Origin: a virus
Taxonomy: Duplodnaviria; Caudoviricetes
IMG/VR virus record: IMGVR_UViG_3300027754_000037
Reading direction: 5' to 3' (one strand)
DNA length: 64,000 nucleotides
Part shown: positions 1 through 64,000 of the stretch, piece after piece
How positions within the stretch are numbered: position 1 is the stretch's first letter
Layout of the letters: the number at the start of each line of letters is the position of its first letter
Program-made: the position numbers and the translations under genes
Notes under the pieces: model-generated
The model's database searches: none
The model's input: only the letters and a program-made list of their open reading frames with translations
Told to the model about the DNA's origin: nothing

Positions 1-564
1 TGTTCTTTTGTTAATCAACTGGCGCAAAATCAAGGTTTCGGCAACCTGCAAAACCCTGTTGAAAAATTCAAATGTGAATTCCTTGAAACACATGATTCCC
101 CCCAAGGGGACCCAATTTTTTAAGTAATATTCTTTGTTGTTTGGCATCACTTCCCAAAAATCGCCCGCCATTTTTTCTGCGTTTTGGAATGTAAAAGTAG
201 CGTCAGGAGCGAAGATGCAGGCTCTGAATTGATTTTCAGGAAATGGCTGAAAACCTTGTTGACTTATCAAGACATGAGGATCGATAATCGTAAATTCATT
301 TTTGATCTTGTTATTTTGTATGCAATGAATTAAAGAATATAATTGATTTAGTTTTACAAATCCCCTTTTATGGCCGATATTATTGTGTAAAAATTTATTG
401 TTGTGATTGTTGATGTTTACGGGGAAAAAATACCCCGGATCATCCGTTTCTGCCACGGATATAATAAGATTATTTGCTTCACCCTGAGCAATAAAACTCT
501 CTATCATCAATTCATATTGCCATTGATAATAGGTTGTGTTTTCGCTGCTGACAAAATACTCCAT
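1..564 (-). CDS. Partial CDS running off the left edge; weak resemblance to hydroxyproline O-arabinosyltransferase/serine galactosyltransferase (HPAT/SRGT1-like) GT fold
   Basis: Absent from the ORF track. Manual translation from ATG at 564 is open to base 1: MEYFVSSENTTYYQWQYELMIESF...KLNQLYSL...TIIDPHVL. This resembles the recalled HPAT pattern SVECxxYFDWQ...INKP...ILDADM. Confidence 0.5.
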   Translation of the reverse strand, partial: MEYFVSSENTTYYQWQYELMIESFIAQGEANNLIISVAETDDPGYFFPVNINNHNNKFLHNNIGHKRGFVKLNQLYSLIHCIQNNKIKNEFTIIDPHVLISQQGFQPFPENQFRACIFAPDATFTFQNAEKMAGDFWEVMPNNKEYYLKNWVPLGGIMCFKEFTFEFFNRVLQVAETLILRQLINKRT

Positions 565-583
565 GTTTTTATTGAGTAACAGC

Positions 584-591
584 TATAAATA
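584..591 (+). promoter_or_regulatory. T4-type late promoter element TATAAATA
   Basis: Exact T4 gp55 consensus 35 nt upstream of the ATG at 627, in a divergent intergenic gap. Confidence 0.55.
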
Positions 592-626
592 TTTCCGCTT
601 TTCCAAAGTGTTTTCAGGCGGCATGA

Positions 627-959
627 ATGTCATATGAAGCATACAAACAAGTAGTCGATATCCTAAAACAAAGATGCAAGCTTGCGTTTCCGGTAAGCAT
701 ACGCAGAACCAGTCTTAAAAATCTCGATGGGGATTGTTGCCTAAAAAACAAAAAATTCTACATTAGAATAGACAGCAACCTCAGCGAAGCTTCTGCAATA
801 GACACTATTTTGCATGAATTTGCCCATGCCCGTGCGTGGAATCATCTACACGACTCTCTCAACCCCCACGAATTTCAGGACCAAGTTCATGATGCCTCAT
901 GGGGAGTGGCATATAGCGAAGTTTATCAAATATACGAAAAGAATTTTTTAAAAAACTAG
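627..959 (+). CDS. Small HExxH zinc metallopeptidase-like protein (SprT/ImmA-like)
   Basis: DTILHEFAHA motif preceded by a beta-rich GDC...FYIRID segment. Confidence 0.6.
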   Translation: MSYEAYKQVVDILKQRCKLAFPVSIRRTSLKNLDGDCCLKNKKFYIRIDSNLSEASAIDTILHEFAHARAWNHLHDSLNPHEFQDQVHDASWGVAYSEVYQIYEKNFLKN

Positions 960-1567
960 TGCTCGTGCGACACATTATTTGGAATATCATTAATGACTAT
1001 TTTCTTAATATTAGGAAATTTCGTTTTAACCTCAGGAACAAATTCCTTAAATTTAAGTATTTGATCTGGTCTATCTTCGTGAATTTCAAGTGTTTTATAA
1101 TTTGGGTTCAAGAGACCCATAATAAAATTGAATTTAATTTCAAAAGTGCTGCTGCCAACAGTTCCCGGTTGGCCAGTCAGGAAATATCCGTCCATTTTGA
1201 GGTCAGCATGATCAAGAATCTGCGTAATCCTGCGACGAAACTGGTTGGGACGACCCGTCATCAACACAACGGTAGCTTCAGAATCACTTAGATCATTCTT
1301 ACAGCTTTCAACTGACTTGGTGATATACCATTCTGGTCCCGGCATTTCAGGAACCAAGGGAGGCGACAAAGTTTCTAGCCTGCCCCACCATCCACGATGA
1401 GGCCAAGGATATCCAGTTATATCTTTATATAAAACCTTACCAGTATCTGAGTCTGGGGAATGAAACAAAGTGCCATCGAAGTCGTAGATGATCAATCTAG
1501 ACACATTAACTGCGCTCTCGTTCAGTCTATTCTGGCAATATTCCTTAAATCTTGATATTTTAGCCAT
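956..1567 (-). CDS. HAD-superfamily phosphatase, Swiss-army-knife RNA repair-like (HAD_SAK type)
   Basis: IIYDFDGTLFHSP (DxD motif I), WW motif, LMTGR (motif II), IHEDR (motif IV). Confidence 0.8.
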   Translation of the reverse strand: MAKISRFKEYCQNRLNESAVNVSRLIIYDFDGTLFHSPDSDTGKVLYKDITGYPWPHRGWWGRLETLSPPLVPEMPGPEWYITKSVESCKNDLSDSEATVVLMTGRPNQFRRRITQILDHADLKMDGYFLTGQPGTVGSSTFEIKFNFIMGLLNPNYKTLEIHEDRPDQILKFKEFVPEVKTKFPNIKKIVINDIPNNVSHEH

Positions 1568-3038
1568 TTTGCTTGCTTCTTAAGTCATTCCAGCGGTTGG
1601 TCATCAAAGTGCGCTTAATGGCATCAAATTCGCCACCTACTGGGGTTCTGCCCATGAACTTGAGATAAAGAGGGTTGATCTTCCTTTTGCCGTCATCTTC
1701 GCTTTGATAGGGAGAAAGATCACCGCTGTCAAAACTGAGGAAGGTATCCACATCGGGATTGTGGGCCTTTGCCATCTGCATCCAATCCTTGATCTTGGAC
1801 CTAGTCAAACCGCTGTGGGTTTGAACCATATCATAAAACTGATCGGGATCAAACTTACCTTTCGACCATTGGAATAACTTAACCAAGTAAACCACATCGT
1901 TAGCTTCTTGTTTAGACCAACCGCCTTGCAATAGAATCTGACGAACATCGTCAGGATTGTTGTTGCGCATGGTCCAAGCAGCCGACATCCATCTGTCGTT
2001 CCTGAGTTCTTCCGGCAAGTCGTCTCCGCTAAATTCAATATTCGGGAAAATTAAATTCAACAAACCAGAATCTGAAGCTGTCTTCATATATTTTCTGGCA
2101 TCAGTATCTGGATTTTCTAAACCCTTGACAAACTCTGTCTTGGCACAGCCCGAGGGCAATTTCCAGTCTTTGTGAGCTTTGACGACACTCATATACTTGT
2201 CTGGAAGTGAATTGCCTTTTCCAAAACGATTGAAGTGGTTTAGCAAGCGAAATGCCGTCATGGGATCTTCCTTCATGCGATCACCAAACTTCTCTCCAAC
2301 AGCCTTGATCTCACCAGACTTCAAATGATTGGCACCGCCGAATGGATCAATCAGATCGCTGTTGGGACCATCTTCGTTGGTCAAGGGAATATACATGGAG
2401 TTGATGGTGAAGTCACGATTTGATGCATCTTCCTCGATGTTTGCTGCGCTCATGGCATCATCTGGTGTGAAGTTTTTGCTTTTGGGAGACTTAGAAAGTG
2501 TCGAAAGAATAAAGGGTTGGCCATTCACCTCAGCCGTAATCTCCATTTCCTTGCTTTTTTTGTCCCACTTGCTGGCATAGAAAACTTTGTTCTTATTGCC
2601 AGCAACAGGCAGGCTGGAATAATTCTTGATAGCTCCGTGGCTGGGTTTGACCTCTTTGAAACCATTTTGAGACAGAATCATTCTGATTTCGCTTGGTGTA
2701 GCATCTGTGACCAGATCATAGTTGTTGGGAGTTTTTCCCATGAGGTGGTCACGAACTGCACCTCCTGTCAAATACAGAGATTTCTTTTTGAGTTGAGGTT
2801 CAACTTCGCCTTTGTTTTTTTCAATCGTCGTGTAGCCAACAGTCACCTTGTTGGAATTTGTAAATGCCTTGACGACCTTGGCAAGATTGGCATGATTGGA
2901 CTTATCAATCATGAATGGCGTGAATTCCTTATCGCCACCTTCCTTCTTTTGGAGCTTGATTTTTGCGGTAACGCCTGTGACTGGCTCCGCTTCTTTTTCT
3001 TCTCTAAATTTCAAATAATCTGAGAAATAATGTGCCAT
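1560..3038 (-). CDS. Class II tRNA nucleotidyltransferase/poly(A) polymerase family protein with altered catalytic motifs
   Basis: LYLTGGAVRDHL, NYDLVTDA, EEDASNRDFTINSM, DPFGG, EDPMTAFR. Overlaps the downstream HAD gene by 8 nt. Confidence 0.85.
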   Translation of the reverse strand: MAHYFSDYLKFREEKEAEPVTGVTAKIKLQKKEGGDKEFTPFMIDKSNHANLAKVVKAFTNSNKVTVGYTTIEKNKGEVEPQLKKKSLYLTGGAVRDHLMGKTPNNYDLVTDATPSEIRMILSQNGFKEVKPSHGAIKNYSSLPVAGNKNKVFYASKWDKKSKEMEITAEVNGQPFILSTLSKSPKSKNFTPDDAMSAANIEEDASNRDFTINSMYIPLTNEDGPNSDLIDPFGGANHLKSGEIKAVGEKFGDRMKEDPMTAFRLLNHFNRFGKGNSLPDKYMSVVKAHKDWKLPSGCAKTEFVKGLENPDTDARKYMKTASDSGLLNLIFPNIEFSGDDLPEELRNDRWMSAAWTMRNNNPDDVRQILLQGGWSKQEANDVVYLVKLFQWSKGKFDPDQFYDMVQTHSGLTRSKIKDWMQMAKAHNPDVDTFLSFDSGDLSPYQSEDDGKRKINPLYLKFMGRTPVGGEFDAIKRTLMTNRWNDLRSKQNG

Positions 3039-3092
3039 GTGACATCCCTAGCTGTAAGATTGTAAATTATTTAGCCGTTTATCCTGTATTTT

Positions 3093-3401
3093 TCAATCAT
3101 TCGGAGGACTTTGTAAATTCAAGAAGTAAAGTATCGTGCCTCCTATTACCATCAAGGCAATTTTCCATAGACTATCGAAAATTCTGCCCCAAATACCATC
3201 GACAGCTTCTAATTTTTTTTGCATCACATCTAAACTATGTTTAATGTCCTTGATTTCATTATTAATAATGAGAATATCTTTGTCAATACTCTCGTTTTTT
3301 TCAGTATGATTTTCTAAAGACTTAACGATGGTTGTGATGCGTTCATCGTGCCTTGTCACTATGTCAGAAACATCTGAAGTTGTTTTCTTGGCTGGTGGCA
3401 T
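3093..3401 (-). CDS. Coiled-coil protein with one C-terminal TM helix (holin/XhlA-like architecture)
   Basis: Heptad-rich N-terminal part, then IALMVIGGTILYFLNL. Confidence 0.55.
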   Translation of the reverse strand: MPPAKKTTSDVSDIVTRHDERITTIVKSLENHTEKNESIDKDILIINNEIKDIKHSLDVMQKKLEAVDGIWGRIFDSLWKIALMVIGGTILYFLNLQSPPND

Positions 3402-3441
3402 AATTTTCCATTTCTATTAACCCGACCCTATATATTTAGTG

Positions 3442-3951
3442 ATGAGTAATACAACAAAAATTGAAGAAAAAACAGAAGTTGTCATCATCGAAGAGTCCGA
3501 ATCTTCGTTTGAGCAACGAGTTGATTCCATGCTGCCAAAAATGAATGTGAGCATCCCAGAGAACTCAGGGCCACCGGCAGATGCTTTGATCAGCGACCAG
3601 CATTATTTAACGGTGTTGGACGAGATCATGAACAACATCCGTGACGACCGCAAGCAGGTTGATGATTTTTTGTCAACTTTCGCAAATATGGTCATAAATG
3701 ACGGCGATGCCACCACATCCAGCAAGGAGGCGATGGTCAATCTCGTGAAAACCAAGGTTGATCTTCAGGACAAGATGCTGAAGGCAGCGGACTTGATGAC
3801 AAGGCTGAAATTGAAAAACACTTATGCTTATTCTGGACCACATTTGAACGCCCTTCAGCAAAACAACATAAATATTGGTACGGATAACACAACTTTCAAT
3901 CGAAAAGAGCTTATTAGAGCCATCAATCAAGCGAAGAAGAAAAAGGATTAA
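3442..3951 (+). CDS. Helical hypothetical protein; possible terminase small subunit
   Basis: Helical-hairpin core (NIRDDRKQVDDFL...KEAMVNLVKTK) and an NNINI tail, loosely like TerS architecture. The product call is weak. Confidence 0.4.
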   Translation: MSNTTKIEEKTEVVIIEESESSFEQRVDSMLPKMNVSIPENSGPPADALISDQHYLTVLDEIMNNIRDDRKQVDDFLSTFANMVINDGDATTSSKEAMVNLVKTKVDLQDKMLKAADLMTRLKLKNTYAYSGPHLNALQQNNINIGTDNTTFNRKELIRAINQAKKKKD

Positions 3952-3953
3952 TT

Positions 3954-5276
3954 ATGTCAAGGCACGCACTCGAAGAATGGCTGGTAGAAGCAAGTGGCGA
4001 TGTTCCGGGCGGTCAATCTCCTATGGGACAGCCAGATTTCCCTCCTATGGGTGGTCCTCCTCCCGGCGACCCAAATGCCGCCAATCCTCCTGCTCCCAAT
4101 ATGGCTCCACCCGGTGCTGCACCCCAGCAGAATTCTCCAGATGCTGAGAAAAAAGCAGCAGAAATGCCCGATGTCAGCAAGGACCCCCAATCTCCCGACA
4201 TGCCCGAAAAAGCATCCGATCAGGATTTTGAAACTTGGAAAAACGAATTTTTCAAAGAAAGCGTCAAGGGAGATGTCGGCAAGCTAATCGAAATGGTCCA
4301 GCAAATTAGGGATGCGGAATTGGAAGCCTATCCCCGCAAATTCGTGGAAGATAACCTTCAAATTTGCTTTCTGCGCCAAAATGCCAACATTGAAAAGGCA
4401 GGAAAGGCTATTCGCAACAACATCAAGCAGAATCTCGACCAGAATAATCCCTCTGTTTCCCTTGTGAACCACCTACTAAGCGCTCTTCAAGTGACTCCAG
4501 AATTGAACAATGTATTCATCAAGCTGAAAGGTCTTCTGGGAATGAAGGGCGACCTTCACCGCAAGTACATGGCGAGCCTTCTTGGAGCAGTACAGGTCGG
4601 TACTGGTGGCAACAACGAAGACATCATTTATAACGAGCGTGATTATTCAATTCGCATTTCGACCCGCTTCAATGATAAGTGGGGAAGAGTCGATATCGGT
4701 AAATGGAGCCTAAAAGAAGACGATCCCGAGCGTTATCTCACCGAGCCTGAGCAAAAGAGAATGGAAGAAGGCAGTCCTGAGGAGAAAGATGTTCTTCGAC
4801 GCAGAGTGGTGATGGAGTCGATTGCCGAGGGTTTCAAGAAAAGAAGCTTTATGATTCATGTTGTAGGACAGGATGGTACTGTTGCCACACTTGGTTGGGA
4901 TTTATCTGGTAGCTTGAAGAGTGCTTATACCTCAGGAAAGCTGGTTGTAAAAACAATTCAGAGTGATAATTCCGAAGCCATGATTGATGATGACGGCGAA
5001 ATCATCCCTTACATGGACATCAAGATCAAATATGTGAAAGATGCCGATGGTGGCGTTGACGAAGATGGCAAGCCAGCCAAGGAAGATCATGATTTCATGG
5101 AGCGGATTGACGGAATGCTATTCCTGACCGCTCAATACAAAATTCTGAAGGAAGCTGCTTCAAGCTTCAGCGGTATTGTCCTGAAGGAAACGCCCTATAC
5201 CGGCAATCCGAGCGACCTGAAGACCATCATGCGCTGTGTTCCAAGTGCTCCTGAGCTTTTAATGAGGAATTGCTGA
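3954..5276 (+). CDS. Hypothetical protein with Pro-rich disordered N-terminus
   Basis: 440-aa ORF tightly packed between its neighbours; no motif recognised. Confidence 0.75.
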   Translation: MSRHALEEWLVEASGDVPGGQSPMGQPDFPPMGGPPPGDPNAANPPAPNMAPPGAAPQQNSPDAEKKAAEMPDVSKDPQSPDMPEKASDQDFETWKNEFFKESVKGDVGKLIEMVQQIRDAELEAYPRKFVEDNLQICFLRQNANIEKAGKAIRNNIKQNLDQNNPSVSLVNHLLSALQVTPELNNVFIKLKGLLGMKGDLHRKYMASLLGAVQVGTGGNNEDIIYNERDYSIRISTRFNDKWGRVDIGKWSLKEDDPERYLTEPEQKRMEEGSPEEKDVLRRRVVMESIAEGFKKRSFMIHVVGQDGTVATLGWDLSGSLKSAYTSGKLVVKTIQSDNSEAMIDDDGEIIPYMDIKIKYVKDADGGVDEDGKPAKEDHDFMERIDGMLFLTAQYKILKEAASSFSGIVLKETPYTGNPSDLKTIMRCVPSAPELLMRNC

Positions 5277-5277
5277 T

Positions 5278-5754
5278 ATGCGACAATTTTTAGAATTCGT
5301 AGACCGCAAACAGCGTGAGACCAAACGACAATTGAAATTGGTCGAGAAGGCTTTGCGTAAAGGCAACTTCCATGTTTACTCCCATCTTGAAGATGATGAT
5401 CCTTATCTTTTCGTGAGGAGCCCTTCAAAAAAGCTTAGCTTTGAAGGAATCCGTGTTTACACGATTGGAGATCAAGTTGCCTATCGTGTTCAAAAAATGG
5501 AAAAAACCGAGCCTTATGGCAAATCTTATTCCTTGAATATCGAAGACATGTTCAATGACTACATGGGAGAGGACATGGACGAGGAAGAGGCTGGGAAAAA
5601 GGTTGTTGAGAGCATGGTCTCTGAATTGAAGAAGTTTTTTAGCAAGAGCGAGGAAGCTGAAGAGGAAATGAGATCGAAGACCGGAGATGGAGTTGGTCTG
5701 ATTGTTAAGACTGGCGGCAGCGATTACAGCAGTACGGTACTAAATAGGTTGTAA
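5278..5754 (+). CDS. Hypothetical protein (possible head-packaged protein)
   Basis: 158-aa ORF with N-terminus MRQFLEFVDRKQRE. Confidence 0.75.
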   Translation: MRQFLEFVDRKQRETKRQLKLVEKALRKGNFHVYSHLEDDDPYLFVRSPSKKLSFEGIRVYTIGDQVAYRVQKMEKTEPYGKSYSLNIEDMFNDYMGEDMDEEEAGKKVVESMVSELKKFFSKSEEAEEEMRSKTGDGVGLIVKTGGSDYSSTVLNRL

Positions 5755-5762
5755 GGAGGACC

Positions 5763-5948
5763 ATGAGCGAAGAGCAACAGAAGAGTGATTCAGAGCTTTT
5801 GGCTGTTATTTTGGCTATCTTTTTGCCTCCACTTGGAGTTTTTCTCAAGAGAGGTTTGGACGCACAGTTCGTTATCAACATTTTATTGACTTTGTTTGGA
5901 TGGTTGCCGGGTATTATTCACGCACTTTATGTTATTCTGAAAAAGTAA
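5763..5948 (+). CDS. yqaE: Pmp3/YqaE (UPF0057) family membrane proteolipid
   Basis: ILAIFLPPLGVF...INILLTLFGWLPGIIHALYVI signature; AAGGAG RBS. Confidence 0.9.
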   Translation: MSEEQQKSDSELLAVILAIFLPPLGVFLKRGLDAQFVINILLTLFGWLPGIIHALYVILKK

Positions 5949-5970
5949 TAAGGCCGGTTGCAACAAACAT

Positions 5971-6000
5971 AAAAAAGTCCCGTTTCGACGGGGCTTTTTT
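5971..6000. terminator. Bidirectional intrinsic terminator
   Basis: AAAAAAGTCCCGT-TTCG-ACGGGGCTTTTTT hairpin with a UUCG loop and A/T tails. Confidence 0.85.
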
Positions 6001-6024
6001 GTTTTATGGTCCTGTAGATAAGGT

Positions 6025-6540
6025 ATGGCAGTACCATTTGTCGATGCTGTGATTCCCGGCGGTCTTCTCAATACCACGAGTACGAGTTCTGCGATCAATC
6101 GTGGAAGTTTAGTTACATTCAATTATCTTTTTCATAAACCGGGACACGATCCTGCTCCGATGGTTTTAATCACAGACATTTGGCCACAGTATATTCGTGG
6201 GATTAATTTACACTATTTAACTTTTCCTGTGATTAAAAAACTTGCTTTTCCTTCACCGGGGAGAAGCGTGTGTGACAGCCCAATTTTTACCTATCAATAT
6301 ATAAAAGGCAACAACTATATAGTTTCATCTTTCCGTCAGTATAAACGCAACGGAATCGAGCGTCTGAAGAAGCTGGATTGTGCGTTTATAGTGAATGCTC
6401 TCGCCGTATCTCGGTCATTTGACCCCAACGAGATAGAAGCGATTCGCAAGTCTGTGCGAGAGCAAATTCGTCGCATGGTTAACCAACCAGCAGCACCCAC
6501 AGGCGAAATGACATTTGGACAGGCTCCACCAACAACATAA
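6025..6540 (+). CDS. DNA end protector protein (T4 gp2-like)
   Basis: LVTFNY...DPAPMVL...GINLHYL motif; located next to tail genes. Confidence 0.7.
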   Translation: MAVPFVDAVIPGGLLNTTSTSSAINRGSLVTFNYLFHKPGHDPAPMVLITDIWPQYIRGINLHYLTFPVIKKLAFPSPGRSVCDSPIFTYQYIKGNNYIVSSFRQYKRNGIERLKKLDCAFIVNALAVSRSFDPNEIEAIRKSVREQIRRMVNQPAAPTGEMTFGQAPPTT

Positions 6541-6609
6541 TTGTCGATAGGAGTCCTAAATATGTCAACTAATTTCTCATATAAAAATAAGTCGAAATCA
6601 TAGGATATC

Positions 6610-9600
6610 ATGGCAGACAATGTAGGTCGTAGCATAGACGCACTAAATTTGACAATAGGTCAATTAAAAGACTTGTTAAATACGAAGTGTAGCACTCCCA
6701 CGCCTATGGGTGGAGGCAGTTCTGGAAGTTTAGGAGAATTAGCTCAAGTTCTAGAGAAATTTACCAAAGATTTTAAAAAGGAAATGGAAGATCAAACCAA
6801 ACATCTAAAAGATGTCTTGGGCGCAAAATCAAGCGTAGATGGTAAAAGGGCCGCAAATAAGAAAACAAAACCAGTTGCTGACAATGCTGACTCTCTCGGA
6901 TCAGATGATTACTTGGATGATGTTAGTGACAATTACAAATTCATGAATGCACTCGAGTCATCTTTACAAAAGAACAAATTAAAGTTTGATAGGCAGTATT
7001 TGGCCACAGCGACCCAAAATATACGCACAAGACATACTGAACTCAGCCATTTAGACGAAAAAGCATTCTTGGCAAAATTAGAAAGTGAAACCTACTATAA
7101 AAAAGCTCTTGCAGATGAAACCTTAGCTCTGAAACAAAATATTAGTGCTGCACGCCAGCTTCGTGATCAGTTTAGCGAAATTCAAAGTATGTTGGGTTCC
7201 TTTGAGCAAAGTCTTGGACTCAAGACCACAGAGACTTTGTTTGGTGGAATAGTTGAACAAGAAATGAAGTTCACTCAGGAAATTCGTGCCACAGCATACG
7301 AGACAGCAGGTGCTACCAAGGAAGCTCGTGGACTTCAAAGAGCATTCGAGGATATTGGCAAGTCTGTAGCACAGACTGGTGTCAACAGAACTGAATTCCA
7401 AAAATCTTATCAGCAAGCTCTGCGAAGCGGTGTCAAAGACCTTAAGCAGGCAGGCAATCTCACCACAGCGCAACTGAATACCGAAAAACAGTTGGGGATG
7501 GAAGCAGGTTCTTTGCAAGACACATTCCAAGATTTGGCGATGTCTGGTCGCATGAATTCTGGACAGATAGCCGACATGGGTCGTGGCATGAGAGATGTAG
7601 CCAAAGCTACAGGCTTAACAGGCGAAGCTCTTAGAGGGGCTATCGACAGCAGTAAAGAGTTAATTCGTGATTTAAGAAACGCATCACAGTTGACGGCAGC
7701 TTCTGCCAAGAATGTCATCGAAATTTCGGCAAATGCCAAAAAACTTGGAGTTGAATCAGAGGTCAATAATTTGATGAAAGGTTTGGTTTCATCGAATAAT
7801 CTTATCCTTGATGCCTCGAACGAAACAAGAACATTGATTCTTCAAGCTGCCAGCAAAGTAGGCAGAGTTGAAGATGCTATGAATGGCACAATAACAAGAT
7901 CAAAGGAAGGCATCAAAGACTTGGCCAAGGGTATGGAGAAAATCCTTAAAGATTTTGGAGTCAATGGTGTTGAAGAAATCGACAATCTTTCAGACACAGC
8001 AAAAAGAGATTTAAATCTTAGAATCAAAGCTGTTTATGGTATGGAGCTTGGACAATTTAGATCAACTCTTGAAAGTATGAAGGAAAGCGGTAAGGGTCTG
8101 GGAGACAGACTGGAAGACATCAATAAAAAACTGCAACAAAATGCAACAACTGAAGAAAAAAAGGTATTGATGGAGCAGCAACGCCAGTTGAAAACATCCA
8201 AGCAATTAGAGGTTTTGACTGCGTTAGATGAAGCTGCCAAGGGTGCTAAGGACATGGGTCAAGCCCTGTCTAAATTTGGAGATCGCAAAAAAGACTTTGA
8301 AAAAGACATGCAAGCCTTGGGCACTTCTTGGACAAGCGAAACCCAAGTTGCTAGAGATGCGATCAAGGGATCTTTGGAAAGCGTTAATGAAGGTCTCAAG
8401 AAAGCTGGCAAGGAAGAGATCAAGATCAGCAGCGACGAAATTGAAAAAGCCATCAAAGACCCGACTGCTCTGCGTGAATTGACTGCCAAGATCACAAAGG
8501 GTGAACAACAGTTGGCAACAGCGCAAAAAGCACAACTTGATCCTGTCACAGAAACAAATCAGAAGCTGACTGAGATTAATGACACTTTGAGAAATATGTC
8601 TCAAAATGTTATCTCTAAACTGTTCAATAGTTTCTTGGGCAAAATAATCATGATAGGAGGTGTTCTTTCTGGTATCGGAGCGGCAGTTATAGGTCTTGGA
8701 GTGACTGGAAAAAATGCTTATGACACGCTCGGTAAGTTAATAAAGGGTGGGCAAGATTTATACGGAGGCAAGCAAGAAAGCTTCGTAAGTAATATCAAAA
8801 AGTATTTTGGAATAGGTGGCAAGAAGAATGCTACTCCTGAAGGTGGAGCGTCTTCTCCAACGGAGGCAGCAGCAGCAGCGGCAGCAGCGGCAGCAGCAAC
8901 AGCGCCTAAGGAAACAGCACCTAAGTCAGCAGAAGCGGTCACCAAGGCTACGACAGAGGGAAAGGGAGGAAGATATGTAAAAATTCTGGAAGAGTCTCTG
9001 AAAGAGCTTAATTCTATTTCAAACACTATGTCGCAATCAAGTCTCTTCCTTCAAAAAATATCAGAATGCATTTGCAGACCCAGAAAAGCAGCGGCAGCGG
9101 GCACCCCACCCGGTGCTGGAGGAACTAGTGCTGATTCTGCTGCTCGAGTAGCCCTCCAGAGAGAACAAAAAACCAATGTCAAAACGGATGCCAAACTCAA
9201 CGAAAAGCAGTTAAAAGAGCAAAATAAAGAAATTAAAAGAGGAAAAAGAGAAGACATAATTCAGAGAGCGGAGACAAAGGGAGCCAAAGCTGCTGCTAAA
9301 GAAAGCAAGGGAGGAAAAGTAGATTGTCCTCCAACAGCAGAAGCAGGTTGTTTAGAACCCAGCGTGATGGAAAATATGGGAGCAGAGATGAAAAAGGCCG
9401 CTCCTGCTATTCTCATGTTTGCTGCTGGAGCACTTTTGTTGGGTATTGCGCTGATGTGGCTTGCCAACAAGTTGCTTGCGGCCTTGAATCTTGATGCTGC
9501 AAAAATTGCAGAGACTGCCGAGTCGTTAATTGTGATTGTCGGAGTAACGGCAGCTATCGCCGCTGCTGCTTATGCAGCGGGCAAAGTCTTGATGTCTGAA

Positions 9601-12600
9601 GAGATGCAAGATTTTGTTAAATCTTACAAAGAAGACAAAGCAAAAATCATAGAGGCAGCTAAGGTTTTGATGATAATGGGTCCTGCCCTACTTTTGTTGG
9701 GTGCTGGATTGGTAGCTTTTGCAGGCTACTTGATTAAGACTCTTGGCATCGACATGAGTATGGGCATCGAAATTGCCGGGGGAGTAGTGGTCATAGCCGG
9801 TGTAACTGCCGGAATTGCAATTGCAGTAAAAGAATTCGTAGAAGCTTATGAAGAATTGTCCGCAAATGCCACATGGCAAAAAATACTTAACAATAAAAAG
9901 AAAATAGCAATGGAAATTGCTAAAGGAGCTTTAGCCCTTATAGTGCTTGGCGCAGTAATTTTGACAGTAGCAATAGCAGTAGTCAAATTTGCAGATTTAC
10001 TCATGGGAGCATTCGGAATAAGCCCGCAAAAGGCTGCTGAAGTGGCAACAGGCGTGGCTGCACTTCTACTTGCAACTGGCGTAATCGCCTTAGGTGTTTA
10101 TGCCGGATATCGTGGTCTGCAATTATTGTCAACTTTAGGAGCGGAAATATACGCAAGTTTTGGTGCTAGTTTAGCTGCTGTTGGATTAGGCGCATATGCC
10201 TTGCTAATTTTGGGGCCGATTATTTTAGGTGTAGCAGTTGCAGTCACTAAATTTTGCCAGCTTCTTTTGGGAGCATTTGGGCTTGATGCAGCTACAGCCA
10301 CCAAAGTTGCTTATGATGTTGGCGCTCTTCTTTTGGCTACTGGCATAATAGCTGCTGGAATACTTGCTGCTACATATGGACTAAAATATCTTTCGACTTT
10401 GTACAAAGAATTGAGCGACATTATCAAGAAAATGTTAAAGGGAGCCTTTGTGCTCTTTGCTTTGGGAGCGCCAGTCTTGTTGTTGGCTGCTGCTGTAATT
10501 GGAATTACAAAATTATTCTTAGCACTTACTGGGCTCGATTCAGCTAAAACTGCTAAAGCAGCAGAAGATTTGGCAACTCTTTTGGTTTCTGCTGGTATGA
10601 TTGCATTAGCTGTTATAGGCGCATCTTATGGCATTTCATATTTGGGTGCAAATGCAGGCGCATTAATGGCTTTGATTTGGCCAATGTTTGTAGGCGCAGG
10701 AGTATTGATTTTATTGTCGCTTGCGGTCGGAGTTCTGGCGGCAGCAATTAACTATATGGCTTCTGCAATTATCAAAGGTACAAATCCTAAGAAGGCAGCA
10801 GAAACATCAGAAGCGCTTGGTAGTCTGTTGACATCCTCTGGCAAAATCGCTCTGGCTATAATTGGAGCTTCTGCTTCTTCTGCATTACTTGCCGGGATGC
10901 TTCTTTATGTGCCTTATTTAATAGTTGCTATGTTTGTGGCTGCTGTAGTTCTCGCCCTTTTGTCAGTTGCATTAACTGCTTTCGTCAGATCAGTAATTGG
11001 AATTGCAGACCAGATGATGCTGCTTGGCAGTCCTAAAGCTTTAAGCAAGAAAGCAGAAACTGTTGCAGGAATTCTGAAAGCAGCGGGTGATGTTGCGCAA
11101 AATATCATGGATGCCAAAGACAAAGTTAAAGCTCTATACGAGTCCGTTTCATATTGGGATTATTTTTTTGGCATTAGGCGACCTTTGATTAAAGGCACAA
11201 AAGTTCTTGAAGAAATCAAATGGCCACTAGTTCTTTTTGCAATCGAAATGATGAACTTCCATTGGCTTTTGACTCGTTTTGTGAGTGCGCCCAAAGCCAT
11301 AGCTGCTGGCAAACAAGTTGCCGCTATTTTAGGAGCTATGGGCGATGTAGCGCAAAATATGGTAAAGACTAAAGATGCTGTTGCTGCTCTTGCGCCTTCT
11401 TATTTAGGTTCCTGTTGGCCTAAAATGCTTACTTTTGCGCCAACTATGGAAGATGGTGTCAAGGCTCTTGAAACTATCAAACAACCTCTGATTGATTTTG
11501 TCATTTCGATGATAGATTTCCACACGAATCTACTCAGTCAAACTGGGAGTAGCGCACCCAAGATAATAGCAGCAGGAAGACAGGTTGCCCAAATATTCAA
11601 AGCAACTGGTGAAATAGCTGAAGGCATAATGAAAACCAAAGATGCTGTTGCTGCTCTTGCGCCTTCTAAATTAGGTGCCCATTGGCCTGCATGTCTTACT
11701 TTGACACCAACTTTGGCAGATGGAACAGAAGCTCTAAAAACTATGGAAGAACCTCTGATTGATTTTATCAAAGAAGTCAAGGTATTTGCAGACAAGCTTG
11801 AGGGTGTGGTAAATCCAGCAGAAGTGAAGAAATATAGTGGCATCATTAGAAATGCCACAAGCCTTATTTCTCAAGTTGTCAGAATGCTTGATATCTTGTC
11901 TAAGAAGTTGGTCCCCTTGACTACCGGTGGGTGGTTTTCAGAATCTCCTATTAAACAAATAGGAAATGCTACCGTAGAAATATCAGCTTGGTTTGGAACC
12001 ATAGCCGTGCTTTTGAAAACTGGAATCATCGAGCCAATCAAAGAAAATTTCCCAGCCGAGGAGGAGCTCAAGATAGTGACGGGAAAACTTAACAACATGG
12101 TTAAAGTTTTGGACGCTCTGCCTCCGGTTTTGGACAAATTAGGCAGTCTTGTGGGTCAATATGCTGTTGGTGGATGGTTTACTGTCTCTCCCATAGCAGC
12201 CATAGGCAAATTTACTGATATTTTCGCTAAATGGTTTACATCCATAGCAATGATGTTGAGAACGGGAATTGTCAATCCAGTTATGGATTACTTCCCCGGA
12301 GAAGATGAAATTGAAGATGCGGCTCTTAGATTGGACGGGATGGTCACTATTTTAAATAAAATACCTCCTGTTCTTGATACTTTGGGTGATTTGCTGAACA
12401 CCTATACAGCCGGAAACTGGTTTGAACTTTCGCCCATCGGATCTTTGATGGTTCTTGGAATCAGATTTGGAGGTTGGTTCAACGGTGTTGGAATGATGTT
12501 AAGGGATGGCGTAATTAATCCTGTCCTCAAATACTTCCCCGCTGAAGACGAAGTCACAGAGATAGTCAGCAGACTTGAAGGAATGGTGGTTGTTCTCAAC

Positions 12601-13296
12601 AAGCTGGGTGTTGTTCTGGGCGAGTTAGGATTTGTTATGAGTGCTCTGAGTTCCATATCCATGCCCTTTGGATTCATGAATCTCTTCCCGATGGCAAGTC
12701 TTGGAGGCATGTTGACGGGTCTTGCTGGCGCTACCTCAGGAATAGGTTCCTTGTTCTCGGGAGGCGGGAAAACAAGTGTTGGAACTCCCAGCGATAATGC
12801 AATAGATAAAAGAGTTGAACAACAAAGTGCAGAAGCTGCCCAAATGCAAGCTGGACTGCTGGCAAAATTGGTAGATCAAGCGATTTATGGCGATGGTATC
12901 AATGTTCAGAGCGCCGGAAATGCTGCGGTCACTAGTAAAACAACAGCATCAACGATTGGCGCAAACATGGCAGATATACAGTCGAAGGTTGCAGCGCAAA
13001 AAGCAGGCAATCAACTTCCTTCCAGCAAGGTTTCAAGCGATGAGTTGGCAGACATTGCTACAGAAAGCGAGACCCAAACAGAATTGCAGAAGAAGCTTGT
13101 TGGTTTGTTTGAGGATATGCTTAAGGCGCTTAAGCCTGCTGATCAAGCGATTGTTGGTCAAGCAGGAGCAGGTCCCGCCGACACTTCTGGCGAAAAAGTA
13201 GGTGGAAAACCGCCAAATTACTTTCGATCCAGCCAAGGCATGGTAAACAGCGGCCCCGGCAAGCAAACGCTGAACATGGGTCCACAAAAAGCGTAA
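6610..13296 (+). CDS. Tail tape measure protein
   Basis: 2228 aa, Ala/Lys/Gly-rich helical composition, many hydrophobic segments and internal repeats, directly upstream of baseplate genes. Confidence 0.85.
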   Translation: MADNVGRSIDALNLTIGQLKDLLNTKCSTPTPMGGGSSGSLGELAQVLEKFTKDFKKEMEDQTKHLKDVLGAKSSVDGKRAANKKTKPVADNADSLGSDDYLDDVSDNYKFMNALESSLQKNKLKFDRQYLATATQNIRTRHTELSHLDEKAFLAKLESETYYKKALADETLALKQNISAARQLRDQFSEIQSMLGSFEQSLGLKTTETLFGGIVEQEMKFTQEIRATAYETAGATKEARGLQRAFEDIGKSVAQTGVNRTEFQKSYQQALRSGVKDLKQAGNLTTAQLNTEKQLGMEAGSLQDTFQDLAMSGRMNSGQIADMGRGMRDVAKATGLTGEALRGAIDSSKELIRDLRNASQLTAASAKNVIEISANAKKLGVESEVNNLMKGLVSSNNLILDASNETRTLILQAASKVGRVEDAMNGTITRSKEGIKDLAKGMEKILKDFGVNGVEEIDNLSDTAKRDLNLRIKAVYGMELGQFRSTLESMKESGKGLGDRLEDINKKLQQNATTEEKKVLMEQQRQLKTSKQLEVLTALDEAAKGAKDMGQALSKFGDRKKDFEKDMQALGTSWTSETQVARDAIKGSLESVNEGLKKAGKEEIKISSDEIEKAIKDPTALRELTAKITKGEQQLATAQKAQLDPVTETNQKLTEINDTLRNMSQNVISKLFNSFLGKIIMIGGVLSGIGAAVIGLGVTGKNAYDTLGKLIKGGQDLYGGKQESFVSNIKKYFGIGGKKNATPEGGASSPTEAAAAAAAAAAATAPKETAPKSAEAVTKATTEGKGGRYVKILEESLKELNSISNTMSQSSLFLQKISECICRPRKAAAAGTPPGAGGTSADSAARVALQREQKTNVKTDAKLNEKQLKEQNKEIKRGKREDIIQRAETKGAKAAAKESKGGKVDCPPTAEAGCLEPSVMENMGAEMKKAAPAILMFAAGALLLGIALMWLANKLLAALNLDAAKIAETAESLIVIVGVTAAIAAAAYAAGKVLMSEEMQDFVKSYKEDKAKIIEAAKVLMIMGPALLLLGAGLVAFAGYLIKTLGIDMSMGIEIAGGVVVIAGVTAGIAIAVKEFVEAYEELSANATWQKILNNKKKIAMEIAKGALALIVLGAVILTVAIAVVKFADLLMGAFGISPQKAAEVATGVAALLLATGVIALGVYAGYRGLQLLSTLGAEIYASFGASLAAVGLGAYALLILGPIILGVAVAVTKFCQLLLGAFGLDAATATKVAYDVGALLLATGIIAAGILAATYGLKYLSTLYKELSDIIKKMLKGAFVLFALGAPVLLLAAAVIGITKLFLALTGLDSAKTAKAAEDLATLLVSAGMIALAVIGASYGISYLGANAGALMALIWPMFVGAGVLILLSLAVGVLAAAINYMASAIIKGTNPKKAAETSEALGSLLTSSGKIALAIIGASASSALLAGMLLYVPYLIVAMFVAAVVLALLSVALTAFVRSVIGIADQMMLLGSPKALSKKAETVAGILKAAGDVAQNIMDAKDKVKALYESVSYWDYFFGIRRPLIKGTKVLEEIKWPLVLFAIEMMNFHWLLTRFVSAPKAIAAGKQVAAILGAMGDVAQNMVKTKDAVAALAPSYLGSCWPKMLTFAPTMEDGVKALETIKQPLIDFVISMIDFHTNLLSQTGSSAPKIIAAGRQVAQIFKATGEIAEGIMKTKDAVAALAPSKLGAHWPACLTLTPTLADGTEALKTMEEPLIDFIKEVKVFADKLEGVVNPAEVKKYSGIIRNATSLISQVVRMLDILSKKLVPLTTGGWFSESPIKQIGNATVEISAWFGTIAVLLKTGIIEPIKENFPAEEELKIVTGKLNNMVKVLDALPPVLDKLGSLVGQYAVGGWFTVSPIAAIGKFTDIFAKWFTSIAMMLRTGIVNPVMDYFPGEDEIEDAALRLDGMVTILNKIPPVLDTLGDLLNTYTAGNWFELSPIGSLMVLGIRFGGWFNGVGMMLRDGVINPVLKYFPAEDEVTEIVSRLEGMVVVLNKLGVVLGELGFVMSALSSISMPFGFMNLFPMASLGGMLTGLAGATSGIGSLFSGGGKTSVGTPSDNAIDKRVEQQSAEAAQMQAGLLAKLVDQAIYGDGINVQSAGNAAVTSKTTASTIGANMADIQSKVAAQKAGNQLPSSKVSSDELADIATESETQTELQKKLVGLFEDMLKALKPADQAIVGQAGAGPADTSGEKVGGKPPNYFRSSQGMVNSGPGKQTLNMGPQKA
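11371..11667 (+). repeat. Exact 30-nt direct repeat pair in the TMP (11371-11400 and 11638-11667) marking an 89-aa internal duplication
   Basis: AAAGATGCTGTTGCTGCTCTTGCGCCTTCT occurs twice, 267 nt apart (KDAVAALAPS). Confidence 0.9.
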
Positions 13297-13308
13297 TGGG
13301 GTGATTGA

Positions 13309-13845
13309 ATGAAGGCGACACTAGAGTCAGGAGCACTTAGAGACATAGACAAATGCTATGTCTATATACAAAATTACGGAAAAATTGTCATGACAATTTT
13401 GCCCGACATTGGCGATCAAAAGAACGCCAACTATACAGATGAAAACTCCATTGGTCGTTCGATGCCATTTAAGACATATCAAAACTCGGACAATAGGACT
13501 ATCAGTTGGACTTGTCACTTCGTAGTATGCAAGCAAACTGATATTCCATTGTTTTTACAGTACATAAAAGCCTTCCAGTCTGCTGTCTATCCATCGACAG
13601 ACGATAACTGGAGCCCTGCACCTTGGAGTCCACCTCCTATCTGCAAGATCAAATGCGGTGATTTACTGGGCTCTGAAGAGGTCTGTGTGATTATGAAGAG
13701 TTACAGCCTAAAATGGGACACGGGTGTGGTATGGGATGAAGAAACTTATTTGCCCTATAAATTCGATGTCGATCTTAGCTTTGATGTTGTATACAACCAA
13801 AGCAATTTGCCGGGATCAGAAAGAATCTTAATGGTAGGTTATTAA
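13309..13845 (+). CDS. Tail tube initiator/baseplate protein (gp48/gp54-like, CIS tube-like)
   Basis: Follows the TMP; IGRSMPFKTYQNSDNRTISW and PPICKIKCG pattern typical of tube-fold initiators. Confidence 0.65.
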   Translation: MKATLESGALRDIDKCYVYIQNYGKIVMTILPDIGDQKNANYTDENSIGRSMPFKTYQNSDNRTISWTCHFVVCKQTDIPLFLQYIKAFQSAVYPSTDDNWSPAPWSPPPICKIKCGDLLGSEEVCVIMKSYSLKWDTGVVWDEETYLPYKFDVDLSFDVVYNQSNLPGSERILMVGY

Positions 13846-13848
13846 AAT

Positions 13849-14175
13849 ATGGCCAATTATGTAGAAAAAACCAAGATCACCGCTAAAAAATTTGTTCCAG
13901 TCAGTAGTCGATATGCTGAGTCTGAAGTCATTTATTACACCGAAAACAAATTACTTACCTTTAAAACATATAAAAAAAAGGAAATTGCACTCACACAAAA
14001 TGATAAATACTTTGTTGTTACTCCGGGTACTGAATTCAGGCCGGATTTGGTTTCAAAATCAGCATATGGCTCTGTAGATTTCTGGTGGAAAATTATGGAG
14101 GCAAACAACATCAAGGACATTTACGATTTTAGGGCTGGATTAAACATACGATTACCGGACAAGGTTTTAGGATAA
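13849..14175 (+). CDS. Baseplate wedge LysM-like protein (gp53/gpX-like)
   Basis: RPDLVSKSAYGSVDFWWKIMEANNIKDIYDFRAGLNIRLP. Confidence 0.85.
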   Translation: MANYVEKTKITAKKFVPVSSRYAESEVIYYTENKLLTFKTYKKKEIALTQNDKYFVVTPGTEFRPDLVSKSAYGSVDFWWKIMEANNIKDIYDFRAGLNIRLPDKVLG

Positions 14176-14176
14176 A

Positions 14177-15652
14177 ATGGCGTGTACATTACCAATAGAA
14201 GCATCGAACTATAGTTGCGATGGCAAGCCCAAAACTCCTCCTGAAGGGGCTGTTTATACTCCTTATGTTAGATTGGAGTTTGGCGATGGCAATGTGCTTA
14301 CTGGTGGTAACAATTCATCTCCAGCTACAAATTTAGCAGCTATTACAAGTTTTGAATATGGATTTGGCTCTGGTACTCAAGGGTGGGGAGTAAACATTGA
14401 AGCCATCGACAATGGCGGTGCCATGTATCGTAAAATTCTTCGTTCTATCAACAAAACCATTGTTAAAATTCCAGATGAAGTTGCAAATGTTGAAATTGAT
14501 TTTGGTTGGATCATAAAAAATTGTGATGGTTCTGTTACCACGGATTTTGCAAGCAGAATTCATAGTCTTTACGGCATTTTCTTTAAATGCGATATGACAT
14601 TTGAAAGTGGAAATGTCAAAATGAAAATTGAAATTAGGGCTCCAAGCGTAAAAAGCGCTGATACAAGACATGCAGAGGCTTTTGGTACAGAAGATGGAAA
14701 AGTTTACTTGAGAGACGCTCTCATTGAACTTTTTACAGAAAGACATCCTAGATTTCAAGAAGTGAAATTTATAGACCAATATGGTTTTCGAGATTTTGAA
14801 TTTTTAAATTTTGGCGTGGACGGTCCTCCAAATGTTTGGCCATGTGATCAAGAGGATTCATTTGCAATTGCGAGAAAGTGGTTAAATGGAATTGTTACTC
14901 AAGACAATAGAGGCATCGTCATAGGCTATGAGTCGGATTCTGTCTCTGTAATTATTCAAGAAGACCCTGAAGATGGATGTTGTCCAAAGTCCAGATATCT
15001 AGGAACTTATGTAGTAAACGGTGGCAATTGCAGTCCGGTAATTAGTTTTAATCCCACAATTGCTTGGGACAAAGGCTATATTCCGGGTGGTGGTGGCGCT
15101 ACAGGTGGAGCCTCAACGGGTGATTTTGGCGAGTTTGCAGAACCAGAAGTTAATATCGAAAAAGCAGGCACACAAACTTCAATTGCAACCGAGCAAAATC
15201 AATGGAATTTCAGAAATCCAGAAGATCAACCCGATGAAGCAAACAATGCACTTTCTGCACACGAACATGCAGAGGCTAAAACAATTAATGGACCAGTAAA
15301 AGGTTGGGAAGCTGATTTGAAAATAATTGGCGATCCTACATTTATTGACCTGCCGGAAATGATGGGAGCTACTCTGGGAATTGTTTTCATCAATCCTTTC
15401 TATATTGATGAGTGTGTTTGGATTCAGAGACCTGTGGTCAACTCGATGTTGAGCAACAAAAACTATATGGTTGTAGGAGTCACACATCAGATCAGCGCAG
15501 GTTCTTTCACAACCAATTTAAAACTCAGACTTACAATCCCCAATGTCGATCTCGACTTCGACGCACCTTTGGGCGAGTGTGGTACGGAGACGATGGACGG
15601 TGAAGGTGGCTTGGGCGAATCTACAACTGGCGACGCTAACGGTAATGAATAA
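14177..15652 (+). CDS. Baseplate hub protein (gp27/gpD-like)
   Basis: Sits between the LysM and spike genes; C-terminal ADLKIIGDP...YMVVGVTHQISAGSFTTNLKL hub pattern. Confidence 0.65.
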   Translation: MACTLPIEASNYSCDGKPKTPPEGAVYTPYVRLEFGDGNVLTGGNNSSPATNLAAITSFEYGFGSGTQGWGVNIEAIDNGGAMYRKILRSINKTIVKIPDEVANVEIDFGWIIKNCDGSVTTDFASRIHSLYGIFFKCDMTFESGNVKMKIEIRAPSVKSADTRHAEAFGTEDGKVYLRDALIELFTERHPRFQEVKFIDQYGFRDFEFLNFGVDGPPNVWPCDQEDSFAIARKWLNGIVTQDNRGIVIGYESDSVSVIIQEDPEDGCCPKSRYLGTYVVNGGNCSPVISFNPTIAWDKGYIPGGGGATGGASTGDFGEFAEPEVNIEKAGTQTSIATEQNQWNFRNPEDQPDEANNALSAHEHAEAKTINGPVKGWEADLKIIGDPTFIDLPEMMGATLGIVFINPFYIDECVWIQRPVVNSMLSNKNYMVVGVTHQISAGSFTTNLKLRLTIPNVDLDFDAPLGECGTETMDGEGGLGESTTGDANGNE

Positions 15653-15660
15653 GGAAAAAT

Positions 15661-17886
15661 ATGGCAGTAGCATTTGAAAAAGACATCAAAAATCTCGAAG
15701 GCAGGCTTTCAGCCATTGAGAACAGATTTGGTGGCATCAATTACGAAATGAAATCTGTGGTGACCAGCGAAATCTCAGATCGCTCACGAGTAGTAGAGCA
15801 GTCGCAAATGCAGTATGGTCTTTATACTGCACTCTGTATGGAAACGGTGGATGTATGGAAACAAAATAGGATTCGCTGGTACTCGCCAATTTTTCACAAA
15901 AAGAATACACCTCTGAAAGAACTTCCTTGGGCTAATGCAGTAAGTGCATTGGGGGGATTCGATGACTGCGGGGCAACATGGGTGCCACCAGCAGGTTCGA
16001 CGGTTTGTATTCTTTTCGAGAATGGAAATAGAGGTTCTCCATATTACATCGGCACTTCATGGCACAGAAACCGTGGAAAAGATGGACAGCACAATTGGCG
16101 AATTGATATTCCAGAATATTCTGAAGTTTGGGATGGCAAAAGAGGTGGTTACTTAGTAGGACCAGATGATGGTTCTCAGAATTTTCCACCGTGGAATACT
16201 GAAAACTACAATGGCTTTGATCTTAGTTCTCTTGTGGATTTTGCATTCAATACAGATGCACAAAAACTCATAACTGTGCCTAATATTTACGGTTTTAAAA
16301 CACCTGAAAAACATATGATCAAAATGGTCGATGGCGATCCCCATTGTGATCGAAAATGGAAGCGTCTTGAGATCATGTCCAGTTGTGGAAACTGGATCAT
16401 GATGAAAGATGACCATATTCACTATGCTGGCCAATGGGCTCACAAGGACTGTGGTGGAGTGGTAAAAGAAGGTGAAGTGTCTTGCTTTGAAGACGCATAC
16501 ACTCAGAGTCAAATCGACAAACTCTTGGGTGGTTTTCTAAATAATCCAATTGATCCAGACATTAATGTTGAAGACCAGATAGACGCAGCATATGGTGATG
16601 AATTTCAACTAAAGAATGTTTTGGATCAAACTCCGAAAAAAGGCAAAAAATACGAAAAATTAGAATGCGAAGGCAAAAAGAGCAACAAGAAAATTGTTAT
16701 TGGACACCCTTGGACTGGAGCTCCGGGAACAAAATATTATTCAAAGGGAAGTGGCGATATACAAAAGGGCGACAATCCTTTCTTCAAGCACAAACAAGAA
16801 TGTAGGCCATACAGGGGTGCTGCTACTCCTCAGAACAATCAAGTTGACTTGCCTCAATCCGGCATTCAAATACAGAGCATTTCTGGCCATTGTTTTGTGA
16901 TGGACGACAGCGTTGAGGAACCTTCGGGAGCTCCACGATGGGATAGAGAATTTGATTTTGGTTGCAACAACCACTATGTCGGTAGAAGCTACTGGAAATC
17001 AGCAACAGGCCACACTATTGAATTGAGCGATGTTGAAAGTCCTCAGGGTGAAGATGGTGCCAATCTCAGGGGCAGTAGTAACTATATCAAATTGCTTACT
17101 GCTACTGGCAACAAAATTGAACTTAACGATCATACAGAATCTCAACCAGATTGCGTTGGATGCCCTCCAAATATTGCAGGATCAGAGCGTGGCATTCATC
17201 TCCAAAGCACCAGTAATCACACGATTGATATGGTCGATGAAGGCAATGAACAATGCGGAAATTGCCGTATGGAAGGTGGTGTTCCTGTACCCAAGGCCAA
17301 AAAGGCCTTTGTAAGAATTAGAACCGGTTACGGACTAGAAATATCCATGAACGACGATGCAAGTCAAGAAGACACGCAGCAACAAAATATTCAACTATTC
17401 TGCCCTCAAAAAGACAACACAGAAAGAGGTCCACATATCACCCGTTGGCAAGAAGCTCCTACAGGACCGGGATTGGTATTTTTGAGGGCTGGAGGCAACT
17501 ATGTGACTTACACTTATGACAACCATTACACGGTAGTTGGCGACGAAGAGCAGAATCCTTCCAATAAAATCGACTATGTAACAAAAATGAACTTAGTATA
17601 CACCAAAAAGGAATACATAAACATATCGGATAAATTGCATCTTTTTTACGCAAAAGACATGATTTTGTTGCTTGCGGGTCAAGATAATCCTACTGATCCA
17701 GATTCGACTACTGCCTGTGGTTGCGGTGGTGAAGCTCCAAATATTGGTGCTGTACTTGTCTATGACTTTTGTACTGGCTGCGTAAGAATTAGTGATCGTG
17801 TATTTGCAAGCTCCTCGGGTGATGCTCAACCACTTTCAATATTCCAGCTTAAACCTTTTGCAAAACAATGTGTGGGATGTAACTAA
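15661..17886 (+). CDS. Baseplate central spike (gp5/VgrG-like OB-fold), Cys-rich
   Basis: RIRWYSP...LPWANAV...VPPAGSTVCILFENGNRGSPYYIG OB-fold; repeated TATGHTIEL/TATGNKIEL beta-helix turns. Confidence 0.85.
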   Translation: MAVAFEKDIKNLEGRLSAIENRFGGINYEMKSVVTSEISDRSRVVEQSQMQYGLYTALCMETVDVWKQNRIRWYSPIFHKKNTPLKELPWANAVSALGGFDDCGATWVPPAGSTVCILFENGNRGSPYYIGTSWHRNRGKDGQHNWRIDIPEYSEVWDGKRGGYLVGPDDGSQNFPPWNTENYNGFDLSSLVDFAFNTDAQKLITVPNIYGFKTPEKHMIKMVDGDPHCDRKWKRLEIMSSCGNWIMMKDDHIHYAGQWAHKDCGGVVKEGEVSCFEDAYTQSQIDKLLGGFLNNPIDPDINVEDQIDAAYGDEFQLKNVLDQTPKKGKKYEKLECEGKKSNKKIVIGHPWTGAPGTKYYSKGSGDIQKGDNPFFKHKQECRPYRGAATPQNNQVDLPQSGIQIQSISGHCFVMDDSVEEPSGAPRWDREFDFGCNNHYVGRSYWKSATGHTIELSDVESPQGEDGANLRGSSNYIKLLTATGNKIELNDHTESQPDCVGCPPNIAGSERGIHLQSTSNHTIDMVDEGNEQCGNCRMEGGVPVPKAKKAFVRIRTGYGLEISMNDDASQEDTQQQNIQLFCPQKDNTERGPHITRWQEAPTGPGLVFLRAGGNYVTYTYDNHYTVVGDEEQNPSNKIDYVTKMNLVYTKKEYINISDKLHLFYAKDMILLLAGQDNPTDPDSTTACGCGGEAPNIGAVLVYDFCTGCVRISDRVFASSSGDAQPLSIFQLKPFAKQCVGCN

Positions 17887-18305
17887 TGAAAACTTTTCTC
17901 GGTGTTCCGTATCCAACCAGACCCAATCCTAGAGGTTATTGGTATTCGCAAGACGGAACCAATCAGATCAAATCTGATTTGCTCAGTCTTTTACTTACAA
18001 ATCCCGGCGAAAGAGTCATGTTGCCAGAGTTTGGAACACCGCTGAAAAAGTTGGTTTTTGAGCCCAATGACACTACTTTAAGTACGCAGGCAATCAATAT
18101 GATTGCCTCTTCGATTAAAAGATGGGAGCCCAGACTTGTCGTACAAAAAATTGAGGCCTCTGCAAATGTTGACAAGACATCATTAAATAAACTAGACGAC
18201 AAAAGCGAACTAGATCAAATCCTGTTTATACGAATCATATTCGTTGATCCCCAAAAGATCAAAGATGTTCAGGAGTTAACGCTACAGGTGCCATTGTCGG
18301 CGTAA
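17886..18305 (+). CDS. Baseplate wedge subunit gp25-like
   Basis: IKSDLLSLLLTNPGERVMLPEFGTPLKKLVFEP...IKRWEPRL. Confidence 0.92.
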   Translation: MKTFLGVPYPTRPNPRGYWYSQDGTNQIKSDLLSLLLTNPGERVMLPEFGTPLKKLVFEPNDTTLSTQAINMIASSIKRWEPRLVVQKIEASANVDKTSLNKLDDKSELDQILFIRIIFVDPQKIKDVQELTLQVPLSA

Positions 18306-18317
18306 AAAGGAGAAAAA

Positions 18318-19877
18318 ATGGCAATAAACAACAACTGTCCCTTCGACTTAGCGCCTTATACTCAGTCGCAGGTGATCACTACTCCTAATATTTTTAATTT
18401 AAATTATACAAACCAAGACTTCTGGAGTATGAAGACGAGGTTAATTGAATTTATTCAACAAAAATTCAGCACAGATTTTTCTGATTTTGTCGAATCCTCT
18501 CTTGCCATGATGCTGATTGAAAACTGGTCGTTTTTGGCTGATACTTTAAGCTTCAAAATGGATCAGATAGCCAATGAAATTTTTATAGACACAGTTACTG
18601 AAACAGAGAATGCATTTAGATTGGCCAAGTTGGTGGGTTTCAATCCGCAACCGCCAATTGGAGCCCGTGCTATGTTCACGGCAACTCTTAACAATCCTCT
18701 TAGCTACGATGTGGTTGTCCCAAGCCCATTTCAAATTAAATTACCTGCTGCTGGGGCAGTAGCATATATTGAATTATATCAAGCAGATTCAGAGAATAAT
18801 CCCCTATTCGATGAAGATATCATAATTCCATCTGGAAATATTGTTAACGCCAGCGTCATCGGAATAGAAGGCAGAACAAGAACTTTATCTGCTGGTGGAA
18901 CAGGAGCAGTTGGACAAACTTTGCAACTTGGTACTTCACCAGTAATCTTCGATTCAATCAGAGTTTATGTTGATGGCGTTCTGTGGGACCAAGTTGAATA
19001 CTTCACAGACTCACAACCAAGGCGTGAATATAGAATCGAATATGATAGCAATTATGTCGCTTATATAATATTTGGAAATAATAGAACTGGTCTAATTCCA
19101 AGTATTGGAAGTTCAATAGAAGCGGTTTACCGCACGGGTGGTGGTCCTATCGGCAATATAGTCAGCGGTTCAGTCAATTCTCAGACCGTGATAACCGTAC
19201 CCGGATTGCAATATCCTGTTCCAGTCTCATTTAGAAATTACACAAAAGGTGAGTTTGGATTTTCTGGAGATACGATTGATGATATTCGTTTAAAATTACC
19301 TGCTTGGCAAAGAGCTCAGAATCGTGCTGTAACAGGATTGGATTACAAAACACTAACAGATCAATTTGCAACGCCATACCAAGGACAAATTGGCAAATCT
19401 ACGGCTGTTCTTAGGAATTATGGTTGTGCTGGCAATATTGTCGATTTATATATTTTGGCTTTAGATGGGCAAAGCAATCTTCAACTTGCTTCAGACGACC
19501 TTAAGAATAGCTTGCAGGTTTACATCAACGATAAAAAAATGCTGACAGATTTCGTTTGTATTCGTGATGGTCATGTGCTTTCGGTTGACATGGCGCTTGA
19601 TGTTGTACTTGATCGATTATACAGAAAATTTGAAGATGAAATTAGAACAAAGATACAAAGAAGACTGGATACTTATTTTACTATCCAAAATTGGGAATTT
19701 AATGAAAATCTTAAAGATACCGAAATTGCCAAGGTGATTTCAGACATCAAAGAAATAAGCAGACTTGATATTACTTTCACTACAAACGATCCAAACAACG
19801 GCGGTAATTTGGTTACGACGCAATTTTTCGAGATCATAAGACCAGATGTCACTACTATTGGATTCACATACGAATAA
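18318..19877 (+). CDS. Baseplate wedge subunit gp6/baseplate J-like
   Basis: DFWSMKTRLIEFI...DFVESSLAMMLIE; YRTGGGPIGN; QNRAVTGLDYK. Confidence 0.9.
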   Translation: MAINNNCPFDLAPYTQSQVITTPNIFNLNYTNQDFWSMKTRLIEFIQQKFSTDFSDFVESSLAMMLIENWSFLADTLSFKMDQIANEIFIDTVTETENAFRLAKLVGFNPQPPIGARAMFTATLNNPLSYDVVVPSPFQIKLPAAGAVAYIELYQADSENNPLFDEDIIIPSGNIVNASVIGIEGRTRTLSAGGTGAVGQTLQLGTSPVIFDSIRVYVDGVLWDQVEYFTDSQPRREYRIEYDSNYVAYIIFGNNRTGLIPSIGSSIEAVYRTGGGPIGNIVSGSVNSQTVITVPGLQYPVPVSFRNYTKGEFGFSGDTIDDIRLKLPAWQRAQNRAVTGLDYKTLTDQFATPYQGQIGKSTAVLRNYGCAGNIVDLYILALDGQSNLQLASDDLKNSLQVYINDKKMLTDFVCIRDGHVLSVDMALDVVLDRLYRKFEDEIRTKIQRRLDTYFTIQNWEFNENLKDTEIAKVISDIKEISRLDITFTTNDPNNGGNLVTTQFFEIIRPDVTTIGFTYE

Positions 19878-19886
19878 GGAGCATTT

Positions 19887-22800
19887 GTGACACAGGTTTT
19901 TTACAACGAAAATCCAACTATTACTGATTCTGTTGTTCTAAGGTTCTTAACACCGGACAGCAGCGGTTGCTTGCTGCAAATGCCTTACAAAGTTGATAAT
20001 TTAACAATTTACTTTGTTGAAAGGGATTTTAGTTCAGGCAAAACCAGCACATACGATGAAAAAAAATACAATCCTGCAAAATTGGTATTGGCTGAAGCAG
20101 CAGAAGTTGTTGCGTGCAATAGTCCTACATCGGAAAATATTACTAATGCCAAATTAGCCAGAGCTACGGCTGAAGCAAGCGTCACATCAAACAACTTTTA
20201 TTTCAACGATGCTGTTCCAATCAAAATTGTTGGCAACTCGAACTTCCCTGCATGGCTTGGATACAAGATTACCGGTATCACAGCAGCAAATCCTGTCGAA
20301 ATAACCACAGACGATCCTCATAATCTTACAACCGGCGATACAGTTTACTTGTATGCCACCGATTGCATCCCGCCGATTGATGATGCTTATAAAGTTACCG
20401 TGACAGGAGCTAATACATTTGCTATTGATTACGACCTTAGTGGTGGAACAGCAGGTTCTAATGGAGTTTGGATTTCTGCTCAAATCAATAGCGACAATGC
20501 CTTAAAGCCTGTGGTCACGGATAATCAAACGACAATAGGACTATTTGAATATGTTTGGGAACCACTTGGAGCTCGTGAAGGCGATTACTTTGTATGCTGG
20601 ACATGGACTTCCTTAGTAGCTGGCACATCGCTTTCATCGCATTTGAAATTCAGCTTGGGTGGCAACACTCAGGTAACAACCAGCATCCCCACTCACTTTA
20701 CAGACCCAAAGAAATACGACACGCTTCTGGAAAGATACACTCCAGAAATGTTCAAGATGTACATGACTTCGGATGATGTCACGCCATCTGTAATCGATAG
20801 ATTTAATCAATCGATAGCCTTGGGATTCACAACTCTTGAAAATTTGGCAAATCAAATTGTTGACTTGCAAGACGCAAATAGCATTCACGAATCTCTGTTG
20901 CCCTACCTGTCTAATATTTTTAACTTAAAGTTGAAGACTGCCGATCCAACGAGATGGAGAGGGCAAATCAAAAGAGCAATCCCTCAATTCAAAAGAAAAG
21001 GCACCAAAGGTGGTCTTGAGGAAGGCTTAGAACATGCGAGCATGAAGCTTGTAAATATAAGAAGACTTTGGCAAATTAAATCAAAGTATACTTGGCAAGA
21101 ATCCTTTTTATGCACCGGAAGCAAAGAATTTATTCTTGAAAAACAACTGTATGTGTCTCCAGATCCAGACAATATAGAGTTGTATATTAATACTGAGCAT
21201 TTAGTTACATCAATCGAAGTTTATATTCCAGACACCACAAAAACCAAGATTTTTTGTTTCAGTAATCACGGTTTGAATACTGATGATGAAATATACATCT
21301 ATAAATCAAACAGCGTCCCAAAAATTGATGGAGTTTACAAGGTAAATGTTGATTCTAATAGCACTTTCATAATCGATTTTGATTTAAGCACAGGCACAGA
21401 AGGAACATATGCTTTATGGCATCAAACGGTTCTTGATCAAGCTTATCAAGTTTTGACACCATACAGCAGCTATGTAAGTTTCAGCACCGTAGACGGTGTC
21501 ACCACGATGACATGGACTTCAACTAGTACGCCTCTCAGAAACGGTGATATAGTAAGGATATTGTATCAGACCGATGCTGTTCCATCTCCTACGGAACAAC
21601 TTTATGAGATGTATTTAAGAAGCTTGCCTATGATTGATCAAAGAGACGAATCTCAACAAATTTATCCGCTCAAAAACTGGAATGTGCGAGGCTTGTCCGA
21701 AGATGATCCTTTTTTTGACACTTTGATTTCAGTACGACATCCATTTCATGAATTTCTTGTATACGGAAAGATCAGAACTGAATTTCCTTACAGCGAAAAC
21801 ATCTACAACATGGAAGAATACAACGGCAGTATTCGCAACTCTAAAAGCCCTTGTGATATTGACCGACAATTCATTGATCCATGCCAATACTGCATCAGCA
21901 GCAGCTACAATATTGATGTTGAAGTAGACAACATTTGCGACGATAGAATCAATGAATTTTTTGAAGTCATAAAAGAAAACACTCCGTTTCATGCCGTACT
22001 TCACACCGTGAATTTTTACGGTACATTCAATGATTTTATCATGCCTCCTGCTGAAACCATCGAGTGTTATGTGAAAATTAAAGGCTCTGAATTCGCATTG
22101 GCAGGTGAAGGTCAGATGTATTTCAACAGGAACATGAGCCTTAGCAATTTAAATGATTTAAATAACACAGAATGCATTTTCAGAGGCTCGGCAAATCCTT
22201 ATGGGAAGCAATATCTTGTAGATATTGAAGCAAATTTGGTGCTTTCTGGAGCCAGCGGTACAGTCTACAACGATGATATAGTTTTGTACAACAACAAATC
22301 AATGGAAAGAATTAGAATATCGCCTAACGGAAACGGATTCATCAAGGTTTTGGATGGAACTTATTACGGAACATATCAGATTATTTTAATAGATAAACAT
22401 GTTTTAAAGATCGATCCTGTTCCAACAGAACCAATTGAAGACTGCAATGACATTTTCCAAATGAGCGGAGAATTGAATACATGTACTTTTCCGTTCAGAG
22501 TTTTCAACATTGTTATCGATATAAGTCCTTACAGTTCATTGTGTAACATTTTTCAAGATAATTATTTGTCTTTGGCAGATGCAACTCAAGATTGGGGTGT
22601 TCTGGGCGTACAAACCGTGGCTGATGTCGCTAGGGGAACAGCCACAGGAACTTGGACGATTGAGATTACAGGCTACGGCAATCATGATATTCTTGATATT
22701 ACACCACAAGGTGAATTGTTAATTGAATATGGTGGAAGTCTATCATCTTTAGCATCTGGCAATTACAATTACGAACTATACGACGAAAACTCCACTTTGG

Positions 22801-24188
22801 TGATCCCACAAACAGGCACCATAAGTGGAAATTTAACTGTAGTTCTCAGAGCAAAGGTGGAAGTTCTAAACACATCCTTGAAACCCATCAGCAATAACAT
22901 CAGAAATGATAATTTCTATCAAAAAATATCTGGTGTTGAATATAAAATCATTGAAGTTTTAGACACCGATGGCACATATGATTACTTCTGGATCGAAGGA
23001 TACAACGGTGGTGATGTTGCTGGTGCCAATTTAGTTGTATATGAGAGAATTCTTGACAATCAAATCGGCTACATGAGTCATCGTGGTCTAAATCTTGTGT
23101 TACCATCAACTAATGTTGAATATGATAAATACATCCAAAATGGATTTAATCAATATCGATGGGATGGTGATGGTACTCCAAACATGAGTGCCGATCCAAT
23201 TAGGCCAACTGCTAGTACAACTGAGCCATTTTCTTTGAAAGAAAATTTCATTGTGGTTGTAAATGATGGCACGAACCAAGATTCTTACTGGATGGAATCA
23301 ATTAACGGCGATGATGGAGGTGACACGCTAATCACGCTTTCCGGCAATGACCATTACTGGCAAGCATTGACAGCGGGAGGCACAGCAGCAACTGTCAATA
23401 TTTACAGATATGTGCCAAAAGGTGCGGATATCATGGGTCAAGTATTTGACCAGCCAAATCACAGCTTCAACTACATCACTCGATCTGGGAGTCCTAATGT
23501 GACTGCCTATGAAGGCGCTTACTACACATGGAATGCTTCCAATAGAGATCAAATAGAAACTGCTGTTCCTTATTCTCTAAATACTGCAAAAACCTTGGTG
23601 ACAACCAAGAGCCTTCATAGTTTGTCAAACAATAACAAAATCGTAATTTATGATTCCAATCCATCAATTGATGGAGAATTCATTGTTACGGTTGTTGATG
23701 AAAAAAAGTTTCTGATTAATTTTGATATGACAGCCCTGACCACCGTAGAGACAGGGTTTTGGCACTTGGTTCCAAAAAATGGGGGAGCATTCTCTCGACC
23801 AGACATGCCAAATGCCACCAAATTGTTTATGAGTTTCTATGAAACTGGTGGCAGAAATCAATATACAATGCTCACCAACTGGACTACATCGGGATATCTA
23901 CATTTTGTTAACAGTTCTGGCACCGTGGTCTGTGTGATGCAGATCGACAACTCCAAAATTCCTTATGCAAAATACTATGAAATTCCTGTTGTTTTCGTCA
24001 GCGGAGATGACTTAACTGAAGGGCAACAATACAGAGTGTTTTATAACTCTGCAATATTGACTTCTTCTGTTGTCCAGTCTTTGGCAGCAAAAGAACACAA
24101 CGGTCCAGAAGACTTTATAAAACAAAAAGAAGCTATCTCATATAAAATTGACTACATAAATGGTGCAGAAGAAAAAGGAGAACTGTGA
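19887..24188 (+). CDS. Large baseplate wedge protein (gp7/P2 gpI-like) with three FCCH-like beta domains
   Basis: LLPYLSNIFNL...RGQIKRAIPQFKRKGTKGGLE tail-protein-I motif; follows gp6; GTG start. Confidence 0.75.
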   Translation: MTQVFYNENPTITDSVVLRFLTPDSSGCLLQMPYKVDNLTIYFVERDFSSGKTSTYDEKKYNPAKLVLAEAAEVVACNSPTSENITNAKLARATAEASVTSNNFYFNDAVPIKIVGNSNFPAWLGYKITGITAANPVEITTDDPHNLTTGDTVYLYATDCIPPIDDAYKVTVTGANTFAIDYDLSGGTAGSNGVWISAQINSDNALKPVVTDNQTTIGLFEYVWEPLGAREGDYFVCWTWTSLVAGTSLSSHLKFSLGGNTQVTTSIPTHFTDPKKYDTLLERYTPEMFKMYMTSDDVTPSVIDRFNQSIALGFTTLENLANQIVDLQDANSIHESLLPYLSNIFNLKLKTADPTRWRGQIKRAIPQFKRKGTKGGLEEGLEHASMKLVNIRRLWQIKSKYTWQESFLCTGSKEFILEKQLYVSPDPDNIELYINTEHLVTSIEVYIPDTTKTKIFCFSNHGLNTDDEIYIYKSNSVPKIDGVYKVNVDSNSTFIIDFDLSTGTEGTYALWHQTVLDQAYQVLTPYSSYVSFSTVDGVTTMTWTSTSTPLRNGDIVRILYQTDAVPSPTEQLYEMYLRSLPMIDQRDESQQIYPLKNWNVRGLSEDDPFFDTLISVRHPFHEFLVYGKIRTEFPYSENIYNMEEYNGSIRNSKSPCDIDRQFIDPCQYCISSSYNIDVEVDNICDDRINEFFEVIKENTPFHAVLHTVNFYGTFNDFIMPPAETIECYVKIKGSEFALAGEGQMYFNRNMSLSNLNDLNNTECIFRGSANPYGKQYLVDIEANLVLSGASGTVYNDDIVLYNNKSMERIRISPNGNGFIKVLDGTYYGTYQIILIDKHVLKIDPVPTEPIEDCNDIFQMSGELNTCTFPFRVFNIVIDISPYSSLCNIFQDNYLSLADATQDWGVLGVQTVADVARGTATGTWTIEITGYGNHDILDITPQGELLIEYGGSLSSLASGNYNYELYDENSTLVIPQTGTISGNLTVVLRAKVEVLNTSLKPISNNIRNDNFYQKISGVEYKIIEVLDTDGTYDYFWIEGYNGGDVAGANLVVYERILDNQIGYMSHRGLNLVLPSTNVEYDKYIQNGFNQYRWDGDGTPNMSADPIRPTASTTEPFSLKENFIVVVNDGTNQDSYWMESINGDDGGDTLITLSGNDHYWQALTAGGTAATVNIYRYVPKGADIMGQVFDQPNHSFNYITRSGSPNVTAYEGAYYTWNASNRDQIETAVPYSLNTAKTLVTTKSLHSLSNNNKIVIYDSNPSIDGEFIVTVVDEKKFLINFDMTALTTVETGFWHLVPKNGGAFSRPDMPNATKLFMSFYETGGRNQYTMLTNWTTSGYLHFVNSSGTVVCVMQIDNSKIPYAKYYEIPVVFVSGDDLTEGQQYRVFYNSAILTSSVVQSLAAKEHNGPEDFIKQKEAISYKIDYINGAEEKGEL

Positions 24189-24667
24189 TGGAAATGTTTT
24201 CTGGGCTGAAAGCTAGGGGCGATGTTCAAGCCGTGATTGAACATCTTTCTGGTCGTGTTGATGTGATTGAATTTCCCAACACAGTTCTTGGAGATGGACG
24301 CAAGGCTCTGGCTGCGAGTTTGGCTAACAAATTTATTGGCACTTATCCGTACTACATCAGCAGAATGGTGTTTGGAGATGGAGGAACATCGAACGGAAGT
24401 CCTAAATTTATCAGCACAGACAGAATGGCTTTGTATTGTGGGACTCCTGTAGTCAGCAAGCCAGTAGTATCAACAGTCGATCCCAATGTTGCATCGCAAA
24501 TCATTATTACTTCAATTTTGACTGTGAATGACGCTAATGGATATAGCCTAAATGAAATGGCCCTGCAAATGTCAAATGATCAACTTTACAGCATGGTGAC
24601 ATTCCCAGACTTGAACAAGACAAATCAGATGCAAATCACATGGTCATGGAGACTATCATTCGTCTGA
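24185..24667 (+). CDS. Tail-collar/fibre attachment protein (DUF3751-like)
   Basis: GRKALAASLA...ISRMVFGDGG...LNEMAL...TFPDLNKT...WRLSF pattern. Confidence 0.65.
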   Translation: MMEMFSGLKARGDVQAVIEHLSGRVDVIEFPNTVLGDGRKALAASLANKFIGTYPYYISRMVFGDGGTSNGSPKFISTDRMALYCGTPVVSKPVVSTVDPNVASQIIITSILTVNDANGYSLNEMALQMSNDQLYSMVTFPDLNKTNQMQITWSWRLSFV

Positions 24668-24686
24668 TGTAAAATAAGGAGAAAAA

Positions 24687-25571
24687 ATGCCCGATTTAGA
24701 CAAATTACCAGTCCCCCAATATGCAGCGGAACAGCCTTATCATTTCAATTATGATAATCTGCCCCTGAAAACTTTGGCAGAACGGGATATTTTAATTAAC
24801 AACGCCGTTGATAACATGGATTTGATATTGGCAGATGCTGCCGGAAGCACAGCAAGTTTAGCAGACAGGCTTGATGTAACCCTGAATGCAGACGGCACAA
24901 TCAGCACAGTTGTATTTGATGATGCAATGCACAACATTGCAAAGCACGAGGACGGCTACAGCAGCACCGTGGCTGGCGCTGGCACCACCACAGTTGATGG
25001 TACAGAACTTCTTGCATATCAAGGTTTAGGATATCCCTCTCTTACCAATCCTGTCTCTTTTGTTCGTATGTTGGATGTGGAAAGAAATAAACTCACAAAT
25101 ATTCAAGCAGATGCAACCAAGCTCACAGTTGAATTTCCTGACGCAACCGCAGCCATTTTTGGCGACACTAATCCCACTTTGATCGTTAGCGATTCTCCCA
25201 GCATTGCGTGGACTTGGGACGGATCAAGCATCAGCGCAGGAGTGGTTGGTTCTTTCACCAACCCTCACGGGCATTACTACAATTTAGTGCCTTATAATCC
25301 ATCGGTCGATTATCAGACATATTTTACAAATAATGTGTCCACGCCATTTGTGGAAGGTAGTTTAAGAGTTTATGTGAATGGCATCCGTCTTCCTGAATAT
25401 GATTCAATGAATACCATATATGCATATGTTCCTACCTTCTCAGGGGGTTCGCCATCTAGTTGGAGTCAAAATTATTTTACTCCTGATTATACGAGTGGAA
25501 CATTTGACTTATATGTTCCTATTACAAGCAACGATGTGATCGTAATAGATTTTGATATTGATCTGAGCTAA
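24687..25571 (+). CDS. Tail fibre-associated structural protein
   Basis: DNLPLKTLAERD and GSTASLADRLD fibre motifs; C-terminal LRVYVNGIRL. Confidence 0.6.
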   Translation: MPDLDKLPVPQYAAEQPYHFNYDNLPLKTLAERDILINNAVDNMDLILADAAGSTASLADRLDVTLNADGTISTVVFDDAMHNIAKHEDGYSSTVAGAGTTTVDGTELLAYQGLGYPSLTNPVSFVRMLDVERNKLTNIQADATKLTVEFPDATAAIFGDTNPTLIVSDSPSIAWTWDGSSISAGVVGSFTNPHGHYYNLVPYNPSVDYQTYFTNNVSTPFVEGSLRVYVNGIRLPEYDSMNTIYAYVPTFSGGSPSSWSQNYFTPDYTSGTFDLYVPITSNDVIVIDFDIDLS

Positions 25572-25625
25572 AAAATTTAAGTTTTTCTCTGTTATTTGTG
25601 AACCTACAGAAAGACAGGGAAAAAC

Positions 25626-26162
25626 TTGGAAATATATCAAGAAAAAGAAATAAAATACGGATTTGTGATTCTGTGTCCAGATCATTCGATCAGCATGGTA
25701 AAAACCACCGTATTTTCCGTCCAATCAAAATACGAAAATGCTTCCTGCATTTGCGTTGTTGACAATCAAGCGACCAAGGAAGATGTCGCTTTAATTAAGG
25801 AAATTTGCCCTGTTTATAAAGGCGGTTCGACCGTAACCTCCTTAATCAATGTCGGCATGAGACACTCTCCTACTGAATGGGCATTTCTTGTATTTGCAGG
25901 AACAACCGTCAGAAGTAAAATGAACCAAAAATATTCATTTTTCATGAATAGCGAAAAAGATGTCGTATATCCAGTTGCAAACAACAAAAGTAATTTCATC
26001 GATGCTACCTTGAACGGACTCTTGATCAACAAGAAATTTTTCAAGGAAGTTGGAGATCTCCAAGACGAAGGCAGTTTGGAAGAAATCAAATGTGAATGGG
26101 CTTGCAGAGCTATGGCGCATGAATGCAAGTTCAAATCAATTGTTGGCGCAAAACTTTGTTAA
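25626..26162 (+). CDS. Divergent GT-A (family 2-like) fold protein
   Basis: GFVILCPD...ICVVDN...SLINVGMRHSPTEWAFLVFAG; the expected DxD is absent. Confidence 0.45.
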   Translation: MEIYQEKEIKYGFVILCPDHSISMVKTTVFSVQSKYENASCICVVDNQATKEDVALIKEICPVYKGGSTVTSLINVGMRHSPTEWAFLVFAGTTVRSKMNQKYSFFMNSEKDVVYPVANNKSNFIDATLNGLLINKKFFKEVGDLQDEGSLEEIKCEWACRAMAHECKFKSIVGAKLC

Positions 26163-26677
26163 ACATCTCCGTACATGAGACTCCATCTGTCATCGTGGCG
26201 ATGCAGACCTTCGTCAACTTGGGAAAGATACAAATAAAGTTCGTCCCATGAAGCAAACATGTATCGAGTAGGCACAAATCCAAAATACCATAATGGAATA
26301 TATTTGATGTGATTTTTGTTGGTAACCAAGAGAGTAGGCTTTTTGGCGTTATTGCTGTTGATGATTTCATGTACCGTGCCTACAGTTTGCACACCATAGG
26401 GAACATACGCAATTATGAAATCGCAACGGTCTATTATACCTAAATCTTTACGAACAAAACCTTTAGCTACTGCAACCATCTGTTCAATATCATCTTTTTT
26501 TTGAGCATTTCTGATTTTTTCATGAGCATTTTGTTTTAAATCTTTGAATGGATCAAACAAATTTATGTTGAATTTTTCAGTCAAAACCGCAGTCGGACAT
26601 CCACGCCACTTGTCTTCGGTTGCAAACTGTATGGGTCCACTAAGATAAGCTCGCTTGGATGATAGGAATCCTAACAT
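26159..26677 (-). CDS. Nucleoside 2-deoxyribosyltransferase/DNPH1-like protein
   Basis: AYLSGPI, LFDPF, DLGIIDRCDFIIAY, GTVHE with the catalytic Glu. Confidence 0.8.
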   Translation of the reverse strand: MLGFLSSKRAYLSGPIQFATEDKWRGCPTAVLTEKFNINLFDPFKDLKQNAHEKIRNAQKKDDIEQMVAVAKGFVRKDLGIIDRCDFIIAYVPYGVQTVGTVHEIINSNNAKKPTLLVTNKNHIKYIPLWYFGFVPTRYMFASWDELYLYLSQVDEGLHRHDDRWSLMYGDV

Positions 26678-26717
26678 TTATAATTTCCTGTAAACTCATT
26701 TAACAAGGGGAAACAAC

Positions 26718-27425
26718 ATGAATTCAAATGATCAGATTCTAAGCGAAATGAATGAACTTTTGCAACACGAACCAACGCAAAGACACAGCTATTTTCAGCT
26801 TAAATATTTTCTAATTGGCAAAGAGCCAACCATTCAGTCCAAAATGTGGCAATGTCTTCGAGAATTGAAAAATCGCAAAGACTCGCTGCAATCGATGGAT
26901 TTGGAAATCTCTGAAACAAATGATAAACTTTTATTGCTAGATATAAACATACAAAAGTTGGAACACAATATCAAAGAATTTTCGGCCCAGCCAGTCACGA
27001 CGATGAATGAGTTGTCGATGCAAGAATGGAAAATCAATATTCGACAACTTGAAAGGCAAAAAACCGCATACCTAGAATCCTTGAATCAAATTGAAGAAAG
27101 AAAAAAGTGGACCGCTGAAGAGTCAAGGTTCTTCATCGAGACATTTAAAAGCTTGATCAAAATCGAGGACTTGAAGCATTTTGACGACTTCGAGTCGCAA
27201 ATGAATTACTGGAATGAAAAGCTTACTCAGAAAATTAATTTGAAGATGCTGACCAGCGGTCATATCGATTCTGAGTTGATCGAAACTGTGGTTGCTCTGC
27301 CAGAAGAAACTCCCATTAAAAAACAAACTCTTCAAACACTTAATATGAAACAAGCTCAGATATTACAGCAGTTTAAAGAAATGGCGCAAAAAATAGACAA
27401 GAAAGAAAGCCGTGAGGAGAATTGA
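26718..27425 (+). CDS. Coiled-coil hypothetical protein
   Basis: RHSYFQLKYFLIG...MWQCLREL followed by long heptads. Confidence 0.7.
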   Translation: MNSNDQILSEMNELLQHEPTQRHSYFQLKYFLIGKEPTIQSKMWQCLRELKNRKDSLQSMDLEISETNDKLLLLDINIQKLEHNIKEFSAQPVTTMNELSMQEWKINIRQLERQKTAYLESLNQIEERKKWTAEESRFFIETFKSLIKIEDLKHFDDFESQMNYWNEKLTQKINLKMLTSGHIDSELIETVVALPEETPIKKQTLQTLNMKQAQILQQFKEMAQKIDKKESREEN

Positions 27426-28501
27426 TGGCTATTACGAGAATTTCATCGCAAGATGGTGGTTATACTGTTGGGAGTCTATCGGTTTTTCCAAATGCGATTG
27501 ACTCTCGATATCAGCTTTATGAGGCCAAAAATAACGCTGAAACCAAACTTGTTCAAACTCTGACATATTCCGCAAAATATATAGTAGTTGACAACAATGA
27601 CCTTTTCCCGTCAACAGGTATTCTGAGGGTGGGACCTCCTCCGGGGCAACCCGGAGCGGCGGAAATGATTTACTACGAAAGTAAGACAAATGGTGCTTTT
27701 AAAAATCTGATCAGAGCTTTTGCTGGTTCTAGACAGAATTATTGGCCTGTTGGCAGTTTTGTGACAAATAGCGTTTTTGCAGAGCACCATAATTCCTGTA
27801 AAGACGCCATCCTGAACATAGAACAGGATTTGGGGATAGAAGTCTTTCCAACTACAGGATCGCTGAATCAAATTCTCAAAGCTCAAGAAAACAAATTTTT
27901 GGCACCAAGGGCAGTCTTCCGTGCTCAACCCATCAAAGGTCCTCCCGGCACTAAAATACGCTTTCAAAACTTCAGTACAGGACCATTAGTCCGCAACCTC
28001 TGGGATTTTGGCGACGGCACGACATCTGTCGATAGATCGCCTGTGCACACCTATCAAAAAGAAGGAAACTACACAGTCAAATTAAATATCATCAGCACCC
28101 TTGGAGCTCAAGGCATTGCAGAGAAAGCTGGATACATAACAATCAACGAATCTGAAAGACAGCCGTTTTTTTATGTTTTGCCAACCACCGACACGATCAT
28201 ACCCGGATATTCTCTCAAATATGCAACCGAAACTCTTGGAGATCCTGATCTTGCCACAACATTTACATACATGGACCAAACCGATGGCAATATCGTTCAA
28301 CGATTCTGGGTATTCGACGGTGCTGGCAAACATAATGGCGAACAGGTAGAGGGCAATTCAATTACCGAATATGATCCGAATATTCACATGACGACCTATG
28401 TTTATGACAAACCGGGAGAATACAGGCCTTCTCTTCTGACTTTGTTCGAGAATCAAAAACTACAAAGAGCCTTCCTAACAGACAAAATCGTGGTGATATA
28501 A
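27422..28501 (+). CDS. PKD-domain virion/fibre protein (paralog 1)
   Basis: AEHHN..DAI..IE motif; PKD pattern PRAVF...FQNFSTG...WDFGDG...HTYQKEGNYTVKL. Confidence 0.8.
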   Translation: MMAITRISSQDGGYTVGSLSVFPNAIDSRYQLYEAKNNAETKLVQTLTYSAKYIVVDNNDLFPSTGILRVGPPPGQPGAAEMIYYESKTNGAFKNLIRAFAGSRQNYWPVGSFVTNSVFAEHHNSCKDAILNIEQDLGIEVFPTTGSLNQILKAQENKFLAPRAVFRAQPIKGPPGTKIRFQNFSTGPLVRNLWDFGDGTTSVDRSPVHTYQKEGNYTVKLNIISTLGAQGIAEKAGYITINESERQPFFYVLPTTDTIIPGYSLKYATETLGDPDLATTFTYMDQTDGNIVQRFWVFDGAGKHNGEQVEGNSITEYDPNIHMTTYVYDKPGEYRPSLLTLFENQKLQRAFLTDKIVVI

Positions 28502-30822
28502 TGGCAGATTTAAGTAATTTTCCTGCAATTCTTGACACCAATGTTGAACTCTATCATGTAAGTGATGGACTTCGTGTTGTGCTTGCCGAAGATTATAATC
28601 CCGGCGATACATCAATTACCGTGCTAGGCGACGAAGAAATGATGAGGCGGTTTACACCAACCGGCATCATCACGCTCACGGAACAATGCAGCGAACCAGA
28701 ACTCAGAGCAATCAGTTTTTCCTACACATCCAGAACACTAACCACATTTGATGGATTGATTCTTCTGGATGGTTTTACAGATGTAGGCAAACCAAAATCC
28801 ATCACAAATGTCACCCAAAATGTGATGGCCCAACATCACAACAGTCTCAAAGATGCACTAATAAATATCGAAGAATTTGCAGGGATAAAGGGCGAGGTTG
28901 GACCTCGTCCTCTTGAGGGAACGATGGAAGAACGCATCAACTATCTGAGGAGCATAGTTTTACAACCCAAGGCTTGGTTTTCCAGCAATAAACAAATCGG
29001 TTTGGCTCCTCTAACTGTCGAATTCACCAACAAGAGTTTTCGTTTGGGAACAGACGGCAATTCGCAAACCGTTAGCTATATTTGGGATTTTGAGTATGAT
29101 CCCAGCGTTACCCCAACAACAATCTGTAACGCCACTTCGGTTGTACCATCGACAATCAGCCATGTTCTGATAAGAGATTTGGATGGAGGTGCGATCACAA
29201 AAACCTATTATGACCCCGGAATTTTCAGCGTTAAACTCACCGTGACAAATAATTTTGGCTCTGATAGCGTTATTTTCGACGACTACATTCAAGCTCGTTT
29301 TCCTGCGCCACTTGATGCTTGCATTGAATTCACGCAGCGTGCGAATCAAGTTGTCATACTGGGCACAAATCCTACCGGTGGTCCCTATATTCAGACGAAC
29401 TCAACCACTCCAGTCATTAGAAGTCCTGTCAATAATATCATTGACATGTACATTAACCCCGGAGAAAACACTACAAACGCACCCGGATACACTTTTGCTG
29501 GCGAAGAATTAGATGGAGCTTCTCCTATTGATCCAATTATTCAATACACTTGGTCTTTATCAGATGATATTCCACACAGCAACGCAAGCACAGCAAGAGC
29601 GGTGTATAGCGTTGGTGGTTTTTATGATCTAATTTTGAGGTGCGACACTCAATTTGGTGCATATAAAATTACAAAATATCCCAAGGCTTTTGATATTGTA
29701 GAAAAATTAAATTTATGGCTATGGCTGTCTAATCCCTTGGACTCTTCTGATGTATCTGTATCTGAATTCGGTTTATTAAGCGAAACTTTCAAAACCGCTA
29801 CTGCCAACACCACAATTGCCAGAAATTATACATTTCTAGAAGACAATTCCCCATCTTATGTCGTGCCAAATGAAATTCAACAACAAAGAGAATTTAGAAA
29901 TAATGTAGGTTTTGCCCGCAATACCACCGCATCTTCTGGCAACAATGGTACAGGATATTTGTATTGGGCAACAGGCAGAAGTCCTTTGGACAGTAAATCG
30001 AGTGAAAAAATTCAATCGCTTACTTTTAACGGTTTTACACAATCTTATATTGCCGGTTTTTCAGATGTTTATAGACCTTGGAACTGGGTCGATCTGTATT
30101 CTAGCAGTAAGCTTTGGTTTATTTTGGGAGGTGTCACGACTCTTGATATCAATATTCCTCAAGACACATCTCCAACAAATCAAGTAAAATCTGTAGTTTC
30201 ACTTGGTACTGGAAATGTAGATTCAAGCGTCTCATTTGTACAAACTAATTACAAAAATGGCGCAGATAATTTGCTTAATAATGCAGTTTCATATCCTATA
30301 GGTGGAGGAGACACTCTTCAGGGTCACATGAGTGTTTACCGGTCATGTTGGTTTGATGATGCTGGATATATCCTCAGAAATGAAGGTGTCGGTTCCTTTT
30401 TTAGAATCAAAACTTTCTACAAGACTAGTGGAACATCAGCAGACTATGTGCAGGACATACGAAAATTGCCAGACATGAGCGGCGCAAGCCGTGTTGAGGG
30501 CAAACTTGTTCCACTCAGCTTGGGTGTTTATTTCTTCAGCAACGCTGGTGCTGTTAGTGCATACAGCCCAAGCTCGGGTGTTTGGGGTACGGGTGGTCCC
30601 GGCATCAATAGTCCAGCCTTCCGTGTGCTTCAAGATACAAGCGTGGTCGGCTACGACGATCCAGATCAAACTCTACTCTGCGCTTCGGATGGAGATAAAA
30701 TTGCATATCTCAGTTTTGATTATAGTCAAAAATCTTTTGTAAAGTTCAACGAAACCGACACTACTTTCACCAGCGTCACAGCAAGACCAATTGGAGATCA
30801 GTTTCACATGACGATTTTCTAA
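28501..30822 (+). CDS. PKD-domain virion/fibre protein (paralog 2)
   Basis: AQHHNSLKDALINIE motif; PKAWF...APLTVEFTNKS...WDFE...YYDPGIFSVKLTVTN. Confidence 0.8.
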   Translation: MADLSNFPAILDTNVELYHVSDGLRVVLAEDYNPGDTSITVLGDEEMMRRFTPTGIITLTEQCSEPELRAISFSYTSRTLTTFDGLILLDGFTDVGKPKSITNVTQNVMAQHHNSLKDALINIEEFAGIKGEVGPRPLEGTMEERINYLRSIVLQPKAWFSSNKQIGLAPLTVEFTNKSFRLGTDGNSQTVSYIWDFEYDPSVTPTTICNATSVVPSTISHVLIRDLDGGAITKTYYDPGIFSVKLTVTNNFGSDSVIFDDYIQARFPAPLDACIEFTQRANQVVILGTNPTGGPYIQTNSTTPVIRSPVNNIIDMYINPGENTTNAPGYTFAGEELDGASPIDPIIQYTWSLSDDIPHSNASTARAVYSVGGFYDLILRCDTQFGAYKITKYPKAFDIVEKLNLWLWLSNPLDSSDVSVSEFGLLSETFKTATANTTIARNYTFLEDNSPSYVVPNEIQQQREFRNNVGFARNTTASSGNNGTGYLYWATGRSPLDSKSSEKIQSLTFNGFTQSYIAGFSDVYRPWNWVDLYSSSKLWFILGGVTTLDINIPQDTSPTNQVKSVVSLGTGNVDSSVSFVQTNYKNGADNLLNNAVSYPIGGGDTLQGHMSVYRSCWFDDAGYILRNEGVGSFFRIKTFYKTSGTSADYVQDIRKLPDMSGASRVEGKLVPLSLGVYFFSNAGAVSAYSPSSGVWGTGGPGINSPAFRVLQDTSVVGYDDPDQTLLCASDGDKIAYLSFDYSQKSFVKFNETDTTFTSVTARPIGDQFHMTIF

Positions 30823-30865
30823 GTGTAATTCTACATACTTTTATTACAAAAAGGGATCATTTTAA

Positions 30866-33490
30866 GTGCCATATTTATTTCCACCAGCACCTGTCTACCC
30901 AAACGACTACGATAGTGATCAAACACTATTTGTAGTTTATAACACTTCGGAAACCGTCACCACAGCAGAGAATCAGCCTTGGTCTGATGAAATCTCCATC
31001 AAGCCTGTAGCTGCCGACAAAGATGAAATGTGGTCAGACAACGGATTTGCCAACATAGATGGTGAATTGTTTTACTATGGATCTGTTGAGTACGATGGCA
31101 ATAGCAAAATAAATAAATTCAAACAATGTTGCCGTAATATTGGTGGAACACATACCAAAAGAACCTTAGCGGGTGCTGAAGTTCGTGGTTTCGTAATCGC
31201 AGAACATCACAACCAGATTGTTGATGCCATTGTTAAAATCGAAAACTTCGTTGGATACAACTTCACTCCTGACACAGCTTCTTTGGACTGGAGAATTAGA
31301 AATCTTCAAAATCTTGAAGTAATTTTTGACGACTTTTCCTGCCCTGATGTTGTCTTTGATTTTTTTGTGATTGAAAACAACCCCACTACAGGCATTTTGG
31401 CCCAATATAACATTACAATCACAGGAATTTTCACAAGTTATCGGTTAGATTTTGGAGATGGAACATACACGACTACCTCTCAGAATGGCACACACAGGTA
31501 TGCTCCTAACGCCTCAATTGATCCTGCGCTGACCGTAGCAAACAACAAATGTACTCTTGTTCAAACTCCAATTGAAAGATTGAATGTAACTGAACCTACA
31601 GCACAAAAACCAACCACAGCTTTTGAAATCCCTATTCCTGCTTTGCCTACTATTCCTCAATTCACGGTGCCAACAATTACGGTGCCATCTTTGGTTCCGC
31701 AATTGCCTCCTATTGTGTTTCCGTGTTTGAATGTTGGGCCTATTGGGCCAATCAACATACCATCGGTAATTAGCGTAATTCCCGGCATCAACATACCCTC
31801 ATTGGTGTCAATCACACCTGTGAGCTTGCCGTCTAAGATTACCATAACTCCTGTAACTATTCCAGATAAAATTACTTTTAATCAACCTAAAATTCCTGAC
31901 ACAATCACGATCAGTCCAGCACCAACTATTCCAAACATCAAAATTGATCCTGTTCCTACAATTCCCAATATTAAATTTGACACATTTCCAACATTTCCGA
32001 CTACAATTGGTTTTGGTCCGTTCCCGACTTTCCCAACTAAATTCACATTTGGTAGCTTCCCGACTTTCCCAACTAAGTTTACATTTGGTCCGTTCCCGAC
32101 TTATCCAACTCAATTTAGTTTCGGTGATTTTCCAAGCTTTCCAACAAATATCGGATTCGATCCACTTTTCATTCCAACAAGCATTGGTTTTGATAATGTT
32201 CCGAACTTTCCGACTTCTATTCCTATTTCTTTTCCTAAAATACCAACTATTCCTGTTGCTCCAATCAATGTGCCAGAGATTAAGGTTGATTTTGGACCTG
32301 CACCAAAATTTGATCCAATCGAAATCACCAGCAAAATTACAATACCAACTATAGAATTCGGTCCAGCGCCAACATTCCCGGCATCGATTCCCTTCGTAAA
32401 TCCTCCGTGTTTGCCTGCCGTGATCGTTATCACGGCTGCTGGTATTCCTACTATTCCAGACACTATTACAATTACAGGACCTAATATTCCAAATAGTATC
32501 AAATTTGAAAATCCACCGGCATTTCCGAAGATCAAATTTGACAATCCTCCGGTATTTCCGAAAATTCAATTCGATAATGCTCCAAAAATTCCAGACAAGA
32601 TCACATTCGATAATGCTCCAAAAATTCCTACTACTATCGGCTTCGGACCCGCTCCTAAGTTTCCAGATACAATTAACTTCGGGCCGAATCCTTTACCTAG
32701 TCAAATTACCTTTGGTCCCAACCCTCTGCCTACTACAATCGGTTTTGGCCCAGCGCCAAAACTTGGTCCTGTAGAATTTGGTCCACACAACTTACCAGCA
32801 CAGATCAACTTTGGAACCGCTCCAACCATTTCGGTTTCATGGGGTACGCCTCCTACTGTATCATGTGTCGTATCGGTGCAATGTCCGTCCAACACTCCTT
32901 TCTACAAGCCTGCAAGTTTGTTTGAGGAGGAGAAAGCATATGCTCCTCTTGAACCTCTTGAAGTTCAAATGTCAGATTTGGGAATCCCTTCAGAAATATT
33001 GGTCAAGGTTCCAGAAATACCGGACATCAAAATTCTGCACGATATGCCTGCTGTCATTCGTATAGAAATTCCAAATATTCCAGATATCAGAATTATCGGT
33101 CCTGCGACTCCAATTCCAAGTATTATCAGGATTGACGCAGAAGGACTGCCCTTGGCCATAGAGCTAATTGCAATCAATCTTCCTTCAGCAATCAAGCTGG
33201 ACACTACAGGATTGCCATCTACGATTAAATTGGATATCCCAGATCAATTTCCGATGATTAAATTGGACACATCTGGGATTCCAGACAAAATTCAAGTTGT
33301 TGGAATTCCATCGGTAATCGAATTGATTGGCGCACCAAGTGAAATCAAGTTGGTCCTGCCCGACAAGCCAGAAATTGAACTGGTTTACAGGGGAGCTCCG
33401 ATTGATGTGAAAATCAATCTTGATATCAGCAAACTTACTGGCGAAAACTCCAACGCCCAATGCGTGGCTATCGTGCCCTGCTCAAATTAA
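30866..33490 (+). CDS. Fibre-like protein (paralog 3) with PKD remnant and a long Pro-rich repeat domain
   Basis: AEHHNQIVDAIVKIE; LDFGDG; then about 580 aa of Pro/Ile/Phe/Thr-rich repeats; GTG start. Confidence 0.8.
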   Translation: MPYLFPPAPVYPNDYDSDQTLFVVYNTSETVTTAENQPWSDEISIKPVAADKDEMWSDNGFANIDGELFYYGSVEYDGNSKINKFKQCCRNIGGTHTKRTLAGAEVRGFVIAEHHNQIVDAIVKIENFVGYNFTPDTASLDWRIRNLQNLEVIFDDFSCPDVVFDFFVIENNPTTGILAQYNITITGIFTSYRLDFGDGTYTTTSQNGTHRYAPNASIDPALTVANNKCTLVQTPIERLNVTEPTAQKPTTAFEIPIPALPTIPQFTVPTITVPSLVPQLPPIVFPCLNVGPIGPINIPSVISVIPGINIPSLVSITPVSLPSKITITPVTIPDKITFNQPKIPDTITISPAPTIPNIKIDPVPTIPNIKFDTFPTFPTTIGFGPFPTFPTKFTFGSFPTFPTKFTFGPFPTYPTQFSFGDFPSFPTNIGFDPLFIPTSIGFDNVPNFPTSIPISFPKIPTIPVAPINVPEIKVDFGPAPKFDPIEITSKITIPTIEFGPAPTFPASIPFVNPPCLPAVIVITAAGIPTIPDTITITGPNIPNSIKFENPPAFPKIKFDNPPVFPKIQFDNAPKIPDKITFDNAPKIPTTIGFGPAPKFPDTINFGPNPLPSQITFGPNPLPTTIGFGPAPKLGPVEFGPHNLPAQINFGTAPTISVSWGTPPTVSCVVSVQCPSNTPFYKPASLFEEEKAYAPLEPLEVQMSDLGIPSEILVKVPEIPDIKILHDMPAVIRIEIPNIPDIRIIGPATPIPSIIRIDAEGLPLAIELIAINLPSAIKLDTTGLPSTIKLDIPDQFPMIKLDTSGIPDKIQVVGIPSVIELIGAPSEIKLVLPDKPEIELVYRGAPIDVKINLDISKLTGENSNAQCVAIVPCSN
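31980..32830 (+). repeat. Tandem 33-36 nt coding repeats (FGPFPTFPTKFT, FDNAPKIPDKIT, FGPNPLPSQIT)
   Basis: Visible near-identical units such as TTCCCGACTTTCCCAACTAA at 36-nt spacing. Confidence 0.85.
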
Positions 33491-33591
33491 TCTACAAAGT
33501 AAATCATAGCAACAAATTGCTAGTTTACTCGGAGTTAGTCTGAGCGCAATTTATATGACTAAGACAAATAAGTTTTAAACTATGATATTTC

Positions 33592-34455
33592 ATGGAACCA
33601 ATTATCAAGAAAACGAATGATGGCAACCAATATTATTTGACTCCCCAGAATCTGTGGGTCAGAAATTTCTGTTTGGAGCAAGTGCCATTTGTTGACATCA
33701 ACAAGACAATCAGACCAGAAGATCATTTTACTTTTCTTGAAAATGAAGTGAGAAACGCACAGAACAAATATGTTTGGATTGATACAGAAGAATTCAGTAT
33801 GACGAATGTCGTCATCGTGTCGGACGGATATGAATTTGAAAAAAAACAACAACTGTTGGCCAAATTGCCAAAAGATGTAACGATCATAGCTGTTAACGGA
33901 GCTTTGTCGAAATGGAATCTGCCGAATAGAATTCCATCTTGGTACATAGCCAACAATCCTTACGAAGAATGTATGAGATTTTTTCCCAGAAGGCTTAGAA
34001 TTCTGCCTAGGGTTGTCGCATCAATTAGAACTAATCACAAATTCATGACCCTTTATCGTGGACAAAAATTCAGATACTATCCAGTCAATGAAAAACAATA
34101 TGCGAGTATTGGCCAAAAAGATGTTGCTTGGCAGGTTGATGATTATAGAAATCCAATTTGTGCAGCAATACATATCGCTGTCAAATTTGGAGCATTAAAT
34201 ATTCTTTTGTTTTGTTGCGATAACAGCTTTGAACTTGAAAGGCCGGGTGCGGAAAAGCTCGAAAACGGTTTGTATCAGTATCCTCAGCAAAACATAGTAA
34301 ATGGTTTAATTGACGGTCAATTTTTCTGGTTGAAAAGCCACCCTTATTTTGATTATGAGATCGGCAATTGTTCAAGTGGTAAAGATTATGAGTTTGCTGA
34401 ATATATATCTGAGGAAAAAATGTTTTCCTTTTTTCAACAAGGCGGTGAAAAATGA
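33592..34455 (+). CDS. Maf/DUF115 (MptE-like) family protein, divergent
   Basis: VVIVSDG, TIIAVNGAL, PSWYIANNP, AAIHIAVKFGALNILLFCCDNSF. Confidence 0.6.
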   Translation: MEPIIKKTNDGNQYYLTPQNLWVRNFCLEQVPFVDINKTIRPEDHFTFLENEVRNAQNKYVWIDTEEFSMTNVVIVSDGYEFEKKQQLLAKLPKDVTIIAVNGALSKWNLPNRIPSWYIANNPYEECMRFFPRRLRILPRVVASIRTNHKFMTLYRGQKFRYYPVNEKQYASIGQKDVAWQVDDYRNPICAAIHIAVKFGALNILLFCCDNSFELERPGAEKLENGLYQYPQQNIVNGLIDGQFFWLKSHPYFDYEIGNCSSGKDYEFAEYISEEKMFSFFQQGGEK

Positions 34456-34757
34456 ACACAAGGAATGACACGGACCCATTTGGTCCTTTTAATTTTAGTG
34501 ATTTCAAAAAATGGATGTCTCACCAAAACGATGCTCGCAAGAACAGCATGATTGGTGTAAAAGTCGAATCCAAAATACCCATCAAAAAACTTCTTTCAAG
34601 AATTGAAGCACAAGAAGGGGATATCACAGAAGTTGCCAAAGACTTCAAAAAACATGGTGGTACTATAACAGAAGAAAATGGGTATTACATGTATGTCTCT
34701 GTCGATAGTGGAAACTTCATGATCCATAAAATGCACATCAAGCGTGCAGACGACTAG
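34452..34757 (+). CDS. Hypothetical protein
   Basis: ATGA overlap with the upstream gene. Confidence 0.7.
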   Translation: MNTRNDTDPFGPFNFSDFKKWMSHQNDARKNSMIGVKVESKIPIKKLLSRIEAQEGDITEVAKDFKKHGGTITEENGYYMYVSVDSGNFMIHKMHIKRADD

Positions 34758-35119
34758 CCCTTCTGAACCATAATTATTCTGGTTGGAAGATTCGCAACAT
34801 TAACGACTGGCGTAGGAAAATTGCTTGCCACAAACTCAGGCTGTTCGCTCATGGGCAGATTGGAATAACCTCTGTTCCTGAGCGATGCCTTAAGCAAATC
34901 ATAGGTATCAGCAGCTTCCAGCCATAATTCCCAAAGCATCCTGTTATCGTAAACAATTTGTTTGATTTCACTCGTCCAGTTAACTGGCAGATTCAAAATA
35001 TCCAGATTTTCAACACGACTAGCCAAAATGGGCCTGCCGAATAACTTTGCAAAAATACGAATTCCAGCCTTGTCTCTTCGTCCCAAATATAGGTAAAGAT
35101 TCACATTCGTAGTAGCCAC
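34754..35119 (-). CDS. Hypothetical protein
   Basis: 121-aa ORF whose GTG start overlaps the upstream TAG. Confidence 0.65.
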   Translation of the reverse strand: MATTNVNLYLYLGRRDKAGIRIFAKLFGRPILASRVENLDILNLPVNWTSEIKQIVYDNRMLWELWLEAADTYDLLKASLRNRGYSNLPMSEQPEFVASNFPTPVVNVANLPTRIIMVQKG

Positions 35120-35280
35120 TATTGTTTCTCACTCTTATAATTTTCTGGGTTCTGATTGAAAAGTTCTTCAAGAACTATTTCCATTACTAAGCGAGTAAAA
35201 GAATCGTCAGAACCAAACTGCGATGCAAAAGCTTGCAAAGCCTCTACTCCTGAGTTTGCGTCATCTTGGTGTTTTTTCAT
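35119..35280 (-). CDS. Small hypothetical protein (53 aa)
   Basis: TAG/GTG coupling to the next gene; TACATA element 16 nt upstream on the minus strand. Confidence 0.45.
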   Translation of the reverse strand: MKKHQDDANSGVEALQAFASQFGSDDSFTRLVMEIVLEELFNQNPENYKSEKQ

Positions 35281-35902
35281 GATTCCACTTCCTGAATATG
35301 TAAAAATCAAAGACAATTATTGCATTGTTTACTTTGGAAATTGCAAAGAATATATCGTGCAACTTCGTTTGCTGCGACCAATCATGGAAAAGACCTTTGC
35401 AGGATTGCAAGTTTATCTAGCCTGCAAAGATGAATATATGTACTTGCTGAACAATGAGTCAAAAACTCTCTCGGCATCGTCTCTCAAGACACAGAAACAA
35501 AAATTCGCTTATATTCGTGAAATTTATACGGAAATCAACAAACATCCAGTTGAAGAACTGATGTTGGAATCTGAAATAACTTTTCAACCAATTTGCAATA
35601 ACATAATCCATCCTGAACTCATTAAGGGGTCGTGCCTGTTGTTAACTACAGCTAATCTTCCGACAAGAAGTCTGAATGCAAATCAAATCACACACGCTTT
35701 GGATTACATCAGAAAACAAGGTTGTCAGGCGCACTTCAATAAAAAAATAGATGATTTTGATTGGGTTGTTGGTGTCGAGAACGAAAATCTTTACGAGGCT
35801 GCGTCTCAGGGCAAAAAAGTTACTCTTATTCCCACAGGATTTGGTGAAAATCTTTTTAAGAAGATGTTTCCTGCTTCTGGAATTCTTCGCATTCCTGCCT
35901 GA
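35279..35902 (+). CDS. Divergent GT-B (family 9 heptosyltransferase-like) protein
   Basis: IVQLRLLRPIMEKTF..., FDWVVGVENENLYEAASQGKKVTLI resembles GT9 vigvDSGplHlAaalgkp. Start reassigned from 35156. Confidence 0.5.
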   Translation: MIPLPEYVKIKDNYCIVYFGNCKEYIVQLRLLRPIMEKTFAGLQVYLACKDEYMYLLNNESKTLSASSLKTQKQKFAYIREIYTEINKHPVEELMLESEITFQPICNNIIHPELIKGSCLLLTTANLPTRSLNANQITHALDYIRKQGCQAHFNKKIDDFDWVVGVENENLYEAASQGKKVTLIPTGFGENLFKKMFPASGILRIPA

Positions 35903-35962
35903 ACTGCATAAATACACTTGTGAGGTAGCAATTTTTGCTTATAAAAAACTCCAAGGAGAAAA

Positions 35963-36541
35963 ATGAGCGTATTTACAGTAAAGTTAAACAACAGCACTCA
36001 AGGTGGCTTGGATATGAATCCCCAATCTTTGGGCCAGTTTACTACAAGCGTCCAGCGCACTATTTTCGTGACTGGACCAAAAAGAATTTATCGCAAACTT
36101 TTCGATGGCGAAACATTCACGGACTGCAATTACTGGAAGAAATTTGCGGTGCCTAATCTTCCCGCCGATCAAGCTTTCATCGAAGTAACTACCGATGATG
36201 GTTCCATTTACAGCGAAGTGGATGAAGAAAATAACTATCCTAAGGTCTATTCTTTGACCGTGGACGATGGATCGGATTTTGTCGATAATGTATGCGATAT
36301 TGTTGGAGATACAGGTTCCACAGCAAATTTTGTACAGATCAACTCCACCAATTCTTCTGGCGGCGATGTGAGAGTAAAACTCAACGGCATGACCGGAGCG
36401 ATTTTTGACCTCAAAGCTGGTGATACTCAAGTTTTCAACTATGGCGACCTTGCCGTAACCAAGTTGGCATTCGACAACTCCAGCGGAACCGATGCCGAAA
36501 TTCAAGTCATCGTATCCGTCAAGAGTTCCTGCCTTAGCTAA
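35963..36541 (+). CDS. Probable abundant virion structural protein
   Basis: Own CATAAATA element (35907-35914), GGAG RBS, beta-rich sequence and its own terminator. Confidence 0.6.
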   Translation: MSVFTVKLNNSTQGGLDMNPQSLGQFTTSVQRTIFVTGPKRIYRKLFDGETFTDCNYWKKFAVPNLPADQAFIEVTTDDGSIYSEVDEENNYPKVYSLTVDDGSDFVDNVCDIVGDTGSTANFVQINSTNSSGGDVRVKLNGMTGAIFDLKAGDTQVFNYGDLAVTKLAFDNSSGTDAEIQVIVSVKSSCLS

Positions 36542-36559
36542 ATTAAAAATCAATTAAAG

Positions 36560-36588
36560 AAACCCAGCCTTTATTGGCTGGGTTTTTT
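36560..36588 (+). terminator. Intrinsic terminator
   Basis: AAACCCAGCC-TTTATT-GGCTGGGTTT followed by a T-tract. Confidence 0.85.
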
Positions 36589-36670
36589 ATTTTGTCGAGA
36601 AAAATAGCGCTATTTTTAATATTGTAGAACTAACTATATTGAATGTGGAGCAAGTATTTCAGGTGTAAAT

Positions 36671-36907
36671 TTGGCAAATTTAATCAGACCAAACAGCGTC
36701 AAAGTTGTGACTCAGGATGGTGAAGTTCAAGTAACTATTGCACTTGAACTTACTATCAACCTGAACGCAAACGGTCTTGATGTATCTGCAAATACACAAG
36801 ATACAAATTATGTCCCTACGGTCAAAAAACCAAAAGAGGACAAGGTTGAGTGGGAAATTCCAGATTTTAGCGCATTTCCCAAGGTGGATTTTGGGAAAAA
36901 AGAGTGA
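36671..36907 (+). CDS. Small hypothetical protein upstream of the actin-like gene
   Basis: 78-aa ORF with a TTG start. Confidence 0.6.
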   Translation: MANLIRPNSVKVVTQDGEVQVTIALELTINLNANGLDVSANTQDTNYVPTVKKPKEDKVEWEIPDFSAFPKVDFGKKE

Positions 36908-36951
36908 TGTGAAATGATTGGTATATACAGCATAAAAAAAGGAGAGTCCAA

Positions 36952-37956
36952 ATGTTAGGTTTCGATTGCGGGACTTACAACTTGGTTTGTTGTTCCAGAG
37001 ACAAAGAAAGAAATTTTTCCTACAAGAGGGAAGTCAATGCCTTCTTGGAGCTTCCTTTGGAAAACCGATTTGTTTTCAACATGATGAAAACCGCTGGTGT
37101 TCCTTTGATTGAAAGGGAAAAAGTAGCTTATGCCCTAGGTGAGGCGGCGGTTAATATGACCTACACCATGAGCGCACTCGAACTTAAGCGCCCTATGATT
37201 CACGGCTGTGTAAATCCCAAGGAAAAAGACGCTTTCCAGATCATGAGCATCATGATGCATAGTTTGATCGACAATGTCAAAAAAGACGGTGAAGTCCTAT
37301 ATTATTGCGTTCCATCCAACGCCATCAATCAAGACACAGACGCAGACTATCACCAAAGAATCCTCGATGCCATTTTCAAGGCGTATAGGAACGAGACTGG
37401 TTACAAGGTTGATGCGCATCCAATCAATGAAGCTCTTGCTTTGGTCTATGCAGAATTGGCTCAAAAAGCATTTACTGGAATCGCCATGTCATTTGGTGGT
37501 GGCATGATCAATGTCTGCTACGCCATGTATGGCAATCCTGCCTTTAAGTTTGCAATCGTGAATTCCGGCGACTGGATTGATCGTCAAGCTGCCAAGGCTA
37601 CTGGCGAAAGTATCAGCTTTATCAATAAAGAAAAAACAAAGATTGATCTTACAAAGCAACCTACAAACCTTGTTGAAAGAGCAATCCACACGCAATACAG
37701 GCTTATGATTGAACACACCGTGACTGGGCTCAAGCAAGGATTCTCAGATGTTACCAAGACCGTCAGAACTGACGCTCCAGTTGATGTCGTAATTGCAGGA
37801 GGCACAAGCTCTCCTAACGGTTTCGGAGAACTGTTTAGGGAGACAATTTCTCAGGCAGACCTACCAATCAAAATTGGCACAATCATTAAACCATCAGACC
37901 CTCTGTACTCTGTAAGCCGTGGGTGCCTTTTGGCAGCAGAAGCTGCTGTTGGATAA
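36952..37956 (+). CDS. Actin-like ATPase (volactin/MreB/MamK superfamily)
   Basis: Phosphate-1 GFDCGTYN, connect-1 PINEALA, phosphate-2 SFGGGMIN, adenosine IAGGTS, connect-2 SRGCLLAA; GGAG RBS. Confidence 0.9.
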   Translation: MLGFDCGTYNLVCCSRDKERNFSYKREVNAFLELPLENRFVFNMMKTAGVPLIEREKVAYALGEAAVNMTYTMSALELKRPMIHGCVNPKEKDAFQIMSIMMHSLIDNVKKDGEVLYYCVPSNAINQDTDADYHQRILDAIFKAYRNETGYKVDAHPINEALALVYAELAQKAFTGIAMSFGGGMINVCYAMYGNPAFKFAIVNSGDWIDRQAAKATGESISFINKEKTKIDLTKQPTNLVERAIHTQYRLMIEHTVTGLKQGFSDVTKTVRTDAPVDVVIAGGTSSPNGFGELFRETISQADLPIKIGTIIKPSDPLYSVSRGCLLAAEAAVG

Positions 37957-37978
37957 CACAAAGAAAGAAGGAAAAAGA

Positions 37979-38437
37979 ATGAAGTGTAATCAAAAAAGCG
38001 TCAGCGACCTAGGGGCTGCTGCATATCTTCTCATGCATGATATAAAAGTCACAGGGAGAAAAAGTAAAGAAATTTATTTTTTACTTAATGCAAATTGCAC
38101 TTCAGAACAGTTTGATCAATTGACTCTTGATTATCTTTCCAGCGAATTTCATAGATTTGATGCCTGCATCATGAGCCTCAAGAAAATCGGTGAATACTCC
38201 TTCCAAGCCAAAAATTTCAGGTTTGTAACCGATCTGGGAGCAGCAGCATATCTGCTCATGCACAAGTACAAAGTGGTTGGCAAAAGAGGTAAATCGATCT
38301 ATTTCGAGGTTGATAACACAGCTTCGGACAGGTTTGATGAGACCGCTCTTGAATACATTTCCAGCGATTTTCACCGTTTCGACTCGTGTCTGATGTCTTT
38401 GAAAAAGATTGGCGAATACATCAGCGAACAATATTGA
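37979..38437 (+). CDS. Tandem two-domain protein (DUF5659-like x2)
   Basis: SDLGAAAYLLMH...IYF...FHRFD twice with a 75-aa (225 nt) period. Confidence 0.65.
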   Translation: MKCNQKSVSDLGAAAYLLMHDIKVTGRKSKEIYFLLNANCTSEQFDQLTLDYLSSEFHRFDACIMSLKKIGEYSFQAKNFRFVTDLGAAAYLLMHKYKVVGKRGKSIYFEVDNTASDRFDETALEYISSDFHRFDSCLMSLKKIGEYISEQY

Positions 38438-38468
38438 AAAAATCAATATATAATCACAAGGAGATTAT

Positions 38469-39950
38469 ATGTTGAGATTTAGAGATTATCGCAACAACTC
38501 GAGGGGCGTTGAGCTCTACGAGGCAGAAGTCGCTTCTGATCCGGCAATAAATGCAGCAATTGAAAAAATTGTTGATGACTGGATCGGTGAATTAAAGAGC
38601 GAACTTCTAAGTGGAGAAGGACTTAAAACACCCGGATTGTGGGATCGTTTCAAAAATTCTCTTGCCAATTTCTGGCATGGTGCCTATAGCGACAAAAATC
38701 CCTACCGTCATAGGAATATGTACGGCAATCTCGGTGCAACTACGGAATCTGTTGACAATAGGCTGTCTCTGGATGAATATAAAATTCTAAGAGAATGCTG
38801 TGATCTGCTCGAAGAGGAAGTCAAAACAGCAGCGCCAGCAACAGACCAGAATTCAAAGCTGAAGCTTGTTCAGATCATTAACAAACACGCCAAAAACTTG
38901 AAAGACAGATTGATCAAGGTTTTGACGGGAGCATATGTTCCTGCTCTAAAAAAATTCCATATGCCTTCTTTGAGCTCCTTCCCCCGAAAGATAGAACCCA
39001 TCACTCCTCCCTCAGATACAGTAGACCCAAGCGCAAAGCCCGACACAGAGGTAGAAAAAGAACCTACTGAAGAACCAAAAGAATTTAGTTACACCGAACC
39101 ACCAACCCAAGGAATTGCATGGGCTTCTTTAAATGCTCGTCAAAAAATGGCTTGGAATAAATATGGTGGTGGTGCAGTATCAAGAAGTGAACGCCATAAA
39201 GGAAAATTCCCGTTGCAAGGAAGATTCCCGTTGCCTTGGATTCTTCGTCTAGGAGATCCTAGAAAAGATATGCTTTCTTTGAATACTTCAAGATCGCTTA
39301 TTCGAGATAAGAGACTCGAACTCGATTCGGATTTGATTAACTCCAAAGAAAAACTAGAATCTCGTGTTGAACATTCCAAGACTATTTTTGCAAATAGGAA
39401 GAAGCGTTCTGCCAAGCCAGATGCAGAAATGCCTTCAGAGCCACTTGCTGACACGCCCTCTCCAGAAAACAAAAAGCGTAAACAGCCTCGTCCAGATGTT
39501 GAAACCCCATCTTCCGATGCTGAAAAAATATCTGCTGATTTAGGTCGCCCAGAAGACTCAGAATCAGAAGCTCCCGATGTTGCTACGACTTCTGATTTCA
39601 GAGATGAATCTGAAGAGACCGAAGAAGATAAAGCAACAAATACGCTAAATCGTCTTGTAACCGACTGGTCTGTTGAAGAAGAAAGAAAAAAATTAATCGA
39701 GACTGCAAGAAAAATGAATCTTGACAATTTAAAGGATGAAATAATTAAAATGCTTCAAGCCCATGTTGATGCAGAGCCAGAAGGCGACAGTAAAACTTAT
39801 CATCAAAATGAATTAGATAAAGTAAAAGTACAAAATATTGGAAAAATTGAGGAATTAGACAAGACAGCACGCCTTCTTCTTGGCATTCTGCCTACTTTTG
39901 AAGCCAGAAAGTATTTTGTCAATAAATTCAGACAATTAGTTCATGGCTGA
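38469..39950 (+). CDS. Hypothetical protein (possible head-packaged protein)
   Basis: 493 aa, GGAG RBS, N-terminus MLRFRDY...LYE, acidic Pro-rich linkers. Confidence 0.75.
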   Translation: MLRFRDYRNNSRGVELYEAEVASDPAINAAIEKIVDDWIGELKSELLSGEGLKTPGLWDRFKNSLANFWHGAYSDKNPYRHRNMYGNLGATTESVDNRLSLDEYKILRECCDLLEEEVKTAAPATDQNSKLKLVQIINKHAKNLKDRLIKVLTGAYVPALKKFHMPSLSSFPRKIEPITPPSDTVDPSAKPDTEVEKEPTEEPKEFSYTEPPTQGIAWASLNARQKMAWNKYGGGAVSRSERHKGKFPLQGRFPLPWILRLGDPRKDMLSLNTSRSLIRDKRLELDSDLINSKEKLESRVEHSKTIFANRKKRSAKPDAEMPSEPLADTPSPENKKRKQPRPDVETPSSDAEKISADLGRPEDSESEAPDVATTSDFRDESEETEEDKATNTLNRLVTDWSVEEERKKLIETARKMNLDNLKDEIIKMLQAHVDAEPEGDSKTYHQNELDKVKVQNIGKIEELDKTARLLLGILPTFEARKYFVNKFRQLVHG

Positions 39951-40351
39951 TTTTTTTGAAGCATTTTCCCCATGTTTTGCTGTGCCTGCTTTTGTAAAGC
40001 AGCAAGCATGGAAGGATCAACAAACTGCATCGGTGGTTGCGCTGCTGGAGCAGGAGCTTGTTGAGGAGCCTTCTTCACCTCTTCAATAATTTTCTGGTAA
40101 TTAGGATCATCTTCAGTAATCATTTGTTCTTCTACGATTCCAACAATGTATTGCATGGAATAAAAGTTTTTACAATTTGTTAAGTGATGTTTCGTGAAAA
40201 CACCATCTTGGTCAATTGCTTCAACAATTCCTGTGAAGAACTCAGCAAATTGTTGGTCAGGAAAACCTCCCTTGTTAACGCCAACCGTTAATATTGTGCA
40301 AATTTTACCCACAAATGTGCTACGAAGATTTTCCAATGATGAAGAAAGCAT
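39941..40351 (-). CDS. Hypothetical protein
   Basis: 136-aa ORF with a Gln/Pro-rich tail. Confidence 0.7.
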   Translation of the reverse strand: MLSSSLENLRSTFVGKICTILTVGVNKGGFPDQQFAEFFTGIVEAIDQDGVFTKHHLTNCKNFYSMQYIVGIVEEQMITEDDPNYQKIIEEVKKAPQQAPAPAAQPPMQFVDPSMLAALQKQAQQNMGKMLQKNQP

Positions 40352-40398
40352 TTTATACCTCGGGACATAAATATTGAGTCATTTTAAAGGAGCGATGG

Positions 40399-40614
40399 AT
40401 GTCTAGCAATTATAGTGAAGTTGCGCCTCCCGGTTGGAGCGGTACTGTCAAGGCCATGAAAAAAAATAAAGAGATCGATAATCCCTACGCTCTCGCATGG
40501 TACATGAAGAACAAAGGCTACAAGCACCATCACAAACCAGAGAAGAAGAAAAAAGACGAGAGCGTTTTTCAGCACAAGTCTTTCATCGAATGGATTAGCG
40601 CCAAATATCGCTGA
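40399..40614 (+). CDS. Small basic hypothetical protein (APPGW...NPYALAWYMK)
   Basis: AAGGAG RBS and CATAAATA at 40366-40373. Confidence 0.7.
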   Translation: MSSNYSEVAPPGWSGTVKAMKKNKEIDNPYALAWYMKNKGYKHHHKPEKKKKDESVFQHKSFIEWISAKYR

Positions 40615-41659
40615 ATCCGAAAAAATCACCAACTGTGCCGTGTGGGCCTGAATAGTCCAACGGACTTTGGTTTTTTTTGATGTAATAATGCAGCATAACT
40701 GCTGAGTTCTTTTGTAAAAACTCGTTCCAGTCGTTGTAGCCTTTTGGTGGCACAACATACATCAATTTTTCGCCTGTCTTTTTACTTGTCTCTAGCGCAG
40801 CAATCATACTGCTCATTTTTGTGGTTCCGGCTTTTCCAGCCTTATCTCTGTCAAGACAAATGCATATTCTATAATCCGACAACAGAATGGCCTGTTTTTC
40901 ACCCATGTTTTTGCCACCGCAGGCAGCAGCATTCAGTTCCGCCTGCTTAAGACTCATGGCGTTGAACTCGCCTTCACAAACATAAACCAAGTCGCCTGAA
41001 TCTGGCCATCTTCCAGCCATAAAAATCACATCTTCTTTTCCAACGCCAACTTCTTTTTCTGGACCTCGGTACTTCATTTTGCTCTGACCAAGAGCTCTAC
41101 CATTGAAATAAATTAATTTACCATGACGGTCATAGTAAGGAATGATGATTCTATTTTTATATTTCATCCCATCTGTGCAAATGTAAAGCCCATCTATCGG
41201 AATCTTTCTTTCATTAAGGTATAATTCAGCCCTCTTTCTCCACCAGTTATTTGTGCCTAAATCCGAAATTAAAAGACAATCAGCAGGCAAACTTAAATCA
41301 GACTTGGGCTGCTCAACCACAACCTCTTCGTCTTGGGCTGCAAATATTTTCTCAAGCTGTCTTTCCAATTCACGAATGCTTGTATGCCCTTGCAACTTGG
41401 CAAGGGCATCATCACGGGAACAAAAATCCACCAGCATAATCAATTTGACAAGTGAGCCTTTTTTGTCTGTTTTCCAACAATGATATGTGCCAAATTTTCT
41501 TTGCTTTTTCCCCCCGGATGGATTGCACCACAGGTGAAAACCATTATCATCAGGCTCAAATATGCTATTTATTTTAACTTCTTTGCCAGCAACAACTACA
41601 TTGTCATCACCAAAACGGCCTTTTGCCCACTTTACAAAATTTTTGAACGAAACTGCCAT
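40595..41659 (-). CDS. DNA primase (DnaG/T4 gp61-like, TOPRIM)
   Basis: RIIIPYYD..GKLIYFNGRAL, YVCEGEFNA, CLDRDKAG; degenerate N-terminal Zn-binding region. Confidence 0.88.
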   Translation of the reverse strand: MAVSFKNFVKWAKGRFGDDNVVVAGKEVKINSIFEPDDNGFHLWCNPSGGKKQRKFGTYHCWKTDKKGSLVKLIMLVDFCSRDDALAKLQGHTSIRELERQLEKIFAAQDEEVVVEQPKSDLSLPADCLLISDLGTNNWWRKRAELYLNERKIPIDGLYICTDGMKYKNRIIIPYYDRHGKLIYFNGRALGQSKMKYRGPEKEVGVGKEDVIFMAGRWPDSGDLVYVCEGEFNAMSLKQAELNAAACGGKNMGEKQAILLSDYRICICLDRDKAGKAGTTKMSSMIAALETSKKTGEKLMYVVPPKGYNDWNEFLQKNSAVMLHYYIKKNQSPLDYSGPHGTVGDFFGFSDIWR

Positions 41660-41718
41660 TTCGTAATACCTTTTGTTAAATAAACTCTTTAGAATAGCAT
41701 AACATAATTTGGTGAAAA

Positions 41719-42495
41719 ATGGAACAAGACAGACTTATTTGCGAACACATATCTGTTTCCAGAAAGCAGACATGGAACGAATGTCAACAAAAGTATAAAT
41801 TTAGATATCATTTAAAAATGATTCCAGAAGGTCCTGAACAACCCTACTTCACCTACGGAAAAGTTGTTCATAAAATAGCAGAAGTTTTTGTGCAGGAACA
41901 AGGTCAAAGAACAATTGATGAAATCGCATCAGATGTGCTTGCCGGAAGAATTGAATATCAAGAAGGTATTGGCAAACCAAGTCTTGGTCGTGAATACATG
42001 AGTAAATTGCCTAGCCACATCAGAAACATCAAAGAAATTACTGAAAAAATCGGTTTCGATGGAGAAACAGAATGGCAATTCAAGTTTGACTTACAACCTC
42101 CTGACAACCATATTATCACAGGTTTCATAGACCGTTTGATTGTTCGGGGCGAAAAATATTTCATTCTCGACTACAAAACCACCAAAAAAGGCGGATGGCG
42201 AAAAAACGCCAACACCATCAAGAAAGACCTGCAACTCAGGTGTTATGCAAGGGTTGTACAAAAAAAATTCGGTGCTAAAGCAGAAAATATCAACTGCGCC
42301 CTGTATTATCTTGAAGGTGGTGATCTTGTAAGTGCGAAGTTTTCAGAAGAATCCTTAATTGCAGCAGAGCAAGAAATGCACGATACCTATAAGCACATCA
42401 TTTCCACGCATCCAGATGATGTTTACGGCATGGTTGGCAATCATTGCCACCGATGTGACTATATGCAAGTTTGTCCATCACGCAAGCTTATTTGA
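41719..42495 (+). CDS. PD-(D/E)XK nuclease, RecB/AddB/Cas4-like with Fe-S staple cysteines
   Basis: SVSR..TW.EC, GKVVH, GFIDRL, ILDYKT, QLRCYA, CHRCDYMQVC. Confidence 0.88.
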   Translation: MEQDRLICEHISVSRKQTWNECQQKYKFRYHLKMIPEGPEQPYFTYGKVVHKIAEVFVQEQGQRTIDEIASDVLAGRIEYQEGIGKPSLGREYMSKLPSHIRNIKEITEKIGFDGETEWQFKFDLQPPDNHIITGFIDRLIVRGEKYFILDYKTTKKGGWRKNANTIKKDLQLRCYARVVQKKFGAKAENINCALYYLEGGDLVSAKFSEESLIAAEQEMHDTYKHIISTHPDDVYGMVGNHCHRCDYMQVCPSRKLI

Positions 42496-43384
42496 TAGGA
42501 AATAAAATCAAACCCTGAGTAGGCAAATCTGTTCCTCTGTTGATAATCGGCAGTTTATCTGCAATTCCAATCAACACCTTTTGCTCTAACAAAAAGACAT
42601 AGTCTTTTTGTTTCTTCCAGAAACTGTGAATTGCAAATAGAGGTGTGAAAAATCCCTTACCAGTACCATCACGATATTGAGTTCCCCAACAAGTACCGAT
42701 ATACTGACCTTCGTCGTTCATCAAACCGCCACCAGACCTGCCGGGACGAGGGCTATTCTTGATGGTGACCAAATCATTACCAATGATACCAACCATTTCG
42801 ATGTCATAGTGAGCGACTTCAGAACCGGCATCACATCCGCATGAATGAGAGTGCTGTCTACGCACATACTCATAATTTTCAGGACCAATAGGAAAACAAT
42901 TTGGAACCCAATCTGGAGTGAATGTCACGAGCCCAGTATCTTCCTCTGCCCCTTCAATAAACCTGTAGAATATGACATTTGCATCGTAACTTCTTGGAGC
43001 ATCAAGTTTTAGGTCATTGTGATACCAAACAATTATCTTACATTTCAATTTCTTTTTTTTACCCTCTTCTGCGGTCATCACACCATTCCAAAGGTGGCCA
43101 CAAGTTGCAACATACGCAAGATTCTTCTTTGCATCGTAGTGGACTATGGTTCCAGAGCCTGAACCAGCAGCTACTGCTATTTTGACCGAAGGGGCGAGGA
43201 ATTTCCGAAACTCTATGCCACGCTTGGCTATAGGTGCGGGACTTTCGTTGCCGACTGGAATACTCTCCAGAATCGGCATGTTGTCTAGCGGGTCTTTGTC
43301 CAAAAACTTCAAAGTGTTCTGAGAATTCAAGTTTCCTGTCAGGCACAGGCAGGCAAAAAGACTGTAAATAAGTTTTTTTAACAT
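42488..43384 (-). CDS. Secreted trypsin-like (S1) serine protease
   Basis: Signal peptide; GSGTIV, ATCGHL (His), DTGLV (Asp), GRSGGGL (Ser). Confidence 0.85.
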   Translation of the reverse strand: MLKKLIYSLFACLCLTGNLNSQNTLKFLDKDPLDNMPILESIPVGNESPAPIAKRGIEFRKFLAPSVKIAVAAGSGSGTIVHYDAKKNLAYVATCGHLWNGVMTAEEGKKKKLKCKIIVWYHNDLKLDAPRSYDANVIFYRFIEGAEEDTGLVTFTPDWVPNCFPIGPENYEYVRRQHSHSCGCDAGSEVAHYDIEMVGIIGNDLVTIKNSPRPGRSGGGLMNDEGQYIGTCWGTQYRDGTGKGFFTPLFAIHSFWKKQKDYVFLLEQKVLIGIADKLPIINRGTDLPTQGLILFPIK

Positions 43385-43415
43385 ATAAGCCCCAAAAATT
43401 AACTATAATTTATGT

Positions 43416-43883
43416 ATGTCTAAGGAAAAAAGAATCATGCCCACACTCACGGTTTGTCACTATTTGTATTTGACTCGTGAACAAAGATATGCGCTGCATG
43501 AAGGGCAGGAGCTTGAAGTCACAGGCATCACAGTTCCTGTCTGGTTTCATAAAGGAAACACCTCAGAACCCGCTCAGGAAATTTTCTGCAAATACAAGCT
43601 CACAAATGACAGACAAGGCACACGAGTTCTCAATAATGCCGAAGGCTATGAAATCAATATGCCTTCAGTAGAAGTTAAAAGCGAAGATATTGATTCTGAA
43701 CTAATTAAAAGCGTTCAAAACAAGCTAGGAACAACCGAAAGGCTGCTGGACCAAGAGGATGGTGGACTGGAATGGTGTGAATTTAAATTTTTTCAAAAAA
43801 TGCAAATCGAAAACAAACAATACTATAACATTCATTTCGTAGAAATTAAACCCTTGCAGATTTTAACCGACACTCTCGGTTAA
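43416..43883 (+). CDS. Hypothetical protein
   Basis: 155-aa ORF filling the gap between its neighbours. Confidence 0.7.
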   Translation: MSKEKRIMPTLTVCHYLYLTREQRYALHEGQELEVTGITVPVWFHKGNTSEPAQEIFCKYKLTNDRQGTRVLNNAEGYEINMPSVEVKSEDIDSELIKSVQNKLGTTERLLDQEDGGLEWCEFKFFQKMQIENKQYYNIHFVEIKPLQILTDTLG

Positions 43884-44401
43884 ACATCGTGTAACTGGAC
43901 TGACATCTTCACATTGATGGAATCTCCGCTGACCAAGCTCAGCGCCTGCGTCAAAGGAACAGATGCAATAAGAATACCAGAACCCGCAACAGAACTGGTA
44001 CACATGAAAAGATTTAAAACCGTCAATCCAAAGTTGCCTGTCGCCGTAAATGTGATGACTTGACTATTCGCACGATAAATGGATGGGGAAGTGCCAGTAG
44101 TTTCAAAAACAAAACCGTTCTCAGAACTTACGGCCTGCCTTGCATAACCACCAGAGTTGGGTTCCTGACCACTTAAACTATTGACAGTATCAGCATAGGC
44201 TAAAGTGGACCTACCATCCAAGCCGAAATAGTAACTTCCGGGGGGAGTATCCAGCGTTCCTTTGGCAAAAGCGCATTTCAGAATAAACTGTTCACCTAAT
44301 GTGTGAAGCATATTGGTGAGATTCTCTGCTTTCCAAATCACCTCGCCGTTACGAACATGATTTACTTCCAAGATTTTTAGAATGCCGTGCCAGTCGCTCA
44401 T
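43880..44401 (-). CDS. Phage tail-fibre-type beta-sandwich structural protein
   Basis: YYFGL...EPNSGGYARQAV...ITFTATG...L..GDSINV pattern. Confidence 0.6.
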   Translation of the reverse strand: MSDWHGILKILEVNHVRNGEVIWKAENLTNMLHTLGEQFILKCAFAKGTLDTPPGSYYFGLDGRSTLAYADTVNSLSGQEPNSGGYARQAVSSENGFVFETTGTSPSIYRANSQVITFTATGNFGLTVLNLFMCTSSVAGSGILIASVPLTQALSLVSGDSINVKMSVQLHDV

Positions 44402-44928
44402 GTTTTCCCCAGCTTATATTTGTTTTTTTGTCCTGTTTTAATGGAGTATACCAGCGCATCAATTGGAAATTTGCGCCCACAAAATTGCTGATTTTCCACA
44501 AATTCTTTACCGCAACCTTTTTTCAAATAAGCAATTGTGATATGAGGAATATACTTTGGAAAATCTGGTTTATTTATGATATTTTTAAAAAGTTGTTTAT
44601 TCAAATTAAGAATTTCATCATCAACAACCTCTATCATCAATACATCAAATTTTGAATTCTGAGTAAATAATTTTATTTTACCAAGTTGACAGGATGTATT
44701 TTTACAACTCGATATCGTTTCCGATACATTTTTTTCAGTATCTTCTATGCAACCCAAAACTGTTAAATGCACATATTCTTCACGACCAAATGAATGGTCT
44801 TCAGAATCGTAGTAAATATCACTTTCCTGCACATAGTCATAACACCATGATATTATGTCATCTGCAAGTGTTTCTGACACTTCTGCTATGATGTAAGATT
44901 TTTCAAATATTGGCTTACCCGAACACAT
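44398..44928 (-). CDS. 2H phosphoesterase, anti-CBASS Acb1 (T4 gp57B)-like
   Basis: Two HxT motifs: GREEYVHLTVL and YIPHITIAYLKKG. Start reassigned to the ATG at 44928. Confidence 0.75.
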   Translation of the reverse strand: MCSGKPIFEKSYIIAEVSETLADDIISWCYDYVQESDIYYDSEDHSFGREEYVHLTVLGCIEDTEKNVSETISSCKNTSCQLGKIKLFTQNSKFDVLMIEVVDDEILNLNKQLFKNIINKPDFPKYIPHITIAYLKKGCGKEFVENQQFCGRKFPIDALVYSIKTGQKNKYKLGKT

Positions 44929-45244
44929 TTTGCATCTCTTGGTTATCAGGCAAATCAAAACTCTGTGACTTTTTCTTCTGAATATCTTCAAGTTTGCGCT
45001 TTTCGTTCATGAGCTCATTTTCGATATTCTGTAATACATTTACAGAGCTTTGCGAAGATACAAGCTTGTTTTCTTTTCTCTCCAGCCTTTGCTTTTGCCT
45101 GCTGCCTCTCTTGCTCTCCACATTTTCGACAACCTGCAAAGCCTTGCTCAATAAACCTCTGACTTCTTGCAAAGCAAAATCTTCAGGGATGTTTTTTAAG
45201 GCTTGTAAAATACAAATTTTTAATCCAGCCGTGTTATTTTTCAT
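44915..45244 (-). CDS. Coiled-coil hypothetical protein
   Basis: Overlap-coupled to both neighbours. Confidence 0.65.
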   Translation of the reverse strand: MKNNTAGLKICILQALKNIPEDFALQEVRGLLSKALQVVENVESKRGSRQKQRLERKENKLVSSQSSVNVLQNIENELMNEKRKLEDIQKKKSQSFDLPDNQEMQNVFG

Positions 45245-46214
45245 TTTGCCCTTTCTTAACCAGTTCAAGCCAACGAACTGGTGCATCTTCTACTAAATGA
45301 TAACTCAACATATCGCCTTCGTGTAACGAACTGATGAGATACTCCTTAGGCAATTTAACACGCCAATAGTCAATATTTTCATCAATAATCATATTGGTCA
45401 GAGTAGTTCCTTCTGGGAGCATGGTTTTATATCCCAAAGCTATTTCCTTCTTTTTTTGCTCAAACAATCTTCTCTTTGCAGTAGGTTGAGGCATGTACAA
45501 AGAAATAATTTGTTTATAGTTTGGATTTTCCTGCAATTTTTTCATCAAAATTTGGTACTGAGTGCTGACTCTATCGGGTAAATTATTGCTTACAAAATTC
45601 TCAGCTTTAAATCCTTGATGCGTATGAGTTAATGTAAAAAGGGCAGGATAAATTCCATTAATTTTGACCAACATGGAATCTACAATCAAGCCATCCTCTG
45701 GCAGAATTGCTTCTAACTCAATTGAATTGCTTAATTCCAATTGCTCGGTAATCATTTCGAGCTTTGCCACAACCTGATTAAAAAGAATATTGCATTCTGT
45801 AACAAGACTGTTTACCACTATATCGACATCTATAGGACCAAAACTTTCTCCGAGATGTTTGGCTTCAAAGTTTTGAATCAACTCTTCAACTACAGCTAAA
45901 TTTGCTGAATTTATTCCATGAATTTTGACCCATGATCTACAACGAGTCATATTCTTCTCTAAACTGTTTATGCTTCCAGATTTAGCAGCTATGCAAAATG
46001 CTTCTATATACGGATAGGCAATTGATTCAAGGTTTTTCTTGATTTTATTTACATCGAGAATATTTTTGACCATATCCGTTGCATCTTGGTTCTTAAGAAT
46101 CAAGGACGAAAAGTTTGCCAAAATGTTTTCTCGATAATTTTGACAACAGCATCTTATTTTGCACCGAGATTCTTGTTTTTCACGAAGGAAATCTGCAAGT
46201 TTTTTTATTGGCAT
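45234..46214 (-). CDS. Hypothetical protein
   Basis: ATG 1 nt after the TerL stop; about 326 aa. Confidence 0.7.
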   Translation of the reverse strand: MPIKKLADFLREKQESRCKIRCCCQNYRENILANFSSLILKNQDATDMVKNILDVNKIKKNLESIAYPYIEAFCIAAKSGSINSLEKNMTRCRSWVKIHGINSANLAVVEELIQNFEAKHLGESFGPIDVDIVVNSLVTECNILFNQVVAKLEMITEQLELSNSIELEAILPEDGLIVDSMLVKINGIYPALFTLTHTHQGFKAENFVSNNLPDRVSTQYQILMKKLQENPNYKQIISLYMPQPTAKRRLFEQKKKEIALGYKTMLPEGTTLTNMIIDENIDYWRVKLPKEYLISSLHEGDMLSYHLVEDAPVRWLELVKKGQNEK

Positions 46215-46215
46215 T

Positions 46216-48066
46216 TTACCACCCGAACTCTTTGAGTATTTTATGAGCACGCCTCTGTTGAGTCATAACGACCCCAGACATATAGTTTTCATTATCTGGT
46301 GCTAAAATATCTAACTCGCTATCCATTAAAATTTCCTCTGGCCTACCTTCAAGCAATTCTCTTTTTATATCTTCATACACCTGAGCTTTGACTATCGGCA
46401 TAGGCAATGTAGCTTGACCTCCCACGGGCAAATCTCTCAACATAGAATCACGAACAAACAATCCAATGCACATCGCCATGATAGCATCATCGTGCTTGCC
46501 CTTTTGTGCCTGAGCTTTTCTTGCAACCTTATTGAATTCAAAGGTTTGCAACTCGGTCACAAATCTCATGCTATTGATGCGAAGAGTGCCATTCAAAAGT
46601 CTGCTTTGCAAACTTTCCAAATACAAAGAGCGATTTACCTGACCAATTTTTACTCCGGGTTTAGCATTTGCTTTATTTGATTCAAAATAAAGATTGTCAT
46701 ATTGTAAGCTATGCTGCAAAGCACTTAGGACTGCACCTCCGGGACCCATATTCTCTACAACAACTAGAGAATTGTAGTAGTAAATTGCAACTTCTTTTAC
46801 TACCTGAGCAAATTCATAAGGCACAATTATATTGCTGTAAAATTCAGCAACCTGCTCTAGAGTTGCCGTATCAACTATGTGAAATACGCTGCTATCATTA
46901 TTTTCGCCCTGACCTTCAGCGCAGTCGGCACTCAAGATATATTCGTGTCCATCAACTGGTTCTTTCCAAACCCACAAAGCGCCTTTATTTAAATCATCGT
47001 CCAACTGTGAAATACGACCTATTGGATTGCTCCATTTGGCAAACATCTTTCTGCTGGGATTATTGCTCCTACATTGTTCAGTCAAAGATGTGATTACACT
47101 TGTGGGAAAATATGTTTCACCCGAACCTTGAAACTCACGCAAAACCTCTTGACGAAAACCCTTCTCGCCAAGCTGCGCCTTTTGTTCTGCTACCCAATCT
47201 TCATCGTTGTAGTCTGGATGTTGCCAATAATCCAAATCAATAATATTGAAACGATTGTTGCCTTCTCTTGCATCGTGATATGTTTGTTCATACCAGTTTC
47301 CCAAACCATTGACCGTCGAAACCAAGGTGCAAGAACCACCTGTTGACAGGATAGGCCACATAGCCTTCCAATGCTTCTCCATGTCGTCGATGAACGCTGC
47401 TTCATCAACTATAAGAAATGTAACGGACTTACCACGAGCAGCTTCGGGTGAATAAAACTTGCAGACAGAACCAGTATCCGTAAACATTTTCAAGTGGTCG
47501 TTCCACTTGGCATCTTTTCTAGGCTTCAGCCATTCGGGCATGTTTTCACATGATCTGTCAACCATCATGCCAATATCTGTAGCTTCACGGTCGGTCTTTG
47601 AGATCAACATGATCTGCTGATCTAACTGAAACATGCAACGCCACAAACCCCACAACAAAGTAACTGTTGTCAGACCTCCCTGCCGGAATTTAGAAATGAT
47701 GTTGAACCTATTTTTCTCATAATCATGAATGGTTTTTTTCTGATATTTGAATAAAATAAATGGAATCAAACCCCGCATGGGATGCAAAATCTTGACATAC
47801 TTATGACAAAAATATGAAAAACTTTCAGTACACTTGATGATTTCCTTTTTTCTGCGTGCTGTATCATAATTTTCAACGGCATCCATCGGCTCATCTGGAT
47901 CGATTTCAAGCTCACATTTGTTGAATTCGTAGTATCGTGGATCAAATTCATAACGACCAGTATTTGGGTACATGTTTCCACCCAACTGGTAATATTCTTT
48001 CAAAGATTTGAAATTGCCACGCCAAACTGATTCCTTGACGCTTTTAAAAAATGTTGGCTGATCCAC
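46216..48066 (-). CDS. terL: Terminase large subunit (T4 gp17-like)
   Basis: FCHKYVKI.HP, YQ Q-motif, KFRQGGLTT Walker A variant, LIVDEAAF Walker B, STVNG, SADCAEG and HDDAIMA nuclease motifs. The exact start is uncertain. Confidence 0.95.
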   Translation of the reverse strand: MDQPTFFKSVKESVWRGNFKSLKEYYQLGGNMYPNTGRYEFDPRYYEFNKCELEIDPDEPMDAVENYDTARRKKEIIKCTESFSYFCHKYVKILHPMRGLIPFILFKYQKKTIHDYEKNRFNIISKFRQGGLTTVTLLWGLWRCMFQLDQQIMLISKTDREATDIGMMVDRSCENMPEWLKPRKDAKWNDHLKMFTDTGSVCKFYSPEAARGKSVTFLIVDEAAFIDDMEKHWKAMWPILSTGGSCTLVSTVNGLGNWYEQTYHDAREGNNRFNIIDLDYWQHPDYNDEDWVAEQKAQLGEKGFRQEVLREFQGSGETYFPTSVITSLTEQCRSNNPSRKMFAKWSNPIGRISQLDDDLNKGALWVWKEPVDGHEYILSADCAEGQGENNDSSVFHIVDTATLEQVAEFYSNIIVPYEFAQVVKEVAIYYYNSLVVVENMGPGGAVLSALQHSLQYDNLYFESNKANAKPGVKIGQVNRSLYLESLQSRLLNGTLRINSMRFVTELQTFEFNKVARKAQAQKGKHDDAIMAMCIGLFVRDSMLRDLPVGGQATLPMPIVKAQVYEDIKRELLEGRPEEILMDSELDILAPDNENYMSGVVMTQQRRAHKILKEFGW

Positions 48067-48119
48067 GGTCCACCTTACTCTATATAAAGAGCCATCTTAT
48101 ATATCAAAACGGGAGCAAT

Positions 48120-49253
48120 ATGCGCAAATTACAGATAACCGCCCTTGTTTTAGCAATAGTATTTCTTGTTGTTTTACTAAGTAAACCAAGCAACAAGCAT
48201 GAGCCAGTCGAGCGGATTCAAAAGCCAGAAACCAAAAAAGAACTACCTCCAGAGGAGAAAAAGCCTCCAGTTGCCACCGTTGAGGAAGCTGTAAAAAAAA
48301 TTGAAAGACAACCTTTAAAAGAGAATGTTGAACTTCTAGCATCGGATAAATTTGAAGGCAGAATGTCTGGCAAGAATGGTAATAAGCTGGCAGCATCACA
48401 TGTCAAAAAGAATTTTGAATCAATAGGACTGCCCACAGAATATCACAAATTCCCAATTCGCAGAACTAACCCCGGACCCAATAACGAAGTTGGCGATGCG
48501 TTCTCACAAAATGTATATGCTTGGATCGAAGGAAATGATGAGAATCTAAAAGATGAAGTTGTGGTTGTTGGTGCGCACATGGATCACATCGGTTATGGAC
48601 CATCCATGAGCCGTTGGGGAGGAGGCAAAATACATCCCGGTGCCGACGACAACGCAACCGGAACAGCAGCACTCGTGGAAATTGCCCGTGCCTTCAAATA
48701 TCTTGAAGGACAAAACAAGAGAACTGTGGTTTTTATGGCTTTTTCTGGTGAAGAAATGGGCTTGTTAGGCAGTTATCACTATGTCAACAATCCCCTTTTC
48801 CCCAAGGGAAATCCAGATATTACTAAGCATGTATTTATGCTGAACATGGATATGATTGGATATTTAAATCAAGGTAAAACAGTTGCTTTTGAATCAAATG
48901 AAAGTTCACCGGATATCGGTTCAGCAATAAATGAATTGTCAAAAAAATATGCGTTTGCAAAAACCGTAACACTTAGAGGCGCAAGTGGAAGTGATCATGC
49001 GCCTTTCTATAATAAAAAAGTACCAGTAGCTTTCTTACACACAGGACTTCACCCTTACTACCACACTCCCAAAGATACACCGGATAAAATTAACTACGAA
49101 GGTCTTGAGAAAGTTGCAAAATATGGCTTTGAATTGGCTTGGAATGTTTCTAATGCCGATAAAAAACCAGCATTTGACTACGGTTCATTCAAAGAAATGG
49201 ACTACAGTCACGACCACGGCCAGAAAGACATGCAATTTGGAGATAAGCCATGA
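48120..49253 (+). CDS. Membrane-anchored/secreted M28 family aminopeptidase
   Basis: N-terminal hydrophobic anchor; GAHMDH, GADDNATG, FSGEEMGLLGS, NMDMIG, SDHAPF, YHTPKD. Confidence 0.92.
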   Translation: MRKLQITALVLAIVFLVVLLSKPSNKHEPVERIQKPETKKELPPEEKKPPVATVEEAVKKIERQPLKENVELLASDKFEGRMSGKNGNKLAASHVKKNFESIGLPTEYHKFPIRRTNPGPNNEVGDAFSQNVYAWIEGNDENLKDEVVVVGAHMDHIGYGPSMSRWGGGKIHPGADDNATGTAALVEIARAFKYLEGQNKRTVVFMAFSGEEMGLLGSYHYVNNPLFPKGNPDITKHVFMLNMDMIGYLNQGKTVAFESNESSPDIGSAINELSKKYAFAKTVTLRGASGSDHAPFYNKKVPVAFLHTGLHPYYHTPKDTPDKINYEGLEKVAKYGFELAWNVSNADKKPAFDYGSFKEMDYSHDHGQKDMQFGDKP

Positions 49254-49684
49254 ACCTTGAAACTATGCTCAAACTTATGAATGAAGACCTCCATCGTGAA
49301 TGGTCACACATGAGGTTTTACTTGTATCACGCCAGCAAGGTTGTGGGATTGCATTGCCATGAATACAAGGAACTTTTCCTTAAAGAATCGGCAAACGAAA
49401 TGGGCCATGTCACAGAATTTTCAGATATGATTGTCGGTTTAGGCGGTTCAATCGTTAATGGTTGGGGAGATGAGCAAATTCCTGACCTTGCTACTGCCAA
49501 AGATATTATTCAGCACGCTCTGAAGATGGAATCTGAAGTTGTTGACAATTATGTCAAAAGAATGGATCAGGCTGTTGAGTTGGGTGGCACGGATGGCACT
49601 TGGATTGAAATATTTTATGAAAAGCAGGTTGAACACAGCAGGGAAGATGTCGATCACTTCCGGCAAATATTGCGTGGCGTTTGA
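49250..49684 (+). CDS. Ferritin-like (bacterioferritin-type) four-helix protein
   Basis: EDLHREW, ESANEMGH, IVGLGG, ALKMESEVVDNY, HSREDVDH; ATGA overlap with the M28 gene. Confidence 0.75.
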   Translation: MNLETMLKLMNEDLHREWSHMRFYLYHASKVVGLHCHEYKELFLKESANEMGHVTEFSDMIVGLGGSIVNGWGDEQIPDLATAKDIIQHALKMESEVVDNYVKRMDQAVELGGTDGTWIEIFYEKQVEHSREDVDHFRQILRGV

Positions 49685-49739
49685 CCTTATTCAGATACGA
49701 TCTTAAAATAACTTGTTCATTTAAATTAACAAGAAAGGA

Positions 49740-50048
49740 TTGACTATGAACCGTAAGATCGTTTCTAATTTGCCGGTTGCCCGTTTCTGGTACAAAGGCA
49801 CCCATACTCATCCTGTGCGTAGGACTGTGATCATCACGGCTCAAACCGATGAATCATTCACAGGTTATGAGTTGCGTGAGGGCAATGCTGTCCGTACAGA
49901 AAACACCGCTCCTCTAAAGACTTACTGCCGTAAGAAGATTGCCCGAACCCATAGCCTCAGACTCGACAATCCTCTTCGTAAAAGTAAGACTAACCGCAGC
50001 ACTCTTGTGAGGCGTTCCTATAACGACCTTACCAAGAGCGGAATCTAA
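49740..50048 (+). CDS. Basic hypothetical protein (possible WYL/SH3-like fold)
   Basis: FWYKG...RRTV...FTGYEL...KTY pattern; ATG also at 49746. Confidence 0.55.
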   Translation: MTMNRKIVSNLPVARFWYKGTHTHPVRRTVIITAQTDESFTGYELREGNAVRTENTAPLKTYCRKKIARTHSLRLDNPLRKSKTNRSTLVRRSYNDLTKSGI

Positions 50049-50064
50049 GTCAATAAATTTGACA

Positions 50065-50110
50065 AAAAAGCCTATTCACACGCTACATAAAATGTGTGAA
50101 TAGGCTTTTT
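50065..50110. terminator. Perfect 17-bp inverted repeat hairpin (terminator) with CTACATA in the loop
   Basis: AAAAAGCCTATTCACAC-12 nt-GTGTGAATAGGCTTTTT. Confidence 0.8.
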
Positions 50111-50133
50111 GCATTAAGAATGGAAGGCAAAAA

Positions 50134-51159
50134 ATGGCATTTTATCAAAATCTTTTCAACGAATATCTCGGCAACTATGTTGTGGGCGATTCCAGAGCTT
50201 TCACGCTGACCTTTAAGGTTCCGCAAAATCGCAACCACGGTGAGTTTTTTATCTGCTGGAATTCTGGTCCTTTTGACTTATCAAGCGTAGGCCCCGATTT
50301 AACCTTTAATTACGCTTTTGGGCCAGACTTTAAAAATTGGTCTAGCTTTACCGTAAGTTTAGGCACAATGTCTTCTGTTACAGCCTATGATCTGGTTGCA
50401 GCTTTAAACAGCGATACTGTATTTGAACAATTCTTTTCGGCATCTCTCTACAACGGCAAACAAATTGGAATTCGACAGTTAAAACCAGCTTCTGTCATGA
50501 AAAGCTATGTTTCAAACAGTAATACGGAATTAGTCTTCGGATTCAACAAGTATGCTGGATATGCTGATATACCCTCTTACTTTGACAAAGATACAATCAA
50601 TAACAGATTTGCAACGCCTGAATCTAACGGACAACTCGTCAGAATCGGCAAAAATATTGTTGGAAATAATGTAGACAACCCAACTGAGGTATTGTGTCCG
50701 GGGCATGGTTTTGCTAATGGAGATGAAGTATACTTTGCCAATAGCAACTCAACTCCATCATTGGATGGATTGCAAATCGTAACGGTAGTTGATGATGATG
50801 CTTTTACTGTAGCTGTCAATGTCACAATCGCTGGAAATACTGGCGATGTTTTCACAGATAGTGAAGTTACAGTTCTTGCCAACGCCGGTTTGAACTACGA
50901 AGATGTTAAACAAGATTATAAACACCTCGGTGGACGCTGCGGAGCTTTTCTTTGCACCATCAACATCGTTGACGGCTCTGATCGTATCACAAACCAATTG
51001 ATTTATCAGACAGGTGCAAAAACAGGCATGTTGGGTACAAAAATTTGCTACACTTACACCAATTCAAACAAAAATCCCGATTCAATATTCTCGCAGCCTT
51101 ATGTTCTTACTGAAAATGATCTGCTAGGCCCGTGCACCGAGCTTGAGCCTGAGCTTTAG
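50134..51159 (+). CDS. Virion structural protein with an FCCH-like beta domain
   Basis: NPTEVLCPGHGFANGDEVYF...SLDGLQIVTVVDDDAFTV, paralogous to domains in 19887..24188. Confidence 0.65.
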   Translation: MAFYQNLFNEYLGNYVVGDSRAFTLTFKVPQNRNHGEFFICWNSGPFDLSSVGPDLTFNYAFGPDFKNWSSFTVSLGTMSSVTAYDLVAALNSDTVFEQFFSASLYNGKQIGIRQLKPASVMKSYVSNSNTELVFGFNKYAGYADIPSYFDKDTINNRFATPESNGQLVRIGKNIVGNNVDNPTEVLCPGHGFANGDEVYFANSNSTPSLDGLQIVTVVDDDAFTVAVNVTIAGNTGDVFTDSEVTVLANAGLNYEDVKQDYKHLGGRCGAFLCTINIVDGSDRITNQLIYQTGAKTGMLGTKICYTYTNSNKNPDSIFSQPYVLTENDLLGPCTELEPEL

Positions 51160-51334
51160 CCTGCTTAAAATCAAAATAACTCCAAGTTTCTGCTGATAAA
51201 CCCATATCATACACAGGAACAACAATTGTAGATTTAAACGAAAAAGGCAAGTTGTGTATCTTTACACAGCTTGCCCAATCGTTTGATAGTAATTTTTTCC
51301 ATGCTTCATATGAGGGCATGACATTCCTCTTGTA

Positions 51335-51853
51335 TTACATGAAAAAGAGAATATAGCCCAAACCAATAATTTGAGCAGCAATAACAACCAAAAGCAATTT
51401 GTCCATCATGGACATACCATCCTTTTGTGGTTTTGTCATGTTTTCAAGTTCCTCCGCTAAACCTAAACTTTTAACAACTTTTTTGGGAGATTCAGTTTTA
51501 GCTGCTGCCAAAACTTTGACTTCCTCCTTGTTCTTAAAGGAGCCCAAAACTGCAAGGAGCTCTTCTTTGGTCACAAAGTTGCTCTCTCCACCCTTGGTTC
51601 CAACAAGTGCTTCAATCTTTTCCTCCACGACATTGCCGCTCACAGGGTCAACGACCTCAATCTTGCGCTCATACAACATCGGCTTGGTGCGCTCGATGAT
51701 GCGTTGTTGCAATTTCAAAGGACGCTCGTCCTCAACATGCAACTCAACAATTTTTTCTCCTTGCCCATCGGCATTTTTGATCTCAACGACTCTGCGCTCG
51801 GCTCTTCTGCCGTCTTCCAAAGTCCACTTTTCTACCTTCAGATTATCATCCAT
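51335..51853 (-). CDS. C-terminally membrane-anchored hypothetical protein
   Basis: GGAG RBS; terminal TM LLLVVIAAQIIGLGYILFFM. Confidence 0.75.
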   Translation of the reverse strand: MDDNLKVEKWTLEDGRRAERRVVEIKNADGQGEKIVELHVEDERPLKLQQRIIERTKPMLYERKIEVVDPVSGNVVEEKIEALVGTKGGESNFVTKEELLAVLGSFKNKEEVKVLAAAKTESPKKVVKSLGLAEELENMTKPQKDGMSMMDKLLLVVIAAQIIGLGYILFFM

Positions 51854-51887
51854 TTTTACTCCCTTTGACTCGTAGGATGTGCTACAC

Positions 51888-52265
51888 TTATTTATCCCGC
51901 TTGTCGTCAATTTTGGGTTGTACTTTCACACCAGAAATCATGACTTTTTGCTTATTAAAATGATTTTCCGCTAAAATTTCAGCATTTTGCAAAGCAATTT
52001 CTTTTGATGAAGCAATTACATCACTTAAATTCTTATATTCTACACCAAGTCCACGGTTGTAACGCACAGTCACAGCCCAAGTTGCTTCTCTGGGAGTCTT
52101 CAATAGTTGCGAAGCCAACTCTATGGCCTCTGCATATGAATCACACTCATGAGGTTCTATTCGATAATGACTCGATGGAACTGATTCCTTTTTTACTATA
52201 AACTTTCCAGCAGAAGGATAAATCATGAAACCGCTTAATAAGAGGTCTCGAATTTCGTTGCCCAT
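51888..52265 (-). CDS. Hypothetical protein
   Basis: GGAG RBS upstream of the ATG at 52265. Confidence 0.65.
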   Translation of the reverse strand: MGNEIRDLLLSGFMIYPSAGKFIVKKESVPSSHYRIEPHECDSYAEAIELASQLLKTPREATWAVTVRYNRGLGVEYKNLSDVIASSKEIALQNAEILAENHFNKQKVMISGVKVQPKIDDKRDK

Positions 52266-52294
52266 ATAACACTCCTTCGATGGTTTCCTACATT

Positions 52295-52816
52295 TTAAGT
52301 AAGTCCCCATTTAGATTTGAATTCATCAAAAATTTCCTTTCTTTTCTTATCTGCTTCTTCAATCATTTTCTTGCGTTCAAGTGGTTTCTGCCGCCTCTCA
52401 ATCAACTTGGCCGACTTGTAAAACGATTCTGCGCTTTCTTCCCAGACACCCGGAGCAAATCTCTCCAGTTCTCCAGCGATTTCTCGATATACTTTTCTCC
52501 CTTCAAATTCTACTACAATTTCTTTGTTGTAATGATGAACAAATATGGAAAGATTCGTTCCACGAGATAACCCGTCAAAATGCAAACCTATCTCATAACT
52601 GTTGTCGTCCTCCTCTAAAGTCGGTAAACTTTCATCCATAAATTCGGCAGCAAAAGGGTCTTCCAAAAAAGTTTGTTTATAACAACTACTGCCCTGCTGC
52701 AACACAGACTCTCCCAATCTTCGTGCTATGGCTGAAAACTTGCCCTCCATGCCCGTGTAGCCCTTCTTCATGGCTTCGGTAGTCCTCGCCTCTCTCAACC
52801 TGTCTTCACGATTCAT
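52295..52816 (-). CDS. Hypothetical protein
   Basis: 173-aa ORF. Confidence 0.7.
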   Translation of the reverse strand: MNREDRLREARTTEAMKKGYTGMEGKFSAIARRLGESVLQQGSSCYKQTFLEDPFAAEFMDESLPTLEEDDNSYEIGLHFDGLSRGTNLSIFVHHYNKEIVVEFEGRKVYREIAGELERFAPGVWEESAESFYKSAKLIERRQKPLERKKMIEEADKKRKEIFDEFKSKWGLT

Positions 52817-52872
52817 GTTTCAACCTCTGACCACTATATACATATGCGTCTTTCACTTTATAAAGGAGCAAT

Positions 52873-54573
52873 ATGATAAAAGGATTGATCAATTGGCTGA
52901 TAAGAAAAAAAGACCAAGTAGTGCAAGGATTGGCAATCGCTACGCCCAAAGCGTCTCCAAAACCAGTTGTAGCAACAAATAAAACATACCTTGTTGATGC
53001 ATCAGAGCCTCTATATGTAATCAACGAAACGATTACCGCAAACATTCTCCCTATGCGTGCCATTGGCGAAACTACAGGTGGACAAACCTTGGGCAGCATA
53101 CCCCAGCAGGCTTTGGCACTTCGTCAAATTGTCAACAATGCACTTTCCTACATGAAGTCCAAAAGCCCAAAAACAATCAATAAATGGGCTTCAACTTCCG
53201 CATTAAATCTCTATCCCAGAGCAGGCCAAGACATCAACGCATACTACGACAGAAGCTCACTCAAATTCTTTTATTTTAAAGACACAGTCAGAAATAAAAA
53301 TATTTTCGCATGTGATTCCAGAAGCGTTGTCGCCCACGAATTTGGCCACGCTTTTCTCGATATTATAAGACCAGACCTGTGGAGCCTCGCAGCACCAGAA
53401 GTCTGGGCTTTTCATGAGGCTTTTGGTGACATCACAGCACTTATTAGCGGCTTGCAATTTCCACAACTCATAGACAAGGCACTTGCCGACACAGGTTCTG
53501 ATCTCACTAAATCGAATGTGATCAGTAAATTGGCCATAGACATGGGTGTAGGGCTCTACAACCTCACCAATGGCACAGATGGCGAACTCAGCAACTGTCT
53601 TCGTGATCTTTCCATCAAGTTTAAATATGTAAAGCCAGAAACCCTTCCTACACATGGACCTGACAATATTCTCATCAACGAATCACACAACTTTAGCCGT
53701 GTTTTCAGCAGCATGTTTTACGATCTGCTTCTACGCATAATGAACAAAAACATCACCACAGGACAAACTGCTAAAGTTGCCCTTACAGCAGCCCGTGACA
53801 CAATCACGAGCTACTTCCTGCAAGCTTGCACAAAAGCAGCGGCTTCAACAAGATTTTTCAAATCTGTCTGCCAAGAAATGCTTCTCGCAGATCAAAGAAA
53901 TGGCAACAAATATCAGCAAATTATGACTCAATGTTTTACCGATAGCAAAATTACTACCGCTCCAATAGCCATGCTCAGAACCATGTCTCTTGAAGATGTT
54001 TTGAACAACATTAAAGACGAATATGAAATCGATGACGAAGATATGATCGTTGTCAGAACCACTTCTTCAAAAACAATCAAACTTGTTGATGAAGCAGGAA
54101 TTTTAGCCCTTCACTACAATCCTCTTCTCAGCGTTGAAGTCGAAATTGCTGCACAATCAGCCTACTTTTTTTCTCCCGAAGGACAGCTTGAGCATGTAGA
54201 AGAAACAACACATGCTGAAGTTGTTGAAGCGGCACTCAACTGTCTCAATCAACTGAATATAAAAAATTTGGTTGGAAATCACGACAAGGCTATTTTTGAA
54301 GTGATCAACAACAAACTTGTTCGCAAACAAATAGCATGTAGTTGCAACAAACCAAATTACTGCATTCCCGGTTCACCTGAATACCAAAAACCTTGGAAAC
54401 CCAAGAACAACTCAGGCTGCATCAAGTGCGGAAAAGGATGCGAACCCAAACCCTGTGACTGCGCTTCTCCTCCTGCTCCAACCCCTCCTAAAATTGGCTG
54501 TTACACCAAGGTAAGCACAGGGGGAATTACAAAATATTCAGTCGGAAGCAGCATTTCGAGGAAGGTCTGCTGA
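52873..54573 (+). CDS. Gluzincin metallopeptidase (M4/M36-like) with a Cys-rich tail
   Basis: NAYYD, VVAHEFGHAFLD (HExxH), AFHEAFGDI (third ligand), ESHNFSRV; AAGGAG RBS. Confidence 0.85.
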   Translation: MIKGLINWLIRKKDQVVQGLAIATPKASPKPVVATNKTYLVDASEPLYVINETITANILPMRAIGETTGGQTLGSIPQQALALRQIVNNALSYMKSKSPKTINKWASTSALNLYPRAGQDINAYYDRSSLKFFYFKDTVRNKNIFACDSRSVVAHEFGHAFLDIIRPDLWSLAAPEVWAFHEAFGDITALISGLQFPQLIDKALADTGSDLTKSNVISKLAIDMGVGLYNLTNGTDGELSNCLRDLSIKFKYVKPETLPTHGPDNILINESHNFSRVFSSMFYDLLLRIMNKNITTGQTAKVALTAARDTITSYFLQACTKAAASTRFFKSVCQEMLLADQRNGNKYQQIMTQCFTDSKITTAPIAMLRTMSLEDVLNNIKDEYEIDDEDMIVVRTTSSKTIKLVDEAGILALHYNPLLSVEVEIAAQSAYFFSPEGQLEHVEETTHAEVVEAALNCLNQLNIKNLVGNHDKAIFEVINNKLVRKQIACSCNKPNYCIPGSPEYQKPWKPKNNSGCIKCGKGCEPKPCDCASPPAPTPPKIGCYTKVSTGGITKYSVGSSISRKVC

Positions 54574-55005
54574 TTTGCGAAGCCTGTTCTTTAGACGAAC
54601 AGGCCTGCCCTCATCGTCATAATTAATTGTGTTTGTATTCGCATCAATCTGATGGTAGATAAGTTCTGCATAAGGCTTGTTACCCATAAAATTGATGCGG
54701 ATTTTTACTTCCGTGATGTGTGGTTTGGCTTCTCTAATCCTGATTTTAAATTTATCACCATCGCCAGCAACTATGTAATATCCATATGATGTTTCTTCTT
54801 CTTTCACAATCGGATAATTCAGTTCCTTTAGTGAATTCTTTGTGGCTCGATACATATTTTTAACTTCTTCGTTGTAATACTTGTGAGCCTCGCCATCTTT
54901 CCACATGATATATCCAGTTACTATTGGACCATAGATAAAAGAAGCGAAACTACAACCTGTTAAAGAAATAATTAAAAAATATAAAAATAAAACTATTTTT
55001 TTCAT
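54538..55005 (-). CDS. DUF3568-like lipoprotein
   Basis: Lipobox-like SLTGC; YRATKNSLKEL...ITEVKIRINFMGNK. Confidence 0.65.
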   Translation of the reverse strand: MKKIVLFLYFLIISLTGCSFASFIYGPIVTGYIMWKDGEAHKYYNEEVKNMYRATKNSLKELNYPIVKEEETSYGYYIVAGDGDKFKIRIREAKPHITEVKIRINFMGNKPYAELIYHQIDANTNTINYDDEGRPVRLKNRLRKSADLPRNAASD

Positions 55006-55057
55006 GACATCCTCCTATATTATTTATTATTCATCCCGTAACAAAAGGAGAATATCC

Positions 55058-55342
<285 letters not shown>

Positions 55343-55363
55343 TTTTCGTCATTATTTTCATCA

Positions 55364-55392
55364 AAGCCCAGCTTTTCGCTGGGCTTATTTTT
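55364..55392 (+). terminator. Intrinsic terminator
   Basis: AAGCCCAGC-TTTTC-GCTGGGCTT followed by ATTTTTT. Confidence 0.8.
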
Positions 55393-55489
55393 TCGATATT
55401 CAAAAATCAACTCATATATATTTTAGTATTATATCAAGATAAATATTATGACAACATCGAACAATACTCTTAACATGACAAGGAGGTTC

Positions 55490-56206
55490 ATGAAAAGATT
55501 TTTTGCGTTTTTTGCTGCTGTTGCGACAGTTTTGCCTGCAATAGCACAAGCGCCATCAGTTGACGATATAAGAAATCGTCAATACCCAAATGTTTATCTG
55601 GCAGCAGACACTAATCCCATCGCAGCCATCGAAGGCGCTGTCGATGAAGATCTTGCTGATGTCATGGTCCCAGTTCCCATAAAGGATAGGGTCTTCAATA
55701 AAACCGGCATTCAATGCGTCTGGGCTTCTACAGAACTACTCGGCAGATATGCCGAAGAGCCTAAACTGATCGGACTTACCAACGATTCTGAATGCAAAAG
55801 CTACGCAAACACATACAGTTTTTCACGCAAAATGAAACAACTCAATGTCAAATTTGAAACAACCACGGACCCCCGTGACCGTAGCCTTATCATCAAAAGC
55901 GTTGTCAAAGAACGCCGTGGTTGCCTGTTCTGCATCCCCGGCCACGCTATGGTCTTAGTCCACTATGATGAAAAAAAAGGCATCGTTAAATATATCAACA
56001 ACAGCGATAGAAGCCTCGCTATCAGAACTTGGACTATGGCAGAATTCAACCGCCACTTCGATGGATGGGTTTCAGCAGTTTACGCTGATAACGACATCGT
56101 CCCCTTAAAATACACTCCTAAAATTCCAGACCTACCCATCATCGACCGTGGACAGGAAAAACAAGCTTACGACAAGGAATACATCCTGCAACCTTTGAAG
56201 CAATAA
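55490..56206 (+). CDS. Secreted papain-like (C39-like) cysteine peptidase
   Basis: AGGAGG RBS, AQA signal peptide, QCVWAS (Cys), GHAMVL (His), YINNSD. Confidence 0.7.
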   Translation: MKRFFAFFAAVATVLPAIAQAPSVDDIRNRQYPNVYLAADTNPIAAIEGAVDEDLADVMVPVPIKDRVFNKTGIQCVWASTELLGRYAEEPKLIGLTNDSECKSYANTYSFSRKMKQLNVKFETTTDPRDRSLIIKSVVKERRGCLFCIPGHAMVLVHYDEKKGIVKYINNSDRSLAIRTWTMAEFNRHFDGWVSAVYADNDIVPLKYTPKIPDLPIIDRGQEKQAYDKEYILQPLKQ

Positions 56207-56209
56207 ACT

Positions 56210-56240
56210 AAACCCGCCCTAAAAAGGCGGGTTTTTATTT
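56210..56240. terminator. Terminator between convergent genes
   Basis: AAACCCGCC-CTAAAAA-GGCGGGTTT followed by a T-rich tract. Confidence 0.8.
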
Positions 56241-56468
56241 TTTCTTGTCGCAATTACAGTCTTTTTTCATATAGCGAATCTTGTTTTTGCGGTTTTTTGC
56301 TGTAATTGGGAGTTCATTGTCCGAATATGTGGGAAATGCTCCCGGTGCAATCATTCTCTTGGCAACTCCATCGCCACCATCGCCCTCGTCCTCCACACTA
56401 GAAGGATCGTTGGCGCTCCCGCCAAACCACTCTTTTTTGTTCAGATAATCAAGGAAAGATTGCTTCAT
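56235..56468 (-). CDS. Small hypothetical protein (possible head-packaged protein)
   Basis: N-terminus MKQSFLDYLNKKE; CTATATA 6 nt upstream. Confidence 0.7.
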   Translation of the reverse strand: MKQSFLDYLNKKEWFGGSANDPSSVEDEGDGGDGVAKRMIAPGAFPTYSDNELPITAKNRKNKIRYMKKDCNCDKKK

Positions 56469-56509
56469 AATGAATATATAGTTTGCCGACATATTTTACA
56501 AGGAGGGTC

Positions 56510-57580
56510 ATGAAAAACGATTTTTCAAAACTGATGCTGATTGGAATCTTATCCCTTGCCTTAGTCTTAATATTTAATCTAAAAACAAAGTCTTACCCTG
56601 AGCCTAAAGTTGCTCAGGTTCCAAAAAAAATAGTTCCTGAAGCAGGACCGCAAACATATCCAGAACCAAAATCTCCACAGATTTCCAACCCTATTCCAAA
56701 ACACCTCTCCTATCCTCAAACCGTCGAACAACTTAAAAATTGGAATAAAGAAGCTCCAGAACTCACAGAAGTTGGCATATACGGCCAATCTAAAAAGGGC
56801 ACAGACCTGTTTTATATTCGAGTCAATAATAAATTAGATAAAAATACCAAACCAGTCATTCTTATTACAGCTTGCATTCACGGAAATGAATCATGGAGCG
56901 CAGGTATCACTATGGGATACTTGGGCAATTTACTCAAGAATTATTCTACCGATCCCAAAATAAAAGCACTCATAAATTCTCGTGATATTTATTTTATTCC
57001 AGTTGTTTCTCCCGACAGTTATACCCAGCAGAGATTTGTTGATGGAGTTGATCCCAACCGTGACTTCCCCACTCCTAAAAACAAAACACACCAAAGCACT
57101 CCCAGCGTTGCTGCACTCCGTGAATTCTACTGGAAAATTAAACCACACGCAGTTTTGTCAGGACACACATACGGCAGGCTTTTTCTCATTCCTTACGGCG
57201 ATCAATATGGGAAAAATTCCAACCAATCTGATTATGATGCGATTGTTGGCAAAATGGCTAAAATGGCCAATTACAAAATGATTCATTGCGTTGAACTTTA
57301 CAAATCACCAATCGACGGTACTGAAGTTGACTGGTTCTATCGAAACGGCAGCTTTGCTGCTGTTATCGAATACGGCACCCACCAACACAAACCCAGTCTG
57401 CAAGAAATTAAAGACGAACTTAAGTGCACCCAAGATGCAATTACATATTTCATAGAAAAATCACCAGATATCAAAATTACTACGGTAGATAATGAAATTG
57501 ACTTTAGCCAGAACACAGGAATTGCAAAAGAATATCACCGCAACTCCGATGGTGCTCTAAAATCAATTAATCCTCACTAA
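56510..57580 (+). CDS. Membrane-anchored/secreted M14 zinc carboxypeptidase
   Basis: AGGAGG RBS, TM anchor; ACIHGNE (HxxE), VDPNRDF, SGHTYG, VIEYG. Confidence 0.9.
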   Translation: MKNDFSKLMLIGILSLALVLIFNLKTKSYPEPKVAQVPKKIVPEAGPQTYPEPKSPQISNPIPKHLSYPQTVEQLKNWNKEAPELTEVGIYGQSKKGTDLFYIRVNNKLDKNTKPVILITACIHGNESWSAGITMGYLGNLLKNYSTDPKIKALINSRDIYFIPVVSPDSYTQQRFVDGVDPNRDFPTPKNKTHQSTPSVAALREFYWKIKPHAVLSGHTYGRLFLIPYGDQYGKNSNQSDYDAIVGKMAKMANYKMIHCVELYKSPIDGTEVDWFYRNGSFAAVIEYGTHQHKPSLQEIKDELKCTQDAITYFIEKSPDIKITTVDNEIDFSQNTGIAKEYHRNSDGALKSINPH

Positions 57581-58165
57581 ATTCTGAGTCATAAGATAAA
57601 GATAACGCTCATAGGAATCCCTCAAAACATTCATCTCCTTGGGCGTTATCGCATCTAAATTGAATGTTCTCTGAAAAGGAATCAATAAATTTGGATCAAA
57701 ATTGATACTTGTTTTTAGTCCTAAATATTTCTCAAGCAAACCAATACCACGACTACTTGCCAAATCATCATATGTCAATAACAATGACCCCGATGATTTT
57801 TTTGACATTTCATAAAGTCTGCGTAACCTAAAACTGTAATACCTGCAAGCAAATGATGGATTTCTTTTTTCGTTGCCAATCATATAGCCCATCACAGCTT
57901 CCGGTTCTCTCAACACAAATATTAACTTGCAGTAATCATAAGCCGATTTGGTACTAATTTGATGATTCCTTACAACCTCGTCCAAAAAAATTGCTGATTT
58001 ATTGCCTAATTTATGATGATTTTTTGTTAGATAATAGAAATTCAAGGGGCTTTCATATCTGTTTTTGTTTCTAAAACCCTGAATCCTAATATGATCATTC
58101 AACGACTCATATAAGGCTGTCGATCCTGAATACTCATGACTGCAAATTAAAACTATTTTTTTCAT
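57563..58165 (-). CDS. Sulfotransferase-fold protein, divergent
   Basis: IVLICSHEYSGSTALYESLNDH, IFVLREP, LLLTYDDL, LEKYLGL. Confidence 0.6.
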   Translation of the reverse strand: MKKIVLICSHEYSGSTALYESLNDHIRIQGFRNKNRYESPLNFYYLTKNHHKLGNKSAIFLDEVVRNHQISTKSAYDYCKLIFVLREPEAVMGYMIGNEKRNPSFACRYYSFRLRRLYEMSKKSSGSLLLTYDDLASSRGIGLLEKYLGLKTSINFDPNLLIPFQRTFNLDAITPKEMNVLRDSYERYLYLMTQNLVRIN

Positions 58166-58236
58166 AATGTCCTTTGGAAGAAAAATACCTTTACTTTGAT
58201 AACTAAAACAAGCGTGATTATGCAAGGGAACTAAAA

Positions 58237-61200
58237 ATGGCTCCGTTATGGTCTGATTTTTTCAAGCTTTTTTCCTACTCCAGCGAAGCCGATCCGCTCG
58301 CTCGCCGTAAAGATCCCCGTCAATTCAGTTCCGCAGGCATCAGCCAACCAGAAGCTATCGGCGCAGATATCAACAATCCGCAGAATGTAAGCGGAGGACT
58401 CAGCAGCTACCGCCAAACAAATGACATGATTGACACCACTACGCTGTCAAATCGTGCTATGCGTTATAAAGAGTATGAAAGACTTCGTAATGTTCCAGAA
58501 ATCGAAGCTGCCATGACCGTCTTTGCAGACGAATCTTGTGTTGCCGGTAACACTAAAATTGCCACTCCCTTTGGATTTATCACCATCAAGGAGCTCACAG
58601 AAAAAAGAGCCGACGAAAGATTTCTTGTTTATTGCTATGATTTTGAGAAAAAAGACTACACCTTGGGCTGGGCATACTCTCCACGAATCGTAAAGCGTGC
58701 CCCCACCATCACAGTCGTCCTCGATGATGGATCAACATTCACAGCCACAGAAGACCACCGTGTTCTGAAAAAAGACGGTACTTGGTGCGAAACAGGAGAC
58801 CTTGAAGTCGAAGATGAACTCATGCCCTTTTACCGTGTGAAAGCCAGCCAAAATCACACCAGACTGAGAACAGCACAATACCCCAGAATCTACACCAAAA
58901 ATAAAGGCTGGATTCACGAAAGACAATTTGTAGACGACTGGAGAACAGGCAAAATAACTCCAAAAATGCAAGCCGTAAATCTGGGATGTAGACTATACGC
59001 AGATGGACTTAAAACTGTACAAGTCGCTGAAAGACTTGGACACGATTGGAGAACAGTTGGAGAATGGCTCGCACGAGAGGGATTTACTACCAAGGAAATT
59101 AAAAGACTCAATCGATTTGAAAAAGAAAGAAGAATCATAGGCATCGAACCCGGACCAGTTCAGGATGTCTACGACCTCTCCGTCGAAAAACACATGTGCT
59201 TTGCCACCGATAGCGTCATTCTCCACAACTGCCAGAAAGACGAAAATGGCAATATTATCAAAATTACCACGGAAAACCAAGATATAAAAGATGAGATTGA
59301 TTTTCTGCTCATGAACCGCAAAATGCTCAACCTCAACAGAAATGCATGGGTTTGGTTCAAAAATCTCTGCATTTCAGGTGACTATTTTGTTGAACTCGTA
59401 ATCAATCCAGAAAATCCCAAAGAAGGCATATACAGAACCATGCCTCTCCCATGCGAAACAATGTATCGCATCGAAACAGTCAAAGGCAAAATTATTGAAT
59501 ATCAACAAAGCAAAGAAGGACCAGATTATCAAGCCATCGTGCGTGGCTCCGTAAACGATATGACCGATACAGAACTCAACCAAACAACAGCTATACGCTT
59601 TGCACCAAGCCAAATCGTTCACTTCCGAATCGGTGATGATCGCAAAACCTTCTATCCCTACGGCCAATCCCTAATCGAACCAGCCCGTGGACCAGCACAT
59701 AGTCTCAGAATGCTAGAAGATGCTATGGTTGTGTATCGACTTTGCCTTGTTGGCGATACAGTCATAAGTTTACAAAACGGAACAAAAAATATTCGTGATA
59801 TCAAGGTTGGCGACACAGTCCTATCCTACGATTGCGACGGAAAATTGATTCCAACCAAAGTCGTTTGTCATGTTAACAACGGAATTCAAAATGTTTTCTC
59901 AGTCAATAGCAAGCACATTGAAATCGTTGGAACAGCAACACATCCCTTACTCGTTAATCGTCAAGGCGTATTGCAATATGTCGATATTCAAGATTTGATT
60001 CCAAAAACCGACAAGCTCATTTGCGTTACAAGAAATGACAATGTATTGACGCAAATACCCAAGTCTACTAAAGAACCTTGGGCCAAACTTTCCTCAGAAA
60101 TGCGAACCGCATTTAGAAATGGAAATTATGAAAATATTTCCAAACTTCTCAAAAATTGCAAAGTAAAAGATAACAGAGCCAAACAGTTTTTGTATGCCGA
60201 AAGCAAAGCCTTGCCTATCAATTTAGCCAAAAATGTTTGCGATATTTTTGAACTCGATCACTCAAAACTCATCATCACTAAAAAAAGTCAAGTTTATTCT
60301 GAAAAAATCAATCTTCCAAAATTTGTTGATGAAGAATTTGCAAGATTGTTTGGATTCTTGATTGGGGATGGTTCCATTTCAAGAAAATTATGCAGAATTG
60401 TTTTTTCTGCTGGCGAAAAGCAAGAAGTCAATCAAAAGTATGCAGGCCTGCTGCAAAAGTATTTTGGTAAGGTATCATACAACCCAGATAAACGAGGAAA
60501 ATTTGGTAATTACTGCGTCTCATCCGCAAGAGGCGCTGAAATTTTCTTGGAATTGGGCTACATCCCCGGAGCAAAAAACAAAAGAATTCCACAATGGGTG
60601 TTTACATCCAACCCCGAAATTCGCAAAGCTTTTGTAGAAGGAATTAGTGATGCTCATGGTTGCCAAAGAACAACATTCAAGGGAACTTGGTTTTCCACGA
60701 TTGAAATTTGCAACAAAGAACTTGTGAAAGACATCAAAAGCGTTTGGGCATCAATCGGTCTTTCTTCTGGTAAAATTAAAGAAAGACAAAGAAAAGGTGG
60801 TCACGAAATCACCAAAAATAGTTTGATGAAATCTACCACATCACATTCCATAACAATAAGCGAAAAAGAATTGCCTCAGTATGAAAATGTTTGTAGCATC
60901 ACGCCCTGTGGTCAAGAAGAAGTTTATGACATCACGGTAGACAATGAACTACACAATTTCATAGCAAACGGTACACCTACCCATAACACACGGGCACCTG
61001 AAAGAAGGGTTTTTTATATTGATGTTGGCCAATTGCCTCCTTTCAAAGCTGAAGCTTTTATGGACCGCATCAAGGATCAATTCCGCAAAAGAAAAGTCAC
61101 TAGCAACAGCGGAAGTCCCGGAGCAAACCAAGTTGAAGAAAAATGGATGCCTCCAGCACAAGACGAAGACTACTGGTTGCCAATTCGTCCAAATAGCAAC

Positions 61201-62013
61201 ACAAGAATCGATACACTACCCGGTGCTGAAAATCTGGGAGAAATCGATGATGCAGTTTATTTCCGAAATAAACTCCTCACGGCTCTCAACTTTCCCAAGA
61301 ATTACTTCAACAATGAAGACCCCGGCGCTACAAGAATTACCCTCTCAGCACAAGATGTTAAATTTGCTCGCATGATCGAGAGACTTCAAAGCTACTTTGA
61401 AGACGGAATCATGGAAATAGCAGAAAGACACCTTCAACTCAGAGGATACCCAGAAGATAGCTACAAGGACCTCCGTATCAAAATGACCCCTCCAAGCGAT
61501 TGGAGAGAACTCTCAAGAGCAGAAGTTGTAAATGCCCGATACGGCAATGCCGGAACACTCAAAGGCAGTCAGTTAATGTCAGATTTTGACATCATGACAA
61601 AAATCCTCAAATATAACCAAGATGATGCCGACGAAATGCTGGCACGCCTCAAAATCCAAAAGCTTGAAGACCTCAAACTGCAAGTATTGGCCCAAAATCC
61701 ACAACTTCTGGGTGTTGGAATCCCAAGTGCCGAAGGCCAAGACCAAGAACTTGGTGCAGAAGCAGGTGGACCTAACTCTATGCCAGAACCCGGAGGCGAA
61801 GGAACTCCACCTGAAGGAGAACTTCCTCCTGAAGCACCGCCCGAGGGCTTGCCAGTACCATCCGAAGGACCGCCATCAGAAAAGGCTGGTACGGCAGAAC
61901 CAGTCAGCATCGCTGAACCCACAGATGATGATATCAAGAAATATGATCTGGAATTACAAGGTTTCGATATTGAATCCGACCTTGAAGACATCGACTTCAG
62001 CGTGAGGAGCTAA
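58237..62013 (+). CDS. Portal protein (T4 gp20-like) carrying two inteins; mature size about 612 aa
   Basis: LRMLEDAMVVYRL|TRAPERRVFYIDVG, QDEDYWLPIR, GAENLGEIDDAVYFRNKLLTALNFP. Confidence 0.96.
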   Translation: MAPLWSDFFKLFSYSSEADPLARRKDPRQFSSAGISQPEAIGADINNPQNVSGGLSSYRQTNDMIDTTTLSNRAMRYKEYERLRNVPEIEAAMTVFADESCVAGNTKIATPFGFITIKELTEKRADERFLVYCYDFEKKDYTLGWAYSPRIVKRAPTITVVLDDGSTFTATEDHRVLKKDGTWCETGDLEVEDELMPFYRVKASQNHTRLRTAQYPRIYTKNKGWIHERQFVDDWRTGKITPKMQAVNLGCRLYADGLKTVQVAERLGHDWRTVGEWLAREGFTTKEIKRLNRFEKERRIIGIEPGPVQDVYDLSVEKHMCFATDSVILHNCQKDENGNIIKITTENQDIKDEIDFLLMNRKMLNLNRNAWVWFKNLCISGDYFVELVINPENPKEGIYRTMPLPCETMYRIETVKGKIIEYQQSKEGPDYQAIVRGSVNDMTDTELNQTTAIRFAPSQIVHFRIGDDRKTFYPYGQSLIEPARGPAHSLRMLEDAMVVYRLCLVGDTVISLQNGTKNIRDIKVGDTVLSYDCDGKLIPTKVVCHVNNGIQNVFSVNSKHIEIVGTATHPLLVNRQGVLQYVDIQDLIPKTDKLICVTRNDNVLTQIPKSTKEPWAKLSSEMRTAFRNGNYENISKLLKNCKVKDNRAKQFLYAESKALPINLAKNVCDIFELDHSKLIITKKSQVYSEKINLPKFVDEEFARLFGFLIGDGSISRKLCRIVFSAGEKQEVNQKYAGLLQKYFGKVSYNPDKRGKFGNYCVSSARGAEIFLELGYIPGAKNKRIPQWVFTSNPEIRKAFVEGISDAHGCQRTTFKGTWFSTIEICNKELVKDIKSVWASIGLSSGKIKERQRKGGHEITKNSLMKSTTSHSITISEKELPQYENVCSITPCGQEEVYDITVDNELHNFIANGTPTHNTRAPERRVFYIDVGQLPPFKAEAFMDRIKDQFRKRKVTSNSGSPGANQVEEKWMPPAQDEDYWLPIRPNSNTRIDTLPGAENLGEIDDAVYFRNKLLTALNFPKNYFNNEDPGATRITLSAQDVKFARMIERLQSYFEDGIMEIAERHLQLRGYPEDSYKDLRIKMTPPSDWRELSRAEVVNARYGNAGTLKGSQLMSDFDIMTKILKYNQDDADEMLARLKIQKLEDLKLQVLAQNPQLLGVGIPSAEGQDQELGAEAGGPNSMPEPGGEGTPPEGELPPEAPPEGLPVPSEGPPSEKAGTAEPVSIAEPTDDDIKKYDLELQGFDIESDLEDIDFSVRS
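58537..59229 (+). mobile_element. Intein 1 (231 aa) with no intact homing endonuclease; HTH-like insert
   Basis: Starts CVAGNTKI, has a TATEDHRVL block B, ends VYDLSV...ILHN; the +1 residue is Cys. Confidence 0.93.
59743..60987 (+). mobile_element. Intein 2 (415 aa) with a LAGLIDADG homing endonuclease domain
   Basis: Starts CLVGDTVI, TATHPLL block B, LFGFLIGDG and FVEGISDAHG motifs, ends VYDITV...PTHN; the +1 residue is Thr. Confidence 0.95.
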
Positions 62014-62267
62014 TGGATCAGACACCCTTGCAACAACTCATGAGCCTTGTATTTAAAAACAAAAGACTCGTCCAGCAGTCAACACAAGCTGGATGTATCT
62101 TTTGTTGCAAGGTATACGAAAGCAAAGACATCACAAAATACACGGATAATGATCAAACATGCCTATGTCCAAACTGCGGTACTGATGCCGTGCTGGGAGA
62201 CATGGGAGGCTACACAATCAACGAGGAAAATCTAAAAAAAGCCAATCAATACTGGTTCAAATACTAA
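62013..62267 (+). CDS. Small zinc-finger protein
   Basis: AGCIFCCKVY...CLCPNCGTDAVLG. Confidence 0.75.
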   Translation: MDQTPLQQLMSLVFKNKRLVQQSTQAGCIFCCKVYESKDITKYTDNDQTCLCPNCGTDAVLGDMGGYTINEENLKKANQYWFKY

Positions 62268-62623
62268 TTTGTATCGCTAGAGTAACCGTCCGCTGAATGA
62301 GGGGCCAAAGCATCAGGCTCCTGACCAGTCTTGTCTCCAAGTCCCTTCTCCGTGAAGTGAGGATTCATTTTTGGACGCATATCCTGAAAACTATCCAACT
62401 TGTGACGAGTCAATATGGCCTTGATATCGGGATCGTTGCGGTATTGGTTCAGAAAACTTATAATAATTTCAGGCCTTGTGTCGATAATTCTTTTCAAAGC
62501 ATCCATAGCTATATCTAAGTTCTGTTTCGACTGAGGATCATAACCATTGTGGTCCTTGGAGCTTGACTCACCGTCATATGCTGCCACTTCCTTCTGGACA
62601 ACAAACTCCTCAAATGTTTTCAT
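62264..62623 (-). CDS. Hypothetical protein (possible internal head protein)
   Basis: N-terminus MKTFEEFVVQKE closely matches the T4 internal-protein capsid-targeting sequence. Confidence 0.75.
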   Translation of the reverse strand: MKTFEEFVVQKEVAAYDGESSSKDHNGYDPQSKQNLDIAMDALKRIIDTRPEIIISFLNQYRNDPDIKAILTRHKLDSFQDMRPKMNPHFTEKGLGDKTGQEPDALAPHSADGYSSDTN

Positions 62624-62823
62624 ATTTTTCCTCAAATTTAAGTCCAATTGCATACTTATATACTAGAAGGATTTAAAAATAACGATTATTGGTGCGAATT
62701 TGACTCTTGAGGTATACATACTGTCATTAAGAAAGCAATTGTGTTTCTTTGGAACATAAGCAAGTAAGCGCCGTAACGCATGAGTATTCAGACTTTAACA
62801 AGCATAGAGGGAGTCAATTGATT

Positions 62824-64000
62824 ATGAAAAGAACACTAATCAGCTTCGATAACTTCAAGAAAATCGAAGAAAATTCACTAACAAAAGCTCAACAGGAATT
62901 GATTGAAGCAGCAGAAACGCTTGCAAAAACCTTGGGACTCGAAAGTCTCGAACTTCATACATTCGGTGAGTCTGATGTTACCTACCAGTCCAACGATGGT
63001 AATTTTATCCACGCCACATACACCATGACTGACAACGAAGTTTTTCTGGAAAACATCCAGATGCTCGTTATCGAAGAGGAGTCCGAGAAGAGCTTCGCTC
63101 GTGAAACAATCAGTAATATGATCGACAATATCCTTGAAAATAAGGATCACGAAGCAAATAGCATGTTCGAGACCTACATGAGTATGCCCTTCGTTCGTCG
63201 TGAATTGATGGTCAACGAGGCATTCAAGGTCACAATTTCCAAGCCAACAGGCAAGAAGTCTCCCCTCAAGGGTCGCAAGCAAGACCGCTCACTCGTTGCA
63301 AAGCGTGCCCGTGCTCGCAAAGCAACCATTGCTGCAATGAGCCCAAGCGAGCGCAAGAAGCTTGGCCGTCACCGTGATCAAGCTTCCGGCAAACTTAGCG
63401 GTAGCACTAACCCCCGCTGGAGAGTCTACGCTCGCAAGATCAAGCCAAAGACCATGAAAGAATGGTGCACGATGTGCGAGAATGTACTCGGATACATCGA
63501 CTTCAAGACCACAGGCGCTGTCTTGAACGAGTCCGCTATCAAAACCGACGAGCGTGGAAATGTCGTAGCAATCGCCCTGCCCACCCAAAACAAGCGCAAC
63601 GAGGGCAAGATTATCTCCATGAACTTCAAGACGATGGACACCGAACTCAAAGTCCTTCGCTCCAGCATGAAGAAAATCAGCGAAGACCAAATTTTCGTCA
63701 AGGCTATGGCCGACCTCAAGCGTTATAACAACATCTCTGACAACACCGCTCTTGAGGAAACCCTCGAAGCTATCGTTAGCCGTTGGCCCAACCTGCTGTA
63801 CATAACCGAGACAGAACTGGCCGAGCAAATCACACTCGCACTCGAGTCCGCAAGCCTCAGCAACTATGACGATGCAACCTGCTCCTTCATGGCCGAAGCC
63901 ATCCTCCGCACGGCCCACAACGCCTTCACAGACAAGGTCCGCAAGATCGGACAACTCGCTGGAGCCCAAAGCGATGTGAGCTCCGAATGCAGAGATTGCG
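62824..64000 (+). CDS. Partial CDS running off the right edge; probable prohead core/scaffold protein
   Basis: Absent from the ORF track. Manual translation MKRTLISFDNFKKIEE... is open to the window end, with a basic KRARARK segment, strong C-ending codon bias, GGGAG RBS and a post-portal position. Confidence 0.65.
   Translation, partial: MKRTLISFDNFKKIEENSLTKAQQELIEAAETLAKTLGLESLELHTFGESDVTYQSNDGNFIHATYTMTDNEVFLENIQMLVIEEESEKSFARETISNMIDNILENKDHEANSMFETYMSMPFVRRELMVNEAFKVTISKPTGKKSPLKGRKQDRSLVAKRARARKATIAAMSPSERKKLGRHRDQASGKLSGSTNPRWRVYARKIKPKTMKEWCTMCENVLGYIDFKTTGAVLNESAIKTDERGNVVAIALPTQNKRNEGKIISMNFKTMDTELKVLRSSMKKISEDQIFVKAMADLKRYNNISDNTALEETLEAIVSRWPNLLYITETELAEQITLALESASLSNYDDATCSFMAEAILRTAHNAFTDKVRKIGQLAGAQSDVSSECRDC

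Follow-up and report, generated by a model that had tools for sequence, protein, structure and literature searches.

Results

The actin gene and its surroundings

We analysed a stretch of 64,000 nucleotides of viral DNA (IMG/VR record IMGVR_UViG_3300027754_000037), referred to here as the window. On its plus strand an open reading frame of 334 codons runs from ATG to stop at exactly positions 36952–37956, and is predicted to encode a volactin-family actin-fold ATPase of 334 aa and 36.9 kDa. A ribosome-binding site (AAGGAGAG, 36939..36946, plus strand) can be read directly upstream, with AAGGAG lying 6 nt 5' of the ATG, and AGGAG-type sites are found at the equivalent position before the gene in its relatives. 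The actin gene is preceded by a small gene, up78 (36671..36907, plus strand), and followed by two further genes, dn152 (37979..38437, plus strand) and dn493 (38469..39950, plus strand). Genes for PKD-domain fibre-like proteins lie directly upstream of this block, which is followed immediately by genes for a Toprim primase and a PD-(D/E)XK nuclease. A search of the PHROGs gave no match for the actin or for any of its 10 neighbours.

The window belongs to a tailed phage (Caudoviricetes) of a huge-genome lineage. It carries genes for a portal (58237–62013; phrog_213, 2.4e-67), the large terminase TerL (46216–48066, minus strand; phrog_2, 2.5e-41) and a baseplate wedge protein (18318–19877; phrog_219, 7.5e-29), and these bear out the description of the actin in the initial annotation as phage-encoded. 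The same annotation placed the gene among assembly genes. This is true of the upstream side, where the tail-fibre-like PKD proteins and the baseplate are encoded, but not of the downstream side, where the primase and the nuclease follow directly.

The protein belongs to the volactin family

The Pfam volactin model (PF25216) matches the 334-aa protein with 216.9 bits against a curated cut-off of 35 (E 6.2e-64). The alignment spans residues 2–329 of the actin and profile positions 3–321 of 321, the gathering threshold of the HMM being exceeded over the full domain. PF25216 is the sole meaningful Pfam family for this protein, and the models for MreB (PF06723), ParM, FtsA and Hsp70 gave no match even at E≤1. 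A minority of the relatives of the actin carry a secondary, precomputed PF06723 match. A sequence search of the PDB returned no match for the window protein.

AlphaFold2, run with 42 diverse homologues, gave a model with a mean pLDDT of 95.2 and a pTM of 0.93. When this model was compared with Swiss-Prot using Foldseek, the top match was the Haloferax volcanii volactin VolA (HVO_2015, D4GU28), with TM 0.91/0.88, E 6e-37 and an rmsd of 2.2 Å over 334 columns at 30% identity; the comparison with VolA is based on this search and on Pfam. MreB ranks far lower (TM 0.66, 18% identity, E 6e-15), and in the same ranking MreB, salactin, MamK and eukaryotic actins all fall at TM 0.62–0.67, a wide gap below VolA. 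Salactin of Halobacterium salinarum (Q9HSN1) is an archaeal dynamic actin with a role in the partitioning of DNA and has the same overall fold, but it belongs to a different family (TM 0.67, 14% identity). The leading PDB matches of the model are all filament-forming actins, namely MreB, MamK, BeeR and F-actin (TM 0.60–0.69, 13–18% identity), with no solved structure of the volactin family among them. The best solved neighbours are MreB/Mbl (PF06723), which share the actin fold and form filaments; they differ from the window protein in their low identity and in a TM well below that of VolA.

The window gene therefore encodes an actin-like protein of the volactin family. The initial annotation had judged it closer to archaeal volactin than to MreB or ParM, and both Pfam and the structure search agree; in neither did the protein cluster with ordinary MreB or Hsp70 proteins. 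It shares with VolA not only the Pfam family and a near-identical predicted fold but also the set of motifs, including SGDWID, AGGTS and a serine at the first position of phosphate 2.

Relatives of the phage have genomes of roughly 0.5 Mb

An identical actin is present on metagenomic contigs of 239–241 kb from a freshwater sample, and metagenomes from freshwater and freshwater sediment, sampled in several other studies, contain near-identical DNA (contigs at 95–100%). A megablast search of 15 kb against GenBank phages gave no match, and in GenBank the nearest records are two uncultured phages, one of 595 kb and one of 485 kb, the actins of which are 64% and 32% identical to that of the window, respectively. 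In IMG/VR at least 454 viral stretches encode a relative of the actin; among the best 80 of these 454 loci the identity is 69–88%. One relative (G001) is 532,729 bp in length and is scored as 100% by CheckV. Because this relative is complete and the partial ones scale to an equal size, the genomes of the lineage can be put at roughly 0.5 Mb. Two matches of apparently cellular origin come from MAGs labelled Chloracidobacterium and Nitrosotalea, and since these are short contigs that share the phage synteny of the window they are probably mis-binned phage DNA.

Genome-wide checks were made on relatives, comprising LR756511.1 (595 kb), G001 (533 kb) and four partial genomes (within G001–G005). 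A check for the tubulin PhuZ had been proposed in the initial annotation; the tubulin model PF00091 found nothing in these two complete and four partial genomes, whereas 13 of 14 controls were positive. All six relatives have exactly one volactin gene each. A protein search for chimallin (phiKZ gp54) in the same six genomes gave no match, but this search was run without a positive control and carries no weight.

Conservation of the gene was assessed across a comparison set of 83 related loci with the window proteins as reference. The median identity of the actin is 80%, followed by dn152 (76%), the nuclease (59%), a 192-aa protein encoded upstream (57%), the primase (55%) and up78 (49%). Where all seven shared genes are present, the actin is the best conserved of them in 29 of 34 loci. 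Against three relatives that are 88% identical (L023–L025) dN is about 0.10 and synonymous sites are saturated; dN/dS is valid for these three ungapped pairs, and out-of-register pairs of the same length were discarded. As judged from these sequence comparisons, the actin is under strong purifying selection.

The nucleotide site is conserved

Residue conservation was scored by aligning 267 full-length family members to the family HMM. The invariant or near-invariant columns are D5, G7 and T8 (phosphate 1), R80, P81, G85 and H134; N159-E160 (connect 1), G176 and S180-F-G182-x-G184-M-x-N187 (phosphate 2); and G206-D207-W-x-D210, K228, Y249, G283-G284-T285 (adenosine) and G290-F291. The window actin (P0001 in the alignment) carries every one of these positions. 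It has each of the nucleotide-site motifs D-x-G-T, N-E, S-F-G-x-G-M-x-N, G-D-W-x-D and G-G-T, the residues of which are conserved in at least 242 of the 267 members, save for the variable Phe of S-F-G, N159 (222/267) and W208 (230/267). The segments on which the initial annotation had relied (FDCGTYN, YYCVP, YHQ, PINEALALVYAEL, TGIAMSFGGGMINVC, SGDWIDRQAAKATG, AGGTSSPNGF and PLYSVSRGCLLAA) are all found in the protein and coincide with these columns. Its statement that all five actin-fold motifs are present needs one amendment, namely that the first residue of phosphate 2 is Ser and not Asp. By its residues, then, the active site of the window actin is intact.

The first residue of phosphate 2 is Asp in actin, MreB and ParM. 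Ser takes its place in 259 of the 267 family members, acidic halophile-type sequences included, and because the trait is family-wide we rejected the idea that it is a phage-specific rewiring. Loss of the canonical Asp could alternatively mark the protein as an actin-fold ATPase that does not polymerise, such as an enzyme resembling a chaperone or a kinase and having no more than the fold in common with the filament-forming actins. We regard this as very unlikely. The founder of the family polymerises and the Ser extends to its halophile-type members; the top Swiss-Prot structural neighbours are all cytoskeletal actins, no Hsp70 or sugar kinase being found among the top 30; and proteins with many self-contacts typically show identities like the 69–88% seen across this deep phage clade. 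In vivo, VolA assembles into dynamic filaments (PMC10869688). By extrapolation from this archaeal protein of 30% identity, the window actin is most likely a functional ATP-binding protein that would polymerise during infection.

The actin gene is flanked by two conserved small genes

The first of these, up78, encodes an acidic protein of 78 aa (pI 4.8) that matches no Pfam or PHROG family. Alignments show conservation at both ends of the protein, in an N-terminal beta segment (VKVVTQDGEVQVTIALELTINLN) and in a C-terminal W-E/A-I-P-D-F...K-x-x-F-G-K motif, with a variable linker between them. Of the 83 loci, 79 have a homologue immediately 5' of the actin gene, and it usually ends 3–20 nt before the actin start. 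We regard up78 as a candidate filament-binding partner. Structure prediction for the complex of actin and up78 gave weak support, with a score of 0.46 against 0.00 for the best of three controls, where the mark used is reached by 58 of 80 solved complexes and 2 of 110 mismatched pairs, and passing scores of 0.60 or less came from 7 of the 80 solved complexes and from both passing mismatches. The prediction runs agreed in at least 84% of contacts, with a partner pLDDT of at least 42.

On the other side, dn152 encodes a protein of 152 aa (pI 6.9) made up of two tandem domains of about 70 aa, with the motif DLGAAAYLLMH...FHRFD.C.MSLKKIGEY. Its homologues follow the actin in 81 of the 83 loci, usually 11–60 nt after it, and single-domain versions occur at three loci (L001, L095 and L103). 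An AlphaFold2 model (pLDDT 91.9) shows two beta-alpha-beta-beta-alpha-alpha units. The model aligns to a DUF5659 representative among viral ESM Atlas clusters with TM 0.70 over 65 residues (rmsd 2.0), and the DUF5659 Pfam model is matched by 1 of 19 dn152 members (E 8.5e-4). A Foldseek search of the PDB gave no match at E≤0.001, and VIA-align found generic alpha/beta domains only (best Z 5.0), so that no solved fold was assigned. Near-threshold Pfam matches to LidA_Long_CC are seen in 18 of the 19 dn152 members (best E 7.8e-8), the window protein scoring 26.2 against a cut-off of 26.5.

Both small genes are usually found within 3–60 nt of the actin. Insertions of 0.6–1.1 kb occasionally separate genes of the module, and one of these (L005) starts like a GIY-YIG homing endonuclease. 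The arrangement recurs in a different phage (L103), which has PKD fibre genes, ribosomal protein S21, PhoH and gyrase B, and in which the actin is only 43% identical to that of the window. A dn152 HMM built without the L103 sequence finds the L103 copy at E 2e-15. We did not find the trio at other phage-type volactin loci (L104, L107–L110 and L007) or at bacterial loci (L008–L022), and because of this it appears to be specific to the window clade and one sister clade. Judged by gene order, up78, actin and dn152 form a conserved gene trio. The next gene, dn493, encodes a protein of 493 aa that is rich in charged residues and has no Pfam or PHROG match. It is found in 72 of the 83 loci at 24–40% identity, with conservation limited to the N-terminal ~160 residues; we treat it as a syntenic follower gene of uncertain membership in the module.

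Transcription of the module

A terminator-like hairpin with a T-run follows the 192-aa gene (36557..36588, plus strand; a 13-bp stem with 6 GC pairs, then TTTTTTATTTT), and likely marks the upstream boundary of the actin transcription unit. Scans of the window for terminators and for sigma-70 promoters found no enrichment over shuffled sequences.

It had been proposed that the string GTATATA at 36921 is a late-type promoter of the actin gene. The string is indeed there (TGGTATATA, 36919..36927, plus strand), and ATATATA-type words are enriched within 80 nt upstream of window genes, with 6 found against 0.41 expected, including those before the terminase gene and dn493. However, the site lies within a 44-nt spacer that is peculiar to the window phage, and TATATA is absent from the 60 nt before the actin start in all 83 relatives. 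A close variant in run X5 has the spacer without 20 nt, and in most relatives the gap between up78 and actin is too short for a promoter. Because TATATA is absent from the relatives and there is usually no room for a promoter, the proposal of a late-type promoter is not supported, and the actin is predicted normally to be co-transcribed with up78.

In one metatranscriptome (X24) two 151-nt contigs at a depth of 2 cover only positions 36663–36944, over up78, and these could be carried-over DNA. The actin ORF has no cover in this data set, which proves nothing either way.

Comparison with partition systems and with MreB

ParM/ParR/parC, AlfA/AlfB and AlpC/AlpA likewise combine an actin-like ATPase with small dedicated partners that are encoded next to it on a mobile element. 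In parM-parR, alfA-alfB and alpC-alpA the actin gene is followed by a small gene, an order that the actin and dn152 resemble. We considered whether the module could serve type II (ParM-like) partition of a phage maintained as an extrachromosomal plasmid-prophage or pseudolysogen, with up78 or dn152 as the centromere-binding adaptor. Because neither of the two complete relatives has a tyrosine integrase, any lysogeny would be non-integrative, as such a life cycle would entail. In contrast to these systems, the window actin belongs to a different family and has one partner encoded upstream and one downstream. We regard the partition reading as quite unlikely. Neither up78 nor dn152 is basic or shows a recognisable DNA-binding fold or an RHH or HTH match, and up78 lacks any family match. 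No centromere-like repeat array was found in 35900–40400, only scattered two-copy matches of 10–29 nt, and because such repeats are absent near the operon the details do not favour a mechanism of the ParMRC type. Furthermore, the actin gene lies between tail and replication genes and not in a maintenance module, and a temperate lifestyle is not known for phages of ~0.5 Mb with such gene content. AlpC is an example of a phage-encoded actin that can serve the replication and positioning of viral DNA (PMC4446434).

The module might instead manipulate host shape, with the actin inserting into or competing with the host morphogenetic machinery and enlarging or reshaping the cell to accommodate very large virions. 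MreB shapes bacteria and is the closest solved fold, and the host would need to hold virions that package ~0.5 Mb of DNA. The only characterised member of the family, VolA, acts in rod-to-disk morphogenesis (PMC10869688). VolA is archaeal, whereas the window actin is encoded by a bacteriophage of ~0.5 Mb, and a role in rod or disk shape cannot be assumed for it. Its identity to MreBs is only 13–18%, and the MreB Pfam model does not match it. In Gram-negative MreB the membrane-binding helix is formed by an extra N-terminal segment, and the window actin begins at strand 1 (MLGFDCGT) and has no such segment. In addition, the two partner genes are phage-specific, being absent from the cellular volactin loci examined, and dedicated, co-conserved partners suggest a self-contained system, not mimicry of a host protein. 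We consider a host-shape manipulator unlikely.

Place of the window clade in the family

The volactin family has 901 representatives in a protein library clustered at 50%. An approximate tree of 152 non-redundant members was made with FastTree and midpoint-rooted, with no named VolA tip. The window clade is tight, and groups with clades at 34–43% identity that include intein-bearing and phage-context sequences. It is distant from acidic halophile-type sequences (30–35% identity), the 'halophile-like' label of these tips having been inferred from composition. One acidic tip (P0193) adjoins a GGDEF/EAL gene and may be bacterial. A scan of IMG/VR with another family member, P0130, found no relative. 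On this tree, which is unrooted in any real sense, the window clade looks like an old viral branch and not a recent haloarchaeal capture.

Several phage-type relatives, close and distant, are ~700 aa in length, because their phosphate-2 loop (..S|CGAGM..) is interrupted by an intein (Cys1 ... His-Asn | Cys+1). Other relatives have an insertion just N-terminal to the SGDWID motif. Among relatives, inteins are thus seen in two conserved motifs of the actin; the places where inteins usually lodge are highly conserved positions of essential phage genes, which is in keeping with the strong selection on this gene.

Discussion

Phage-built cytoskeletons are mainly represented by the PhuZ tubulin of nucleus-forming jumbo phages, together with a few ParM- or AlpC-like actins of plasmids and prophages. 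The reading that we favour, and hold to be rather probable, is that the window encodes a functional, filament-forming actin of the volactin type that works in a three-gene module with up78 and dn152 in the intracellular organisation of a phage of ~0.5 Mb. The actin would polymerise into filaments during infection, like the archaeal founder of its family, and up78 and dn152 would couple the filament to a cargo or to a cellular site. Its most probable job would be to position or move replicating DNA or assembling particles, as PhuZ tubulin does in other jumbo phages. The analysis shows family membership, an intact active site, purifying selection and a conserved gene trio; polymerisation, partner binding and this cellular role are inferred.

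PhuZ of the Chimalliviridae is likewise a phage cytoskeletal NTPase of very large phages and a possible functional analogue, although it has a tubulin fold where the window protein has an actin fold, and no tubulin was found in the six relatives, complete or partial. A more far-reaching version of our reading, which we offer tentatively and think may well be wrong, is that these freshwater phages of ~0.5 Mb run a self-contained actin cytomotive machine, made up of a volactin filament, an adaptor with a C-terminal WEIPDF peptide and a tandem DUF5659 protein, that organises viral DNA or particles within the host cell. It would then be the actin-based equivalent of the PhuZ spindle, having evolved independently of the nucleus-forming phages.

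In the searchable literature we found no publication describing a volactin-family actin in huge phages. Among the matches listed for 'volactin', none concerns viruses, judging by title and abstract. In the huge-phage survey of Al-Shayeb et al. tubulin is mentioned, whereas actin, MreB and ParM are not; none of these three appears in a 2021 comparative overview or in a 2026 review of jumbo phages. Actin-like proteins of Bacillus pumilus phages, which belong to another family, are cited in PMC4870245.

The volactin family, characterised to date in a single haloarchaeon, is thus represented by a single-copy, unusually strongly constrained gene, accompanied by two uncharacterised partners, in a widespread clade of phages that are the largest known. 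The gene is short and its product looks soluble and is confidently modelled, so that polymerisation and partner binding are directly testable. If the protein polymerises, it would be a second and independent means by which a huge viral genome and giant particles are organised in a bacterial cell. In that case up78 and dn152 would be the first candidates for proteins that bind a member of the volactin family, and most of the diversity of volactins may be viral and bacterial rather than archaeal.

Inteins and insertions around the phage volactin module

Among relatives of the phage actin, which belongs to the volactin family, volactin genes are split by inteins of approximately 350–390 amino acids that begin at Cys1 and end in His-Asn ahead of a Cys+1 residue. 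Two insertion sites are used, each at one of the most conserved volactin motifs: the first, in P0121 and P0128, is in the phosphate-2 loop at a position equivalent to window 37489–37494, and the second, in P0132 and P0249, immediately precedes the SGDWID motif (equivalent to about 37560 in the window). The window gene itself contains no intein and has Phe instead of Cys at the +1 position.

In some relatives, additional ORFs separate the actin from its partner genes, giving gaps of 0.6–1.1 kb. One such ORF (L005:2897–3598), with the N-terminus MKCGIYAIKNKVNGKMYIGQS, presumably resembles a GIY-YIG homing endonuclease. Within the window, the charged-residue-rich gene dn493 contains an 18-nt tandem duplication, AAGGAAAATTCCCGTTGC, present in two copies at 39199–39234. 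Contigs from sequencing runs X3 and X5 lack one of these copies, so the charged linker of dn493 is polymorphic in length.

The tandem DUF5659-like protein dn152 (37979–38437) and its homologues were examined for family matches, and near-threshold matches to Pfam LidA_Long_CC were found in 18 of 19, with a best E-value of 7.8e-8 (alignment A3).

A recurrent word upstream of window genes

The palindromic word TATATA (ATATATA) is overrepresented 20–50 nt 5' of gene starts in the window, where it precedes 6 genes against 0.41 expected. The sites fall at 3429, 34402, 36922, 38447, 48081/48098, 52835, 55415 and 62657, and the genes concerned include those for the terminase and dn493. The word may form part of a phage promoter.

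Volactin loci assigned to cellular genomes

Two short contigs, from a 'Chloracidobacterium' MAG (L005, JAYVUD010000122.1) and a 'Nitrosotalea' MAG (L006, JBGPGB010000129.1), have the phage gene order of actin, dn152 and primase, and L005 additionally carries up192 and up78, the genes found upstream of the actin in the window. Both are probably phage DNA that was binned into cellular genomes. IMG/VR labels three huge-phage contigs (G001, G002 and G004, the records for loci L072, L101 and L095) as 'provirus'; despite this label, a search of G001 for a tyrosine integrase was negative, and on genomes of this size the label is possibly a classifier artefact.

The volactin homologues of Patescibacteria and Anaerolineae MAGs (L008, L013 and L014) have a gene context unlike the phage trio. 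Small winged-helix-like genes lie upstream, while downstream are an ArsA-like ATPase and paired genes starting MA(K/E)..KY(L/I/V)Y(C/G)V, which we take to be reminiscent of gas-vesicle GvpL/GvpF. A tandem pair of volactin-family genes, encoding 381 and 517 amino acids, is found near a PAS-GGDEF-EAL gene at L105:6001–8770 (GCA_964580675.1); the proteome of this organism is acidic. By eye, flanking proteins with sheath-like N-termini were recognised at two further 'bacterial' loci (L015 and L022) and a ClpP-like protease at a third (L020). Given these phage-like neighbours, some of the volactin family's cellular occurrences may be prophage-borne.

What the first reader, a model, noticed from the sequence alone, without database searches (positions are those of the whole stretch)
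42488..57580. Five-class protease arsenal, mostly exported, between primase and portal
Within about 15 kb lie an S1 serine protease, an M28 aminopeptidase, an M4/M36-like gluzincin, a C39-like cysteine peptidase and an M14 carboxypeptidase. All have intact catalytic motifs, and four have signal peptides or membrane anchors. A DUF3568-like lipoprotein lies among them. An endo-, amino- and carboxy-peptidase set outside the cytoplasm is unusual for a phage. It could remodel a proteinaceous envelope or S-layer for lysis, destroy receptors for superinfection exclusion, or scavenge amino acids. No classical endolysin is visible in this window.
Basis: partly seen in the sequence, partly recalled or inferred. 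Interest (0 to 1): 0.8.

Follow-up and report, generated by a model that had tools for sequence, protein, structure and literature searches.

The report
Exported peptidase set of a huge phage
A clade of uncultured freshwater huge phages that probably infect Bacteroidota carries a conserved set of five different peptidases, four sent to the host cell envelope and two sharing an unknown C-terminal tag, which points to phage-directed protein breakdown in the host periplasm.

Summary
All five peptidase genes are real and have intact active sites.
- M28 aminopeptidase and M14 carboxypeptidase: clear Pfam matches.
- M4/M36-like gluzincin and C39-like cysteine peptidase: no Pfam match, confirmed by predicted structure.
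- Trypsin-like serine peptidase: below the Pfam cut-off itself, but 20 of 21 orthologues match and the His/Asp/Ser triad is invariant.

These are five families in three catalytic classes, spread over about 15 kb among terminase and other genes. They are not one cassette.

Four carry conserved export signals. Two have cleavable signal peptides with the Bacteroidetes "Q-rule" glutamine. Two have membrane anchors followed by Pro-rich linkers. The gluzincin has no signal. The DUF3568 protein has a conserved lipobox.

The set is syntenic in about 57 IMG/VR relatives, including complete genomes of 572 and 532 kb. Peptidase divergence tracks terminase divergence, so these are not recent independent pick-ups. 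GenBank phages almost lack them.

The serine and C39-like enzymes share a C-terminal tail, as does a caspase-like peptidase in relatives. This scan had already noted the tail on this genome.

Twelve classical endolysin families were not detected in relatives.

The function is inferred only. I favour periplasmic protein and peptide digestion for amino-acid supply. Protease-assisted lysis and receptor stripping remain open.

The parts
42488..43384 (-). Trypsin-like (PA clan) serine peptidase, 298 aa. It has a cleavable signal peptide (about residues 1-21, Gln at +1), a triad of H97/D149/S217, and a C-terminal tail.
42491..42556 (-). C-terminal tail of the serine peptidase, matching hP-I-h-(D/N)-R ... 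(Y/L)-I-L-x-P.
48120..49253 (+). M28 di-zinc aminopeptidase, 377 aa from the ATG at 48120 (the ORF opens at 48051). It has an N-terminal membrane anchor, then a Pro/Lys/Glu-rich linker. Its stop overlaps the start of the ferritin-like gene (ATGA).
52873..54573 (+). M4/M36-like gluzincin, 566 aa. It has HExxH plus ExxxD and no signal peptide. The N-terminus is a short amphipathic leader, and residues about 490-566 form a Cys-rich, low-confidence tail.
54538..55005 (-). DUF3568 lipoprotein, 155 aa, with lipobox L-T-G-C.
55364..55386 (+). Intrinsic-terminator-like hairpin upstream of the C39-like gene.
55490..56206 (+). C39-like papain-fold cysteine peptidase (the ORF opens at 55448). It has a cleavable signal peptide with Gln at +1, C90/H166 in 252-aa numbering, and a C-terminal tail.
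56129..56203 (+). C-terminal tail of the C39-like peptidase.
56210..56234 (.). Two-way terminator-like hairpin directly after the C39-like gene.
56510..57580 (+). M14 (A-type) zinc carboxypeptidase. The likely start is the ATG at 56510 (the ORF opens at a TTG at 56483). It has an N-terminal membrane anchor, then a Pro-rich linker.

Best explanation
This is a vertically inherited periplasmic proteolysis set of a huge-phage clade that infects Bacteroidota.

Proposed layout:
- Two soluble endopeptidases (trypsin-like and C39-like) are exported by Sec and cut by signal peptidase I. This leaves an N-terminal Gln that the host cyclises. They carry a common C-terminal docking tail.
- Two exopeptidases (M28 aminopeptidase, M14 carboxypeptidase) are held on the outer face of the inner membrane by an uncleaved anchor and a flexible Pro-rich linker.
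- The M4/M36-like endopeptidase belongs to the same conserved block but is not Sec-exported.

Together they would cut envelope proteins or imported oligopeptides down to free amino acids. That would feed synthesis of a very large virion.

Shown: the folds, active sites, export signals, conservation and host phylum.
Inferred: the site of action (periplasm), the substrates (proteins and peptides, not peptidoglycan) and the purpose.

My odds are about 0.8 that the four act in the host envelope on proteins or peptides, and about 0.4 that the purpose is amino-acid supply.
For: - Family and active-site assignments.
- The closest solved relatives are general secreted protein or peptide hydrolases. 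These are leucyl aminopeptidases, carboxypeptidase T/A, thermolysin, LasB and fungalysin, and DegQ-type proteases. No peptidoglycan hydrolase is among them.
- Export signals are conserved in all orthologues.
- A Gln lies just after the hydrophobic core in 19 of 23 serine-peptidase and 7 of 9 C39-like sequences. Chance expectation is about 0.3, and the anchor and lipoprotein controls sit at chance.
- No T9SS C-terminal domain was found by NCBIfam, so a periplasmic location is likelier than secretion.
- About 70 of the 80 nearest cellular M28 homologues are Bacteroidota.
- In Bacteroidota the periplasm is a known site of oligopeptide digestion, and pyroglutamate is thought to protect exported proteins from aminopeptidases (PMC10653852).
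- In the nearest clade every gene is present in all assessable loci, or all but one.
- Identity to each peptidase tracks terminase identity, Spearman 0.67-0.95.
- An amino- plus a carboxy-exopeptidase are needed for complete digestion. They are not needed for receptor removal or lysis (inference).
Against: - No substrate, activity, localisation or expression data exist.
- The gluzincin has no export signal.
- M14 sits in the block only in the nearest clade. It lies about 100 kb from the terminase in one complete relative (G001) and just beyond the 10-kb flank in the other (G002).
- M28 and the DUF3568 gene are missing near the terminase in many more distant relatives.
- The periplasmic protein pool is small compared with the needs of a virion carrying a genome of more than 500 kb.
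- Classical endolysins were not detected in relatives. That leaves room for a lysis role instead.
- The signal peptides were judged by hydrophobicity and conservation, not by a trained predictor.
Confidence: 0.42

Rival explanations
1. Protease-assisted lysis or egress. The exported peptidases weaken the envelope late in infection. They would cut outer-membrane to peptidoglycan tethers, envelope proteins or stem peptides. This would replace or supplement a classical endolysin or spanin.
For: - Ten endolysin Pfam families with working positive controls were not detected in six relatives, two of them CheckV-100% genomes. These are Amidase_2, Phage_lysozyme, SLT, M15_4, Amidase_3, NlpC/P60, GH25, CHAP, VanY and Glucosaminidase.
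- GH19 and GH108 were also not detected, but their controls did not ring.
- M23 was found in only two of the six.
- The same tool did find the S77 prohead protease in those records.
- The genes lie among late structural and packaging genes.
- In bacteria the DUF3568 domain is often fused to OmpA-type peptidoglycan-binding domains.
Against: - None of the five resembles a known peptidoglycan peptidase. The structure hits are C39, M4/M36, CPT/CPA and leucyl aminopeptidases.
- Exopeptidases are not needed for lysis.
- A divergent endolysin could have escaped Pfam profiles.
- The baseplate hub and other large proteins were not examined by structure.
Confidence: 0.2
2. Superinfection exclusion or receptor stripping. 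The periplasmic and surface-directed proteases destroy receptors, or degrade the ejection proteins of incoming phages.
For: - Export to the envelope is well supported.
- Huge phages are reported to encode many envelope-directed proteins (PMC7162821; preprint 10.64898/2026.10.24.761521).
- The endopeptidases carry a common tag that could place them at one envelope site.
Against: - Amino- and carboxy-exopeptidases add nothing to receptor removal.
- No outer-membrane export signal (T9SS CTD) is present.
- Broad conservation with the structural backbone is less typical of fast-turning exclusion genes.
Confidence: 0.12
3. There is no functional unit. The five peptidases have separate jobs, such as processing particular phage or host proteins, with the gluzincin perhaps packaged or cytoplasmic. 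They are neighbours only because this region is conserved.
For: - They lie in at least five transcription units on both strands, among unrelated genes.
- The gluzincin lacks a signal.
- M14, M28 and DUF3568 are variably placed or absent in more distant relatives.
Against: - Two of them, plus a third peptidase fold in relatives, share one C-terminal tail.
- Both exopeptidases have the same anchor-plus-linker design.
- All occur together in the nearest clade.
Confidence: 0.18

Closest known systems
Periplasmic peptide-digesting system of Porphyromonas and other Bacteroidota (endopeptidases plus DPPs; Q-rule and glutaminyl cyclase)
   Same: Exported endo- and exopeptidases work in the envelope of a Bacteroidota cell. 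Signal peptidase I substrates start with Gln (PMC5837995, PMC10653852).
   Different: Here the genes are phage-encoded. The families differ (M28, M14, trypsin-like, C39-like rather than the S9/S46 DPPs). No T9SS domains are present, and an unknown C-terminal tail is.
Signal-peptide or signal-anchor-release phage endolysins (own knowledge)
   Same: Both are phage enzymes sent across the inner membrane by Sec, acting on the envelope.
   Different: Those are muramidases, amidases or peptidoglycan endopeptidases. These five resemble general proteases and exopeptidases.
C39 peptidase domains of PCAT bacteriocin exporters (3zua, 6mpz, 7n87, 4ry2)
   Same: They are the best structural match, with a papain-like fold and conserved Cys and His.
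   Different: The window's protein is stand-alone with a signal peptide, not the cytoplasmic N-terminal domain of an ABC transporter. It has no Pfam C39 match, and Asn84/Gln89 replace the usual Gln spacing.
Thermolysin/pseudolysin (M4) and fungalysin (M36)
   Same: It shares the HExxH plus ExxxD zinc site and the two-lobe fold.
   Different: It has no signal peptide and no FTP/PepSY propeptide. It has an extra C-terminal domain and a Cys-rich tail, and no Pfam M4/M36 match.
Envelope-associated proteins of huge phages (sortase B with substrates, PspA, OMPs; preprint 10.64898/2026.10.24.761521)
   Same: These are huge phages encoding Sec-exported proteins with C-terminal sorting signals that act on the host envelope.
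   Different: That work does not describe this peptidase set or this tail. The tail has no hydrophobic segment or charged end like a sortase signal.
T4 gp21-type prohead protease (S77)
   Same: Both are phage-encoded proteases in the head gene region.
   Different: The clade has its own S77 protease elsewhere. The five described here are unrelated, and four are exported.

Membership tests
Peptidase M28 | Pfam PF04389 match above the curated cut-off | tested here: met
   154.6 bits against a cut-off of 21.3, E 3.3e-45
Peptidase M28 | Two-zinc site: His, Asp, Glu, Asp, His ligands plus a catalytic Glu | tested here: met
   H176, D199, E235, D267, H338 and E234 are invariant in 22 sequences. This pattern fits an aminopeptidase rather than a single-zinc glutaminyl cyclase.
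Peptidase M14 | Pfam PF00246 match above the cut-off | tested here: met
   94 bits against a cut-off of 21.6
Peptidase M14 | HxxE and a distal His as zinc ligands; Asn-Arg, Tyr and Glu catalytic residues | tested here: met
   H133/E136, N192/R193, H228, Y286 and E296 align to carboxypeptidase T
Peptidase M14, murein-peptide subfamily (MpaA / gamma-D-Glu-DAP type) | Closer to MpaA-type than to A/B-type carboxypeptidases | tested here: not met
   The best PDB matches are carboxypeptidase T, A4, A2 and B. No MpaA entry appears at E <= 0.01.
Peptidase M4/M36 (thermolysin-like gluzincins) | HExxH plus a downstream Glu ligand in an ExxxD motif | tested here: met
   H155, E156, H159, E182 and D186 are invariant in 21 sequences
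Peptidase M4/M36 (thermolysin-like gluzincins) | Thermolysin-like two-lobe fold | tested here: met
   Foldseek: 4k90 at E 5e-6; LasB, ProA, aureolysin and thermolysin at E 1e-5 to 1e-4. AFDB 'Peptidase M4 domain' clusters at E 6e-25, TM 0.81.
Peptidase M4/M36 (thermolysin-like gluzincins) | Match to the family's sequence profiles; signal peptide and FTP/PepSY propeptide | tested here: not met
   No Pfam or NCBIfam hit and no PDB profile hit. There is no N-terminal hydrophobic segment.
Peptidase C39 | Papain-like fold nearest to C39 domains, with catalytic Cys and His | tested here: met
   Foldseek top hits are 3zua, 6mpz and 7n87 (E 2e-4, TM 0.64-0.69). C90, H166, H172, D174 and D187 are invariant.
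Peptidase C39 | Match to Pfam PF03412/PF13529; N-terminal domain of an ABC exporter | tested here: not met
   No Pfam hit. It is a stand-alone protein of about 240 aa with a signal peptide.
Trypsin-like serine peptidases (PA clan; S1) | Match to a trypsin-family profile | tested here: inconclusive
   The window's protein scores 21.1 bits, below the cut-off of 27.6. Twenty of 21 orthologues match at E < 0.01, best 7.7e-8.
Trypsin-like serine peptidases (PA clan; S1) | His-Asp-Ser triad in that order, with a GxSGG-type motif | tested here: met
   H97, D149 and S217 (in G-R-S-G-G-G) are invariant in 21 sequences
DUF3568 (PF12092) lipoproteins | Pfam match above the cut-off, plus a lipobox | tested here: met
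   47.6 bits against a cut-off of 23.2. An [LF]-x-G-C lipobox is present in 17 of 17 homologues.
Sec / signal peptidase I substrates of Bacteroidota (Q-rule) | Charged n-region, hydrophobic core, then Gln at the new N-terminus | tested here: met
   19 of 23 and 7 of 9 sequences have Gln within 10 residues after the core. Chance is about 0.3 and the controls sit at chance. No trained predictor was available.
T9SS cargo | C-terminal sorting domain (TIGR04183/TIGR04131), about 70-100 aa | tested here: not met
   No NCBIfam hit. The tail is only about 25 residues and has low model confidence.

The most novel reading that the evidence does not exclude
This huge-phage clade has no classical endolysin. 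It opens or remodels the Bacteroidota envelope with a Sec-exported multi-protease system. The shared C-terminal tail (hP-I-h-D-R ... Y-I-L-x-P) would be a new docking or sorting signal. It would bring three unrelated protease folds (trypsin-like, C39-like, caspase-like) to one envelope site.
Probability: 0.15. Interest if true: 0.85.

Novelty: new variant of a known kind. Interest (0 to 1): 0.62.

Why it matters
Phage genes that act on the host envelope are known, and peptidases have been counted among common huge-phage genes. What has not been described is a conserved, clade-wide set built this way:
- complementary endo-, amino- and carboxy-peptidases directed to the periplasm;
- host-phylum-specific signal peptides;
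- one shared C-terminal tag on unrelated protease folds.

If the set feeds the phage, it is a new type of auxiliary metabolism: protein turnover outside the cytoplasm. If it opens the envelope, it is a new lysis route in phages that seem to lack endolysins. Either way it gives testable enzymes and a candidate new sorting motif for Bacteroidota. The Q-rule signal is also a sequence-only host marker for uncultured phages.

Tried and rejected
- PHROGs gave nothing useful for the serine, gluzincin, C39-like or DUF3568 proteins.
- PDB profile searches with the C39-like and gluzincin alignments found nothing significant. For the serine peptidase, only weak DegQ-type hits around the active-site serine appeared.
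- No M28 or M14 match was found in the nearest GenBank phage, LR756511.1.
- Complex prediction of the DUF3568 lipoprotein with the C39-like tail gave no answer, score 0.00. This is neither support nor evidence against binding.
- Sequencing runs: no RNA holder was listed. Only DNA holders from freshwater and sediment metagenomes were found.
- The sigma-70 promoter scan was at chance level, 38 found against 40 expected. By-eye TATATA-like motifs upstream of several genes were not pursued.
- M28 as a glutaminyl cyclase was considered and rejected, because all five di-zinc ligands are invariant.
- One of the five as the prohead protease was rejected, because relatives carry a T4-type S77 protease.
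- The window's own genome is not held, so nothing outside the 64 kb could be searched.


Full report
**Setting.** The window is part of an uncultured huge phage.
- Its T4-type large terminase (46216-48066, minus strand) is 53% identical to that of LR756511.1, a 595-kb uncultured phage.
- It is 49-77% identical to terminases on 57 IMG/VR contigs. Among them are a 572-kb genome with terminal repeats and a 532-kb genome, both rated 100% complete.
- The left half of the window is a baseplate and tail-fibre block.
- A Toprim primase (40595-41659) and a PD-(D/E)XK nuclease (41719-42495) precede the span.
- A T4-type portal with two inteins follows it.
- The window's own genome is not held.

**The five peptidases.**
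- M28 and M14 are plain Pfam members, at E 3.3e-45 and 1.7e-26.
  - In M28 all five zinc ligands and the catalytic Glu are invariant in 22 sequences. The nearest solved proteins are secreted bacterial leucyl aminopeptidases.
  - M14 aligns best to carboxypeptidase T and A-type enzymes with every catalytic residue in place. No murein-peptide amidase appears among the matches.
- The 566-aa protein has no Pfam, NCBIfam or PDB sequence match.
  - Its HExxH and ExxxD motifs are invariant in 21 orthologues.
  - Its AF2 model (pLDDT 80) matches fungalysins (M36) and LasB, ProA, aureolysin and thermolysin (M4).
  - It also matches cellular 'Peptidase M4 domain' clusters at E 6e-25.
- The 252-aa protein also has no Pfam match.
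  - Its model (pLDDT 78) is closest to the C39 peptidase domains of PCAT exporters.
  - Cys90 and His166 are invariant.
  - No NlpC/P60 or CHAP structure is among the top 50 matches.
- The 298-aa protein is below the Trypsin_2 cut-off, but 20 of 21 orthologues match it. His97, Asp149 and Ser217 are invariant.

They represent five families in three catalytic classes.

**Export signals.** No trained predictor was available. I used hydrophobicity and conservation instead.
- Every serine-peptidase and C39-like orthologue starts with a basic n-region and a hydrophobic core of about 12 residues.
- A Gln follows that core in 19 of 23 and 7 of 9 distinct sequences. About 0.3 is expected by chance, and the membrane anchors and lipoproteins used as controls sit at chance level.
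- This is the Bacteroidetes Q-rule for signal peptidase I substrates (PMC5837995). It has also been seen in Porphyromonas phages (PMC10367356).
- M28 and M14 have a more hydrophobic, uncleaved-looking N-terminal segment followed by a 40-50 residue Pro/Lys/Glu-rich linker. This design is conserved in orthologues and suggests catalytic domains tethered to the outer face of the inner membrane.
- The DUF3568 protein has a lipobox in 17 of 17 homologues.
- The gluzincin has no such signal. It has a short conserved amphipathic N-terminus and, in the nearer relatives, a Cys-rich tail that was modelled with low confidence.

**Co-occurrence.**
- In the nearest clade (terminase at least 70% identical), counts within 10 kb of the terminase, among loci long enough to judge, are: serine peptidase 15 of 15, M28 10 of 11, gluzincin 7 of 7, DUF3568 7 of 7, C39-like 7 of 7, M14 7 of 7.
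- At 60-69% terminase identity the serine peptidase (19 of 19), the gluzincin (15 of 15) and the C39-like gene (12 of 15) persist. M28 (9 of 17) and DUF3568 (9 of 15) are patchy near the terminase.
- M14 moves out of range but is present in both complete relatives at 46-47% identity.
- The serine peptidase is present in four of five large relatives.
- Identity of each protein to its orthologues rises with terminase identity, Spearman 0.67-0.95. Related sequences inflate the p-values, but the trend is clear. The genes are old residents of this lineage, not recent independent acquisitions.
- Among 50,697 GenBank phage records, the serine and C39-like proteins have no match. The gluzincin has two, M28 six (mostly short metagenomic fragments) and M14 one.
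- The C39-like family has at least 212 clusters, all metagenomic and unnamed, on contigs up to 603 kb.
- Atlas clusters for the serine, C39-like and DUF3568 proteins are mostly viral.

**Host.** Three lines point to Bacteroidota:
- the Q-rule;
- the nearest cellular M28 homologues, about 70 of 80 of which are Flavobacteriaceae and other Bacteroidota at 34-45% identity;
- kinship with a huge uncultured phage from GenBank (LR756511.1); in the published survey the largest huge phages, which form the Mahaphage clade, are predicted to infect Bacteroidetes, but I did not check whether LR756511.1 belongs to that clade (PMC7162821).

The DNA occurs in freshwater and sediment metagenomes from several studies.

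**Shared tail.**
- The serine and C39-like peptidases end in the same motif of about 25 residues, conserved across both families.
- It is at the C-terminus of 116 of 120 C39-like family representatives.
- Only these two ORFs in the window carry it.
- A profile of the tail finds a third bearer in relatives: a signal-peptide-bearing caspase-like peptidase (Pfam Peptidase_C14, E 6.7e-9). It has a Gln after the signal and is seen in two relatives; a third relative (G002) has another tail-bearing exported protein with His-Gly and Cys motifs but no significant Pfam match.
- So at least two, and probably three, unrelated protease folds share one tag, which argues for a common fate.
- The tail has low model confidence, no hydrophobic segment, and is far shorter than a T9SS domain. 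Its partner is unknown.
- This scan's first-stage notes had already flagged the tail on this genome.

**Endolysin.**
- No endolysin domain was found in the window.
- In six relatives, including the two complete genomes, twelve classical families were not detected. M23 was found in two.
- Positive controls rang for ten of the twelve. The tool did find the S77 prohead protease in these records.
- A divergent endolysin cannot be excluded.

**Mechanism.**
- All five enzymes look like protein and peptide hydrolases.
- Four are directed to the periplasmic side.
- The two exopeptidases are anchored next to the membrane where uptake occurs.
- In Bacteroidota the periplasm is a site of oligopeptide digestion, with pyroglutamate thought to shield resident proteins from aminopeptidases (PMC10653852).

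I therefore favour phage-boosted digestion of envelope proteins or imported peptides to amino acids. The phage's own endopeptidases would be protected by the Q-rule at the N-terminus. The conserved C-terminal Pro might give similar protection at the other end, but that last point is speculation.

Protease-assisted lysis is the main rival, and the missing endolysins keep it alive. Receptor stripping, and separate unrelated roles for each enzyme, are further rivals.

Nothing here measures activity, location or timing.

Noticed in passing
window 42491-42556 (-) and 56129-56203 (+); L168:1087-2031(-), L167:1285-2370(-), L045:11848-12843(+): A C-terminal tail of about 25 residues (hP-I-h-D-R, 7-9 residues, Y-I-L-x-P) is shared by the trypsin-like and C39-like peptidases. 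In relatives it is also on an exported caspase-like (Pfam C14) peptidase. It is present in 116 of 120 C39-like family representatives. Its partner is unknown.
   Followed up: yes
relatives G001 (572 kb), G002 (532 kb), G003-G005, LR756511.1: Twelve classical endolysin Pfam families were not detected. M23 was found in only two records. The S77 prohead protease was detected with the same tool.
   Followed up: partly
window 58237-62013 (+): The T4-type portal gene (1258 aa) carries two intein-splicing matches and a LAGLIDADG homing-endonuclease domain (Pfam).
   Followed up: partly
window 36952-37956 (+): An actin-fold protein matches Pfam Volactin at E 6e-64.
   Followed up: partly
window 52873-52920 and 54340-54570 (+); L054:4310-4561(-): The gluzincin has a conserved amphipathic N-terminus (M-x-x-G-h-h-N-W-h) instead of a signal peptide. 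It also has a tail with about 12 Cys, present only in the nearer relatives. In one subclade the tail is a separate 83-aa ORF.
   Followed up: partly
window 49250-49684 (+): A ferritin/Dps-like gene (Pfam E 6e-13) is translationally coupled to M28 through an ATGA overlap. It is conserved in 36 related loci.
   Followed up: no
window 44398-44991 (-): A 2H phosphoesterase-like protein gives weak, sub-threshold Pfam hits to Acb1 and 2'-5' RNA ligase families.
   Followed up: no
window 55058-55342 (+): A stand-alone protein made almost entirely of Asp/Glu, closed by a strong terminator at 55364-55386. tblastn found no match in related loci, which may reflect low-complexity filtering.
   Followed up: no
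window 51335-51910 (-): A conserved 191-aa protein with a single C-terminal hydrophobic segment (tail-anchored type) is present in 30 related loci, next to the gluzincin block.
   Followed up: no
L087 (JAKQFZ010000010.1) and L088 (JBGPGB010000148.1): The two closest 'cellular' M28 hits lie on contigs of 1.1 kb and 4.9 kb, binned into Omnitrophota and Nitrosotalea MAGs. They are probably mis-binned phage fragments.
   Followed up: no
window 56235-56468 (-) and 62264-62623 (-): Small ORFs have N-termini like the T4 capsid-targeting leader (M-K-x-[FS]-F-x-[DE]-[YF]-[LV]).
   Followed up: partly
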